A stretch of DNA of 64,000 nucleotides. Source: Chiloscyllium plagiosum. Its lineage: Eukaryota. Below are positions 1 to 64,000 of the stretch, one piece after another; the first letter of the stretch is position 1, and the number at the start of each line of letters is the position of its first letter. The DNA lies in NCBI RefSeq assembly GCF_004010195.1, contig NC_057747.1:27564727-27628726 (forward strand), in the 5' to 3' direction. The notes under the pieces are model-generated. The model was given only the letters and a program-made list of their open reading frames with translations. It was not told the origin of the DNA and made no database searches. A program made the translations under genes and the position numbers.

Positions 1-132
1 GAACTTCATCTAATTTCTCTGTCTTCTCTCGATTATCAGGGTGCCTTGGTCGGCTGGAACTCCGTCTTCTATCCACAGAAATCCCTTTTTTGAAAGGAGA
101 TTGATGATTAGATTCACTGTCTATATGATGTC
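1..132 (-). CDS. USP54: USP54 coding exon 11, truncated by the window edge (G-HHIDSESNHQSPFKKGISVDRRRSSSRPRHPDNREKTEKLDEV...)
   Basis: Acceptor tttgtctcag| at 134-133; phase 1 matches exon 10; reading frame open to position 1; similar to human GHLTDSECNQK...KKGSLIERKRSSGR (recalled). Confidence 0.85.
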
Positions 133-2040
133 CTGAGACAAAATATCAATTTCTCAGGTCAAAAGCATTAATTTTTAAAAAGAACTGAACATGGCAGGGA
201 AAGCTCAATTGATTCTCTGCCTCCAACTCACTGACTAATATAATGTTCCTAATAATCCATGTTGCATGATCGTAAGTCTCTTGCATTATCAAACAATAGT
301 GTCAATCGCTGTAATTATACTGTAGTTAGTGACCTCATATCTGAAAGTAACTGAGCTCTCCTCACTACCAGGAAAGCAAGTAAGCATCCTCAAATATAAT
401 GTTTCAGTAGCTGTTTCAGATTTCTGTGAAAATTTTCCTAACTACACCTTCCTATCTATTCCAAGCTTCTCAAGTCAGGTTGCATTTGTGCACTAAATAT
501 TAAACACCCCTCAAACTAAAATTGTATACACATTAGCAGACTTTTATCTTTAAAAAAGTAGTCAGCCATTTGCTTAACATGCAATGAAATCCCATCATCA
601 TGGCGAAAGGTGTTCAACCCAACTGACTGAGAGATCCACACCATTTCTTCAAACAGGCTCCCATCACTACTACAAAGAAATCCAAACCAATGTCACAAAT
701 TTCCATTACTCTGCCTTGTCCTGTCTGTGGTCCAAGTGTACCTTCTTTCTCTAATCTTATTCATTATTGACCGGTTCAAAGGAATCACTCACATTTGGCT
801 CCACTATCCCACAATGATAGCAGTGGTACCTGCAGCAACAATTTCTCTTCCCCTGCAATGAGGCTCCTCTCCTTGGCCCTTCATTTCCTCACCAACAGAC
901 TGATTGGTGGTGACATCACCTACAGACATAACAGCAGCTCCTGGAAGTGTGCAGATTACTCCTTTTACGATTAGATTTTTTTTAAGATGAAATGAAAGAA
1001 GAGTTTATGAACAAAACATTTAAAATGCAGGGGAACCGCTTTGCTACACACGGGAGCAGTTATCTGACCATTACTTCTGTGAACTTCTTCGGGACCTCTG
1101 CGCTTATCTGTTGTCTAGTTCTGGACTAGTCATAATTTACTTCAGTTGTAAGACTGGAGTTATAATAGCCTTTGACAAAGAATAGTCTGGCTACAAAATC
1201 TACGCATGCCATTATTTCCAGCTCCCTCCCCAAATAAGCTAAAATCTTTCAATCTTGTCATCTCAACGCACCTTGAACTATGTGTTTGATTCCTCATCAT
1301 TACAATGGTGAGCTGGTTCCAGAGCTATTCCGAGAACCCTTTACACAAGAACTACTTGTTGAGCCTGTGCATCACCTATTTTGATCAAATACCAGAGAAC
1401 ATTCAACATTTGCTGAGTTACCTGCAGCCTCTTTAGAAAAATCTCACTTCCCAACAAAAACGTTCCCCATTCCCTGTTCCGGTTATCTGCCAGGCTCACC
1501 ATGGCATGGCAAGCAGTGACCCATTTAAGCATGATCAAAACCAACAAGTAAAATGTAACTGATCAAAGTGCAGCAAACAGACATGGTAATCCAACTGTTA
1601 TAGTGACCAGATCACTGACATCCAAACAGCTCTCCAGGCTTTGTGCAGATTATTTTGGCTGATTTGACTATTTTAATTCTAGCTACCAAATTAATTCCAT
1701 ACTGCAAAACATTAAAAGACAGCATTAGCTGATTTGATTAAAAAAGGGAAATTCAAGTTTCAAGTCCTTCAACAGAACATATACTCATAAAATATTACTT
1801 ATATCTCCAAAGTGTCTGAAAAATTCTAAAGGCTCATTCAGTGAGTTGTAAATTTAAGAGAATTGCATCAATTTATTCTCAGCTTTTACAACATTTCAAT
1901 TTGTAGCATCCACAGTAAAATTTCCTTTGCTGAAATTACAATCCTTTATTATTTTAATTTAGTGAATTTTGCCAGGATCTGTACTGCAAATATTGATTTT
2001 CTATTCTTTGGGCTACACTTCAATTATAAATTTATAGTAC

Positions 2041-2211
2041 CTGTGTCCCTGCTGCTTTGAGAGGCTGTATCAATCTCCATGTTATAAATCACTGTACCCT
2101 GCGACTCAGAGGAGAAATGGCTGATCGCAGATTCATGATGACTGTGTTTGTAATGGTAGCTCTCATTAGAAGAATCTGTTCTGCTGTCACTCGATATAGA
2201 TGGTTCTCTTC
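2041..2211 (-). CDS. USP54: USP54 coding exon 10 ([58 protein letters not shown])
   Basis: 171 nt, phase 1-1; acceptor ttccttttcgtag|, donor G|gtacta; Ser-rich linker like vertebrate USP54. Confidence 0.93.
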
Positions 2212-3718
2212 CTACGAAAAGGAAAGCCATAAAATCATTCAGTAAGACTAACCACAACTCATCACAAATTGCTGTTTCATCTGCCATCTAAATTGGCTTT
2301 GGGTCACTAGTTTTGGCAAACATTTTCAAGGGAATGAAATTTAGCAGAGGGAACACAAATATTTTCACTGTTCAACAATGAAGCATCCATGAATCAATTC
2401 TTAATCTACATACAAGGCTTTCAAACTCCGCAATTTTCAAAGAACAGTTAAAAAAAACTAATAAAGGTGAGCACTGAGAAATTAATTAAAAGGAAAGAAA
2501 ACCTAAACACTATGCTTAGCAAATAAACACTTCACACACAAACTTGCCCCATGATTCAGTTTACATCATCTGGAAAATCATAAACCAGAATTAAGCAAAG
2601 CTCAAGCTCAAGACTCTAAATAGTAATAAAGAAGACTACAAGGAATGGTAATGAAAGGTTTGTAATCTTTGATTGCGAATGTATTGGACATTGATTGGAC
2701 ACAGCAAATGTGGGGTAACAAATGAGCACAAGTGGAATATACAATTAACAACTCCTCTTCCCTCACTAGTGTCAGAAGTACAACTTTTACTTGAGTGCAT
2801 TCCATTGGCACCTGTTGCCCTCTGGTGCCTTGTGATATATTACTTCTAAGACAGTGACTCATTCTTATTGTAGTCTTGTCAGTCAGTGCTATGATCAGGC
2901 CTGATATTCTGCCATTACCCAACATTCTCTTGTGCCTGGCTTGCGGTTCACAGCCCAAGATTGTAAAGGATAACTGAAGAGCAAACTAACCCTGATAACA
3001 GTACCCTGGGGAACAAAATGATACATCTCAGGAACACTGGCAAGGCATCTAACAATTGCGCATTGCTAGTGTATTGTCAGAGTGTTTTGTTTGTGGGCAT
3101 TGCCTAATTCTATTTTATGACTACAAACAAGCAGATGATTTGCTCTCACGACTCTATTGATGGCATTCTGAACAACCTTCAAAAAAGCCTGAGAAGGTTT
3201 GAGGCATTTTTACAAAGAGAAAGACAAAGCTGACACTCTCACTCGTCATGTCAAATATTCCCAAGAACAAAAAGTTACAATCGACTGTTGGTGAACATTT
3301 GGAAAAACTGATCATTTCACAAGGCATGAAAACCAATTTCACAACATAAAAGCAATATTTATATATGTCAATGTTTAAGGACTAATTCATTAAATATAGT
3401 CAAATGATCATAAGTCAAGTATTTTTTGCCCATCCCCATTTTCCTTTGAGTCAGTGGTGGAGAGTCACCGTCTTCAAATGTTGCAGTCCATTTGGTGCTG
3501 ATAGATAGGAAGCTTCAGGACTTTGATCCACGAAAAATGAAGGAACAGTAATTTATTCCCAAAGTGGGATGGTTTGTGGTTTGGAAGAGAATTTGGAATT
3601 AAAATATTCTGACAGTCCTGTTCCTCAAAACGCCCATGTTGAATCAAATTCAACTAGAGAGATTTTATTCACCCATGAATAATCATACAATTGTAGAATG
3701 TGACAGTCCAGAAGCAAG

Positions 3719-4051
3719 TTAGATTAGATTACATTAGATTAGATTACTTAGCGTGGAAACAGGCCCTGTGGCCCAACAAGTCCACACCGACCCGCCGAAG
3801 CGTAACCCACCCAAACCCATTCTCCTACCTTTGCCCCTTCATCTAACACTACGGGCAATTTAGCATGGCCAATTCACCTGACCTGCACATTTTTGGATTG
3901 TGGGAGGAAACCGGAGTACCCGGAGGAAACCCACGCAGACACAGGGAGAATGTGCAAACTCCACACACACAGTTGCCTGAGGAGGGAATTGAACCCGGGT
4001 CTCTTGGCGCTGCGAGGCAGCAGTGCTAACCACTATGCCACCGTGTCACCC
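3719..4051 (-). mobile_element. tRNA-derived V-SINE (HE1-like), full length
   Basis: Reverse complement shows an A-box (TGGCATAGTGG), B-box (GGTTCAATTCC), V-domain (TGTGTGGAGTTTGCACATTCTCCC...GGGTTTCCTCCGGGTACTCCGGTTTCCTCCCAC), LINE-like 3' end and (TAATC)n tail. Confidence 0.88.
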
Positions 4052-4099
4052 ACTTTGGCCTATTTAATTTATGATCGCTTTAACAACAGTTGAATTAAT

Positions 4100-4850
4100 C
4101 CCAATGTCCTGCCTTTACACCAAGCCCCAACATTTTTCCTCCTTTAGTTTCCCCCTACAGCTCTCTTTTGAAAGAGAAGAGTGCAGTAGTCTGCATCTAT
4201 CTTTTAGATAGTGCATTCCAGATCTAAACAGCTGTTAGATGAAAAACGGTTTCTTCCGTCACCTTTGGACCTTTTGTCATTTTATATTAATGCTAACAGT
4301 CCTAAAATCTTTAATCCACCTACTTAATTGAAGTTTCTCACCCTGGAACCATTTTCATTCAACTTTTCTGCACTTTCTGTAATGCTTTCTTTCCAGAACT
4401 GCAGTTGAGATCGATATAACTTCCTAGCTTTTGGACTCTACGTCTCTATTAATAAAGCTTCGGATGCTGCACGCTATTTAACTGCTCTTTCAACTTGTCC
4501 TGCTACCTTCAATGATTTGTGCACCATGACTTCAGCACCCCCTTTAGAGCTCTGGTCTTTATTTTATATTATCTCTCCATGTTCTTCCTACCATAATGAA
4601 TCACTTCTCCGTTTCTGCATCTAATACTTGTTTGCCCATTCCGCTAAACTTTGTCCTTTTGAAGTTTTACACAATCTCCCCACAGTTCACAATCTGTCCA
4701 GGTGCCTCATGATTTTGAAAACCTCCACCAAAGTTCTGCTCAATGTTTCCTTCTCCAAGGAGAATGATTCAATTTCTCCAACCCATTCAAGTAACTGAAG
4801 TCCTCATCCCTGAAACTATTCCTGTAAATCTCTTTAATTTCTTGAAAATT
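4100..4850 (-). mobile_element. Highly decayed CR1-type LINE 3' fragment
   Basis: Patchy similarity to the reverse complement of better-preserved CR1 RT/3' regions in this window. Confidence 0.5.
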
Positions 4851-4866
4851 TTGAAGTTATAATTAC

Positions 4867-5029
4867 CTGAATCTTCACTGTCATAACAGGTCCTGTACTG
4901 GTGAGAATCTGCTAGGGCCAGATCCTGTACAGACACAGGAGTGCCTCTCGGATCTGCATACAAAAGTAGTAACGGTTGATAGTGGCTCTTAATGCATCTG
5001 GTCAGTACGTCCTTCCACTTGGGTCCAAT
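4867..5029 (-). CDS. USP54: USP54 coding exon 9 ([55 protein letters not shown])
   Basis: 163 nt, phase 0-1; acceptor tttgatttag|, donor G|gtaatt; end of the USP domain (YQPLLLLY). Confidence 0.95.
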
Positions 5030-5778
5030 CTAAATCAAAAATATGAAGAATTGCAACACTGGATTTGTTACTGTACTGCCTTATCCGCACAAACTGTTTC
5101 AATTTTTGTTAAACTGGCATTCATAATCCAAAAATGTCTAAAAATATGGCCTTCATAAAACTTAAACTGTACTTAGTCATGTTACATGCTAATTTATTTC
5201 TGACCGTTTGTGGGAACTGGAGCTAAAGCTCCTTGCAACAGTAACAAACAGGGTACTCATTCCTAATTTGGGTCAGATGCTTTTATGTAAAAAGGAACAA
5301 GAGCAACTATTTTCAATTGGCAATCTCAACTGAGAATTACATATAGAGGTAAAAGTAGGAGAAAAGTAAAAAAAGGCTGCATTGTCACTGATATATTTAG
5401 TTAACATTGCATACAACTAGTAAATCCTACAGGTGGCATGGTTCTGAATTAAACATTGCAGCATTCAAATGAAATTACTGAGGGAAAATGTTCCGACCAT
5501 TCCACACACCTTCATTATGCATGTGTTTTTATACATGTAGGGGGTGGCAGGGGAATGGCTCACATTCTTTCACGCAGTTGTCAGAATTTACAGTTCCAAC
5601 AACATTCTAAATCATGCACATGGGAAGTAAAGGTATAAGCAAAGTCACGGCTGTCATAGTTATCTTGAGCTGTATTCATCTCTAGGTGATCAGTCATTTG
5701 GAGGCCAAGAATTTAATGTGTCTTGAAAAAAAATACATCAATGACAATAATGCAGCATTTTAGGTAAAGACCTCCTAC

Positions 5779-5928
5779 CTCTTTCACATGGGCATCATCA
5801 AAATACATCCACTTGCGAATTTTTGTTTGGAAAAAGAAGGTAGAATAGTGTTTACCATAGTAACACACCATCCCTACCAAATAGAGCTCTGTGTGTTTAG
5901 CTTTATCATCTGTCACCCGATAGAAAAG
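5779..5928 (-). CDS. USP54: USP54 coding exon 8 ([50 protein letters not shown]; His box)
   Basis: 150 nt, phase 0-0; acceptor attttgcag|, donor GAG|gtagga; GKHY His codon CAC at 5850-5848 and WxxFDD motif. Confidence 0.95.
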
Positions 5929-7529
5929 CTGCAAAATACAAAGGATATCCAATAAAAGACAGATTAAATTATGGCAGGCTATGTCTAATCAGCCTTGTTT
6001 ACAATGGTAAGAGATTATGTCAATTGCCACTTTAGTTATTTGCGCTTTTCAGAAAGCAAAATGACAAATCTTAGTCCATCGACCAACGAACAAGATAAAA
6101 CATTGACTAAATTACCTGAAATCAAGCTTTTTTATAAGCTAGTCAATGTTTCAATTTAAGAGCATGGGGTGCTGTTTATGCCACTGTTTGACCTTGTTGG
6201 AAACAATACAATGTTGCAGACATCAAGGCTCCTAAACATTCCACAAATTACCCAAGGGGGTTTACTGGCCACTGTTCATTAACAAGGGAATTAGAACCCA
6301 AGAGTGTGTGGATGCATAGCTGGAAATAAAAGTTCTGAGAGGACCATAAATGCTGTGAGATTTCTGCACTTCTTGGTATACTCTTTCTGCCTCAGTTACG
6401 ACTTGCCGAGAGTAAACCGTGATAGCCTCAAACTAAGGGGGGGGGGGCGGAGACAACTCTAAATTTAAAAAATGATTTTGTGTTAATACATTTTATGCTT
6501 TTCAATATTTGTGCCTTTAATGGCACTGACTGAATGCTGGGTCTTTGTCAACCACATTAAAACCTTTATATGATCAATAGGGATTCTAGGCAGTGGACTG
6601 AGTCTACATTTACAATTCTATTGTAGAATTGGTGAAATATGATTTCTATTTGTAATCTGAATTTGGACCCAGAAACATATAATGTATTTCATTTTTAAAT
6701 TCAGAAAGGGTTTTTATTTTGCTTTATTCCACTGTATTGAAAAAACACACGACAATCAGCCATGGAATGTGGAAAATAGATTCAAATTGGCAAGGCAACT
6801 TAATAAAAAGGAACAGTTGCCATAACAAATGCTGTGACTGCTGAGTTATTTAATCAGTTCTTCACTGATTTTATTTCTGCATTCCAGACCTGACAGCGAC
6901 TGTTTAGAGAAAAATGCAGTGCAATCAATGGATACTCCCAGATCTTTTTCTAAATTTCTGATCTACATTCACTATCTTAAATGTCTCCATTCAGTACAAT
7001 TACATTTATAAAAGCTATAAGCTTGTGTTGCTAAGGCAACAGCAAACAGTTATTCTCATCTTCTATAAAGAGAATTGAAAAATGGCACAAAAATGGAAAC
7101 TAGCAAATCTTTTGCTAAATCTACAATGTGCAAATACAATTCAGACACTAATAAGGAGTGGACATAAATACATTGTGGCCTGTACATTTTAATCTACAAT
7201 AGCACCTAAGCTGGCTCATGAGCCACAGTAATGCATAACATTCACAGAAATGGTGCAATGCATGTTACTAAATGGTGAAGCAGTACATTAGTTCAATAGT
7301 ATTTTTCCAATAACGAATGCCTTCAAATGAATTAGCCTGTAATCTTTTGCAGCCAAAACTGACCTTAAAATACAAAAGAAATTTTCAAAATATCAAGTAG
7401 ATTGCTCGTCAGTACTTCAATGCTGATTTCCACTATAGAGATGGTGGGCAAATGTCAAAATAAAAATGTTCTAAAACCACAAACACATGCCACTTTCATG
7501 CCTACATGAACTCCTAATGTTCTACTAAT

Positions 7530-8410
7530 TCCATTAGATCATTCAAGGTGCGAGACAGGTGGAAATAGCAATTAATGTCCTTGGCTTTATTAAAAGAGGC
7601 ATAGAATACAGAGCAAGGATTTGATGTTGAACCTCTAAGACGTGCTATAACTGGTGTACTGTGTACAGTTGTGGGCATCACATTAGAGGAAAGATGTGAG
7701 TGCATTGGAGAGAGTGCAGAAGAGGTTTATGAGAATGGTTCTAAGAATGAGAAACTGCAGTTATGAGGGTAAATGGAAGAAGTCAGGACTGCTCTCCTTG
7801 GAGAGAAGAGGTTTTCAAAACCATGAGCAGACTGGATAGAGTAGATGGGGAGGAGTTGTTCCTGCCTGGTAAGGGAACAAGAATGAGAGGTTTAAATGTG
7901 GTAAAGATGACAATGTTTTCACATATTGGATATGAAACATAGTGGAGCCAGGTTCAGTTGTGGGCGGCACGGTGGCACAGTGGTTAGCACTGCTGCCACA
8001 CAGCGCCAGAGACCCGGGTTCAATTCCCGCCTCAGGCGACTGACTGTGTGGAGTTTGCACGTTCTCCCCGTGTCTGTGTGGGTTTCCTCCGGGTGCTCCG
8101 GTTTCCTCCCACCATCCAAAGATGTGCAGGGTCAGGTGAATTGGCCATACTAAATTGCCTGTAGTGTTAGGTAAGGGGTAAATGTAGGGGTAGGGGTGGT
8201 TTGCGCTTCGGCGGGTCGGTGTGGATTTGTTGGGCTGAAGGGCCTGTTTCCACACTGTAATCTAATCTAATCTAATCTAATTGAGGAATTCAAGAGGGTG
8301 GATAATTATTTGAATACAAATAGTGTGCAAGGGTAAGGGGAAAAAAGGAGATTGACACTTGTAATGATGCTTGTTTGAAGGCATGACTGGCCAAATGGCT
8401 CCAAAATCAT
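7530..8410 (+). mobile_element. Decayed CR1-type LINE 3' fragment (split by the V-SINE)
   Basis: Remnants of the ALERVQKRF and LFSLERR motifs and a CR1 3' UTR-like end. Confidence 0.7.
7962..8281 (+). mobile_element. tRNA-derived V-SINE (HE1-like), full length, inserted in a CR1 fragment
   Basis: A-box TGGCACAGTGG, B-box GGTTCAATTCC, V-domain, (TAATC)4 tail; same family as 3719-4051 in the opposite orientation. Confidence 0.9.
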
Positions 8411-8566
8411 TCTGTGATTTAATCAGAATAATAAATTTTAGAGTTATAAATGAATAGTTCTTTACAAACTAGGTTATAAAGCTATAATATTAACAAATGA
8501 CTTGCACTTCAAATAATGAGAGGCAAAGGAAGCAGCACTAACTCAAATCAAAGAACTGCATTAGAA

Positions 8567-8771
8567 GTAGATAAAAAACCCAAAAAACTGCAGATGCTGT
8601 AAATCAAAAACAAAAACAGAAGTTGCTAGAAAAGCTCAGCAGGTTTGGCACCATCTGTGAAGAGAAATCAGAGTTAACATTGGGTTGCTGGACCCAAAAT
8701 GTTATCTTTGATTTCTCTGCACAGTTGCTGCCAGATCTACTGAGCTTTTCCAGCAACTTTTGTTTTTGTTT
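8567..8771. mobile_element. Short palindromic PLE-terminus-derived insertion (degenerate, ribozyme core lost)
   Basis: Imperfect inverted arms (aacagaagttgctagaaaagctcagcagg / ctactgagcttttccagcaacttttgtt); 11-bp TSD CTGCATTAGAA at 8556-8566 and 8772-8782. Confidence 0.75.
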
Positions 8772-9139
8772 CTGCATTAGAACTAAGATTACTGCATTGG
8801 ATTATGTGAACAACTGATTTAAACATAATTTAAATTACTGCAAATACTCATAGATGTTTTAACCATCTAATAAATTATTTGATTGGTTTTAGTCTTTGCA
8901 AAAATTAAATGTCCGCAAAATGAATGTTCAAATAAATGAAAAATGCACAAAGATTTAATTGCATAACTTTGATAATCAAACAATAGTGTGTAGGAACAAA
9001 AACTGGTTATCCTGCCCATGAAGCTAGTCTGAAATTCCATTAAATGATATATAAATATAAGTTGATACTATGATTTAATTAACAAACATGGGCCTAACAA
9101 GTAACACTCACATTCTCAGAACAAATGTATATCAGAAAA

Positions 9140-10150
9140 GATTTACTGATCTCAATCTTTAGAATTTCAATTGACCCATATTCACAGGCTTTTTAGGGGA
9201 AGTTCCGGATATGCAATTCCTGTCGTTTAGAAATGCTTCTTGATTTTACTTCCAAACTGCCTGCCTCTAATATTAAGATTGTACCCTTGTTTTGGATTTC
9301 CTGTAATTGAATTACCTTCTCTCTAGCTAGCCAATCATCATCAAGCTTTTTCACCATTTTAAGAATTTCAATGAGATCAGCTGAAAATTCCTTCTGCTTT
9401 TCCACTGTTTCTAGTTCCAGCACTATGTGACCATCCAAATTTGCCTTTCGCAAAGCGAATGTGGATTGCTCAACATTTCTTCACACTACCACAACTCCAT
9501 CTTGTATATCTTCTCTCACCTACTAAGTCTCTGTCTCTTTGCAACTTCATGCTTCCAAAATGTACATTTCTCTATTATTCCAACCAAGTCATTACTATAG
9601 ATGGTGTAATGCTGAGAGCCGAGTACAGATTCCTCACAACCACTACCCAATACAGCTCACCAAGCAGAGATCATTCACTCTTTTCTAAAATCTGTGGCCC
9701 TTACCTCACAAGCCAAATATCAGCCAACGTAACTGAATTCTCACCAATCCAGGACACTTTTATTTTTGCTATTAATTTCTTGCAGGGAATCATACCCATA
9801 GCTTCCAGAAAACAGAAGAGGCCTTTGGTCTGAAAAAAACTGAAGCCCGTTTGACAACGTTTAAATGCATTTCCTATTCACCTTGTTACTGGTCTTAAGC
9901 AATTCAGAAAGCTTAGTCCACCATGACATACCCATCATAAATCTACAATGATACTGTTCGTTCTGAACATTTCTAGAAATTTATCCACATCTGGTGTCAA
10001 ACTGATGGGCCTGCAGTGTCCTGGGTTATGCCTCCGGCTCATCCTTAATGCAATAGCAGCATTTACAATTTTCCAATCCATTAGATTGGATTCCTTAATC
10101 TTTAGACCTTCGGAAAATTGCGCACATAAATCCAACTATATTTTCCTTTG
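9140..10150 (-). mobile_element. Decayed CR1-type LINE fragments
   Basis: Track ORF 9935..10135 (DWKIVNAA...HNPGHCRPISLT) is a CR1 RT N-terminal relic. Confidence 0.65.
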
Positions 10151-10279
10151 CCATTTCTTTACTTCAATTAAACCTAATGCCCTACTGAATCTGCTTTTAG
10201 GGTTCTTGTTGATATTTTTGAGAATTTAGATTTTTTTTCCCCCTTATTGTGCAATAATAAACAGCTATGGTCATCTTAC

Positions 10280-10426
10280 ATCTCCCAACTTGAGGCACGT
10301 TCCTAGGCTATGGATAACATCTTCAGCAAGATCAGAATGATCAGAGTCCCAGACCAGACCAATAGTAATTATCTCCGGCGAGTTCATCAACACTTTGCGG
10401 ATTCTGATCTTCTCACCACAGTTGCT
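10280..10426 (-). CDS. USP54: USP54 coding exon 7 ([49 protein letters not shown])
   Basis: 147 nt, phase 0-0; acceptor ttcctttacag|, donor GAT|gtaaga; manual translation. Confidence 0.95.
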
Positions 10427-10649
10427 CTGTAAAGGAAATCAAAAGTTATTTTTTGAGAAAAAAAGATGTAGGTAGTTCCCTCCATGATACATATAAAACA
10501 AAGACAAACAAGAACAATGCCTACTTTACACTGACAGGTCAAAATTAAGTCTGAGAGATAATTGTCAGGAGGCTGCTATTCAGCCCACAGAGTTCACATA
10601 GCTCTCAGTATAGCAATCCAATCACCCTCTTTTTACTACTTAGAACACT

Positions 10650-10790
10650 TAGAACTTCTGAAGAAGGGTCACTACACCCAAAATGTTAACTCTGCTTTCT
10701 TGCCACAGATGCTGCCTAACTTGCCAAAACTTTTCAGCAAGTTCTGGTTTTGTTTCTGATTTCCAGCATCTGTAGTTCTCAGTTTTCCTC
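10650..10790 (+). mobile_element. PLE-terminus-derived repeat with a decayed hammerhead-like core
   Basis: CTGAAGA-a-GGGT-cactac-ACCC-aaaa followed by the family tail (cagatgctgcc...ccagcatctgtag). Confidence 0.6.
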
Positions 10791-10799
10791 AAATGAGGC

Positions 10800-13140
10800 C
10801 ATTTGGGTAAAATTTATAGACAAATAAAAGGGACAATCACACTGTTAGGAGAGTACTACAGTCACCCAAAACAATCACAAGAGATACAGAGGGCAGATAG
10901 GCAGGCAGATCACAATGAAGTTTAAAAACAACAGCAACAATTGTAAGGGATTTCAAGCTTTCCAATACTAACTCAGAATTTTTGCTTAACTCTTTCATGG
11001 GTTATGAGTGCAAGTAGCTAGGTCAACATTTAATGCCCAGCCTTAACTGCCCTCAAACCTAGTGGTGTGCTTGGCCTTTTCAGAGTTAACGACAGTGCTG
11101 AGAGTCGAGAGTCACAAAGAAGCCAGAGCAGGTAGGGAACAGCAGATTTCCTTCCCTAAAAGACATTAGCAATCAAGTGGGTTTTTACAACAATGTTTAT
11201 ATACGGTTGCCATTAGGCAAGATTTTCACACTACATTTTTACTGAATTCAAATTTCATCATCTGCCATAATATGTTTTGAACCCACATCCCCAAAACGAT
11301 TAATCAAGTTAGGTTACCTTAATGTCACAGTCTCCCCATCAGTGTGCAGGACTTAAAGGGGGCAGAACAGTTAAAATATATCTAGTGAGCTTTTTAGGAA
11401 ATGGAAAAGGACAAAGATAGAACAGAATCAAGATTGTAAGTAATGTTATGGACTGTGGAAGGCCAATTTTAATATGATAAGACAGGAACTGGTCAAAGTG
11501 GACGAAGAGCAAGTACCTCTACATCACAGAAATGAGAGTTCTTCAAAAAATGAAACAGTAAAAGTGCAAGGCCAGAATGCTCTTGTAATGGTAAAGGATG
11601 GCCACTGAAGAGGTGCAAGAGAACAGAAGGGCAGCTAATTTGGTACAATTATTTAAGATGGATGGTAAGGAAAAATGAAAAACCAGGGGTAGGGGAACTA
11701 TTGAAATAGATTCTGAGGTGCAGAATTCATCTCTACTTGGAGAGGAAAGCATTAATCAAGGATAGTCAACATTATTTTGTCGGGGGAGATCATGTCTTAC
11801 AAATTTGAGTGTAAGTTTCGAGGAGGTGACCAAGTGTGCAGATATGGGTTGCAATTGGTGGATCTACATGAATTTCATTAAAGATTTTGACAAGATCTCA
11901 TACACTATTAGAATGATGTGATTAAAAAGAGAGGGCGCAGAAGAGATTTTTTAATTCATTCATGGGAGGTGAGTGTTGCTAGTTGAGCTAGTTGGGCCAG
12001 CATTTATTTCTGATCTCCAGCTGTCCTTGAGAAGTTGGCGGTGTGCTAACTTCGTGAGCCACTGCAGCCCATTTGGTTTTAGTTAGAGCCCACAATGGCA
12101 TTGGGAGGGAGTTCCAAGATTTTGACCGATCAACAGTAAAAGAATGGTGACAAAAAGTGAGAGTGCACTCAAGATTTACTAAACTGATTCATGGGATGGC
12201 AGGATTGACACATGAGGAGAAGTTGAGTTGTTTCTGATTGTACTCACTGGAGTTTAGAAGAATGAGGGGTGGTGTCACAGAAATCTATAAAATTTTAACA
12301 AGGTTGGATAGATTAGATGCAGGAAGGATTGTGGGGAGTCCAGAACAAGGAGTCATAAGCATTAGGAGTAAACCTTTTAAGAGTGAGATGAGAAGGAATT
12401 TCTCACACAGTCAGCAGTGAGCCTGTGGAATTCACTACCATAATATTTTGGCCTCAGCCACTTTCTGTGTCTCTTCAAAGATGAGGTTAATATAGCTCTT
12501 GTAGCCAAGGGAATCAAGAATTATGGGGAGACAGCAGGAGTAGGGCATTGAACTCAATGGTCAGCCATGATCATAATGAGTGGCAAAGCAGGCTTGAGGG
12601 GTTGAAAAGCTATTCCTTCTATTTTCTATGATTTTAAAAATATTTCTATATTTCCAACTCAGGATGGCAAGTGACTTGGAGGGGAAATTGCCTGGGCTAG
12701 AGCATGAAGACAGATGAGACAGGGTGGAGCTAATTTCCCTACAGCACAAAAGACTTACAGGGGATTGGATTAAGATGTACAAAATTTGGGGGGGGGGGGG
12801 GGGGGGTGCAGGAGGAGGAGGAGGCGGAGATAGGACAGATTAGAAGAGTCCCCTTAGTGGAAGAGTCTATAGCCAGAGCCCCAAACTTAAGGTCAGGGCA
12901 GATTTAGAGTGATTTTGAGGAAATTATGTTTCACCCAGAGGGTGGGACCTATCTTGAACTCACTGCCTGAAAGTGTGTTAGAGGCAAGAACCCTCTCAAA
13001 CATTTAGGAAGTGTTTAGATGAACACTTCAAACACTATTGCATACAAGGCTACAGGTCAAGGGCCGGAAAACAAGTAGACAGTGTCAGATGGCTGGCGTG
13101 GACACAACGGCCTGAAGTTACATCAGGCAGTTTTGCAACA
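10800..13140 (+). mobile_element. Patchwork of decayed CR1-type LINE fragments
   Basis: Remnants of SQHxFxxGRSCLTNL, LYSLEFRRMRG (track ORF 12238..12420) and two CR1 3' ends. Confidence 0.65.
10985..11340 (-). mobile_element. Old SINE, second family (shares its 3' tail with the second LINE family)
   Basis: Reverse complement of the core seen at 56040-56370 (catctggttcact...ggaaatct.ccatccttacctggtctg...aataaatgctggc); related copies near 23640-23760 and 58700-58990. Confidence 0.6.
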
Positions 13141-14180
13141 CTCTGACCTAACTAAAAAATACTGCAATGACATACTATCCAAACAACTTAGCATGTGTTA
13201 TAAATAAATTATCTTCCCTTTACTGGGCCACTGAGAAGGAGTGGAAAAGTTGAAGCTTCCAAACACAGTCAGTTAACATAAAGATCAAGAAAGCACCAGG
13301 TTCAACTTTCAGCCTTGGTTAAGTCAACTGAGCATTGTAATCAGGCTTAATACCCAGCCTAAAGAAGAAGTGGAAATAGGTCAACCAGCCAATATACCTA
13401 ACACCCATTCAGGACTCTCACTACTGGTGGAGTCTTCAACTGTTTGCAGAGGCTGAACAATAATCAGGCTTATTAGAAATTTTAATTAACTTGAAAAAAG
13501 TATACAGCTTGCATTGCTGAAAATTTATGAAAACTTTGAGTGCGATTAAAACAGTATAACCTGACACTTTTCCCAAATGAAATAATTGAAAACTTTCCTA
13601 CTTACAAAGATGCAAAATAATTTTAGCTGACTAAATATTGAAATTGACAAACTGTATGCTACAATTTATGTATTTGTAAGTATGAGTGGCTATCTCCACC
13701 TCATACCGCCCTAGCTTAGTGACAGAAGGTCAAAACAAATCATTATAATATACCCTGGCAGTCTCAGAACCTTTGTTTGGTGGTAATCCAAACCTTGTAT
13801 TATCAAGTCCAAACACCCAATAATGTCACTGTATTTCACTTGTATGATAAATTTATTTCCAAAAAATATGCACAATTGTTTACAATTTTCATTATAAAAC
13901 AATTAATATCTATGCTGCACAGTTTCTGCTGAGCCGGTTACTGAGATCAATAAAAGATCATTACTCATTGTGATATACACAAGCACGTTTAAATGCAACA
14001 AACACAGTTGTCACATATTTTAAACAGAGTCTTTCCATTTTCCAATTAACTATTGCCAATGATCGATTCCGAGTCAGTAGCAATTATATGCTCAGCATCA
14101 CTGCAATATACGCTAAACATTAACTTGAAGATTCATCTTCTCCTCTTCCTCCCACACGACAATATGTGCAATTTGCTGTA

Positions 14181-14375
14181 CAGGTATCTCCAATTTTTGA
14201 ACGTTCGCTCTACGCAAATTCGCTTTTACGAAAGACCTACATAGTAACTGTTTTCACGAATACGAAAATCTGAGGTACTTTTTCGTATTTAAATAATGTA
14301 CCTCCACTTATGCCATTTCCGGCTTATGAAAGGTTTCCTGGGAATGCTCTAGTTTTGGATAGTGGGGGCTACCTG
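14181..14375. mobile_element. Tc1/mariner-superfamily (Tigger/pogo-like) MITE
   Basis: TA|CAGGTATCTCC ... GGGGGCTACCTG|TA: imperfect TIRs with TA flanks on both sides, plus internal TACGAA repeats. Confidence 0.7.
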
Positions 14376-14579
14376 TATGGATTTTTGGAACGTATTCTGG
14401 TAGGTGAACAAACACTTTGGATCTGATTCACTAAGTAGGACACAAATAATACGAAATTATGATACGAAAGTCGGAATGGAGGATAGTGGTCTCGTGTAGG
14501 TTAGGTGGGCTTGGATCGGCGCAACATCGAGGGCCAAAGGGCCTGTACTGCGCTGTATTCTTCTATGTTCTATGTTCTA

Positions 14580-16430
14580 ATCTTCAGGAAACGTTAAGGG
14601 GACACAGGATCAACCACGGAGGAGGAACTGAAGGAAATTCTTATTAGTCAGAGTTACAAATCACACAACACCAGGTTATAGTCCAACAGGTTTAATTGGA
14701 AGCACTAGCTTTTGGAGTGCTGCTCCGTGTACTCCACAACCACCTGATGAAGCAGCAGCACTCCGAAAGCTAGTGCTTCCAATTAAACCTGTTGGACTAT
14801 AAGCTGTGTTGTGTGATTTTTAACTTTGTACACCCAATCCAACACTGGCATCTCCAAATCCTTATTAGTCAGGAAATTGTATTGGGGAAATTGATTGGAC
14901 TAAACCCTGATTAAGTCCCCAAGACCTGATGCTCTGCATCCCAGAGTACTTAAGGAAGTGGCCCTAGAAATAGTGGACACATTGATGATCATTTTCCAGT
15001 ATTGTATAGACTATGGAAGAGTTCCAATGGACTGCAGGGTAGCTAACATAACCCTACATTTTGGAAAAAGGGGGAGAGAAAACAAGGAATTATAGGCCAG
15101 TTAACCTGACATCGGTGGTGGGGAAAATGCTGGATGTAATAATTGAGCATTAGGAAAGCGGTGACAGGATCAGTCCAAGTCAGGATGCATTCACCAAAGG
15201 GAAATCATGCTTGACAAAAATTCTAGAATTTCTTTTGAGGATGTGACCAGTAGAGTGGACGAGGGTGAATATTGTGTATCTGGACTTTCAAAAGACTTTT
15301 GACAAAGCCCCACATAAGAGATGAGTAAGTAAAATTAACGGTCAAGGTATCAAAGGTAAATGCATTGACAAGGATAGAGAACTGGATCAGTGGTGCTGGA
15401 AGAGCACAGCAATTCAGGCAGCATCAATGGTTGGCAGACAGGAAATAGAGTGTTAGAATAAATGGGTTCTTTTCAGAGTGGCAGGCAATATCGATTGGGA
15501 TACCAGAGAGTTAAGTGGTAGGACCCGAGCTGTTCACAACATACATTAACAATTTGGATGAAGGAATTAAATGCAATATTGCCAAATGTGTATACAACAC
15601 TAAGCTGGGTGGCACTTTGTGCTGGGAGGAGAATGTTAAGAGGCTGTAATGCGACTTGGACAGGCTGGGCAAGTGGGCAAATACAATATAATGTAGATCA
15701 ATGAGGTTATCCATTTTGACAGAAAACAGGTAGGCAGATTATTATCTAAATGGTGGCAGTTTAGGAAAGGGTGAGGTGCAACAAGACCTGGTGTCATGGT
15801 GGAACTGTCGCTGAAGGCTGGCATGCAGGTGCAGCAGGCAGTGAGGTAAGCTAATGGCATGCTTCCCTTCATAGCGAGAGGATTTGAGTATAGTTTTGAC
15901 TCTCAGTCTGAGAAAGGACATTGTTGTTATTGACAGAATCCAGCAAAGATTCATCTGACTGATCCCTGGATGGCAGGCCTGACATATGAAGAAAGACTGG
16001 ATCAACTAGGCTTGTACTCATTGGAATTTAGAAGAATAGGGGGCAGATCTCATAGAACCGTACAAAATCCTGATGGGACTGGACAGGCTAGGTGTGGGAA
16101 GAATGTTTGGAATGCTGGGGAAGTCCAGAACTAGGGGTCATAGTCTAAGTATAAGGAGTAAGCCATTCAGAACTGAGATGAGGAAGAATTCTTTATTCAG
16201 AAAGTTGTGAAGCTGTGAAATTCTCTACCATAGAAAGCTGTTGGGGGTACTTTGTTAGATATATTCAAGGCTGAGCTTGACATGGCCCTTGTGGCTAAAG
16301 GTATCAAGAGGTATGGAGAGAAAGCGGGAGTGGGAAACTAAATTTGCATTGTCAGTCATGATCTATTGAAAGGTGGTGCAGGCTTAAAGGGCTGAATTGG
16401 CTACTCCTGCATCTATTTTCTATGTTTCTA
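14580..16430 (+). mobile_element. CR1-type LINE, 5'-truncated, decayed RT and 3' UTR
   Basis: Recognisable LHPRVLKEVALEI, NYRPVNLTSVVGKML, GKSCLT, YLDFQKTFDK motifs with stops and frameshifts; (TTCTATGT) tail. Confidence 0.85.
14652..14860. mobile_element. Palindromic PLE-terminus insertion with hammerhead-like core (family B)
   Basis: About 70-bp inverted arms; CAC-CTGATGA-a-gcagcagcactcc-GAAA-GCTA-GTG; 12-bp TSD CTTATTAGTCAG at 14640-14651 and 14861-14872, interrupting the CR1 above. Confidence 0.85.
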
Positions 16431-18216
16431 TAACATTTAACTAACTTAACGCCCAGAGGTCTGATCAACCAATATTACCATCTCAAACTATGCAGCAAAT
16501 GTAGAAATGGCTACAAATTTTAGTGGTTTAACCTTAAAATATTCTCAGAGCTGCTGTTCATCAAATAGGTTGCCTTTCCCATCTTTAAGCAACCCTCAAA
16601 AAATGAATTGTCTTTAGCACAGTCAGGATTAACAGGCAGAATATATAGGTATCTACTAATCAGCATGTCAAGTTTTATCAATTTAAAACTAAATGGAGCA
16701 AATGAAATTTCAAGAAACATCAGAAAAACATTAATTATGCCATAAGCTTGAAAAAAAAATACAATTAATGTTTGTGACAGGGAAAACTTCAGCCATGTCA
16801 ATGAAATGACCCTCCTTTTAAGCTTTATTGCTTCAGCACAGTGTCTTGTTGCTGGGGGACAGCAGCTTTACCAAAAACAGTATCGAAAAGCTGATCAACT
16901 GAAGTGAGACCAATTGTGTGCTTACATTTGACATAACATGGAAGCAGACCCTTTACAAAGACTTCAATGTACTTTAGAACAGTAGGCCAGCCAGGTGAAG
17001 CTCAAGCAATAGTTTCCAAATGTAAGTTGCAATAAATGCATCCTGTGTGTGTCTGGACATTTAGTTGTTTTAGGGAGGCATCAGAATGTACAGGAAAGGG
17101 ATATCGGGAAGGAGAAAGGAGGAAATCAGATTCATTCATATTTATGCACCACTTACAAGTACATTTTAAAACATGACTTGCAAAATTATTACAGAAAGAT
17201 GACATTCCATTTCAAAAATAAAGTGAATACACTTCTGTTTTAAATAAAGATCAGTTGATTTGAATTAGCCAGATTATCCAGAGACAAGCAAAACTGTACA
17301 GATGGATGAAACAAATGATATAAACAGTCCAAGCATTTGGAATTAATATTACAAAACCACTTCAGTGAATTGAATAAGATTAAGAGTAGGTCACATTTAT
17401 TTTATCACCACTGTCATTCTTTGGTCCAGCCAGGAGACAGAAATAGTTTATTGCTACTGAATCCATTGCATTTAACAATGAACTGTAGTCACTGAGTCTC
17501 CATTACATTAATAGACCATCTTCCAAAGGATATAAAAATTACCTTAAAGTATTTTTAGCACAAAGGAGTATCAACAAACCATTAAATGGAACTGAACAGG
17601 TTTCAAAGTGGTATATTACTGTTGCAAAAATACTGCAGTGGAGGAAAGAAACATATAATCAAGTCCAAGACACTCTTGAAAATGATTAAGCTGCACTCAA
17701 ACAATATACAAATATCCAGGACATATTTTTATTTTCTGTTCAGCTTTGTCTTTCATTGCCCCCCACCCCCCCAACAATTTTAGAAAACAGTTTTTCTGTC
17801 ACCTTTCCCTTAGAACTTGTAAGTAAACTCTGAAATAAAATACATGTTGCTAGTTGGTCTGCAAGCAGTTTGTAGACACTGAAGAACTGCTGCATGGATA
17901 TTCCAGGCCAGAAATGCAGTATTCTGATCACTGCCTTGTGCAGATCTTCCACAACCAATGGGTAAGGACTGAGCAGCCAAATATCAAGAGACAATTTTCA
18001 AACAATTGTATACAAGCAAACATGCACCTGCGCAGTGATCAGAATGTTGTCATGGTGCTATTCAAACTACAACCCTTCACATGACAAATATCACTGTATT
18101 AGAAAATTACTCTGCATTCATCCCTTAAGGTAAGAAGTGACTACATTCAAGTGAATTGATTCCTTTGCATTTAAATGGCCTAAGATACTAAGAAAACAGT
18201 GTGAATAGACACATAC

Positions 18217-18322
18217 TGGACAGTTCCTAAGATCACCCATTGTGCTTGCATTCTGCAGAAGCTCCCCAAACATGTCAGGCGTTGGTTTCTCACGTCTTTC
18301 CATCATACGTATTGCTTGATTA
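18217..18322 (-). CDS. USP54: USP54 coding exon 6 ([35 protein letters not shown])
   Basis: 106 nt, phase 2-0 (completes the TG|T Cys codon); acceptor tttgtatag|, donor CCA|gtatgt. Confidence 0.95.
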
Positions 18323-21300
18323 CTATACAAAAGGGACAAAACAGAAAGAAATTGGTTCCCATGAAAAGCAACAAAGCCCATCTCTGCAGGGCACCCATGG
18401 CATAGAGACTGACAAGTTAATCAGTATTTCCCTTAAATTGAAAAGATTGCTGCCTTGTCATGTAGGACTTTTCCATGTTATTCAAATTTAATCAAGTGCT
18501 AAACAACGTGATATGCAAAATAATTATGCACAACTCATCTTGACCATAATTAAGGTAGACTGCCATCTCATCCCAAAGGCATTTTCTTACAGTGCTTCAA
18601 ATCTTTGTTTGAAAGCATTAACACTCCTTTTCCCACTATGCTTGCACATTATGCATTATGTAAATGTTACATCTTGATTCAAACTGCAGGTCATGCTTTG
18701 TATTTCTCTAAAAGACTTCTGATTTGAAGAGTTTATCCCTGATCAGCTTTTCCCCTAATGGATGTTACAAACAAAACCATCCTTGTCTAAAAGAAAAAAA
18801 AGTCACATTTAAAATGCCTTTACACAGTTGGGTGGAGAATGACAGTTACAGTGTTGTATGACTTAAACATCTTTCTGGAGAATAATAAAGTATGCAGTAA
18901 ATGTTATAATAAAGCGATGTAATCAGAAATGACCAGCTTGCATGCTGTTTTATTTCAACGCTGCTCAAACTGGATAACAAACTAATGTGAACGTCACAGA
19001 ACTACTTCTGCTAGAAGGGGCTCTGCTAACTCAGTTTTTTATGTGCATGCCTTATTTCCATGCCACTTTAACCACTTGTTTACATTTGTTTTGATGTCAA
19101 CATGCTTAGCTTCAAATGTAGTTGATGATTCTTGTGCAAAGAAACAGGGTTATCCAGTTTGGCCCTAAACTGTATGTTTAATTTATACTATTTCCTCTCA
19201 TTCTTGATCCACCGATCATTGAAAATTGTCTGTCTATTTCTTTGCACTATTCCTTTGTAATATTAAGCATTTAAAATTATCCTATAATCTCTGCTCAAAC
19301 AAAGGTAGCTTCAATTTTGCAGGTCTTTCCTCCTATTTGTGTGGATACGAGACAGCACAGTGCCCTTGTGAACCTACATTGCACACACTCTATTGCTTCA
19401 ATCTCCTTTATGTGATGTGGCATCCAAATTGGCAGACAGTACTCACAAATGGCAGTCTCACATTACATTGTCACCGTTCTTGATCAGACAGTCAAATTTA
19501 TATTAAAATCCAGATGAGGACCAGTAATGTTTTAAAAAAACTTGATAAAGAGAGAGCTTCAGGGCACTCAATGAAACCAAAAGATTCCAAAGCTATGAAC
19601 AATAATAAACATCACTACACCAAGACAGAATAGTAACATAACCTGCAATACATGTCTCATGTATTTCCAATATCTAGAATTAACCTGAAGTAAATATGGA
19701 TAACAGGCAAACTGTGTTTAAATATCTTAAAGCGTAAAAAAAAAGCAAATGCAGTCAAGACTGACCCCACAGATTTCTCAGCAATATCCAAGTGTCATTG
19801 ACACTGTGGGTCATCAAATCACATTAAATTTTACAAGGGTGCCCTACCACAAAATCCACAAAAATCACTTCATGGACTGCCTCAATGATAGTTCATGTTC
19901 TAGCAGCTCACTCTCCCAACCACAAGTATGCTCCTTTAGATTCTGGAAAATATTCACCCGTACTACCGATGGAAATAATTTCAACTTGCCCACAGATAGT
20001 TAGCTTCACTAAACTGGTACTGCCCCTGCATTCTTCAGAGTTCTAATCTTGCACAAAGCAAATACTGTGGAATTTCTCGATCTTCTCTCTTAGCCGCACT
20101 GGATTCTGAATGGCACAAAACTTCTTCTGAGCCATCTCACAGGTTACAGGAGTTCTGTCAAGCCCTAACCCCAACAATGAGCTGCACCTCCTAACTCCCT
20201 AGACCTCGGAGTCTGAATTCTAATGGTTAGCAGCATCATTTTGGGACAGAGCCTCTTCCCTCTGCTCCTCAAGAACTGACAAGTGTTCAGCCTGAAGCAA
20301 CAGCCTTCACCTCTGACTGCCTCCAGCCATCTGACTAAACGTACAGTTCAGTAACCCTTGAACTGTTTGGAGTGACTGACTAAAAATCTTGCAATATTCC
20401 CTGCCGTCACTTCTAGGCAGCATTGAATATAACTAATATATGGAATGTTCAAATGTAGCAGCCCCTTGGAACGTTCTGTTCTCTGAATGTTACTATTTTC
20501 AGATTGTTTGTTTACATCGTACAAATTGTATAGAAGAATAGGTTCTCATCACAACATCTTGCCTTGTGTATTCAATATTTCTGACCTCTAACTTTTGTTT
20601 TAAAATGGCTTTATCCATCTGAAGTGGTGTTTTAAATTTCTATACAACCTAAAATGACAAATTCCTCTGCTCTTGAATATTATCCAACTTTTTCCTCTTC
20701 CAATTGTAGATTGACTTAAATCAATATGTACTATTCTCACATTTATTGGCATATTCCATAATTTATAAATACCCTTTTGCAGTTTCATTTGGATCTCAAA
20801 ATGATTATTCAAGTTTATTCTTGTGTAACACAAGTTTGGGCAGCACTTACTCTAGCCATATATCTAGATTATTGACTTAATCAATGAACAGAAGGGGTAC
20901 ACCACCATACGTGCTGTTCTTAATATTGGTCTTTAGTTTTCTGCCTATCCAGATTTTAACCTAATTGCAAAACTCTTCACCCACCAACCTTTTCCAAATG
21001 TCTGAAAATCTGTCACTTCCTCAAGTAATGTGATCAGGCTTGTCAAGTATGATCTTTCATCAGAACTTTGTACCAACTAGAAGGGCAGCAGACATGTGAA
21101 CACCACCACCACCTGCATGTTCCACTCCGATCGAATCATCCTAACTTGGAAATAGAATTGCTAATCCTTCAGTGTCAATGGGTAAAATCCTGGAAATCCC
21201 TCCCTAACAACATTGCGGGTCTATCTATACTAAAAAAGTGGACTGCAGCAGTTCAAAAAGGAACCTTACCAGCACCACCACTTTTTCTAAGGCAACTAGG

Positions 21301-22233
21301 GTTGTACAATAAATGCCAGCTCTACCACCAAAACCCACATCCCATCAAGGAATTTTAAAAAAGGGCCCATCTAATCTGATAGATTGTTGATCAGGAAAAG
21401 GAGATTGCAATCTATCTCACTAACTTTATGTTCCATTACCCCTTAGGAGGCTTAACTTTATAAAAGTTCCCCTGTTCCAATTTGATGCACTTGCACCTGC
21501 ATTACTTCTTTTTTTTGTCGTCTGGTGTTTAAATGCATCATATTGCGGTCAACTGACGGTTCACCTACTTTGAAATAACTCACTTGACTTATCTGTTGCT
21601 AACAATAAGATCAGGAATTTCTTTTCCTCTGCAGCAAGCAGTTGTAGTACTTAATGAAGATGCCCCCACACTCTTTTTGGCAATCCATTTGTCTTTGCTC
21701 CATTCCCTCCCTTGGGAGATTACATCAAATTTAGAAAACACCAATATTTTACTTAACACAGCTAGAGTAAAATGCAAGCTGCGACATAACACATGAATTA
21801 ATAGGAGTGATGGTGTCAGCATTTTAAAGCCTGCCAGAACACACATTTATTTTAATATGTATAATTATACAACATTTTTCTTCATCAGCAAGAAGGTTCC
21901 TCTGGTAAATATGCACTCTGAAGCATTTATTATAAGTTCTCTAATATAGTCTTATCCAAGAGAAGCAGACTAAACTACAGTATATTTAAAAGCATATTGT
22001 TTTCCCAATGCCATATACAAATTTTTTTGAAGTCCACGTTTGTGGTTTCAGTACTTCACATTGTGCAATTTTAAAAAAAGCCTAATTTGCCTCTTTGTCA
22101 ACAGGAAACACTACACTCTGTACAGGGAGCCTTTTCACCGTTCATTTTATTCCACTTCTCTTATAATCTTCTTGCATCAGAAGTTGCTGTGAGAGCTCAA
22201 GTTGAGCACAATTATTTTTAAGCAATGACTTAC

Positions 22234-22316
22234 CACAATGCAGTTGTAGAAATATAGTTTACCATCTGGATAAAAGGCAGTGGATCAGATGTTGCGCCGC
22301 ATCTAGTACAAACACA
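22234..22316 (-). CDS. USP54: USP54 coding exon 5 ([28 protein letters not shown])
   Basis: 83 nt, phase 0-2; acceptor ctttctttcag|, donor TG|gtaagt; CxxC of the USP fingers subdomain. Confidence 0.95.
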
Positions 22317-22419
22317 CTGAAAGAAAGGATTATTCTGTACAGTCCATCAAAAAGGACAAACTTACTATGAAGTATCCAAGCTACTTGTTCAACTTTCACA
22401 CATAACTACATGAAATATA

Positions 22420-22650
22420 AAGTAGACAAGCACGAGGCTGGAAGAACACAGCAAGCCAGGCAGCATCAGAACGTGGAGAAGTCAACATTTCCGGTATTAC
22501 CTTTCAGAACATGCCTCTTACTGAGAAGAACGTAACACTTTGACTCTTCAAGTGTCATACTGGACTCAAAACATTAACTATTCTCTCTCACCAGATGCTG
22601 AGTCTTTCTAGTACATTCTGTTTGTATTTCAGATCCAGAATCCACAGTAA
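22420..22650. mobile_element. Two decayed PLE-terminus repeats, head to head
   Basis: gctggaagaacacagcaagccaggcagcatc on the left; ggactcaaaacattaact...cagatgctg on the right. Confidence 0.55.
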
Positions 22651-24696
22651 TTGGCTCAAACTTGCTGAATATTGGATAAGATTAACAAGTTTTTAAAAAA
22701 CTGGTCAGTCTTTAATGGAGACAACTAATTCCAATACTAATCAAAAGAGAAAGCTTCCAATTTGATTTTATACATAACGGATATCACCATGTACATTCAC
22801 GCAGAGACAACTGTGATCGGATGTGGTCAAGAAAATCAACGTATATTGTGGGAGTTTAGACGTGAGGGTCTGGCAATCTGAAAAGTTTGGTGGAAATCCT
22901 GCCATACTCTAACATAGTGCATATACATTTGAAGGAGAGAAAGGAAAGATTTGAGCTAATTACACCATCTTGGGATGAGGTACAGCTTTTCAACTCAACA
23001 CTTTTGACTGAGATGTCCTCCATGGGTACTTTTATATTAATTGTCCCACTCTATCCTGTGACAGTCTACTAATTCATGAAGGGGGAAGGATGGATTTCAG
23101 ATATGATACACAAGCTTAAATCGTGATTTAACTTTTTGCTTACCTTTGCGGTTTAAATTATGGTACTTAGTATCAAGCTTTACTTAGTTTTTACTCAGTT
23201 TTAAAAGATTAGCTCAAGCTTCACAGAATCAATGTCAGGATCCAGCTTGTAATGGCAAGGCTTGGCTTCATTTTTAGCTTAAACTCAAATGGTCAACAAT
23301 GAACTTTTTATGAGATCTGTTCCATTCATGAAACTGCTTATCATATTTTGGTACAGGATGAACATTCAGGATCTAACCTTTAATTAAGACTCTTCTCCCA
23401 CATTTCAGCCATGGATTACCGTGTCCAAACAGATATCCTGTCAAATTGCACTAATGTTGTTCTGCTCAGGAAAGCTCTCCCCACCAGAGAAAAATGTAAA
23501 CATGAGCCTAATGTGTGGTCCTTGGCATTTGAACTGAGGTGAAGTACACTTTTTCTTAATTCTCAAATATGAGCCATTACTTACAAGAAATTATTGTCCA
23601 CTCCCAGAGCAAAAGGCCACATTCCTGAATCACTGTAGCACAGTGTTTTTGATACAATTGAATGGCTTCACTCAGTTATATTGGAGGCCAGTTGAAAATC
23701 AACAACACTTATGTAGAATGGAGCCACATATAATCCAGACTGGCTAAAGTTGTTAAGGCAAACAAAGGACTTCACATGTCAGACCACGAGACATTTCCAC
23801 TGATAAATAATAACTGAAGTGTGAGATGTAAGCTCAAAATTAAAGTTAAATCATTCAGTGTGATGTCAGAAAGCACTTCTCGACAGAAGGGGAAGTGGAA
23901 CTCCCTCTCAGTAAACTGCTAAGGGAAAAATTAAAACATTGAAAACTATGATATAAGTATGTGAGGTATTTACTGAGGAATATGAATGAAAACTGGCTAT
24001 ATGCAGTTGGCACACAGATGAGCGAAACTGCAGTTGAATGGTGGAACAAGCACAAGTAGACAATGACCTACTTCTGTTCTTGAAAACAAATTAGGGATTA
24101 CAAAACAATTGCAGAGGCCAATCTTTCAAGTTGCAATCAGGGTATGACTTAGAAAGGGCTGACAGATATTTGTACTTCACTTATGGACAGGTTCTGGAAA
24201 TTCTTCTTGCCACAAAGCACATGCAGACACAGGGATTTTTTCCATTCATTAGAATATTTTCAAAAGTTAGTTGGTAAACTGTCTGTTCTGGCTTCATTCA
24301 ATTTTTTTTATACAAACCACATGTAGCATACTCAATATTGGAGTAGCACTCAAAAGATTTAAATCCTACCTCAAATATAATTAATTATGTTTTTTGCACT
24401 ATGGCAATGTGGTATTTTTAGGTGACATCTGAAATTTATTAACTTGCATTTTACACAGCAATGACTTCACACCATTACAAATTCATTGAACTATTTATTA
24501 ATGATTATACGTCTTTTGGAAAAAAAAGATCAAGGATTGGAAGAATCAAAAGGGATAATATAATCTCAAATTTCAGCTTAAATATGTTTGTTTGAGCTAC
24601 ACTTAAATTTAAAATGTAATTAATGCAAAAATAAATCATGGTAGTAAATTTTTTAAAAATGTGTCCTTATTACCAACAATGAGAACCTCCTCCTAC

Positions 24697-24810
24697 CTGT
24701 TCAAATAAAGTCATTGCAAATTTCTGATGAGGAATGCAATGTTTTGCTGTGCAAATGTCCTCTTTTGTTTCATCAGCAATGTGGAAGTGTATTCGCATAA
24801 GGATATTTTC
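24697..24810 (-). CDS. USP54: USP54 coding exon 4 ([38 protein letters not shown])
   Basis: 114 nt, phase 0-0; acceptor ttttcacag|, donor CAG|gtagga; lies within track ORF 24670..24855. Confidence 0.95.
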
Positions 24811-25301
24811 CTGTGAAAAAATTTGAAGTTCCATAATACATTTAGTTTTTCCCATAATTGAAAACCATTCACTCAGCAGTAAAGTTCACCACATTAACTC
24901 TCAATAGCCACATCTCAAACCAAAGCAAACCAGTAATCATAATTTTATATTTTATTATGGGATACATCAGTGACGTGAAAAAGGTTAGCCACAAGACACA
25001 CGGGGCCAGTGAGAATGCAGATGTAGCTAATCACAGTAAATAATATGCACAATACAACTAAAAAACAGACTAATGGGGACGGACCATTGTTGGCAATGTT
25101 ACCTCAGTGCTTATATTAGCACGTTACAGGTGATTCACATCAAGTGAAACAACAATCATTAAAAATAGAACACCCAACTGTTGGACAAAAACTGAGAAGC
25201 TGCACTAAGATGCTCCGTGTCGACAAAAACTTGCCCAAGTTTAAAATACAATATTTCAGATCGTTGTTGTGGTTCTGTTCGCCGAGCTGGGAATTTGTGT
25301 T

Positions 25302-25341
25302 GCAGATGTTTCGTCCCCTGTCTAGGTGACATCCTCAGTGC
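25302..25341 (-). ncRNA. Second copy of the family-C hammerhead motif, on the USP54 sense strand
   Basis: Reverse complement reads GCA-CUGAGGA-UGUCACCUAGACAGGGGAC-GAAA-CAUC-UGC (one G>A change breaks the ACGU palindrome). Confidence 0.6.
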
Positions 25342-25548
25342 TTGGGAGCCTCCTGTGAAGCGCTTCTGTGATCTTTCCTCCGGCATTTTAGTGGTTTGAA
25401 TCTGCCGCTTTCGGTTGTCAGTTCCAGCTCTCCGTTGCAATGGTCAGTATATTGGGTCCGGTCGATGTGCTTATTGATTGAATCTGTGGATGAGTGCCAT
25501 GCCTCTCGGAATTCCCTTGTTGTTCTCTGTTTGGCTTGTCCTATAATA

Positions 25549-25686
25549 GGAGAAAGTGAGGTCTGCAGATGCTGGACATCAGAGCTGAAAATGTGTTGCT
25601 GGAAAAGCGCAGCAGGTCAGGCAGCATCCAGGGAACAGGAGAATCGACGTTTCGGGCATAAGGGCTTATGCCCGAAACGTCGATTC
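25549..25686. mobile_element. Family-A palindromic PLE-terminus insertion nested in the family-C element; runs into the gap
   Basis: Near-identical to 31562-31788 and 48010-48172; perfect 22-bp arms at 25641-25662 and 25665-25686 around a GG spacer. Confidence 0.85.
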
Positions 25687-26107
25687 NNNNNNNNNNNNNN
25701 NNNNNNNNNNNNNNNNNNNNNNNNNNNNNNNNNNNNNNNNNNNNNNNNNNNNNNNNNNNNNNNNNNNNNNNNNNNNNNNNNNNNNNNNNNNNNNNNNNNN
25801 NNNNNNNNNNNNNNNNNNNNNNNNNNNNNNNNNNNNNNNNNNNNNNNNNNNNNNNNNNNNNNNNNNNNNNNNNNNNNNNNNNNNNNNNNNNNNNNNNNNN
25901 NNNNNNNNNNNNNNNNNNNNNNNNNNNNNNNNNNNNNNNNNNNNNNNNNNNNNNNNNNNNNNNNNNNNNNNNNNNNNNNNNNNNNNNNNNNNNNNNNNNN
26001 NNNNNNNNNNNNNNNNNNNNNNNNNNNNNNNNNNNNNNNNNNNNNNNNNNNNNNNNNNNNNNNNNNNNNNNNNNNNNNNNNNNNNNNNNNNNNNNNNNNN
26101 NNNNNNN
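25687..26107. other. Assembly gap (421 N)
   Basis: Run of n characters. Confidence 1.
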
Positions 26108-26272
26108 TCATGTTGCTTGTCATCTGTGTGTGTGGCTACTAAGGATAGCTGGTTGTGTTGTTTCGTGGCTAGTTGGTGTGGCTAGCTGGAACTGACAACC
26201 GGAAGCGGTAGATTCAAACCACTACAAATGCCGGAGGAAAGGTCACAGAAGCGCTTCACAGGAGGCTCCCAA

Positions 26273-26312
26273 GCACTGAGGATGTCACCTAGACAGGGGA
26301 CGAAACGTCTGC
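26273..26312 (+). ncRNA. Minimal type-I hammerhead ribozyme motif
   Basis: GCA-CUGAGGA-U-[GUC a CCU agac AGG g GAC]-GAAA-CGUC^-UGC: core CUGANGA/GAAA/UH present, helix I GCA/UGC, helix II pairs, palindromic ACGU in place of helix III. Confidence 0.75.
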
Positions 26313-27144
26313 AACACAAATTCCCAGCTCGGCGAACAGAACCACAACAACGAGCACCCGAGCTACAAATCTTCTCACAAATTTTGAATATTTCAGATCA
26401 TTATCGGAAGACCGATGTATTTCTCGCTCTGCAACAAAAATTATTCTTAGTCACTCCAGAAAACATGCATCTTCTAATCTTCAAACATAACTTTAATGCC
26501 AAATTAGTAATGTGAGATTAAAAAATGCCCTACATTTAAGTGTTCATTTGAAGAATAATAAATCAGTCAGCAAAATATGCCATTGGTTTGACATCAAATT
26601 TCACAAATATTCAGCTGTTAACGAACTCAACAAACCAGCCAAATCACGTATGTTGATTTGGCTTCTTCAACTGTCTCAATAGAAGGCAATTTGGATAAGG
26701 AAACGTTCCCAAGCAGATAATGGGAAACAGAGTCTTCAATACGGAAAGGAAACAGGACATGAAATGTTAACATCACCTTTGACTGAACTTGAAGTTAATT
26801 TGCCAAATATTACTAACTAAAATTATGACATCAAAACACTATCAATCTTTTCAATTGAAGTCACTACCAATACAAGTATCTGTGACAACAATATGATGAT
26901 CACAAAGAACTGCAGATGCTGGAAGTCAAACAAAGATGCTGGAAAAATACAGGTCTGGCAACATCTGTAGAGAGAAAACCGTTGTTATAGATATGGATAA
27001 ATTTTCTATAACACACCTGTATTATAATAATGCTTCACTTTGGGAGTAAAGTAAAAAAGGAGGAAAAGGTATGAAGCAATGTTAAGGTTTCAAATTTGCA
27101 CAACATTTTATTGACAATTCTCACTTGTCTTAAAGCCAAAGCAG

Positions 27145-27275
27145 GTCCTGAAGAAGGGTCATGGCTGAAATGCTGATTGTCTTGCTCCTTGGATGCTACC
27201 TGATCTGCTGTGCCTTTTTCCAGCACCACACTTCAACTCTGATTTCTCCAGCATCTGCAGTCCCCATTGTCTTCC
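27145..27275 (+). mobile_element. Decayed family-A PLE terminus
   Basis: CTGAAGA-agggtcatggct-GAAA followed by the ctccttggatgct...ttccagcaccacac tail; a further partial antisense copy lies near 26905-26980. Confidence 0.6.
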
Positions 27276-27542
27276 AGTCACTACTCAGCAAAATATCAGA
27301 GGCGTGGAATTTCTATTTGTAAGCATAATTCAGAGTCTTTTCTTTCACCTGCTTTCACTTCTTTTAATAGTTACTGACTTTCATGTGAAAGCAACAGCAG
27401 GGAAGATAATGCAGAGCACTTTTTCTCACCGACAAAACAAGGTAGATGTTCTCAAGGTTTAAACATTTCAAGAATGAAAGAGTTCCTTCTTGCTGTGAAG
27501 TATATTAATTACTAATTAAAAATGTGAACCCATTTCACTTAC

Positions 27543-27677
27543 AAAACATTCTGCTGCATCATCCATGATCCCCATCTGGAAGCGCTGTTCATCTTGAAAG
27601 GTTTTGGCAAGAGCACTACGCAAAGCATCAGATGGCAACACCTTTTCTTTGCTGTATTGGAACTGAGTGAAGATTCC
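27543..27677 (-). CDS. USP54: USP54 coding exon 3 ([45 protein letters not shown])
   Basis: 135 nt, phase 0-0; acceptor tttcctttag|, donor TTT|gtaagt; contains the USP QxDAxE-like motif (MDDAAECF). Confidence 0.95.
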
Positions 27678-27869
27678 CTAAAGGAAATAAATAGCAGCCA
27701 TTCACTCCAAAATGTCTGTGAAATCTGTCCTAATTTTAACCTTTTTAGCCCTAATATCTTGGCAGTAATACTGCAAAGTGTATTTGTGGTCATTAACCTT
27801 ACTATAAATTCAGATCGTTCCCATGAGCTTGGAGAAATGCACTACATAATGAAACAACATGTTCTAAGA

Positions 27870-28720
27870 TAGAGTCATAGAATCAGAGATATATAGCATG
27901 GAAACAGACCCTTCGGTCCAACTCATCCATGCTGACCAGATATTCCAAATAAATTTAGTCCCATTTGCCAGTATTTGGCCCATATCCCTCTAAACCCTTC
28001 CTATTCATATACCCATCTAGGTGCCTTTTGTATGGTGTAATTGTACCAGCCTCCATTATTTCCTCTAGAAGCTTATTCCATACATGCACCACTCTCTGCA
28101 TAAGAAAGTTGCCCCTCAGGTCCCTACTAAATCTTTCCCCTCTCACCCTAAACCTATACCCTCTAGGTTTGGACTCCCTGACCTGGGGAAAAGACCTTAT
28201 CTATTTACCCTATCGATGCCTCTCATGATTTTATAAATCTCCATAAGGTCACCTCTCAATCTCTGATGCTCCAGGGAAAATAGCCCAAGTCCAGTCATAG
28301 AGTTATACAGTATGGAAACAACCACTTTAGGACAACTTGTCTGTGCTGACCAGACGTCCTAGATGGATTCTGTAAGATTTGGCAGCATTTGGCCCATATC
28401 CCTCCATACCCTCCCTATGCTTGTACACATCCAGATGCTGTTAAGTGTTGTAATTGTACCCATCTCCACCACCTCCGTTGGCAGTTTATCCTTACACACA
28501 CCACCCTCTGCGTCCCTTTTAAATATTTCTCCTCTTACCTTAAACTAAGCCCTCAGGTTTTGGACTCCCCTACCCTGGGAAAAAGACCTTGGCTATTCAC
28601 CCTACATTTGCCCCTCATGGGGTCTATAAGGTCACTCCCTCAGCCTCAGACGTTCCGGAAAAAAGGCTCAGCCTATCCAGCCTCTACCTATAACACAAAC
28701 CCTCCAATTCCAGCAACATA
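27870..28720 (-). mobile_element. Two tandem CR1/HER1-type 3'-end fragments
   Basis: Track ORF 27955..28146 (RDLRGNFLMQRVVHVWNKL...) and AGAGTCAT tails at about 27870 and 28295. Confidence 0.85.
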
Positions 28721-29545
28721 AGCGGACATAGGAACTTTGTCAAAGATGACTACTTTGCCTCTTTACTATGAGGATGTTGGGGACAAAAAGAATGGCAATG
28801 CTGCAGTGAAAGGTTTAATTACTTTAAATAAAATTTCCACCCAGATAGGTTAAAGTAGTAAAGTAATATCTCAAGTTCAGCAAATCTCAAAGTCTGTATA
28901 GCAGACTTTACATTATTCTTAAGGATACAGCTCACCACCACCTTCTTAAGGGCAACTAGAGACACGCAATAAATGCTAGCCAGCCAGTGAGGCCCGCATC
29001 CTGCAAATGAATTAAAAAAGGAACTTTGTAACTTTCCACTTATGAGGTCTCAGTTAATGCTAAACAGTCTATGATCTTATCTGCAACATGAACATCATAT
29101 GCCAATGCTAGCTCCAGACCACCACCAATCGTATATCCATCTACTGCAATCCCTCAATCTCCCAACCAGCAATAATGCTACTTTCAATGATGATCCATAA
29201 ATAGAGCTTAAAGATACTTGTTTTCAATAAAGCTTTCAGAGAACTGAATCATCACTGGATAGCACTGAAGCCTCTGAATTAGAATGACACGGATTCAGGT
29301 CAGAGATTTCAATGCAGAGTCCAGGGACAGTCTACAGTACACTAGTAAAGCACAACAGTATAAGTACACATTTATCTATCAACAAACATCCAAACATTTA
29401 CCTTATTCCAACTTGTGGGGAAGTTTGTGTACAAATCTGTAACTGAATGAAACCAATGGCAATAACTTGAATGATACCAATTTTCTTGGATTATTTTAAA
29501 GTCCATTATGGTGAGGAGTTAAAGGTTGAAAACATAGCCATTTTG

Positions 29546-29599
29546 TTACCAAGATACAGCACAACAGCAATATTACCAAGATATAGCACAACACCAATA
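29546..29599. repeat. 27-bp tandem duplication (2 copies)
   Basis: TTACCAAGATACAGCACAACAGCAATA / TTACCAAGATATAGCACAACACCAATA. Confidence 0.9.
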
Positions 29600-31561
29600 A
29601 CTGATGTCTCAGAAATACATGACTCTGCATCTTGCAGAAACAGATCAATCTACAGTACTGAAATTCACCTGTAGCAGAAGAACTATTCTAGGTTTGTGCA
29701 TTTCTAGGAAATGGAGAACAGAGAGCTTGTTAAAGCTCTCCACAAACTTTTCCATAAATATCCTCTCGCTGAAAACAAAGCTTCTCCTTTTTGTGATATT
29801 TCAATAAAAATCTTAGCCATGATCATCTCTAAATAGTCTAAGATTAAGAACTTTCTGAACGCTGACTACAAAAGGTGAGAAGCTCAGCACGTGGCCTAAG
29901 GCAGGGTGCTATCAGGCAGAACTTAGGTTGAGAATATAGTTTATAGAGTCGTTATGATAGTGCCTGATTTCACCAAATATACAGCAAGAAAATTCAACCA
30001 CATTAATCCCAGGATTTTGTCAACTGTTCATTTTATGTTCAATTGTGACAGGAACAAGGAACAAAAGAAATTTTTCTCTTTTGATTTTTGTATACAAGAG
30101 AAAGGAGACACTAAACTGATAGTCAAACTTTCCATTAGGCTTTTTAAATTGAGCACAATAATCACACATGGCTCAGTAATTTCTACATGAATACATTGTC
30201 ATGTAACAACAAGTGATCATAGAGAAATAGAGTTCACAGGAATCACCGCATTTGTCTCAGAAGACGAACACTGGAAGTCTCATACTGAACCCCTGAATGT
30301 GAAAGTGATTGCCCTTGACATTAGGGCAGTATTTGACAGTGTGGCATCAAAGCGCCCCAACAAACTTGAATTGAATGAGAATTGGGGAAAACTCTCCCAT
30401 TTTTTGGAGTCATACCGAGCATAAAGATGGTTGTCATAATTTGAAATCAATCATCTCTGTCACAAGAAGCAGTACAGGAGCTTCTCAGGATAGATATTTC
30501 TAATCAACCTGTTCAGATTTGTATGGGGCAGGTGGGAACTGAACAGAAGCCTCCTGGCCCAGAGGAAGGAACACTACTACTGTGCCACAAAGCCCCTAAT
30601 TCCTCCTAGGTCCATTTAGTTATTCAGTCATAGAGATGTACAGCACGAAAACAGACCCTTCGGTTTAATCCCATTTGCCAGACCTTGGTCCACAACCCTC
30701 TAACCCCTTCCTATTCAGATGCCTTGTAAATTTTATAATCGTACTAGCCTCCACCACTTCCAATGGCAGCTCATTCCATACAAGCATCGCCCTCTGTATG
30801 ACAAAGTTGCCCCTTAGATCCCTTTTAAATCTTACCCCTCTCACCATAAACCTACTCACCCCTCAGCCGCTTCATTCGAGACATTCCCTCTATCATAATG
30901 TTGGAAATGGGAATATTCATTGATGATTGTACCAGGCTCAGTACTATTTGCAACTTTGCTCAATTGGAAACAGCTTGTGTTCATATGTAGCAAGATCTGG
31001 ACAACACTCAGGTCTGGGTAGATAAATGGCAAGTAACATTTGTGCCATAAAAATGTTTGACAATAACTATTTCCAACAAGAGAATCTAAGTGTCACCCCT
31101 TAACAACCAATGCTATTACCATTGCTGAATCCACCATTAACAACATCCCAAGGGTTATCATTGACCAGAAGTGGAATGGTAAAGCCATATAAATAATCAG
31201 GCCACAGCAGCAAAGCAGAGGATGGAAATTCTGCAGTGAGTAACTCACCTCCTCAACTTCCCAAAGCCTGTCTACCACCAACAAGGCACAAATCAGGAAT
31301 GTGATGGAATCCTCCCAACTTACCTGGATGTGTGCAGCTCCAACACTATCAATGGCAAAGTAGCCCACTAAATTTAGCACTGCATCCATCACTGAAGCAC
31401 AGTAACAGCAAAGTATACCATTTGCAAGGTGCATTGTTCAATTCAACAACTTCCTTTGACAGCACCTTCCAAAGCCAAGGATTCTACCAACTAGACGGAT
31501 AAAGGCAATGGATGTATGAGAACACATTGCCTGCAAATGAATATTCATGCCACATATCATC

Positions 31562-31788
31562 GAGAGAAAGTGAGGGCTGCAGATGCTGGAGATCAGAGCT
31601 GAAAATGTGTTGCTGGAAAAGCGCAGCAGGTCAGGCAGCATCCAAGGAACAGGAGAATCGACGTTTCGGGCATAAGCCCTTCTTCAGGAATCCTGATTCC
31701 TGAAGAAGGGCTTATGCCCGAAACGTCGATTCTCCTGTTCCTTGGATGCTGCCTGACCTGCTGTGCTTTTCCAGCAACACATTTTCAG
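31562..31788. mobile_element. Young family-A palindromic PLE-terminus insertion with a hammerhead core in each arm
   Basis: 95-bp arms at 31598-31692 and 31695-31789 with one mismatch and a 2-nt spacer; 16-bp TSD CATGCCACATATCATC at 31546-31561 and 31789-31804. Confidence 0.92.
31695..31732 (+). ncRNA. Minimal hammerhead motif (family A); mirror copy on the - strand at 31655-31692
   Basis: GAUUC-CUGAAGA-A-[GGGC uuau GCCC]-GAAA-CGUC^-GAUUC; helix I pairs 4 of 5 with a U.U mismatch (the copy at about 62085 has the fully pairing GAAU). Confidence 0.65.
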
Positions 31789-32555
31789 CATGCCACATAT
31801 CATCCTGACTTTGAACTATAATTGTAATTTCTTCACTGTCATTAGATCAAAAGTCTGGATCTTCTGTCTGAACAACACTGTGGGACTGCCTGTGCCATAT
31901 GGACCAAATCAGTTCAAGATGATGATTCACGAGCAACTTCGAGAGCAATTGGGGCTGAAGAGTAAAAGCTGGCCTGGTCAGTACAGTCTACATTCCTTAA
32001 AGTGAATAAATGAAGAAAATGTAAAATTACAAATTCACTGCTGTAACATTTCTCATACTGTTTCCAATGATGGATGGATGTGAAAATCAAGCATGTTTTA
32101 GCGTGCAATACAACAGAAAAGGTATTGACATTTTCCCAACAGTTTCTTGTCACAGAATATAATTTTGGTTCACAGGCATAGCTCACAGAACAAAATTCTG
32201 AAGTCAGTTTGCTTATGGAATTCTTCTTGTGAAATTTATTCTTGATCACAAAAAGGGTCTTAATGCCTTTAAGGAGAAAACAGTACATGTTAATTTAGCT
32301 TTTTTTCCAAAAGTTCTCAGAAAAAAGTTGAAGTGCTGTGAAATTAATTTTTTGTGTCGATCATCTCTGCTGTTTCATTTGCTCTTCACTGATTTGAAGT
32401 GGCTTTGACTGCAGTCCAGTATGGTCCCAATGACTTTTAAAGATGTAATTTAAGCAGATTGCTAAGTCAATTTTTCAATATAAAATTAATTGTTGGGTTG
32501 CCATTTTCAATTCAGATGTTTTTGTGAACGTACAATTATATCAACTAAGCATATT

Positions 32556-32692
32556 AGACCCACTAAATGGGCTCTTGTGGCAGAGTGGCAGTGTCCCTAC
32601 CTCTGAGCCAGAAGACCTGGGTTCAAGACCCACCTGTCCATCAGTGCCTACGAACATATCTGAACATGCTAATCAGAAAATATCTATTACAC
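32556..32692 (+). mobile_element. Short tRNA-derived SINE (third family)
   Basis: A-box TGGCAGAGTGG, B-box GGTTCAAGACC; 14-bp TSD CAACTAAGCATATT at 32542-32555 and 32693-32706; related copies near 34030-34140 (+) and 30525-30597 (-). Confidence 0.8.
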
Positions 32693-32809
32693 CAACTAAG
32701 CATATTTTACATGATAAGTGAACTCGAGGGTTTGGATACAACTGTCCCACAGTTATGATATGAACTTCAAACTGCACGAACTGCAATTCTTCAGGACTGT
32801 AAAAACAAA

Positions 32810-32965
32810 GATGCTTAAGATATGAAACAAAATTAGAAATTGCTGGACAAACTCAGGTATGGCAGCACCTGTTCTGAAGCAAGGTCATTGCAACCAAACA
32901 TGAACTCTGCTTTCTCTCTGCAGATGCTGCCAGACCAGAGTTTCTCCAGCAATTTCTGTTTGTGT
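32810..32965. mobile_element. Decayed palindromic PLE-terminus insertion
   Basis: agaaattgctgga ... tccagcaatttct inverted arms around a decayed ttctgaagcaaggtca core. Confidence 0.6.
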
Positions 32966-32999
32966 TGTGATTATGTTTATTGGCTGGAATTATCATAAT

Positions 33000-33330
33000 C
33001 AATATAGAGATAGGCTTTTTCCCAGGGTGAAGGATTCAATAACGTGAGGTCACGCTTTCAAGGTGAGAGATGAAAAGTTGAAGAGGGAAATACGCAGCAA
33101 GTACTTTACACAGAGGGTGGAGTGTGTGTGGAATACATTGCCAGCTGAGACAGTAGAGGTAGGCACAGTAGATTCATTTAAGATGCGTCTGGACAGATGC
33201 ACGAGTAGGTGGGGAGCAGAGGGATACAGATGCTTAGGAATTAGGTGACAGGCTTAGACAGCGGATTTGGATCGGCTCAGGCCTGGAGGGCCGAAGGGCC
33301 TGTTTCCTGGGCTGTAAATGTTCTTTGTTC
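33000..33330 (+). mobile_element. CR1-type LINE 3' end
   Basis: Track ORF 33063..33248 (YFTQRVECVWNTLPAE...); terminal GAGGGCCGAAGGGCCTG stem and TGTTCTT tail. Confidence 0.85.
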
Positions 33331-33340
33331 AATTCTAGAA

Positions 33341-34599
33341 GATCTGTTGTACTTGACTCACTGTCTCCCTGTTGTACTTGACACTTTATAGGAGTAGGAC
33401 CAGGAATTTCCACTGGTTTAGTGGAAATTTTCAAACCCAGCTCCTTATTAGAGGTGTAGTAACCCTGAGGATAAACTCATCTGTAGTCACCTTTTTCGAA
33501 TGAGAACAGCCCTATGGTCCTTTGGGACTATGGCAACAATATCTAGCAAGATGATACCTTCCCTTTATTGAGGAAGAAAGAATGTGCACATTTTCAGCCT
33601 TCACATGGGCACCACACACTAGTTAACGGAAAGAAAAAATTCTCAATCTTTGTGAATCACCAATAGCAGTGATAGTTATAGGAATCAGCTTCATGTAACA
33701 AAAACACACTCAAGGGAACTGCCAATGGCCTGTTGCTAATACAGCCAAAAAGTATTGTGTCTTGATTATACGTGTTAGCATACCTATGTCTCAACTGACA
33801 GTGAAGTGAATAGAGGGTACAACGACAGTAGCTCATGCTTACATCATATCCACCCCTGAATCCAAACAGAAGCATATTAATTAGACCAGTCCAAACCTAT
33901 CAACTGCTGAGTTTCTCTGCTGCACTGCACTGCACACTTAACACTTCTCATGTTTAAACAGCAACTTGCTCTTCTAAGTTTAGGCCAGGCGCCCAATTTC
34001 AGTTTAAAACATCTGAAACAATCCAGTTGAGGGAGTCAATAGAGGGAGATTTCATACCTCTGAGCCAAGGAGCCTGGGTTCAAGTCCCACCTGCTCCAGA
34101 CATGTGAAACAGCATCTTCGATTAAGTTTACGAGAAAATCTCGAGATACAGAGACATCAGTTCAAACTGGTAACTGGATGTCAAGGTACAAGTCTGGGGT
34201 GGGGGAGGATTGCCAGTTAAGTGTCACAATGTTGGATAAGCAAAATAACAGCTGAAATGGATATTTTGGTTATTTATTTGTAGGCAGCAGCTGACATGAA
34301 CATGATAATGTTGATGGCTTGAAAGTTTCCAATGGTGAGTGTCTTTGTCGACAGTCATGGATTTGTACATGTGGAATGCTTGTGGAGTGGTTACCTTCTC
34401 CAGGCTGCATCTTATATCCAGGTATTTGCTGTCAATATCAGCAGAATCATTTATGAGGCATGAAGACAACAAAGTGTATTCTATTCCCAGTAAACAATTC
34501 GTCAAAGCTTAACTAGTTGACACAGGCTTGGAAATTTTGATTAAACCAGTGGAAATTTCAGGGCCTATAAGATGACATGTGTGTCAAGTAGACCAGATC
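33341..34599. mobile_element. Unclassified 1.26-kb element with about 80-100-bp imperfect terminal inverted repeats
   Basis: Left GATCTGTTGTACTTGACTCAC...TTATAGG...GAATTTCCACTGGTTTAGTGGAAATTTTCAAACCCAG matches the reverse complement of the right end, GATCTGGTCTACTTGACACAC...TTATAGG...AAATTTCCACTGGTTTAATCAAAATTTCCAAGCCTG. Confidence 0.6.
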
Positions 34600-34607
34600 C
34601 TGAAAAT

Positions 34608-36560
34608 CATAGAACATAGAACATTACAGCGCAGTACAGGCCCTTCGGCCCTCGATGTTGCGCCGCCCTGTCATACTAATCTGAAGCGCAACCCACTGAC
34701 ATGATTCCGTGTACGTCCATTTGCCTGTCCAATGACGACTTCAATGCACTTAAACTTGGCGAATCTACTACCGATGCAGGCAAAGCATTCCATACCCTTA
34801 CTACTCTCGGAGTAAAGAAACTACCTCTGACATCTGTCTTATACTTATCGCCCTTCGCTTTAAAGTTGTGTCCCCTCGTGTTTGTCGTCCCCATACTTGG
34901 AAAAAGGCTCTCCCTGTCCACCCTATCTAACCCTCTGATTATCTTGTATGTCTCTATTAAGTCACCTCTCAACCTTCTTCTCTCTAACGAGAACAGCCTC
35001 AAGGCCCTCAGCTTTTCTTCGTAAGACATTCCTTCCATACCAGGCAACATCCTAGTAAATCTCCTCTGCACCCTTTCCAAAGCTTCCACATCCTTCTTAT
35101 AATGCAGTGACCAGGACTGTACAAAATACTCCAAGTGTGGCCGTACCAGAGCTTTGTACAGCTGCAGCATAACCTCCTGGTTCCGGCACTCAATCCCTCT
35201 ATTAATAAAGGCCAAAATACTGTATGCCTTCTTAACAACCCTGTCAATCTGGGTGGCAACTTTCAGGGATCTGTGTACATGGACACCGAGATCTGACACC
35301 AAGATGAACATGTTCCATCAGCTACAACCCTCTGTTTTCTTTCAGCAAGCCAATTCCTGATCCAAACTGCTATGTCTCCCACAATCTCATTCCTCTGCAT
35401 TTTGTATAATAGCCTACTGTGGGGAACCTTATCGAACGCCTTGCTGAAATCCATATACGCCACATCAACTGGTTTAGTTTCATCTACCTGTTTGGTCACT
35501 TTGTCAAAAAACTCAATAAGGTTCGTTAGGCACGACCTACCCTTCACAAAACTGTGCTGACTGTCCCTGATCAGATTATTCTTTTCTAGATGGTTATAAA
35601 TCCTATCTCTTATAACCTTTTCCAACACTTTACCAACAACTGAAGTGAGACTCACTGGTCTGTAATTACCAGGGTTGTCTCTACTACCCTTTTTGAACAA
35701 GGGAACATTTGCTATCCTCCATTCCTCAGGCACTATTCCTGTAGACAATGATGATTTGAAGATCAATGCCAAAGGCTCGGCAATCTCTTCCCTTGCTTCC
35801 CAGAAAATCCAAGGATAAATCCCATACGGCCCAGGGGATTTCTCTATTTTCACACTCTGCAGTATTTCTAATACCTCTTCCTTGTGAACCTCAATCTCTT
35901 CTAGTCGAGATGCAAGTATCTCTGTATCTTCCTCACCAACATCTTCATTTTCTATAGTGAACACTGTCGAAAAATATTTATTTAGTGCTTCCCCTATCTC
36001 CTCTGACACTACACACAACTTCCGACTATTATCCTTGATTGGCCTTAATTTAACTCTCGTCATTCTTTTATTCCTGACATACCTATGGAAAACCTTAGGG
36101 TTAACCCTGATCCTATCCGCCAACAACTTCTCTTGACCCCTCCTGGCTCTTCTGAGCTCTCTTTTTAGGTCTTTCCTGACTTCCTTGTAACCCTCAAGCG
36201 CCCTAACTGAGTTTTCACATTTTGTCCTAACATAAGCCTTCTTCTTCTTGACCAGGGATTCCACTTCCTTAGTAAACCACGGCTCATGCGTTCTATATTT
36301 TCCTCCCTACCTGATAGGTACATACTTATCTAGGACACACAGGAGCTTTTCCTTGAATAAGCTCCACATTTTTAATGTGCTCATCCCCTGCAGTTTCCTT
36401 CCCCATTCTACGCTTCCTAAATCTTTCCTACTTGCATCGTAATTTCCCTTCCCCCAGCTGAAACTCTTGCTTGGTGGAGTACACCTATCCCTTTCCATCA
36501 CTAAAATAAACCTGACAGAATTGTGATCGCTGTCTCCAAAGTGCTCACCATCAGTTGTGA
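34608..36560 (-). mobile_element. Relatively young CR1/HER1-type LINE, 5'-truncated, with an internal RT deletion
   Basis: Track ORFs 36307..36573, 35263..36264 (KSPGP, NYRPVSLTSVVGK, GRSCLTNLIEFF, YMDFSKAFDKVPH) and 34676..35311; (TTCTATG) tail. Confidence 0.93.
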
Positions 36561-36849
36561 TAACTCTAGCCAATAAATATAACCTTCAGAACTGCAACTC
36601 ATTCAGTTTGAGTTTTTCATTTTGACTCTAAGATGGTTGCATACTCAAACCTTCGAGTTCAATTACATCATGTGAAACATATTTTCTTGGACTAATATAC
36701 TTAGCTGCATCCACCACAAAAAAAACAAAAGTTTAAAATCATAATCTAACTCAGGTAGCGAATGTTTTGCCCTCATTCAAAAAGGGCTACAAAGAAAAAC
36801 TGGTAAGCCTAACCTCCATGGGAGGAGAGGTCTTGACATCAGGGAGATA

Positions 36850-37385
36850 GGATACCAGCCTGCAAAACCTTTCAGGCAACATCTCTGGGACACACGCACC
36901 AAACAACCCCACTATTCTTTGGCCGACTACTTCAACTCCCCCTCTCACTCCCCAAGGACATGCAAGTCTTGGGCCTCCTCCACTGCCAAATCAAAGTCAC
37001 CCGAGAACTGGAGGAAGAATGCTTCATCCTCCATCTTGGGACCCTTGAATCACATAGCATCAACATCGATTTCACTAGTTTCCAAATTTCCCCTTACCTT
37101 ACCTCATCCCGGATCCAACCCTCCAACTCCTGGCCACCTCCTTCCCACCTACCTATCATAATTACCCCTCATCTGCATCTACCTCTGGCCTCCCCCTCCC
37201 CCCCCCCCCCCCAACCTCACCCTCTAATTTATCTCTCAGTCCCCTTCCCCCTCCACATTGCTGATGAAGGGCTTGTACCTGAAACATCGACTCTCCTGCT
37301 CCTCAGAAGCTGCCTGACCCGCTGTGCTTTCTCAGCGCCACACTTTTCAACTCTGACTCTCCAGCATCTACAGTCCTCATTCTCT
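36850..37385 (+). mobile_element. Penelope-like element 3' fragment: GIY-YIG C-terminus, 3' UTR and family-A terminus
   Basis: Frameshifted FRQHLWDTRTKQPH..LADYFNSPSHS / MQVLGLLHCQIKVTRELEEECFILHLGTLESHSINIDFTSF, then CTGATGA (37261-37267)...GAAA-CATC and the family-A tail. Confidence 0.82.
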
Positions 37386-37925
37386 CTTGGATATATCTGG
37401 TCAGGACCAGGAGATTTATGCACCTTCATGCATTCTAATACGTCTAACACCTCCTCTACTGTGATATGGACTGTCCCCAAGATATCACCACTAACTTCCC
37501 CAAGTTCCAAGTCCTCATGTCTTTCTCCAAGGTAAACACAAAGGAAAAATACTCATTGAAGACCTTGCCCACCTCCTGTGGTTCCACACATACATGTCCA
37601 CTTTGGTCTTTGAGGGGTGCTATTTTCTCTCTAGTTATTCTGTTTCCTTTAATATACTTAAAGAATCTCTTTGGATTCACCCTATTCTTCTTAGCCAAAG
37701 CAATCGTGTGCCCCATTTTCACCCTCCTGATTTCCTTCTTCAGTAAACTCCTGTATTCCCTGTATATCTCCAGGGATTCTCTTGGTCCCAGCTGCCTGTA
37801 CCTGAGTCATGCCTCCTCATCGTTTTCTTATCAAGGCCTCAATATCTCATCATCTAGGTTCCCTCCTCCTGCCAACCTTGCTCTTCACCCATACAGGAAC
37901 ATACAGACCTTGAACTCTAGCGATC
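37386..37925 (-). mobile_element. CR1 ORF2 internal fragment
   Basis: Track ORFs 37456..37722 and 37229..37510 (NPKRFFKYIKG, KSPGPDQIYPR). Confidence 0.85.
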
Positions 37926-39529
37926 ACTAACTCTAGCTACTGTATTGCAATTTTTATTTTTAAAAATTTGAAACTTCATGACATTAAAAAAATCTAATCC
38001 ACCATTTAAATGCTAGAGGAAAAACCAAAATTAATATACGCACTTGCACATTTGGTTATTCTCCCTGCAATCAGACTGACAAGAGCCAAAAGCAAATCAA
38101 CACGACAAGAATTTGGTCTCCAATGAAAGAACTTGCAAACAAGTTATACATTCCATCTGTGTTTTGAAATATTTATCAAGAGTATTAAGTTTGAGCATAT
38201 TGTCAAAAACATGAAATTTGCACTGTATTGACTCTGCACACTTTGGCCCAACAATCAACAAAGACTTGGTAACATTATCCAAATAAATAATCAGGTCAAT
38301 TCTTTTAGAGGAATTAAGTCCTATATCATTTCAAATTCACAATATAAGACAATAATCTTATTACCATTGCTTAACCTCCTGTAGCACAAACATGTCACAG
38401 CTGAAGTAGTTACCAAAATTACCTCATTCCCCCCCCCCCCCACTGTAATGCATCAGTTTCTGTCAATATTTGTTTATAACTAAATTAAAACACCTCTGAA
38501 TCAGTGAATGCTTAATTCAGTAAATTCAAGTATGCGTAGTCAAAAATTTTGAATTAAAAGTAGCATTTCACAGCTTCAGCTTGAGATGCATTTTGAATGT
38601 CTTCAATTACTAAAACAACATGAGTACTCTTGTTCAGAACAAACACAGCTATTAAATGGGTGCATAGAGCCCTATGCTGAAGTGCATGAAATTGGTCCAA
38701 ACCTAAACTGGATTAACCACTGGTAAAAGTAGCCCTTACTGGATCCTGCCTCTTTCACCATTTTTAAAATTGCTGGAATAATAAGCTCAAAAAAGGATAT
38801 ATTTCCATTAAAACTTGAATGGAGGTTCGAAATGCCTTCTGTTTAACAATTTTGACGCTCAATGTACCAGTAATGTTTTCAGTTTCCAAATCATAGTTCA
38901 GTTTATACTGTACCTCTAATGGCGCATTAAACACATGCAACCAACCACTGCAGCAGTATTGCTGGCAGGTCCTAAGTCTGTAATAACAGTCTAAATTGTT
39001 GATTAGTTCTACAGACGCAGAATAAGTACGTTCATGAGGATTTTTCATTATTTATAATTACAAATCCCCAAAGACTTATTACTGTCTGGTTAAACATGTT
39101 TCTTTTGTACTGAGCAAGCCAATAATCTACGACTGGTAACATCTGTGTTACAAGCAATTCCAAGAGTTGATAGGTCTCAATATTAAGCTCTGTCCAGCAA
39201 CATGGTAGGGCCCACAGTTACATTTTCAAACTCAGAAGTCACACGACACCAGGCTATAATCCAACAGGATTATTTGAAATCACACGCTTTCAGAGCACTA
39301 CTCCTTTGTCAGGTGGAGAGAAGCACTCAGGCATCATCTTATTTTTGATTATTTGTAGAAGGGTCTGTTTCCATGTTGTACATCTCTATGACTATCTCTC
39401 TACATTAATGTGTTCATAGGCCATCCTTTTATTTGTTATTCAGCTGTTGACACTTTACTCACACCGTTTGACACTTTTGATCACCTGCAAAAGCGATCAG
39501 CCTGTCAGCACGCCACTCACACTATTTAC

Positions 39530-42500
39530 CTATGTGCTCACAAGTCGTGGTTCAAGTAAGTACCAATGACACAAGTAGAAAGAAGGACAGGGATGTAAGG
39601 CAGGATTTCAGGGAGCTAGGGTGGAAGCTGAGAGCTAGAACAAATATAGTTGTTATCTCTGGTTTGTTATCCATGCCATGTGATAGCAAGGCGAGGAACA
39701 GGGAGAGATATCAGCTGAACACGTGGCTGCAGGAATAATGCAGGAAGGAGGGTTTCAGGTACATGGATAATTAGGGCTCATTCTGGAGAAGGTGGCACCT
39801 CTCCAACAGAACGATCTTCACTTGAACCAGAGGGATACTAATATCCTGGGTGGGAAATTTGCTTGTGCTATTCGGGTGGGTTTAAACTAGCTCAGCAGAG
39901 GGATGGGAACCAGTGGTGTAGTTCCAGTGCACAGGAGGATAGGAGTAGGGAGGACAGGGACAGGCTTTCAGTCACAGGACTGTGCTGGCAGACAGCAAGC
40001 TGGTTTGAAGTGTGTAGGTGAGTTTGAAACATGGATAGGTATGGGACTTCGATATTGTGGCCATTTCGGAGACATGGATAGGGCAGGGTCAGGAATGGAT
40101 GTAGCAGGTTCCAGGGTTTAGATCTTTCATTAAGGTGGTAAAAAGAGGATGTGTGGCTTCGTTAGTCAAGGACAGTGTAATGGTGGCTGAAGGAACTTTT
40201 GACGAGGACTGGTCTCCTGAGGTGATAATGGCTGAGGTTAGAAACAGGAGAGGAGACGTCACACTGCTGGGAGTTCTTTTTTTTCATAGGGCTCCACAAA
40301 ATTCCAGGGAGGTGGAGGAGAGGATAGGGTAGGAGTGAAAGGAACCAGGGTGGTTATTATGGGGGACTTTAGCTTCCCCAACATTGACTGGAAACACTAT
40401 AAATCTAATACGTTGGATGGATCAGCTTTTGTCCAAAGTGTACAGGAGGGTTTCCTGACACAGTGTCGAAGGGCCGACAAGAGCGGAAGCCACACTGGAT
40501 CTGGTGTTTGGTAATGAACCAGGCCAGGTGTTTGATTTAGTGGTAAGTGAGCACTTTGGACAGAGTACCATAATTTGGTTACATTTAGTGATGGAAAGGG
40601 ATAGGTACATACCACAAGGCAAGAGTAAAAGACAGTGAGGGGGGGGAGCAATTGTAATGTGATTAGGCAAGACTTAGGAAGCATAGAATGGGGTAGCAAA
40701 ATGCAGGGGATAGGGATAATCAAAGTGTGGACCTGGTTTAAGGAAGTGATGTTGCATGTCCTTGATAGGTATGTCCCTGTCAGGCAGGGAGAAAGTGATA
40801 AGGTAAGGGAACTTCAGGTTTACTGAAGAAATTGTATCTCTTGTTAAGTGGAAGAGGGAGGCTTGTGATATTGAGACTAGATGGTTCAGATGAGGCAATG
40901 GAGAGAGAGTTACAGATTAGCTAGGAAGGATTTAAAGAGAGAGTTAAGACGACCAAGTAGGGGACATGAGCAGTCTTTAGCAGGTTGAATAAAGGAGGCC
41001 GTGAAAGCTTTCTATAGGTATGTGAGGAATAAAAGGATGACTGGGTAGGAATAGGGCCCATCAAAGACAGAAGTGGGAAGTTGTGTGTGGAGCGTGTGGA
41101 GATCAGAGAGATGATAAATGAATATTTCTCATCTATTTTCACTCAAAAAAAGGAGAATATTGCAGAGGGGAAGACTGAGATACGAGCTATTAGACTAGGA
41201 AGGATTGAGGTTAGTACAGAGAATGTGTTATCAATTTGAGAAGGTGTGAAAGTAGAAAAGTCCCCTGGGCTGGATGGGATTTATCAGAGGATTCTCTGGG
41301 AAGCTAGGGAGAAGATGGCAGAGCCTTTGGCCTTGATCTTTGAGTCATCATTGTCTACAGGTTTAGTACCACAGGATTGGAGGATTGCAAATGTTATGGC
41401 TTTGTTCAAGAAGGGCAGCAGAGATGACCCAGATAATTACAGACCAGTGAGTCTTACGTCTGTTGTAGGAAAAGTTTTGGAAAGGATTATATGAAATAGA
41501 ATTTATAAGCATCTAGCAAGAAACAATTTAATTGGAGATAGTCAACATGGTTTTCGTCAAGGGCAGATCATGTCTCACAAACCTCTGATTTGGAGATGCC
41601 AGTGTTGGACTGGGGTGTACAACCACAACCACCTGATGAAGGAGTGGCACTCCGAAAGCTAGTGCTTTCAATTAAACCTGTTGGACTATAACCTGGTGTT
41701 GTGTGATTTTTAACTTTGTAAACCTCATTGAGTTTTTTTGAGAAGCTGAGCAAGCATATGGGTAGGGCAGTTGACGTGGTGTACATGGACTTCAGTGAAG
41801 CCTCTGATAAGGTTCCAGATGGTAGGCTTTTGGAGAAAGTGCAGTGGCATGGGATGGAGGGTGATTTAGCAGTTTGGATTAGAAATTGGCTTTCTACAAG
41901 GCAGCAGCGAGGGATGATTGATGGAAAATATACAGCCTGGAGTCCGGTGTGCCAGAAGGATCTGTTTTGGGACCACTGCTGTTTGTCATTTTTATAAATG
42001 ACACGGATGCAGGCATAGGTGGATGGGTTAGTAAGTTTGCAGATGACACTAAAGTAGGTGGTGTGGTGGACAGTGTGGAAGAATGTTGCAGCTTACAGGG
42101 GGACTTGGATAAACTGCAAAATTGGGCTGAGGGGTGGCAAAAGGAGTTCAATGCAGATAAATGTGAGGTGATGCACTTTGGGAAGAATAACAGGAAGGCA
42201 GAATACTGGGTCAATGGAAAGATTCTTGGTAGTGTGGATGTGCAGAGAGATCTTGGTATCCATGTACACAGATCCGTGAAAGCTGCCACCCAGGTTGATA
42301 GTGCTGTTAAGAAGGCATACAATGTGTTAGGTTTTACTGGTAGAGGGATTGAGTTCCTAAGCCATGATGTCAAGCTGCAATTGTACAGAACGCTAGTGCA
42401 GCCTCACTTGGAATATTGTGTACAGTTCTGGTCGCTCCAGAAGGATGTGGAAGCATTAGAAAAAGGTAAGAGGAGATTTACCAGGACGTTGCCTGCTCTG

Positions 42501-42923
42501 GAGCAAAGGTCTTATGAGGAAAGGCTGAGGGACCTGGGTCTGTTCTCATTGGAGAGAAAGCGGCTGAGGGAATTTAATAGAGACATACAAGATGATCAGA
42601 GGATTATATAGGATGGGCAGTGAGAGTCGATTTCCTGGGATAATGACGTCGGCTTGTACGAGGGGACAAAGCTGCAAATTGAATGGTGATAGATTTAAGA
42701 GATGTCAGAGGCAGGTTCTTTACTCAGAGAGTGGCAAGGGCATGGAATGCCCTGCCTGCCAATGTAGTGAACTCAGCCACATTAGGGGTATTTAAAAAGT
42801 CTTTGGATAAGCAGATGGATGATGATGGGATAGTGTAGGGGAATGGGCTTAGATTAGCTCACAGGTCGGTGCAATATCGAGGGCCGAAGGGGCTGTTCTG
42901 CGCGATATTGTTCTATGTTCTAT
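39530..42923 (+). mobile_element. Long CR1-type LINE: ORF1 esterase-like remnant, APE endonuclease, RT and 3' end, all disrupted
   Basis: VVVQVSTNDT...VVISGLL...LNTWLQE (SGNH-type ORF1 domain), IMGDFSFPNIDW (endonuclease), PEGSVLGPLLF / SKFADDTK (RT), TTCTATGTTCTAT tail. Confidence 0.93.
41586..41719. mobile_element. Family-B PLE-terminus insertion with an intact hammerhead-like core, inside the CR1 RT
   Basis: CAC-CUGAUGA-A-[GGAGU ggc ACUCC]-GAAA-GCUA^-GUG; 7-bp TSD AAACCTC at 41579-41585 and 41720-41726; removing it restores GRSCLTNLIEFF. Confidence 0.85.
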
Positions 42924-43329
42924 TTATACTTACCTGTTAACACTCTTATTTACCTGAAATTACCTTGCCATTATCTCTCTGCCTATATATTCTGTGCCTG
43001 TGCGCTTCCATCCACTTTGCTTGATGAAGGAGCATTGCTCTAAAAGCTCAAATAAACCTGTTGGACGGTAACCTGCTGTCATGAGATTTGTGACTTTGTC
43101 CAACCCAGTCCAACACTAGCACCTCCACATCACAGTTCAGGTGTCATTGGAGAGGAGTTCAAAAAATAGAGGCAGAAACTGAAGGTCAGTAAGCATTTCA
43201 AGACAAAGAGTAGACTCCATGTTAGAATAGCTGACTTTTAGTTGCATTGCAGGGAAGGCAATTCAACTTTTCAAGGTCTGTGGGGAGGATACAATGAGTA
43301 AATCCCAAGAACACCGAACAAACTGCAAT

Positions 43330-44410
43330 ATGTCAGGTTAGGATGGTGCGTGGCTTGGAGGGGAATTTGCAAGTTATGGACTCCCCACATATCTGATGCC
43401 CTTGTCCCTTTAGATGGTAGCAATTGTGGTTGTGGAAGGTGCTGTTCCTGTAGTGCAGCTTCGGGATATTAACGGCAGTGTGCTCTGAGGGTCAGTGCTG
43501 GATACAGTGAATTTGGATATGTTATCAATCAAGCAGGCGACATTGTCCAGGATGGACATTGTCAACTTCAAACATTGTGGGGGGTTGCACTCATCCAGGG
43601 AAGTGAGATATATTCCACCACACTCCTGACTTGTACCTTAAAGATAGTTGACAGGCTTTAGGGAGTCAGGAGTTACTCGCTGCAGGATTCGTAGCCTCTG
43701 GCCTCTCCTTGCAACCACAGCATTTGTATGGCTGGTCCAGTTCAGCTTCTGATCAATGGTAACCCCTCCATCATGGTAGCATCGGAAACTTTGGCAATGG
43801 TAGTGCCATTGAACATCTAGTCCAACAGTTAGATTGTGTCATTGGAAATGGCCATTGTCTGACACTTGCATGGCATGAATGTTACTTGGCATTTGTCAAT
43901 CCTGTCCTGGATATTTTGTTGCTTTTCGACATGGACTATTTCAGAGGAATCACAAGAGGAGTTGGAAATTATGCAATCAGCAGCAAACGTTTTGACAATG
44001 TGATGAGGGAAGGTCAAACATAGAACACAGAACAGCAGGACACAGGAACAGGCCCTTTGGCCTATCAAGTCTGTGCTGACTACGATGCCATTCTAACCTA
44101 ATCCCATCTGCATGCACATCGTCTACGTCCCTCAATTCCCTGCCTGCTCATGTATCTATCTAAATACCTCTTAAACTTATTATTGATGAAGGAGCTGAAG
44201 GTGTTGGGCCAAGGACAATATTCTGAACAACTCCTGCAGACAGACAGGCTGAAGCTGAGATGACTGAACTCCAACATCGGTCTTTGTGCGCGAATCATCT
44301 TCAATTGGCAGAGAGTTATCTCTGATTCCTATTGATTCTAGATTTATGAAAGATCCCCATCAAAAATGCGGCCTTCACAGTAATGTCATTCATCTCATTT
44401 CTGGAATTCT
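43330..44410 (-). mobile_element. Second-family LINE fragment with a nested CR1 3' end (about 44015-44180)
   Basis: Track ORF 43829..44068 (DKCQVTFMPCKCQTMAISN); reverse-complement match to 53500-54100. Confidence 0.7.
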
Positions 44411-47400
44411 GTTTCAAATCTAGGGGAATTGTGGAATCACAAAAAGAAGGCGATCAGCTAGAACAGAAGCAGTTGTTGAGGCAGGCCATGATTGAAGGGC
44501 TCAAGATTGAGTTTCACGGTCAGATCAGCAAAAGTGGAGAACAGTAATTCCTTGTGAAGTTTAGTGAGATTTGATGACTCAACATTTCTTTAATGTTTCA
44601 GGAAGTTACTGAGACATCAGTGAGATCTGTCTTGATTGCATTTGCCACTTTGTGTTTTGTGGGTGTTTGATCACAGTATGTTATCCATCAGTACCATGTT
44701 AATTCTGGGTTGCAGAAATAAGTTGTACATTTATTGTGGCCTGTTTTACCTTGCTAAGTACAAGGTTAAGTCAAAACTGTGAAATTTTGTGGCTTTATTC
44801 TCTTACTGAGTCTCCTGGATCTCACCTTCTGCCTATTTTAAAAATAAGGATTACTAGTCTCGAACTAGATCATAAAATAATTTGGTGATTTTGTCCATGA
44901 TCATAACATACATTTGGCAATCTGGTCTGAGACCACAGCACAAAGGTGGTGGTCTCACACAAGATCATTATACTGATGTGTTGACATTCCTCAGGCTGCT
45001 GCCTCTGAGACAACAATCCCCTCCAATCACAACCTAATTTACTTGTTACTCTTTTGATAAACAGCTAATGCGGTGCTCTCTCTGGAAGTAGTCCAAGAAA
45101 GTAGTCCCTTCCTCAGACATGCACAGCCTCCAGGAGAAGTCACCATTCTCATTACCCTGACAGAAAGAAAGTTTGGCAGTTTTGGTATGATCTGTGGAGA
45201 CAGAATTACATTTCACAGTTTGAGTCCACTGTAACTCTTCTTTGCACCATGGTCAGTGTTCTCAATTTATTTAGTCTGCCAAATGAGCAGTGACAAAAAA
45301 ATGCGAGAGATAAATGGTGGGACAAGTTGTATATCAAGTTTGAGAGATTAAATTGGTGAGCTAGAAAGCAGAGTTTAGAAATCAGTGGCCATCACAATGG
45401 CAGTCTGCTTCCAATTTTATCAAAACAGAGAGAAAACACCAGAAAACCCAGTAAATCTTGGAAGTGCATGGCTCAATTAGCATCAAGAAAAATATGCTGA
45501 TAAACTATGCCCATAAGATGTCACAATTTACAGATCCTGATCAGACTGCTGTTAAGCACAGTCATAAGAGCTTTACAGCACAAAAAAAAGGCCCTTTAAC
45601 CTATCATGTCTGCACTAATCATCAAGCACCCATCGACTGTGTGCCATTTTCCAACACTTGGCCTGAAACCTTGTATGTTACACTGCTTCTCACCTAAATA
45701 CTTTTTAATGTTGTCAGGGTTCCTGCCTCTATCACCCTTTCAGGTAGTGGGTTTCATATACCCACCACCCCGTAGATGAAAAAAACCCTTTAAAATATTC
45801 AAGGATTCTGTTTCCACCAACTTTTCAGCAAGAGAATTCCAAAGGCTCTCAACCTTCAGAGGTTTGTTCGCGTCATCTTTTTTAAACAGGTGATCATGAT
45901 TTTTAAATAATGACCCCTCGTTCTAGATTCTCTCACAAGAGGAAACATCCTCAGCACATATACCCTGCCAAGATACCTCATGTTTCACTCAATTTACTTT
46001 GATTCCGTCTTGAAAGTTTCAGTGTCAGATGAGGACAGAATGGAGTCAGTTATATATCCTTCTATTGTTGAATATATGTGTCCCCCCATGCCATCATTGA
46101 CAAGTGAGAGATTGAGGAAGGAGTGCAGTCACTGAGCCAACCTGACAACATTCTGCACAGTGTCCTGGTAGAGGCAAATCAGTTTATTGACCAATGCATT
46201 TATCCTCTAATTGGTGAGCACCTGTTATGAATATAGACACAAACACATGAATAAAATTAAAGGAATAAAATCTCCTTACAGGATCAACATATTCAGGAAT
46301 AATAATCTCTGCTGACCAATAATAAAACAAAATCACATCAGTTAAATAAATGATGTAACATTAGTTTACACAAACTTGGAAAAGAATTGACAGTCACTTC
46401 TGTTGCCATGTATCAACTGATTATAAAAGCTATTATAACTAGTGATCTCAGATTAACTGGGACACAACGCCACAGGCGTGAAATCAATAACAACCAAGGT
46501 TACCATACCATAGTGCAGCTTCTGTCACTTGTCAAATTTAAAATTAAAATTTCTGCGACACAACTTGTACCACAACTAATTAATGAGAGACCATTTATAG
46601 CACACAGTGCTCAAGTCATTCTGCAGACAAGCTCTGATGGAAGCAATGCGAAAAAATACGAAAGGTGGGACAACTAAAATGTATCACTAAAAGCATACTA
46701 TGTGTAATTTTTTAAAAAGGCTTCATTATTCTTGCAGATACACTCTAAGTTTCCATTCAGTGTCAAGAGCAACTATCCTTTGGCAGATGTTATCATCCAA
46801 AATTAGTCTTCTCATTATTTAACTACTAGTATCAACTATTCCAATATAGCAGCATCCCATAAACACACCCTTGGCAAATTCAGCAAAACAGATTTTCCTC
46901 ACGCATTGTTATCTGCCTTCCACATCAGGAGAAAGGAACACTGAAAGAGACAATGGAGCAGCAGAGAGAGAACTCAAGCTTTTTGCTGCAGCACTACAAA
47001 AGAGCTGTGTCTGTCAACTTCAACAGCCAACTCCAATCCCCAAGTGAAAGCAAAGCTAAAACCCTGGGTCTGTGTGAGCCTGATTCCACCTACTCATGCT
47101 TCTTTAGTCTAACAAAAAAAACACTCTGGGAGCTCAAAGCTATTTATCCACAGCTTCTGAAGCAAACACTCTGGCAGCACTGTGGCAACATCTCTCTGCA
47201 ACAGAAACAGCCAAGAATAACTCTCTCAAAGGCACACTCTCTCAAAATCACAAGACCACAAAAGAGACCATTAGGAGGGTGACTTTGTGCAAATGGGGAT
47301 TTAGACCTCAAGCCGGCAGAGTAGATTGTTGCACAACATGTGCCGATCCAGTCCTTGCTGTCTGATCTCCACAGTCAGCCTCACAGCCAATCACACTGAA

Positions 47401-48009
47401 GGGATGCTCCAAAGACGTGTTGATATTTTGACAGGGCTTGACTTCAAATGCGACAGTGTTCAGCTACCACTGCTGTCAAGCATGGAGCTCCACCTCTTCT
47501 CAGCAAACCTTGAACTAGTTGAGCATCCACTGACAGCCAGGCAGGAGGGAAGGTTTCACCAGGGAAGAGGCTGAGTCTTGTGCAGCACAACAGAGATTTG
47601 CTCTATAATGAAGGTGAAATTTGGCCAGGTAGAAGGGTCATGCCGAATTGACATAGGAGCAGTGTCAACTATGACTCAACACTTATTTCCTGAGCATTTT
47701 GCTGAGTAGTGAGAGCAGAGTGATAGCTCTTTCCTCATTCTGCTTCGTAGAAGACAGACATCCTCTATTACGGTTATATTGAGTTGTTCTGACATGCTGT
47801 TCATCACACTCTGGTGTTTCTGGAGTCTCATGTTCCGATTGATACTTCAGCAAATGTAAGAAATTTGAAATTACACATGGTTTTGGGGTCAAACATGTTA
47901 TGAAATATCTGGGTGTCAATGGAAAGCATGTGTGGTGACTGCAATGAGCTGCATATCACAGGGTCAGCTGGTGGAGCTCAAAAGTCTTTGACACTGCTCT
48001 CTGCACTCA

Positions 48010-48172
48010 AGGGAGAAAGTGAGGTCTGCAGATGCTGGAGATCAGAGCTGAAAATGTGTTGCTGGAAAAGCGCAGCAGGTCAGGCAGCATCCAGGGAACA
48101 GGAGAATCGACGTTTCGGGCATAAGTCCTTCTTCAGGAATCCTGGAGAAGGGCTTATGCCCGAAACGTCGAT
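48010..48172. mobile_element. Young family-A palindromic PLE-terminus insertion
   Basis: Near-identical to 31562-31788 with a shorter right arm; fold-back centre CAGGA-A-TCCTG; 12-bp TSD TCTCTGCACTCA at 47998-48009 and 48173-48184. Confidence 0.9.
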
Positions 48173-48769
48173 TCTCTGCACTCAGGGTCTAACAACGTAT
48201 ATGGAACCTTTGAAGGAGCAGGAAATCAGGCAGTTCTTTTAACTGCCCAATCAATCACTGTTCTCAAATGTTCATGCCAGCATGAACTGATTAACATCAG
48301 TCTCCAATGAAGTATCATCTGTGACATGTGACAGAGCTCCCATTTTTCTAGTTCTGGGAGCTGCTCACATCACTATGGCGTAAAATGGGGAGGGTACTCA
48401 GTCAGATGGCTCATTTCAACAAAGATGCTTATGTCCAACCAAGAATGCCCACAACATTCTTGAACATTCTGCTGTCATGGACAACGAACAAATTGGAGAT
48501 GACATGTCCACTATCACTTCAGAGATGAACATTTTGGCGAGTTGGAGGAGAGCCAAATGAAGAGCTAATTTCTACTCTCACTAGAAGGTTTTTGTTTTAT
48601 TATTCAGAGGGTTGTGAATGTTTGGAATTCTCTTGTCTGCAGGGCTACGGAAACTCAATTATTGAGTTTGTTGACAGTAGGAATGGACACGTTTCTAAGC
48701 ATTAAAAACAAAGGGATTTGGGGATAATGTGAGGAAAAAGGCATTGAAGTGTATGATCATTCATGATAC

Positions 48770-50600
48770 AAAGACACAGAAAATAGGAGGAGTAAGCCAT
48801 CAGCCCTTCAAGCCTGCTCTGCCATTAATTATGATCATAATTCATCATCTACTCAAATGCCTGTTCCTCCTCTTCCCATTATCTTTTGTTCCCTTTAGCC
48901 TCAAGTGGTATTTTCAAATCATGCTTCAAATCTTACAACGTTTTGACCTCAACTGCTTTCTATGGTAGTAAATTCCATAGGCTCACCACTCTCTGGATGA
49001 ATAAATTTCTTCTAATCTCAGTCCAAAAAGATTCACTCCGTTTCCTTAGACTGTGACCTCTGTTTTTGGACTCCCTCATCATCGGGAACATGTATCCTGT
49101 ATCTAGCCTGTCTCGTCCTGCTAGAATTTTATGGGTTTCTATGTGATCCCCCTCATTCTTCTCAACTTCAGCAAACATAATCCTAACCAATGTAACCACT
49201 TTTCATACTTCAGTCTTACCATCCCAAGAATCAGTCTGGTAAATCTTTGATGCACACCTCTGCCGCAAGAATCAGATAAGGATCCCAAAATAGCACACGA
49301 TATTGGAGGTTTGGTCTCACCAAGGCCATGTATAATCGCAGCAAGATATCCCTCCTCTTGTACTTAAATCCTCTCACCATGAAGGCCAGCATACTGTTTG
49401 TCTTTACTGCTTGCTGCATCTACATACTCATCATCAGTGACTGATGTAAAAGATCTTGTGGCACATTGATTATAAATTAAGAGAGGACATTCAGATAATC
49501 ATCACCTGTCTGCTTTTGCTCGCAACTGGATAACCTCATGTTTATCCACATCATGCTGCACGTGCTATGCATTTGCCCACTCAGCTGGTCCAAATCACAC
49601 TGAAGCAAGTCTGCACCTTTCTCATAGCTCATTCTCCCACCCAGCTTTGTGTCCTGCAGACTTGGAGATATTACATCCAGTTCCCTCATCTAAATAATTA
49701 ATATGTATTATGAATAGCTGAGATCTGAGCATTGATCCCTTTGGCACAACGCTAGTCTCTCCCTGCCATTTGGGAAATGACCTAATTATTCTAACACTGT
49801 GTTTCCTTTTTGTCAACCAATATTCTAGTTCAATACACTACCCCCAATACACGCGTTTTAACTTTACATGCTACTCTCTTATGTGGGACTTTGTTGAAAG
49901 CCTTCCAAAGCCCAAATAAACCATATCTACTCGCTCATCCTCATTAACTTCACTAGCTACATCCAAGGATTCCCTTAGATATGTCAAACAGGATTTCCCT
50001 TTCTTAAATCAATGCTGACTCTGTCCAACCATACCACTGTTTTCCAAATGCTCAGCTATTAAATCTTTTATAATTGACTCCAGCAATTTTCCCTGGTGTC
50101 AGGCTGACTGATCTATAGTTATATTCCAATCTGTGGGAACTGTTCCAGAGTCTAAACAATCTTGGTAGATCACCACCAATGCATCAGATTCTTTGTGATG
50201 TACATTATCAGAGCCTGGGGATTTTTCTGGCTTCAATCCCATCAATCTAGCCAACATCAGTTCCCTACTAATACAGGTTTCCTTCAGATCCTCCCGCTCA
50301 CTAAATCCTGTGTTCTGCAACAAATTTGTGTTAGTTATCTGCATCCTCTTTGTGAACACAGGACCCAAGGAACGTATTTAGCAGGTCAGCCATTTCTTTG
50401 TTCCCCATTATAAGTTCCACTGTTTCTAACTGCAAGAGAGCTACATTTGTCTCTATCAATTTTTTTCTCTTCACATACTTCTATAAACTTTGACAGTCTG
50501 TTTTTACGCTTCCCATGAGATTACTTTTGTATTCTATTTTCCCATTATCAAGCAATCCCTTTGTCCTCCTTTGCTGAATTTTAAATTGCGCCCACTCAAG
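48770..50600 (-). mobile_element. Decayed CR1-type LINE
   Basis: Track ORFs 50099..50368 (EKSPGSD), 49622..49816 (VPKGSMLRSQLF), 49231..49419 and 48960..49199. Confidence 0.85.
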
Positions 50601-50699
50601 TCTTGACAATCATATTGAATAGTTAGTAGGCATTCATCCCTATGGTTCTGCATTCCCAAGAACAAATCAATTTTCAGGAATGATGATGATATGGATATT

Positions 50700-51150
50700 G
50701 TGGCCTGGTAAATCACAGGATTATGACTAAAAACTTGACCGTTCAGTAAAGCAGCCTTACCGTCAGATCCCACACCATCACTGGGAGAAAATCTGAGAAA
50801 TCCTACAAACGCCTTTGGAGTGAGATGTAATCAAAGATTCATCAGGTCAATACTCATCTTCCACAGTCCTCTTGACGGAGAAGGATGAAAAACTGAGGAT
50901 CTGTGTGAATTACTGGGCATTCAGCATAAAGACTCAAAGATGTTTACCCACTACCTAGGATTGAGAGAAAATTATACATTCCCAAAGATGCGAAGTATTT
51001 CAGACGTCTTGATTTGGTTCTTTGTTGTAATCAGCAACCCAACGCTGAACATGATGCTGAAAAGATGGCATTCTGAACAGATACCAGAGGTCTTTCCCTT
51101 ATACAAGATTGCCATTTAGGCTCTTTAATGTCCCAACCTTCATGCATGTG
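50700..51150 (+). mobile_element. Ty3/Gypsy LTR-retrotransposon reverse-transcriptase relic
   Basis: Ordered, frameshifted motifs KDEKLRICVNY, DVYPLPRIE, AKYFRRLDL, EKMAF, LPFRL (compare Gypsy KDGKLRLCVDY, DAYPLPRIE, AKYFSTLDL, EKTAF, MPFGL). Confidence 0.7.
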
Positions 51151-51344
51151 ATAGATAAGCGTTGTGCCCTTAATTTCCAGTGCTTTCTTGTTTATCTGTG
51201 CAATATATACAGATGTAATACCACATAAATATTGTCCTCCAGGTTTAAACTTAGATTTCCCTTCATATTTACAATACACTGATGCCAGTGCAATAAAAAG
51301 TCCTTGCTTCATAATATTTGGTCCGTCAGCGTGTTCAAATTTCA

Positions 51345-51640
51345 GAGTCATAGAGATGTACAGCATGGAAACAGACCCTTCAGTCCAATTCATCCATGCC
51401 AACCAGATATCCCAACCCTTTCTAGTCCCACCCGCCAGCATCTGGCCCATATCCCTCCAAACCCTTCCTATTCCCATCCAGATGCCTCTTAACTGTTGCA
51501 ATTGTACCAGCCTCCACCACTTCCCCTGGCAGCTCATTTCCATACACGTACCACCCTCTGTGTGAAAAAGTTGCCCCGTAGGTCCCTTTTATATCTTTCC
51601 CCTCTCTCCCCAAATCTATGCCCTCTAGTTCTGGACTCCA
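51345..51640 (-). mobile_element. CR1/HER1-type 3' end
   Basis: RTRGHRFGERGERYKRDLRGNFFTQRVVRVW; same subfamily as 27870-28720 and 30625-30860. Confidence 0.88.
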
Positions 51641-52249
51641 AAATGCAAGAATTAATATTAGTATAAGTCAAAAACTTGAAAACATTGCTTTCTTTGAAAA
51701 TTAGAAGTGGCTTTTGCACTTTGAGCTATAATCTATCATCTCGAATGACCAACAGATTGCACCAAATATAGAAAAATAAATCTCAAGTCTCTTCCAGCAA
51801 AGAAGAAACATGGACCCCCAAACGGAGATGGTACAATAGTAACCAAGGGGTTGATTATGGAAATGGATTTGGCATTTTTAGACAACACAAAAACAAAAAT
51901 GTAAAGTAGTTGAGAAAAGAAGTTCAAGTGAATTAGGACCCATTAGTATGCAATGTCTGTTTTGTGTATCTTAACTTTGTTTCTCACATGTCTGCACGTC
52001 ACTATCATTTTGCAGTAACCCTTGAATAAAATCTACATCGTTTACATGTAATTGCTCAATTCTCTAATGACTTCTCTGGCCTTCACAGCATTACTGAATT
52101 GTAATTACTTTGGGACATTATGATCTTAAGCTTTGATCAGATGCAACAAAATTCAACAGTCAAATTTGTAGCAGTTTCCAAATCTACTTAATTACTTTAT
52201 GGAGAGTCAAGAATTAATCCCCTGATGGGCAATGAGGCTTAACTGGTCT

Positions 52250-54260
52250 CATGGAATGCTTACTTAAAAGTTTCTCCCGGAAGCATTAATATTCGGCAAA
52301 GTAAAGAATGAAACCAGACAGACCACCTGGCATCAGCCTAGGCACCAGAATGATGACAATAAACTCAATTCGGCAAAATCCTCCTTACAAATCACTTTGG
52401 CTAGTGGCAAAACTAGGAGAGCTGTCTCAGACTGCCCCACTGACAGGCCAGACATAGCAAAGTGCAGTGATATACAGTTAGGGGCAAGCAGAACTGTTCT
52501 CATATATAATCGACAACCACATAGTCCAGCAGATCCCCCACTCTCCTATTACCAGCAAGTTATGGGGTCAACCTGCTTCAACGCATAGCAAAGAAGCAGC
52601 ACCAAGCATACCTAAAATATAAGTGTCAACTTGGTGCAGTTACAACTCAGGAATACTTCAATGTCAAACAGCTTAAGCAGCAAGTGATACAACAGAGTAA
52701 ACAGATCCACAGCCAATGGAATAGATCCAAGGTGTGCATTGTGCTACAAGCATGAATGGTGATGGGACAATTAAACAACTCACTGAAGGAGGAGGGTTCA
52801 CAAATATTTCTATGTTCATTGATGAGGAGCCCAACATATCATTTGTGTCAATTGCGAGCCAGAAAAACTGAACAGACAATCCATGCCTCCTCTAGAGGTC
52901 CACAACATCTGATGCTAGTCTCGATCCAATTCGATTCACTCCACATAATATCAAGAATTGGCTGAAAGCAGTGGATACTGCAGCGCTGTGGACTCAAAGA
53001 ACACAAGCAACAGTACAGAAGACTCATGCTGCAGAACTTGCCACAACCCTAGACAAGCTCTTCAAGTGTGGCTACAACACTGGCATCCACCTGAATGTGG
53101 AGAAGTGCCCGATTTTGCATTGTACACTAAAAGCAAGACAAATTCAATTCCCGTTCATGTTAGGTAAGGAGTCGCCAACAATGCCAACCGGCTTAGCAAT
53201 ATGTTCACAGATGCTCAATTTGATTTCCACCAGAGCAACAATTCCTGACCTATTTACAGTTACATCAAGGGGTTCTAGCAAAACTCCAGTTAATGGGAAT
53301 CAGGACGGAAACTTGTCTGTTAGTTGGAGGTGGTCAGTTACCTCAACTCCAGGACATCTCTGTAGGAGTTCCTCAGGGCAGTGTGCTTAGCCCAGTCATC
53401 TTCAGCTTCCTCATCAATGACCTTCTCTCCATCATAAGGTCAGAATCAGAGGTATTCACTGATGATTGCATAATGTTCAGCTCATTCGCGACTCTTCAGA
53501 TGCTGATGCAATTCAAATTCAAATACAAATATCTATACTTGGGGTAACCAGTCACAAGTAACATTAATGCCACCCAAATGTCAGGCAATGATCACCACTG
53601 ACAGGAAAGAATTGAAACATCACCCTTGACGTTCAATGGTACCCATATCACTGGATCCCATGCTGTCAACATCCCGGGTGAAACTGAACTGGACTCATTA
53701 TAAGTACAGTAGCTGAAAGAGCAGGTCAATGGCTCGGAATCCTGTAACTAGTAACACACCTTCTGACTCCTGTAAGCCTGCCCATCCATCTCCAACTCAG
53801 GGGTGTGATGGAATACTCCCCACTTAACTGAACGAGGGCAGCTCTAACAACATTTATGAAGCTAGACACCAGCTTGTTTGTGAACGTGGTGCAAATCAAT
53901 CCCTCCATCACTGATGCTCAGTGGTAGCTTGAGTACTGATACGCTGCAGAAAATCACCAAAAGTCTTAGGTAGCACCTTCCAAACCCACAATTATGCCCA
54001 TTCAGAAGGATAACTGCAGCAAATACATGGAAACATCAATACTTTCAAATTCCCCTCCAAATCACTGCTATCCTCACTTGCGAATATATCACTATTCTTT
54101 CAGTGTTGCTGGATCAAATTTCTACAACTCTGTTTGTAATGGCATTGTGGGTCTACTTGCACCAAATGGACAACAGGACTTCAAGGCAGCAGCTCACCAC
54201 CACCTTCTAGGCAATAAATGCTGGCCCAGCCAGTGATGCCCACATCTCATGATCAAATAG
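52250..54260 (+). mobile_element. Second-family CR1/L2-like LINE, decayed with deletions
   Basis: GVPQGSVLSPVIFSFLINDL..FTDDC (track ORF 53293..53547); 3' tail GGCAATAAATGCTGGCCCAGCCAGTGATGCCCACATC also present at about 21060-21355 and 28920-29015. Confidence 0.82.
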
Positions 54261-54928
54261 TAAAAGTAAACTTTGGGGATGGATAACTCCAGTAAACTGG
54301 CAACAGGCAGTGTTTAAGACAATAGCCCAGTTCCACTTCCTCCTTTCTGAAAAAGAAAACTAAAGTACTTTTAAAGGATTTTTAAATTAAAAACTTTGGA
54401 AAATAAATTCCTCGGCTTATTGCCACAGACTTCAATCTCAAGTTTCAACAACACTCCAACTCAGAAACATGGGACAAAAACTCAATTATTGCTTGTCTCA
54501 GATATTCATTCAACCTTCCTAATATTTACAGACTAATTAACACAAAACTTTTCTTAATGTTTATGATTACCTTTAAATGACTTCAACTTGAAAACAGTAC
54601 AAACTGCAAGCACAGAATTCCTAACTGCTGCTTTCTTTTACATTCTTACTGTAAAATAATCGAACATTTTAGATTGGCAACCAAATCCTGCATGTTGGTT
54701 TACCCTTCAGGATTCTATTATGTTGAAATGTGCTCAGTAATATTAACTTCAAATGTTACCAAAACAACAACATTAAGTGGGGTTTAATTTCAAAGAAGTC
54801 TATGCTTTTGTCCCCTCCCAAATCATGGATGCAATGCAAAACAAATAGCAATAGTTAAGAACTTTAAATTAAGATGACCAAACAAATTCAGATTACAATA
54901 AACAACATAATATTAAAAAAAGTCCTAC

Positions 54929-55021
54929 CTTGAGAGCACAAAAGATGCAGGAATCTCCCATACATTTGTGAGTGGTTATCTGTCTGAAACTCCTTCGAAA
55001 AATATCAAGGTGCCAAAGGAC
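54929..55021 (-). CDS. USP54: USP54 coding exon 2 ([31 protein letters not shown])
   Basis: 93 nt, phase 0-0; acceptor tttctctaaag|, donor AAG|gtagga; manual translation (absent from the ORF track). Confidence 0.95.
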
Positions 55022-56039
55022 CTTTAGAGAAAGGTTTATTGAAATAAAGTTAAATTCTTCCATGATATATCAAGAAGAAGATTTTCACCACTCAAATTTA
55101 GAGAAAACATATGTAAACTGTTTCATGCCTACAAGTGTAAAGAGAAATGACTGATGGATGGCAGTTCACTTTCAAGTGAAAAAATTCTCTAAACTAGAGT
55201 CTAGTTAGGAAACAAAGCAAATTAAGATTGTTCACAGGTCAGCTGTTTCTACATTAATATATGTCAAGGGTGCAGCTGATTTTTATGAATCTGAAAGGTA
55301 TTGTTAAGACTTTAAGAAAGACAGGAACCTTTAAGAACAGGAAAATGCTTTGGGTTAACAAACTCATTTCCAATTTACATACACATCCTTGCACACTTGT
55401 ATAAAAATGGCATATGCATTCTTAATGTCTATACCAAGTCACAGTCACCGAGCTTTTTAGTTTTGCTAGCCACAAACAGAAAATTGAATTTACTTGCCAG
55501 TTAACTAACCCAGTTACTTGAATGAATAGGTGCAAAACATGTAGCAAAAGCAACAGCACTGACTCGTGTGAATCAGTATGAAGCATTTAGTAAGAATGAG
55601 GGAGAGAAAGGACTCCACTCAAATTTTCTATTCATTTCAGTTTGTCTATCCTATTCCCCATGCAAATGGGATTTGTACGCTTCAACTGTTGAATTTCATG
55701 ACAAAAATAGTTGTCACATTACTAGAAATATCATGTCTTGATTTTAACAGATTTAGCAATAATTAAATTCCTACATTTTAAGAGGTAAGCAATCCTATTC
55801 TTTAAAGTACATTTTGAACATTCCTTTGCAGTTAGTAGTACAACATCTCTTTTATATGAATTAATTTTAGACTAAAAAAGTTGTAGCATTTCACACAAAT
55901 ATTTAAATACCATGGCTCAAACATTTTAGAGGCTGGGTATTCTGCCTGAGACTAAGATCTGAATTTTCCAAAGCCTATCCATTAAAGTCCAAGTCATTAA
56001 TTTGATGGAGGCAGGAGCATAATAATCATGTCACTCAAC

Positions 56040-56370
56040 TTGTAATCAAGGATCTCCGGTTAATGGTCCAATGAAGGACGATTAAAATTAAGTTCAATAA
56101 AAAATTTCAAGTTAAAAGTTATCCCATGTAATGGTGATCATGTAACTACTGCTGATTTTTTAAAAACTCATCTGGTTCACTGGTGCCCTTCACAGACGGA
56201 AATCTACCATCCTTACCTGGTCTGTCCTACACTTAACTACATTGCTGTGGATTTGGAGTCGACTCTTAACTGTCTTCTGAAATGGCTCAGCAACTCACTC
56301 AGTTTAAATACAGTTATGAACAAGCAATAAATGCTGGCATAGCCAGCAATAACTACATTCCATGAAAAGG
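56040..56370 (+). mobile_element. Old SINE, second family
   Basis: Core CATCTGGTTCACT...CCTTACCTGGTCTG...GACTCTTAACTG and tail AATAAATGCTGGC shared with the second LINE family. Confidence 0.6.
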
Positions 56371-59300
56371 AATCAAAAAAGCTCTGTTTGCCTGGGTGGG
56401 TGCAGTTGCTACCATACTCAAAAGCTTTCCTGATCAGCACTTCAAATATTAGCTGAAACATCAATCACTGAAGTACTCTGTCCAGGAATCACTGCAGAAA
56501 CTTGCTAAGATATCGCAGGCTAACAACCCCAGTTGGCACTTGCTATTTCTCAGGAAAACCAGGGCTGTACTCACTCAGATAGACTCAAGGTCCTTTCCCA
56601 AGTCACATAACAAGAATTATATTACATTAATGCTAACCACCAATGTGCATTTGTGTAGCACCTTTAAATTAATGTATTGAGCAGACAAGAAACAGACAGT
56701 AATCCTGAAAGCATGTGAAAATCAATGATTCACATGAAAAACAAAACCTGGAAAACAACCACTTTTGCCAAGAATGTCTGCACACTCCACTCTAAACCTC
56801 TCATCAGCATAACCACACTTTCCCTTCACTATTTTTCTGCTCCAACTATTTACCAAACTCACCCACAGAGCAGTGACTGGAGCAACTTGAACAACCACTT
56901 GTTTTGTTGTATCCTGGAGTTTTGTGAAAGCTTCTACAGTCTCGACACAATTATTATTTTCATCCAACATTAACAACTCATCATTCATAATTTAACACCA
57001 GTTAAATCCCCTGAACCTCCTTTGTTCTCAGGAACAAAACCCTGTTTTTTTTTCCACAAGTTGCCAGTCGTATCACCCCACAGGCCAGCAATATAACTGC
57101 CACTTTTTTAATTAGACCGTTAAGCCACATGTCTTGTCCTTCATTTATATGTTTCTGTTCCTCCAGCACCAGCTTTAGTTGCACTGATGTTTTCTGGAAC
57201 ATGACAAGCAGCTCAAAACATGTGGTTCACTAAAGCCAGTGCCATGTCAATGGCTGTCAGCTAGCAACAAACTATCTAAATTATCTGTAATGTCAAAATA
57301 GCAATATCTTGACCTTAAACACTTCAATCAATCAATTAAGCAATTTTCATAACTAAGTTATTATCTCTTCATTCCATGGCCTTCGCTGACTCACTACCTT
57401 CACTACACTCAGAAATAGCTCACTTCCTTCACTGTTAGAACCTGACATACATACACCCAAACTTTCTACAACAAGATTCTGAAGGCACTGTTACATTCTC
57501 CTTATGTCCTTACGATCTCATTAATAGCTAAGCCACTGGCATCTGGAAAATGAGAGGAGACGTACCATGCATCCCAAGCAGAAAACAAAATGGTTTGTCT
57601 TTCATTCTGCATGTTGTTAGCAAAACGAATTGCAATCGAGAAAAATAAACAGCTTACTTTCTCGTTTGCAGAGTTGAAGAATTCGACATTTCAAGTATGC
57701 TACTTGGAATCTTTGCTGATCCATTGTTTTATTGGTGTACAAACACAGCCCTATGACACTTGGAGTAACTCAGCAGAGCTCTTCATCTGAGATAAAGCAG
57801 TAAACATACGCGCCATAAAAACAGAGGAGAAAAACTGGAGATTAGTCAATGGCAAAAGAACATCACCACATCCTCAATCAATTTACTTGTCCCTACTGCC
57901 TCAGATGCCAAAACAAGTCAGACTCACACCAACTCTAATTCCAAATCATTTACTATTGGAAGTAAAGCACTATAAAGCATTTCAGGAAAATTTAAATTGA
58001 ACCTTCAACAAGCTTTCAATTGAATTCATTAGAAACTCAAAATAGTAAGGCACAGAACAAAATAATAACTTCATTGGAGAAAGCTGATCTTGATTTGTTT
58101 GAAGATGCAGGCAGTTACAACAAGTGATGAAATAATCACTCTCTTCGGATATATAGTGCACAAAGAGGACATCGACCCAAGCAGGCCACTGTTTATGCTC
58201 CACTTGATCATCTTCCTATTCTTCTTCATCCAATTCTCATCAGTATTACTTTCTGTTCTCTTCTTCTTTCAAGGCTTCTCTAGTTTAGCACTAAGTGAGT
58301 CTTTAATATTCATCTCAACTATTCCCCATTCTTGCAAATGCCATGTTACCACCACTTAAAATAAATTATTTCAACTTGCCTATTTGAATTCTCGGTGACT
58401 ATCTTAAATGGGATATTCCTCTTCCGTAAACATGAAAACACATTATGACTACTCTCTCAAAAATTCCCCAAATTTTGAAGATCTGTGTTAGCAACTCAGC
58501 TTCTCATTTTAACAGAAAGAGCCCCAGCCTTTTCTAGGGATGGGCAATACATGGCTGGACAGTGATGTCCATGTCCCACAAGTGAATGAAAAAAAAACAG
58601 GTCTATCCTTCCAGCTCTGGTATTATCCTTGTAAGTCTTTTTTGCACCCTTGCACAGTTCTCCAAGTGTGGTATATCTAAGATTCAATACACATTTTTTT
58701 ATTTATTCATTCAAGGATATGAGCATCATGGATAAGGCCAGTGTTTATTGCGCATCCTGAGTGGTCCTTAACTGAGCAGCTTGGTAAACCATTTCAGAAG
58801 GAAATTGAATGTCAACAGTGTTGCTAGGAGTCTGGAGTGACACATAGCAAACTAGGTGAGAGCACATTTCCTTCCTAAAGAATATCAGTGAAACTGATGG
58901 GTTTTTGCATCAACCCAGAAGTTCTAAGATAACCATAACGATGCTAGCTTTTTATCCAATATTACTTATTAACCAAACCTAAATTACTCAGTTTCCGAAG
59001 TTGACCTTGGTATAATCTCTCTACTTTTCATACTATTCCACTGAAAATAAACTTTAATGCTTTATCTTGATTTTGCCATGGAGTTGTGCACCCATGTGCA
59101 ACTGTGTGATCAATGTATATATATATCCAGATCCTGCTGTTCCTTTATTCCACAAATTTTATGTTATCAATACATAAGATGCTCAGTTTTCTTTGCAAAA
59201 CATTGTTACTCACACACATCTACATTGAAATGCATACAACGTATTAGTTATATGCTCAATCAAGCGTATTAACACATTCTTGTTAAAATTAAAACAAGAC

Positions 59301-59371
59301 AGTTAAGATTGTAATTCAGCTGTATATGTATATCCTACATAAATAACCATGCATTGACCAGAACTACTCAC

Positions 59372-59515
59372 CTGCAATGCACTGTTGAGAAAGCAGCTAT
59401 TTTGCCCAGGCGCATTCATCAGTCCCTTACTTGCTGCAATAGAGGTTGTGCTCCGTGGCAAGAACATATCCTGAAGGTTATTGTTTGGTGTGAAATAGCC
59501 CTTCCTCCAGGACAT
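59372..59515 (-). CDS. USP54: USP54 coding exon 1 (start codon; MSWRKGYF...[12 protein letters not shown], Cys box)
   Basis: ATG at 59515-59513; 48 codons resembling the vertebrate USP54 N-terminus (MSWKRNYF...[13 protein letters not shown], recalled); donor CAG|gtgagt; catalytic Cys codon TGC at 59395-59393. Confidence 0.95.
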
Positions 59516-60384
59516 CTTGGCTGACGTCTTTTAGAATTTGATATTAAATGTTCTATAATAGAATTGCCTTTTTTTTCAACACTTAACCAAAAGAAAAAAA
59601 AACTCATATTGAATCACAAAAGAGAAGCTTAATGTTGATTAGGCAGTCCCTCAAATTGCCATTAAAAATCACAGTAGGGAGCAGACATTCACTAGTCACT
59701 ATTTGTAGTTCCATGATGAAACTATAGATCAAAAGTAGATTCCAAGCCAATGTTTTCTTTTGTACAGCACAAGTTTTAAAACAGTCTCTCACATAGCTTC
59801 ATTCTGTTTTTGAGTAACTTGTCCCAAATCTCTGTGCAGCATGGTGCAAGGAGTTGCTTAAATTCTGAATTCAACCACAGTATCGTGAACTCGCAGAACT
59901 GGAATTCAGCTTTCACAATGTCAGAGTGAAATTTCTTCACTCACACTCTTAAGTGGATATTTCCATCACTTGGCGAAAATTAAAAATCCAAAGAGAGTCA
60001 TAGTTGTAAAGAACTCGGCTTTCAGTACAATTCTTCAAATACTGTAAACACAGCACCACACAAAGATCTTTTAAAAACACAAACAAGCCAGCTTCTGCCA
60101 GAACACTTGGAAGCGTTGCGTCATGTACTCATTTGTTCAGTGTTCTGCCAAGCATTCTGGCTCGCCTATGATTAAGCTTCCTTGATAAGATAGCTATAAA
60201 CTCATTGTTTTGAACCTGTAGCCACAATCTCCACGGTACATCTTAATCCTTTTCGAGATCATTAATCAACTGTTTGAAGGTTTATATGGGCTATGTCAGC
60301 GTACTCTGACCAGATTCGCTTCCCCAGTGGAATCTGCTCATCTGCTAAACTGCTTGGATCAGCTGCTATTCATTTGACAAAGGT
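59516..60384 (-). other. USP54: Candidate 5' UTR part of the first USP54 coding exon
   Basis: Strong acceptor tgttttttctttctgtttacag| at 60386-60385; a weaker alternative tttttcttttggttaag| lies at 59583-59582; no recognisable TE in between. The true acceptor cannot be decided from sequence alone. Confidence 0.4.
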
Positions 60385-62077
60385 CTGTAAACAGAAAGAA
60401 AAAACACATTAGATTGTTTCCCATTGGTTACTTGTATAGCTCAGTGGTGGTAAAATTTGATTTATTTAATTTCAGCAATTTGTACAGATTCTGGGTACAA
60501 TGTCTGAAATGTATTCTCACACTGCATACATCCATTAGCATTATGCTGCAGCTTCCATGAAGCATGTCATCCTAAAACAAAACAAAATCAATTTTTACAA
60601 AACCTAACTCAATGTTTTCAAAAAACAGCAATTCATTTATCCAATGAAAGTAAAATTGCTCACACTTTCTTAAAGCATGTCAGCCTCTACTGCAAACAAT
60701 TGACGCTTTAAATATAATGACTCAAACACCAGCGACAGACAGCAAGTCACACCATAATGAGGTCATCAGTAATAATATTTGACTACACCAGTTGTACTGT
60801 GAATACGCGCCCAAAGCACTCCACATACTTAGCAACACCAGATAAAATTTGCAGAAGAAACAGGGCTGCATTTAAATATCAAGGTAAAACATCCCTGTCA
60901 ACTTAAACCTTTGTGAGCATTGATGGCATACAGAATCAATTACCAGGAGCCAGAACCTAGTAAAGGGAGACAACTAAACATGTATTGTCATTATCTCCAT
61001 AATGCAGTAACTGCGTCATTTTCACACATATGTCTGCTCAGCTTCCTTACTGTTACTTCAGTAACTTCTCTCAGCCATTTGTACCCACATTTCTGAACTA
61101 AAAACAAGATGAAACTGAATAATGTTTCGAATTTTTAAAAACATTTCTTGGACAAAAAATGTCTGACATGCTCATTCTAAGTAGTCTGCTCCAGAGAAGT
61201 TTTTTCTTTGCTTAATTCAAATTTATAGATAGAGTCAGCATAGCAATGTCAATAACATTGTGAAAGGAGAATTTAGTGTTCATAAACTGACTTCATATAA
61301 TATGAAAGAAGCAACAAGGAATTAAGATCAGACTGTACTTTGTATTTTATTTTCCACTGATGTTGGCAACAAAAACACCTTGGATTACTGTTATGAGAAT
61401 TGTATAACACATTCAGCCTTCAAGCTGAAAATGCTACCACTGATAATGTAATTGAATCTAAATTGAAAATAATTCTCCAGTGTTCTTTTTCCGCCAGATT
61501 ATGTACCACAGATTCCAGCAGATTAATGAGAACTTTACTTAATCTGCCCTCCATTTTTCACCAATTTAAACATAATAATTTTATAATAAATATTTTCACT
61601 ATGTACCCATTTTTGTAATAATGGTAACAGACCATCAGTACAACCATGCCTCATTTTGATCCTGCATATCTAACAGACAGTTCCACATTGTTCCATCTCT
61701 TAACTGCAATACCTGAAAATAGCTATGTACTTTGCTATCCTCATGTGATCTCAGTAGCTGGAATGAGTCTTTTTAAACCAGATTTAGTAGATTTAAAACT
61801 GTTTGTTTTAATGGTTTTTACATACACGAAAGCAATTAATTGGCAGAACATGAATTACCAAACAGGATGCAACTTCCCAAAAACATTGGTCAGCAAGGAG
61901 AAGGTTTAGTTTCACGGACAAGAGTTATAAAGTGACTTTGCCTTTGTTTACACGTTAGATTTTAAAACTGAACATATTTCAACTTTGCTGCATACCTTCA
62001 ACCAGATTGTTTAGGAAGAACATTGACACAGGAAGAGGCCAGGCTGACCTGTACATCAACTCAATTTACTTTTACTT

Positions 62078-62150
62078 GCCTGTGCCCGAAACGTCGAATC
62101 TTCTGTTCCCTGGATGCTGCCTGACCTGCTGTGCTGTTCCAGCAATAAAG
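62078..62150 (+). mobile_element. Family-A PLE-terminus fragment (3' half of the hammerhead)
   Basis: GTGCCC-GAAA-CGTC-GAATC...GGATGCTGCCTGACCTGCTGTGCTGTTCCAGCA. Confidence 0.75.
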
Positions 62151-62519
62151 TTTCAGTTTTGTCCAAATTCCTTGACAATGTTACCAAACAAAAATCAAAA
62201 AATTCCATCCTAATTGACTGGCAGAAGGATTAGAGGGGGAAATGAAAAAGTATTTTTCTCCAGTGAATAGTCAATGTCTGAAATCTGTTGCCCAGTTTTG
62301 TAATTGAGATAGAACCTGTGAACCTATTTAAAAGCTACCTGAAGCAATGTAACCTGCAAGTCAACAGTGCTGGCAAGTGGGATTAGAATGGGCAACTCAT
62401 TTATTTCAGCTGGTGCAGACATGATGGGCAGAATGTCTACGTTTTATAAAATAACTTTTCCATGGTTAAACATTTCAATGAACCCAAAACAAACAGCTTT
62501 CTTTGAGGGGGGGAGGCAA

Positions 62520-62692
62520 ATTACTGCAGATGCCGTAATCAGTATTGAAAACAAAAAAAATGCTAGAAGCTACAGCAGGTCAGGCAGCATCAGAGCTGAT
62601 GAAGAATGAGCTAGACTCGAAATGTTAGCATGCTCTCTCTCTCCACGTATGTTGACTGACCCACTGTGATTTCCAGCATTTTTTGTTTTCAG
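62520..62692. mobile_element. Decayed palindromic PLE-terminus insertion with hammerhead-like core
   Basis: aaaacaaaaaaaatgctagaa / ttccagcattttttgtttt arms; GCTGATGA-agaat-GAG ctaga CTC-GAAA-TGTT-AGC. Confidence 0.65.
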
Positions 62693-62999
62693 CTTTCTTT
62701 CAGGAATGGGACAGGTGACAAAAACAGTTACAAATTTCCAGCACCATTTGCATTAAGAGGAGAGTCTTTATTTTGTATCTCAAATGGCTCAGTTACTTTA
62801 AGATGTTGCCCTTCCGAGTTCTGGATATCCAAACAAGAAGCAATAGTTTTTCAATATCTATTCCTAGCAAATGTACACATTTTAAAAACCGTGAGCAGAT
62901 CAAAGGTCAGCCATCCACATTCAAGGAAATAGATGTCAAGTTTGTGTAACCTACTCTAACAAATGGATCCTTTACGCCTCAACATGATTCTGATCAATC

Positions 63000-64000
63000 A
63001 ATGGAATATACACTAACATTGGAGACTCTTGGTGCCCAGTCAGTGACCCAACTGGCCTCTGATGAAACCTCTAACAGCTGACATGTCCTGGTCCTCATGG
63101 GCTGTATCCTAGGACTTTAGAAGAAGTAGCAATAAAGTTAGTAGATATACTGGTAGCAATTTTTTAAGAATTCAGATTCAGCAAATATCTCAGAGGATTT
63201 GAAAAAGACCAACATAACAACCTTTTCAAAAAGGAAAGGAGATAAGAACTGGTTAGGCAAGTTGGCTCAACATCTGTCATTGGGAAAATGTAAGAGTCTG
63301 TTATAAAGGATATATAGCCGAGCATTTACACATAGATAATATAATCAAACAGAATCTGTACGGCTTCATAGATTGGAAATAATGCCGGAGAAATTTTTAT
63401 GGTTCTTTGAGGAAGGGGAGCCAGAAATGCAGCAAATTTGGATTTTGAAAAGGTTATCAATAAGATACCACTCATGATGTTGGGAATAGCATATTAGTGC
63501 AGATACAACATTGGCTAACTGTTACAAGACAATGTGTTGGGATAGCATTTTCAACATAGCAACCTGCAATGAGCGTGGCGCTATAGAAATCAGTGCTGGG
63601 GCCACAATTATTGGCGATATATATTAATGACTTGGATGACTAATGTTGATGTACTCTTGCCAAGCTACAGATGGTAAGGTGAGTAAGTGAGGAAGACAGA
63701 AAGAGTTTACACATGTACAAAGACAATTGGGTGAATGGCAAAAACTTGCCGATTGAATATTATGGGGGAAACGTGAGGCTGTGCACTCTGGAAGAATAGA
63801 AGAGCTGAATATTATATCTGCAAAGACTGCAAAAAGCTACAGATGAGGACTTTGGGATCCTTGTGCATAACCACAAGCAAGCAGCAAAGTTTAGTAGATA
63901 ATAGGGATGGCAAATGGACTGTTGGTCTTTTTCGAAGGGAATGGAATATAAAATCCGAGAGATCCTGCTAAAACTATACACTGTGCTAATCATACCACAC
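63000..64000 (+). mobile_element. Decayed CR1-type LINE RT, runs off the window
   Basis: Remnants of LTSVIGKM, SVLGPQL..IYINDLD, GMEYK...ILLKLY. Confidence 0.8.

Follow-up and report, generated by a model that had tools for sequence, protein, structure and literature searches.

The window analysed here, a 64-kb stretch of the Chiloscyllium plagiosum genome, holds many short insertions with hammerhead ribozyme motifs, which raises the question of whether these are mini-element families in their own right, as the first-pass annotation proposed, or parts of larger coding elements. Seventeen hammerhead-related insertions were counted in the window (Table 1), so the earlier estimate of roughly 15 holds, while the density of one per 3.8 kb is somewhat above the one per 4-5 kb given before. 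Three families were present with helices and palindromes as described: family A with helix II GGGC/GCCC followed by GAAA-CGUC, family B with helix II GGAG/CUCC, GAAA-GCUA and helix I CAC/GUG, and family C with CUGAGGA and helix I GCA/UGC. The decayed relatives at 8567, 10650, 22420, 32810 and 62520 matched older related families, designated D, E and F. Other copies had to be redrawn. The A copies cited at 25549 and 62078 were entirely without CUGANGA, the C copies at 25302 and 26273 were two arms of one insertion with a 12-nt TSD, and the B copies at 39235 and 43015 were arms of a single insertion with a CR1 LINE between them containing the 41586 copy. The presumed mini-element at 37250 was a family A repeat with a 3' UTR and approximately 250 nt of GIY-YIG coding sequence ahead of it. 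A TSD of 7-16 nt was found at 7 of the 14 window insertions tested.

Most insertions lie in introns of the host gene, USP54, which is encoded on the minus strand. Its exon motifs span approximately 59395 to 4969, so the insertions at 62078 and 62520 are upstream of the first located coding exon. Hammerhead cleavage of the USP54 pre-mRNA was considered and is unlikely because three of the four intact arms are not in the sense orientation of the gene, and the one that is, 31687-, lies in a 95-bp hairpin that is 99% complementary.

Judged by sequence the motifs are real hammerheads, with predicted self-cleavage, and they show the CUGANGA and GAAA boxes, helix II, palindromic helix III and short helix I of minimal Penelope-like hammerheads. 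A strict descriptor gave 66 matches in genome stretches placed at random and totalling 800 kb, compared with 1-4 in five shuffles, and 3 matches in the window compared with 0-1 in 20 shuffles, and the motifs are therefore more frequent than expected by chance. An Rfam search of the window returned no hammerhead and merely sub-threshold microRNA matches to the hairpins, and folding of single motifs relative to shuffles was no better for A (z -0.9) and C (z -0.4) and marginal for B (z -1.9). CUGANGA and GAAA were both in register in only 10 of 25 window arms, and boxes, stems and palindrome were all intact in four (31687-, 31700+, 41633+ and 26276+). The helices do differ between families around a common core, as was stated earlier, but few individual arms have kept that core and palindrome, and the ribozyme core, which was expected to be better conserved than its flanks, decays in the copies as fast as invariant flank positions.

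Table 1. Hammerhead-related insertions and USP54 exons located in the window
Feature	Position	Strand	Description
Family A head-to-head hairpin	31564..31789	.	minus arm with tail, plus arm without; 16-nt TSD; both arms begin G-ATTC at -4; both hammerheads intact
Family A hairpin	48013..48176	.	12-nt TSD; main arm minus, helix II mismatch; short plus arm with core change
5'-truncated family A element	36832..37386	+	frameshifted GIY-YIG C-terminus (36832-37082), C-rich 3' UTR, decayed hammerhead at 37261, tail
Family C (Poseidon-like) insertion	25261..26395	-	12-nt TSD; minus main arm with GIY-YIG remnants 25390-25547 and 26110-26178; inverted plus arm 26180-26395, intact hammerhead at 26276
Family A hairpin nested inside C insertion	25550..25686	.	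junction in loop II, without CUGANGA; runs into N gap 25687-26107
Old family A copy with tail	27146..27272	+	both boxes kept, helix II decayed
Subfamily A-prime short copy	62083..62160	+	begins in helix II, without CUGANGA
A-related pLTR 3' fragment	15378..15430	-	no hammerhead; absent from first-pass annotation
Family B hairpin	14649..14860	.	12-nt TSD; plus arm with both boxes, helix II mismatch
Family B copy, short inverted tail	41575..41720	+	intact hammerhead at 41633; inside CR1 LINE
B2 insertion split by CR1 sequence	39223..43128	.	7-nt TSD; inverted arm 39223-39316, sense arm to ~43125, both cores mutated; UTR pieces 39331-39357, 39400-39470, 42920-43017
Family D (older, related) hairpin	8586..8790	.	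joined in loop II, no core; 7-nt TSD
Family D copy	10655..10780	+	CUGANGA kept, GAAA mutated
Family D 3' fragment	26908..26990	-	absent from first-pass annotation
Family D hairpin	32809..32966	.	core decayed
Family F (older, related) copy	22420..22515	-	core decayed
Family E (older, related) hairpin	62523..62690	.	11-nt TSD; plus arm with both boxes
USP54 exon	10280..10426	-	PDB 8c61 match, E 2.6e-26
Further USP54 exon motifs	near 59395, 55018-54940, 27563, 24729, 18273, 5856, 4969	-	

Families A, B and C are the terminal repeats (pLTRs) of three Penelope-like elements (PLEs) encoding an RT and a GIY-YIG endonuclease, which is a known arrangement. The suggested tie to Penelope-like machinery was thus borne out, and the idea of separate non-autonomous, ribozyme-processed families was not, as each repeat continues upstream into such an ORF. 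For family A, a 754-aa frame free of stops and Ns contained the RT, a C-x4-C-x2-C linker and the GIY-YIG domain and ran into the A repeat. This repeat was located downstream in sense at 46 of 48 GIY-YIG loci, a set including two duplicate pairs and the window's own copy, and at all 20 RT loci with a long frame, in many cases on the far side of an assembly gap. Pfam recognised RVT_1 at the A locus L292, with GIY-YIG just sub-threshold (21.7, cut-off 22.6). The B repeat was downstream at 16 of 20 GIY-YIG loci, with RT, GIY-YIG and repeat in order and without Ns in L324 and L336. The B motifs and their order were identified by eye and by tblastn in L310, L314, L324 and L336, and Pfam did not recognise the B RT and endonuclease pieces. 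The C repeat was downstream at 26 of 30 RT loci, L143, L164 and L170 had a repeat-ORF-repeat structure, and RVT_1 and a YIG motif were present in L150 and L158. No ORF was found upstream of B2 among the loci examined. A Cys linker (CX2-5CxxC) upstream of the endonuclease was present in L292 (A) and L310 (B) and absent in L150 (C), which would make A and B Neptune-type and C Poseidon-type, a linker assignment that does not separate Neptune from Nematis.

The insertions had the structure of EN+ PLEs, with direct or inverted pLTRs, an optional tail of 30-40 nt and TSDs, and endonuclease codons survive in two window copies. Two preferred 3' ends were observed in A (approximately +88 and +127) and two 3' end modes in B, while hairpins accounted for 29 of 104 A insertions. 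A few sense duplications occur elsewhere in the genome (L221 and L287).

Copies in this genome were collected by exact sequence patterns, and 5' ends were compared in 80 unselected 10-kb stretches containing 104 A, 25 B and 11 C insertions. Forty-nine A insertions (21/54 among young copies alone) and eleven B insertions began at -10..+2, a 13-base interval immediately preceding the ribozyme core. The stop rate in this interval was 0.053 per nt compared with 0.003-0.011 in other bins down to -300, and only 6 of the A insertions extended beyond -300. Family C followed plain random truncation without a boundary peak (0/11), so that the absence of shared boundaries, named beforehand as counting against mini-elements, was found for C and not for A and B. 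The boundary corresponds to the start of helix I, with the predicted cleavage site approximately 32 nt further downstream, and position -4 lies in an initiator-like TCA(+1)TTC. Genome-wide, copies starting at -4 were preceded (position -5) by G in 759 cases and by A or T in 581, against a background ratio of 0.30 (binomial p 5e-151), while 3 of 100 listed copies starting at -3, which served as the control, had a preceding G. A variant UTR carrying G at -5 was rejected as the source of the extra base, as just one of 30 G-class loci had UTR upstream and 29 had none. Only three junctions from a 5' repeat into an ORF were found, at -8, at G/-4 and in one copy with upstream UTR, and none for B. In loci L403 and L265 the repeat began at -8 and continued past the tail as far as an ATG at +164, with the RT downstream, and L352 had a G-ATTC start and extended 109 nt into this body. 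Among upstream loose ends in RNA reads, the largest group listed was at -4 (96 reads with mixed flanks), and no position with many starting molecules was listed, in libraries that cannot show RNA starts, ends or circles. Among sequencing runs listed as containing the stretch searched for, none is recorded as RNA.

Because of the shared start, the extra G and the read-through into the ORF start, many of the short A and B copies are likely to be dead run-off cDNAs that end at the 5' end of a capped, uncleaved RNA. Transcription would start at A(-4), and the RT of the element would prime on an uncleaved RNA, at +88 or +127 of the 5' or the 3' repeat. Priming on the 3' repeat would give long, variably truncated copies, while priming on the 5' repeat would give a copy of 90-130 nt that ends at the cap and includes a copied cap G. 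Extension of both nicked strands would allow two cDNAs to join head to head as a hairpin, and the ribozyme would be under selection in the source elements only. The DNA evidence fits equally well an RNA from the full-length element or one from a promoter in a 3' or solo repeat. Comparable steps have been described elsewhere, including an internal promoter in the Drosophila Penelope pLTR (PMC2377424), an untemplated G in L1 read as a cap copy (PMC9341517) and, shown in vitro for an anole element, RT starts at internal sites that correspond to the tail ends, with unprocessed RNA serving as template (PMC11167929). Several observations count against this explanation, among them the small number of 5' repeat-to-ORF junctions and the missing peak in C. 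The boundary peak spans several bases, the -3 class (3,419) outnumbers the -4 class (1,340) where contexts are comparable, several G-class loci also have the G in their target site or inverted arm, and the same G would be expected from an RT adding a base at any template end. The larger -3 class is apparently due to microhomology with the inverted arm, which also lowers G in the -3 control.

The solo repeats could instead be true non-autonomous, SINE-like lineages that are transcribed from an internal promoter of their own and rely on PLE protein acting in trans for copying, a version of the first-pass idea with no ribozyme processing, although this seems unlikely. Short copies far outnumber long ones, and a pLTR internal promoter (PMC2377424), action in trans (PMC3846280) and non-autonomous PLEs (PMC8557442) are all known. 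However, six of the nine haplotypes with at least three short copies occurred exactly in UTR-bearing copies and two more were one site off, and this comparison did not set the main A haplotypes apart as lineages of their own. The subfamily A-prime comes closest to such a lineage, with eight short, one ambiguous and no UTR-bearing copies, and six diagnostic differences set it apart from the closest haplotype with a UTR, yet 45 RNA reads from it extended upstream into a single UTR-like sequence with an agreement of 0.93, all from one run that may represent one locus and another species. The A-prime UTR-like motif was not found among the loci examined. In addition, the anole template had to extend approximately 55 nt past the positions where the RT starts (172 nt of ORF compared with starts at 111-118; PMC11167929), and this extra sequence is missing from a solo copy.

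It is similarly improbable that all copies are ordinary 5' truncations from the 3' repeat, with the peak reflecting RT stalling or microhomology near helix I and unrelated to a transcription start. The random truncation of family C, the microhomology at many junctions and the heavy 5' truncation typical of PLEs (PMC8557442) agree with this explanation, but a stall at a folded ribozyme would be expected on its 3' side rather than at its first base, and neither the G at -4 but not -3 nor the ORF-leading copies with the same start are explained. There is very little to recommend the copies as retrozymes, monomers cut by two hammerheads, circularised and reinserted, even though vertebrate retrozymes derive from pLTRs and have been reported in one cartilaginous fish (bioRxiv 10.64898/2026.07.22.740005), as the copies hold the whole ribozyme rather than cut-to-cut units, no head-to-tail hammerhead arrays such as mark retrozymes were found in the 64-kb window, and a small BLAST-based group of 5' ends at +25..35 (11/104), at the predicted cleavage site, was lost under strict mapping of young copies, where only 2 of 60 arms began between +22 and +36 and the group at +28, a site within a CpG-rich, decaying run, vanished.

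The run-off origin can be extended to a general proposal, to which we give about an even chance, that Neptune-type elements mass-produce solo repeats through 5'-repeat priming and cap run-off, that the insertions record the start and show the in vivo template to be capped and uncleaved, and that A-prime may spread without a coding partner. The elements themselves are of a known kind, and the shared boundary with its G is the part that goes beyond ordinary truncation. This boundary could bear on how PLEs build insertions and on the in vivo role of the hammerhead. If the proposal is true, tens of thousands of short insertions mark transcription start at the first base of helix I, and the shared start and cap-like G form a genome-scale record of uncleaved template. 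There is also a warning here for annotators, as a pair of fixed ends in short repeats does not have to mean a SINE-like family.

Minimal hammerheads with palindromic helix III, solo copies, opposite-strand pairs and optional tails have already been described (PMC4209133, PMC8557442, PMC11167929). As in Cervera and De la Pena 2014 (PMC4209133) on metazoan PLE pLTR hammerheads, the motifs here have a type I minimal core with an extra base before helix II, a palindromic 15.2-16.2, several covarying families per genome and mostly single copies with opposite-strand pairs. The differences from that work are the shorter helix II in A and B, a far higher copy number, with 31,736 exact 34-mers of one A subfamily compared with approximately 4,000 coelacanth and 9,000 frog motifs, and the boundary peak and junction G, which its accessible part does not describe. 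A literature search on shark PLE hammerheads, solo pLTRs and the PLE cap G or start site, conducted mostly outside subscription journals, likewise gave no report of a boundary peak. The elements resemble the EN+ PLEs of Craig et al. 2021 (PMC8557442) in having an RT followed by a C-terminal GIY-YIG, 5' truncation, an inverted 5' copy, an optional 30-40 bp tail and TSDs, and A and B are likened to the Neptune clade and C to the Penelope/Poseidon clade of that study by presence or absence of the Cys linker. For Poseidon PAc of the green anole (Frangieh et al. 2024, PMC11167929), two RT start sites likewise match ends with and without tail, there is similarly no sign of cleaved RNA as template, and the ATG is at the start of helix II as in family C, unlike family A with its ATG after the tail. 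The accessible part of that work neither derives solo repeats from 5'-repeat priming nor reports a cap-like G. Animal non-LTR retrozymes (PMC7229834; bioRxiv 10.64898/2026.07.22.740005) are also short, hammerhead-bearing and related to pLTRs, with dispersed monomers common. They are defined by head-to-tail units each with a hammerhead, by canonical motifs and, in the cases studied, by circular RNA, whereas the copies described here occur singly or head to head, have minimal motifs and run continuously into coding elements.

Three families of hammerhead-bearing repeats, A, B and C, were found in the window with the stems described by the first-pass annotation, and its estimate of roughly 15 insertions was close to the 17 counted. 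A strict hammerhead descriptor gave 66 matches in 80 unselected 10-kb stretches versus 1-4 in shuffles, and exact patterns for A, B and C matched 31,736, 6,149 and 3,987 times genome-wide, where the reversed-pattern controls matched 0 times. The hammerhead repeats are real and abundant. Both core boxes were present in 10 of the 25 window arms (single repeat copies) listed, with stems and palindrome additionally intact in 4. Among the copies cited earlier as family A hammerheads, those at 25549 and 62078 lacked CUGANGA, and the pairs 25302/26273 and 39235/43015 were each the two arms of one insertion with other elements nested within, rather than two insertions. Target site duplications (TSDs) of 7-16 nt were observed at 7 of 14 window insertions tested.

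Each of the three families extended upstream into a coding element. The window A copy at 36832-37386 had GIY-YIG codons at its start, and the A repeat lay in sense at 46 of the 48 loci retrieved with a GIY-YIG peptide (including two duplicate pairs and the window's own copy), mostly ~200-250 nt downstream. At locus L292 a stop-free 754-aa frame comprising RT, Cys linker and GIY-YIG continued into the A repeat. In B the GIY-YIG C-terminus was followed by 600-700 nt of UTR up to the repeat, which was found at 16 of 20 loci with a B-type GIY-YIG C-terminus; two loci (L324, L336) carried RT, endonuclease and B repeat in that order, and the B coding pieces were unscored by Pfam. The C repeat was downstream of RT at 26 of 30 loci, three loci were arranged as repeat-ORF-repeat, and the window C copy retained coding remnants. 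Going by the Cys linker (PMC8557442), A and B would be Neptune-like by its presence and C Poseidon-like by its absence. Among unselected insertions the 3' ends fell into two modes separated by ~35-40 nt, and head-to-head hairpins made up 29 of the 104 for A; both are standard marks of Penelope-like elements (PLEs). Assembly gaps interrupted many long PLE copies (L141-L170, L281-L300), and the assembly consequently under-represents full-length elements.

Repeat positions take the C of CUGANGA as 0. Of the unselected insertions, 49 of 104 for A, 11 of 25 for B and none of 11 for C started at -10..+2, as did 21 of 54 young A copies. The stop rate there was ~0.05 per nt, compared with 0.003-0.011 for the remaining A bins as far as -300. 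This peak coincided with the first helix I base and not with the predicted cleavage site (+28), and a small initial group of ends near +28 shrank to 2 of 60 by strict mapping. The reference sequence across -6..-1 is TCATTC, which we take to be an initiator consensus in which A(-4) would be +1. In one UTR variant, at least 6,606 copies of A reached -10. The 5' repeat-to-ORF junction was seen at L403/L265, which started at -8 and continued through ribozyme and tail to an ATG (+164) followed by RT; L352 started with G-ATTC and read through 109 nt into the same body, and L221 had UTR upstream. RNA read depth rose about fivefold across the boundary and the largest upstream loose-end group among those listed was at -4 (96 reads, mixed flanks), both as expected from read-through of short genomic copies; the listing showed no accumulation of molecule ends, in libraries unable to reveal one. 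In family C (L143, L164, L170 and window 26200-26275) a TATA-like box and an initiator-like site lay ~58 and ~33 nt upstream of CUGANGA, and helix II began with the ATG. The 5' ends of a few C copies fell around -31 to -39, which might represent a start-site boundary in this family.

The base preceding A(-4) was G in 759 cases versus A or T in 581, in contexts picked to leave out the commonest inverted-arm junctions, against a background G/(A+T) of 0.30. One base further in, G preceded 3 of 100 matches listed from 3,419, a control in which C and T were inflated through inverted-arm microhomology. Upstream UTR was absent from 29 of 30 G-class loci, and G also occurred in target or arm at some of these loci and in neither at others. 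In a small B sample, G preceded A(-8) in both members of the -8 class as well as in two variants.

These patterns would be explained if a capped RNA started at A(-4) and RT primed within the repeat at ~+88 or +127, much as the anole enzyme starts inside its repeat in vitro (PMC11167929). Priming on the 3' repeat would yield truncated long copies, and priming on the 5' repeat of an RNA template that would be uncleaved would yield a run-off copy of 90-130 nt in which the cap is read as G, an interpretation applied to L1 (PMC9341517). Alternatively, 3' or solo repeats may fire the same promoter, of the kind reported within the repeat (PMC2377424), and their RNA be copied in trans. Given the boundary and the junction-G signature, the chances are about even that solo repeats of the Neptune-like families are cap run-off cDNAs primed in the 5' repeat.

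Many short A and B copies did share a common 5' end, as had been proposed, which is not the pattern of random truncation. For the main A haplotypes, no subfamily structure separate from UTR-bearing copies was found. Among the A arms compared (149 short and 46 with UTR, with 5 ambiguous ones left out), six of the nine haplotypes with at least 3 short copies were identical in UTR-bearing copies and two were one site off. The ninth, A-prime (including 62083), was six sites from UTR-bearing copies, and 45 reads of one RNA run, possibly from one locus and another species, extended it upstream into a single UTR-like sequence. An A-prime insertion at L185:8597-8700 (102 nt, 7 shared letters) was absent from contigs of two runs, an empty site indicating that it is recent or polymorphic. 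Cells unlike the majority made up 4.1% of non-CpG core positions and 8.4% of flanks in 69 A copies retrieved via their 3' part, and 5.3% and 7.8% in 19 B copies. The A flank excess consisted of subfamily-diagnostic columns, and the remaining flank columns were about as constant as the core. This suggests that selection acted on source lineages and that copies decayed afterwards. Three or more older families related to A (D, E, F) each had their own helix II, with UTR-like sequence upstream in some copies elsewhere.

The window, from a genome of 3.56 Gb, is rich in CR1 LINE pieces and spans introns of the minus-strand gene USP54. One exon (10280-10426) matched PDB 8c61. Further exons were placed by short motifs, presumably running from ~59395 to 4969 on the minus strand. 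An intron of ~27 kb (roughly 27650-54930) contained six insertions and large CR1 pieces. The B2 insertion (39235/43015) was split by a CR1 block that also hosted a B copy, giving the insertion order B2, CR1, B. PLE copies often lay within or adjoining others (L113, L023, L219, L084), for example A within C in the window and A within GIY-YIG remnants elsewhere.

Older A-related copies and LINE fragments in the window
Feature	Position	Strand
D/E/F copy	8586-8790	
D/E/F copy	10655-10780	
D/E/F copy	22420-22515	
D/E/F copy	26908-26990	
D/E/F copy	32809-32966	
D/E/F copy	62523-62690	
CR1-type LINE fragment with RT domain	34676-36306	-
CR1-type LINE fragments with RT domains	39480-42935	

The first-pass reading of the repeats as non-autonomous and retrozyme-like was unsupported, as the families are continuous with coding elements and retrozymes are tandem units (PMC7229834; bioRxiv 10.64898/2026.07.22.740005), unlike the copies here. 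The supplements of the latter list retrozymes for one cartilaginous fish, which may bear on A-prime. PMC4209133 already describes minimal hammerheads of PLE terminal repeats together with their palindrome, families that covary, single copies and opposite-strand pairs. In a literature search mostly outside subscription journals, neither the boundary peak nor the junction G was found to have been reported for PLEs. The element type is already known, and what stands out is the 5' boundary and G signature.

Follow-up and report, generated by a model that had tools for sequence, protein, structure and literature searches.

A head-to-head hammerhead palindrome in the Chiloscyllium plagiosum genome and its likely origin as a dead-end insertion of a Penelope-like element

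Here we revisited a palindromic insertion in a stretch of 64,000 nucleotides from Chiloscyllium plagiosum (contig NC_057747.1), which is referred to as the window and numbered from its first base. The palindrome is almost certainly a by-product of a Penelope-like element (PLE), and we favour the reading that it is an insertion of an endonuclease (EN)-bearing PLE, likely a dead end, which likely arose through twin priming, with the capped 5' end of the element's own transcript as template. The structure itself is of a known kind and is ordinary for this genome, and it is the mechanistic inference that is the part worth testing. If this reading is true, the thousands of stubs in the genome would be a fossil map of the RNA start site, the cap and both reverse transcriptase (RT) start sites, and twin priming would supersede the model of antisense self-priming.

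Anatomy of the locus and its hammerhead motifs

The insertion lies within an older, diverged dispersed repeat, which was its target and which spans 31390-31904 as judged by the extent of flank matches. As the earlier note had described, two arms (31598-31692 and 31695-31789) are reverse complements of each other with a single mismatch (31623, a CpG site) and are joined through the 2 nt CT (31693-31694), a centre that differs from copy to copy; a 16-bp direct repeat flanks them (31546-31561 and 31789-31804), with base 31789 common to the repeat and the right arm. Diverged copies of the host repeat (67-75%) span the insertion site in two of the 40 loci with flank matches (L077 and L053), and the spacing at these paralogous sites fits a single copy of the 16 bp (25 against 24 and 38 against 36 expected), which shows that the direct repeat is a true target-site duplication (TSD).

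The 227-bp insert between the repeats is asymmetric, its left side being longer by 36 element bases (31562-31597, minus strand). This one-sided tail, which had been overlooked in the earlier note and which continues into the 5' part of the ORF in longer copies, is a hallmark of PLE insertions. With it, the left arm measures 131 nt (31562-31692, minus strand) and runs from an extra G and an initiator-like A through the pLTR to the end of the tail; this would be the first-strand cDNA, begun at an outer RT start site. The right arm (31695-31789, plus strand) has no tail and measures 94-95 nt, as would be expected of a cDNA begun at an inner RT start site. The extra G at 31695 (plus strand; mirror base 31692 on the minus strand) replaces a native C directly before the initiator-like A and is a candidate copy of the RNA cap. 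An assembly artefact was considered as the source of the head-to-head architecture and was rejected for the family, since raw reads of an independent RNA run contain head-to-head junctions of this PLE family (12 reads with 11 starts, one junction).

A minimal type-I hammerhead core, CUGAAGA-A-GGGC(UUAU)GCCC-GAAA-CGUC, is present on both strands (31700-31727, plus; 31687-31660, minus), as had been claimed, with GGGC/GCCC as helix II and a palindromic ACGU instead of helix III. The cut predicted after 31727 had been read correctly, and its counterpart on the minus strand is predicted between 31660 and 31659. Positions are given below relative to 31701, the T of TGAAG, which is 0; this places the A of ATTCC at -5 and the predicted cut directly before +27. 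Helix I is weak, as 31695-31699 pairs with 31728-31732 with one U-U mismatch. This mismatch is found in the commonest subfamily, unlike in a sister subfamily (L221 and L072-type copies), where GAAT after the cut site gives a perfect 4-bp helix I starting at the putative start A. The window motif contains every element of a hammerhead descriptor (CUGANGA, a bulged base, helix II, GAAA, a palindromic stub and UH), and this descriptor gave 352 distinct matches in 976 kb of loci, mostly chosen for this family, against none in the reversed sequence. In the search with hammerhead profiles that the earlier note had proposed, no Rfam hammerhead model matched the window locus; the only matches were to hairpin-type miRNA models below their gathering scores, and a miRNA identity was rejected on that ground. 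Judged by eye, the PLE families among these loci differ in the sequence of helix II (GGGC/GCCC, GAGC/GCTC, GGAGC/GCTCC and GTTACC/GGTAAT), of helix I (CAC/GTG, CCA/TGG and ATTC/GAAT) and of the palindrome (ACGT or AGCT) but keep the pairing, and changes within this family, again by eye, are mostly loop changes or CpG decay.

Minimal hammerheads reportedly cleave as dimers (Lunse et al., cited in PMC6765202). The window motif resembles the minimal PLE hammerheads described in PMC4209133 in being of type I, with a bulged base before helix II, G10.1-C11.1, a short helix I and a palindrome in place of helix III. It differs from them in its 4-bp helix II, in the U-U mismatch in helix I and in the distance of only 12 bp between the two motifs of the locus; the hammerhead pairs on opposite strands reported there for Schistosoma lie 100-700 bp apart.

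Single arms folded no better than their shuffles (z -0.9 to +0.4), and the full hairpin has a predicted energy of about -200 kcal/mol, with a helix II probability of about 1e-15 on either strand. According to these folding predictions, the ribozyme in a read-through transcript of the window locus would be buried in the hairpin, and the antisense arm precedes the ribozyme arm in a transcript from either strand. The idea that the locus yields a ribozyme whichever strand is transcribed is thus correct for the sequence but not beyond it, as on both strands the antisense arm is transcribed before the ribozyme arm. For the hairpin as a built-in off switch, the predicted sequestering of the motif agrees with the proposal, but no selection is needed to explain it.

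The parent element

The genome-wide copy count suggested by the earlier note gave 46,533 exact occurrences of the 23-nt core in the window's genome, where tight head-to-head pairs, whose arms are no more than 12 bases apart, number 6,352; the native upstream word CCTCATT was found in 7,927 copies. In other copies, about 215 bp of pyrimidine-rich UTR precede the arm, with a GIY-YIG endonuclease upstream of them. One gap-free stretch in L129 contains RT motifs (YIDD), the thumb, a CX4CX2C linker, GIY-YIG, the UTR and the arm; the linker reads CNRRRCKTC, which fits CX2-5CxxC between RT and EN. GIY-YIG lies above the Pfam cut-off in L067, where IYCILCTRCGLLYIG and downstream histidines form a CCHH motif whose two cysteines lie between GIY and YIG. 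Both the CCHH motif and the CX2-5CxxC linker are described as features of EN+ PLEs and of the Neptune/Nematis clades, respectively, in PMC8557442. Taken alone, the 81-aa RT piece of L129 had no Pfam match, but it aligns to P0009, in which both RVT_1 and GIY-YIG are present. On the other side, arm and tail read on into the N-terminus of an ORF in L299, L301 and L314, and the sequence downstream of the tail matches the N-terminus of a 902-aa RT/GIY-YIG protein. The pLTR is therefore present both 3' of the ORF, with the arm about 215 bp after EN, and 5' of it, in partial tandems. Taken together, RT and EN upstream and an ORF start downstream identify the arm, on sequence grounds, as the pLTR of a PLE of the Neptune/Nematis type. 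Among named proteins, those of Chiloscyllium punctatum come closest (77-84% over the EN piece). The earlier note's reading of the locus as a Penelope-like insertion that is young and carries a minimal hammerhead of type I is supported.

No intact full-length copy of this PLE was recovered gap-free, and long copies often hold assembly gaps; a search with the RT region of L132 returned other, more distant PLE families (74-81%) and no full-length young copy. Between arm and body, no clear ORF start codon was found in L314, L301 or L299, and it is possible that the ORF starts via splicing or at an unusual start. An ATG in hammerhead loop II opens 27 codons with a stop in the tail, and in L314 another ATG of the arm (MLPDLL...) reads through into the conserved N-terminus.

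A canonical EN+ PLE insertion has been described as having an inverted pLTR, a one-sided tail of 30-40 bp and a TSD of variable length (PMC3846280, PMC8557442). The window locus shares with this unit the head-to-head inverted pLTR, a tail of 36 bp on one side, the TSD, the palindromic junction and the initiator-like word in the pLTR; unlike it, the window stub contains no ORF between the repeats, and there are thousands of such minimal stubs in the genome. Like the non-LTR retrozymes (10.64898/2026.07.22.740005), the stub is pLTR-derived, hammerhead-bearing and non-coding; these, however, are described as head-to-tail tandem arrays, whereas the window locus is a single head-to-head pair and falls outside the retrozyme definition.

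Outer and inner ends across the genome

The first 100 core matches on contig 1 correspond to 92 loci and, after four duplicates were dropped, to 88 insertions. An adjacent inverted arm is present in 44 of these and absent from 38, and the remaining six end in gaps; 40 of the 44 inverted insertions carry the tail on one side only. The outer ends were compared in a set of 57 palindromes, from which four without a detectable centre were removed. The TSD statistics that had likewise been called for show a TSD of at least 9 bp in 45 of the remaining 53 palindromes and of 13-17 bp in 37 of the 53. Among the 45 palindromes with a TSD of at least 9 bp, the tail side ends at +121 to +131 in all 45 and the other side at +87 to +90 in 34. 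Solo arms end at either outer site, which argues that each outer site is a priming site in its own right. These two ends match the two RT start sites bounding the tail of the anole element. For this Anolis Poseidon element (PAc), two internal RT start sites flanking the tail have been reported in vitro, with both DNA strands cut and extended (PMC11167929), and the family studied here would resemble it in having two internal start sites separated by the tail, as its outer ends suggest. Unlike PAc, it belongs to a different clade and has a linker zinc finger.

The inner ends were examined in a sample that needed an intact core, so that starts within the core are uncounted. Among 82 gap-free arms, 63 start at 0 to -10 and 53 at -2 to -6, and the 19 that extend upstream beyond -12 come from the 3' pLTR, as this extension indicates. 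The native word TCATTCC has an A at -5 and fits the initiator consensus, YYANWYY. Genome-wide, the base before ATTCC is G in 2,635 cases and A or T in 1,619, that is 62% G against about 28% expected from composition; G at -7 (GG junctions) was excluded from this extra-G count to avoid the GG of the partner arm. One base further upstream there is no G enrichment (17 G, 22 A and 61 C among the first 100 matches listed), and the G excess at the -5 boundary differs from that position with a Fisher p of 4e-5 when A is taken as 53% of A/T. Partnerless arms have a G before 10 of 13 starts at -5 against 4 of 37 at -1 to -4 or -6 to -8 (p 2e-5; one duplicate was dropped, and starts at -9, where there is subfamily variation, were omitted). 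G is in the majority only at -5, and many arms stop at -2 to -4, for which we assume trimming. At the window locus, both arms begin G-ATTCC.

Some of the extra G's can be read from the partner arm or equal the last base of the TSD; such overlap is expected if the G serves as microhomology, and it blurs the extra-G count. The idea that the excess stems from a subfamily whose native base at -6 is G was rejected, as the native upstream sequence with a C-to-G change was found in only one of 30 G loci, and a splice acceptor at -5 was rejected because AG is absent before the A. In L1 and SVA, an untemplated G is an accepted sign of cap copying (PMC4859970), and the extra G before the A is a candidate copy of an RNA cap, with start site and cap suggested by these genomic signatures.

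Raw reads of the independent RNA run, which are polyA single-cell reads, cover both arm strands, with little coverage of the body. Their departure from the element falls precisely at -5 in 97 loose ends, and head-to-head joints at that position are also among them; they probably stem from copies within host transcripts and carry no true RNA ends. No pile of starts or ends was seen in these reads, and a search of sequencing runs returned no run on record as RNA that contained the sequence.

In the genome, 271 copies start at the ribozyme cut site, compared with 231 at a control position 4 nt from it. The filters behind these two counts let through different proportions of copies, and after a rough correction cut-site starts are about 1.6-fold above the control and about ninefold below the -5 class. 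As they are barely above control, it is likely that the RNA templates are mostly uncut by the hammerhead, which agrees with the in vitro results for the anole element, whose RNA is the main substrate when unprocessed and for which ribozyme cutting is unneeded; the enzyme of that element is predicted to be a dimer (PMC11167929). Given the 1.6-fold excess, some cleaved templates are possible.

Formation of the palindrome and related elements in the window

Building on the family, the anatomy, the end statistics and the G excess, all of which were observed directly, the remaining steps may be envisaged as follows. Transcription would start at the A of TCATTCC (-5) and the RNA would be capped. The RNP would then nick both target strands with a stagger of about 15 bp, and each nick would prime RT within the 5' pLTR of the RNA, at one or the other of its two internal start sites. 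Each cDNA would run off the cap after 94-131 nt and thereby gain a C, and the two cDNA 3' ends would be joined by end-joining and filled in to give the palindrome. The hammerhead would be a passenger 4 nt inside the RNA start, mostly uncut in the templates and masked in a read-through transcript. The two cDNAs of L1 twin priming stem from different stretches of a single RNA, whereas here, in our model, both would copy the same 94 nt, so that a palindrome results. Two nicks, two cDNAs, an inversion and an extra G at RNA-start junctions would nevertheless be common to both processes (PMC4859970). Longer copies agree with a start in the 5' pLTR. A second forward arm follows downstream in 25 of 30 loci chosen for a tail and 5' body, and 10 of these 25 arms start at -2 to -8 right after 130-1,450 bp of 5' body and without 3' UTR. 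Such starts are expected if RT begins in the 5' pLTR and, on arriving at the end of the RNA, switches to another template; others of the second forward arms include UTR and derive from the 3' pLTR.

The published reading of PLE inversions, proposed in PMC3846280, is antisense self-priming, in which a single cDNA (or an antisense template) would fold back at the pLTR start and copy itself, after which the endonuclease would trim the tail off one end. The two arms of one insertion usually share subfamily variants (130 of 137 pairs match at the main subfamily site), the inner ends lie within 10 nt of each other in 18 of 40 one-tailed pairs, and short self-complementary words are found at many centres, all of which would suit folding back; the agreement of the arms, however, also fits one RNA used twice, two RNAs of one source, DNA-level copying or later conversion, and the arms disagree at site 37 in 15 of 141 pairs and at site 41 in 7 of 137, against 2.9% overall. 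Moreover, in 18 of the 40 one-tailed pairs the arm without a tail extends further 5' than its partner by 10 nt or more (among them L035, an internal inversion that is to be dropped, and several in which the 10 nt stem from joining through helix II), and in eight by 30 nt or more; the reverse holds in four. The two arms are truncated independently of each other. Since sequence absent from a template cannot appear in its copy, these longer tail-less arms argue against fold-back, as do the extra G in both arms of the window locus and the solo arms that end at either outer priming site. We therefore regard fold-back as rather unlikely, the evidence here favouring twin priming on sense RNA. A different proposal keeps the rest of the twin-priming model and lets DNA cleavage or processing set the -5 boundary, the GIY-YIG enzyme cutting its own intermediate at ATT. 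The anole enzyme prefers 5'-ATT-3' just past its own ORF-pLTR junction (PMC11167929), and the boundary here begins with ATT; this proposal is nonetheless improbable, as it leaves unexplained both why the G excess is confined to the base before that A and why arms start at -5 directly after 5' body.

The earlier note had seen in the palindrome a self-standing, non-autonomous unit of about 230 bp that is transcribed, processed by its hammerheads and copied whole in trans. High copy number, fixed outer ends and TSDs would be expected of such a unit, and some centres recur: GGAATCC accounts for 11 of the first 50 tight pairs listed, and the exact centre of the window locus is found in several top matches, which were picked by their likeness to the locus. 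However, a hand count of the same first 50 pairs gave 29 different centres, the same centre occurs on different subfamily backgrounds, and arm lengths form a continuum up to copies that contain RT and EN. The varied centres imply that the palindrome is rebuilt at each insertion, and its spread as a unit is unsupported. A MITE or other self-propagating unit would have one internal sequence and symmetric termini, whereas here centres vary and ends are asymmetric. The stub also lacks the upstream promoter-side sequence and any body downstream of the tail, cut-site starts are rare and the predicted hairpin buries the motif, and the proposed unit is thus largely refuted and very improbable. In shark-type genomes, thousands of perfect 190-bp hairpins are by-products of retrotransposition, and they may be mistaken for miRNA precursors, MITEs or ribozymes that work in both directions.

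That twin priming on sense RNA, inside the 5' pLTR, is how PLEs generally form inverted repeats, with the capped start as the first base of helix I, seems to us slightly better than an even proposition, and it is improbable that the hammerhead palindrome pairs two RNA 5' ends and so aligns the head-to-head join. The origin of tandem and inverted PLE structures is called undefined in PMC8557442, and in a search of freely accessible papers by title and abstract opening neither cap copying nor twin priming in PLEs was found. The end statistics yield predictions that can be tested in the existing in vitro system, namely the start site, a cap-dependent extra base, two nicks and the dispensability of ribozyme cutting.

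The window contains further PLE-related elements. A second young member of the same family (48013-48176) has a full arm with tail and a short arm of 40 nt that ends just past the cut site, with an apparent TSD, and a young palindrome of the family at 25550-25686 is joined through helix II and followed by an assembly gap. The latter is hosted by another hammerhead-bearing repeat (25260-26400), whose motifs lie head to head at 25338 (minus) and 26276 (plus). Older, decayed palindromes of a related family with similar outer ends are found at 8605-8774 and 32826-32966 (82% and 72% self-match), and 36745-37390 is the diverged 3' end of a related PLE, with a GIY-YIG C-terminal remnant, a pyrimidine-rich UTR, a hammerhead arm and a tail. 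Two fragments (34676-36306 and 41568-42611) resemble what we take to be RT ORFs of CR1/L2-type LINEs. A diverged head-to-head stub at 14649-14862 belongs to a family of unrelated sequence, with AGCT as the hammerhead palindrome and what appear to be a TSD and a tail of about 34 bp on one side; its anatomy is the same as that of the window palindrome, with a different sequence.
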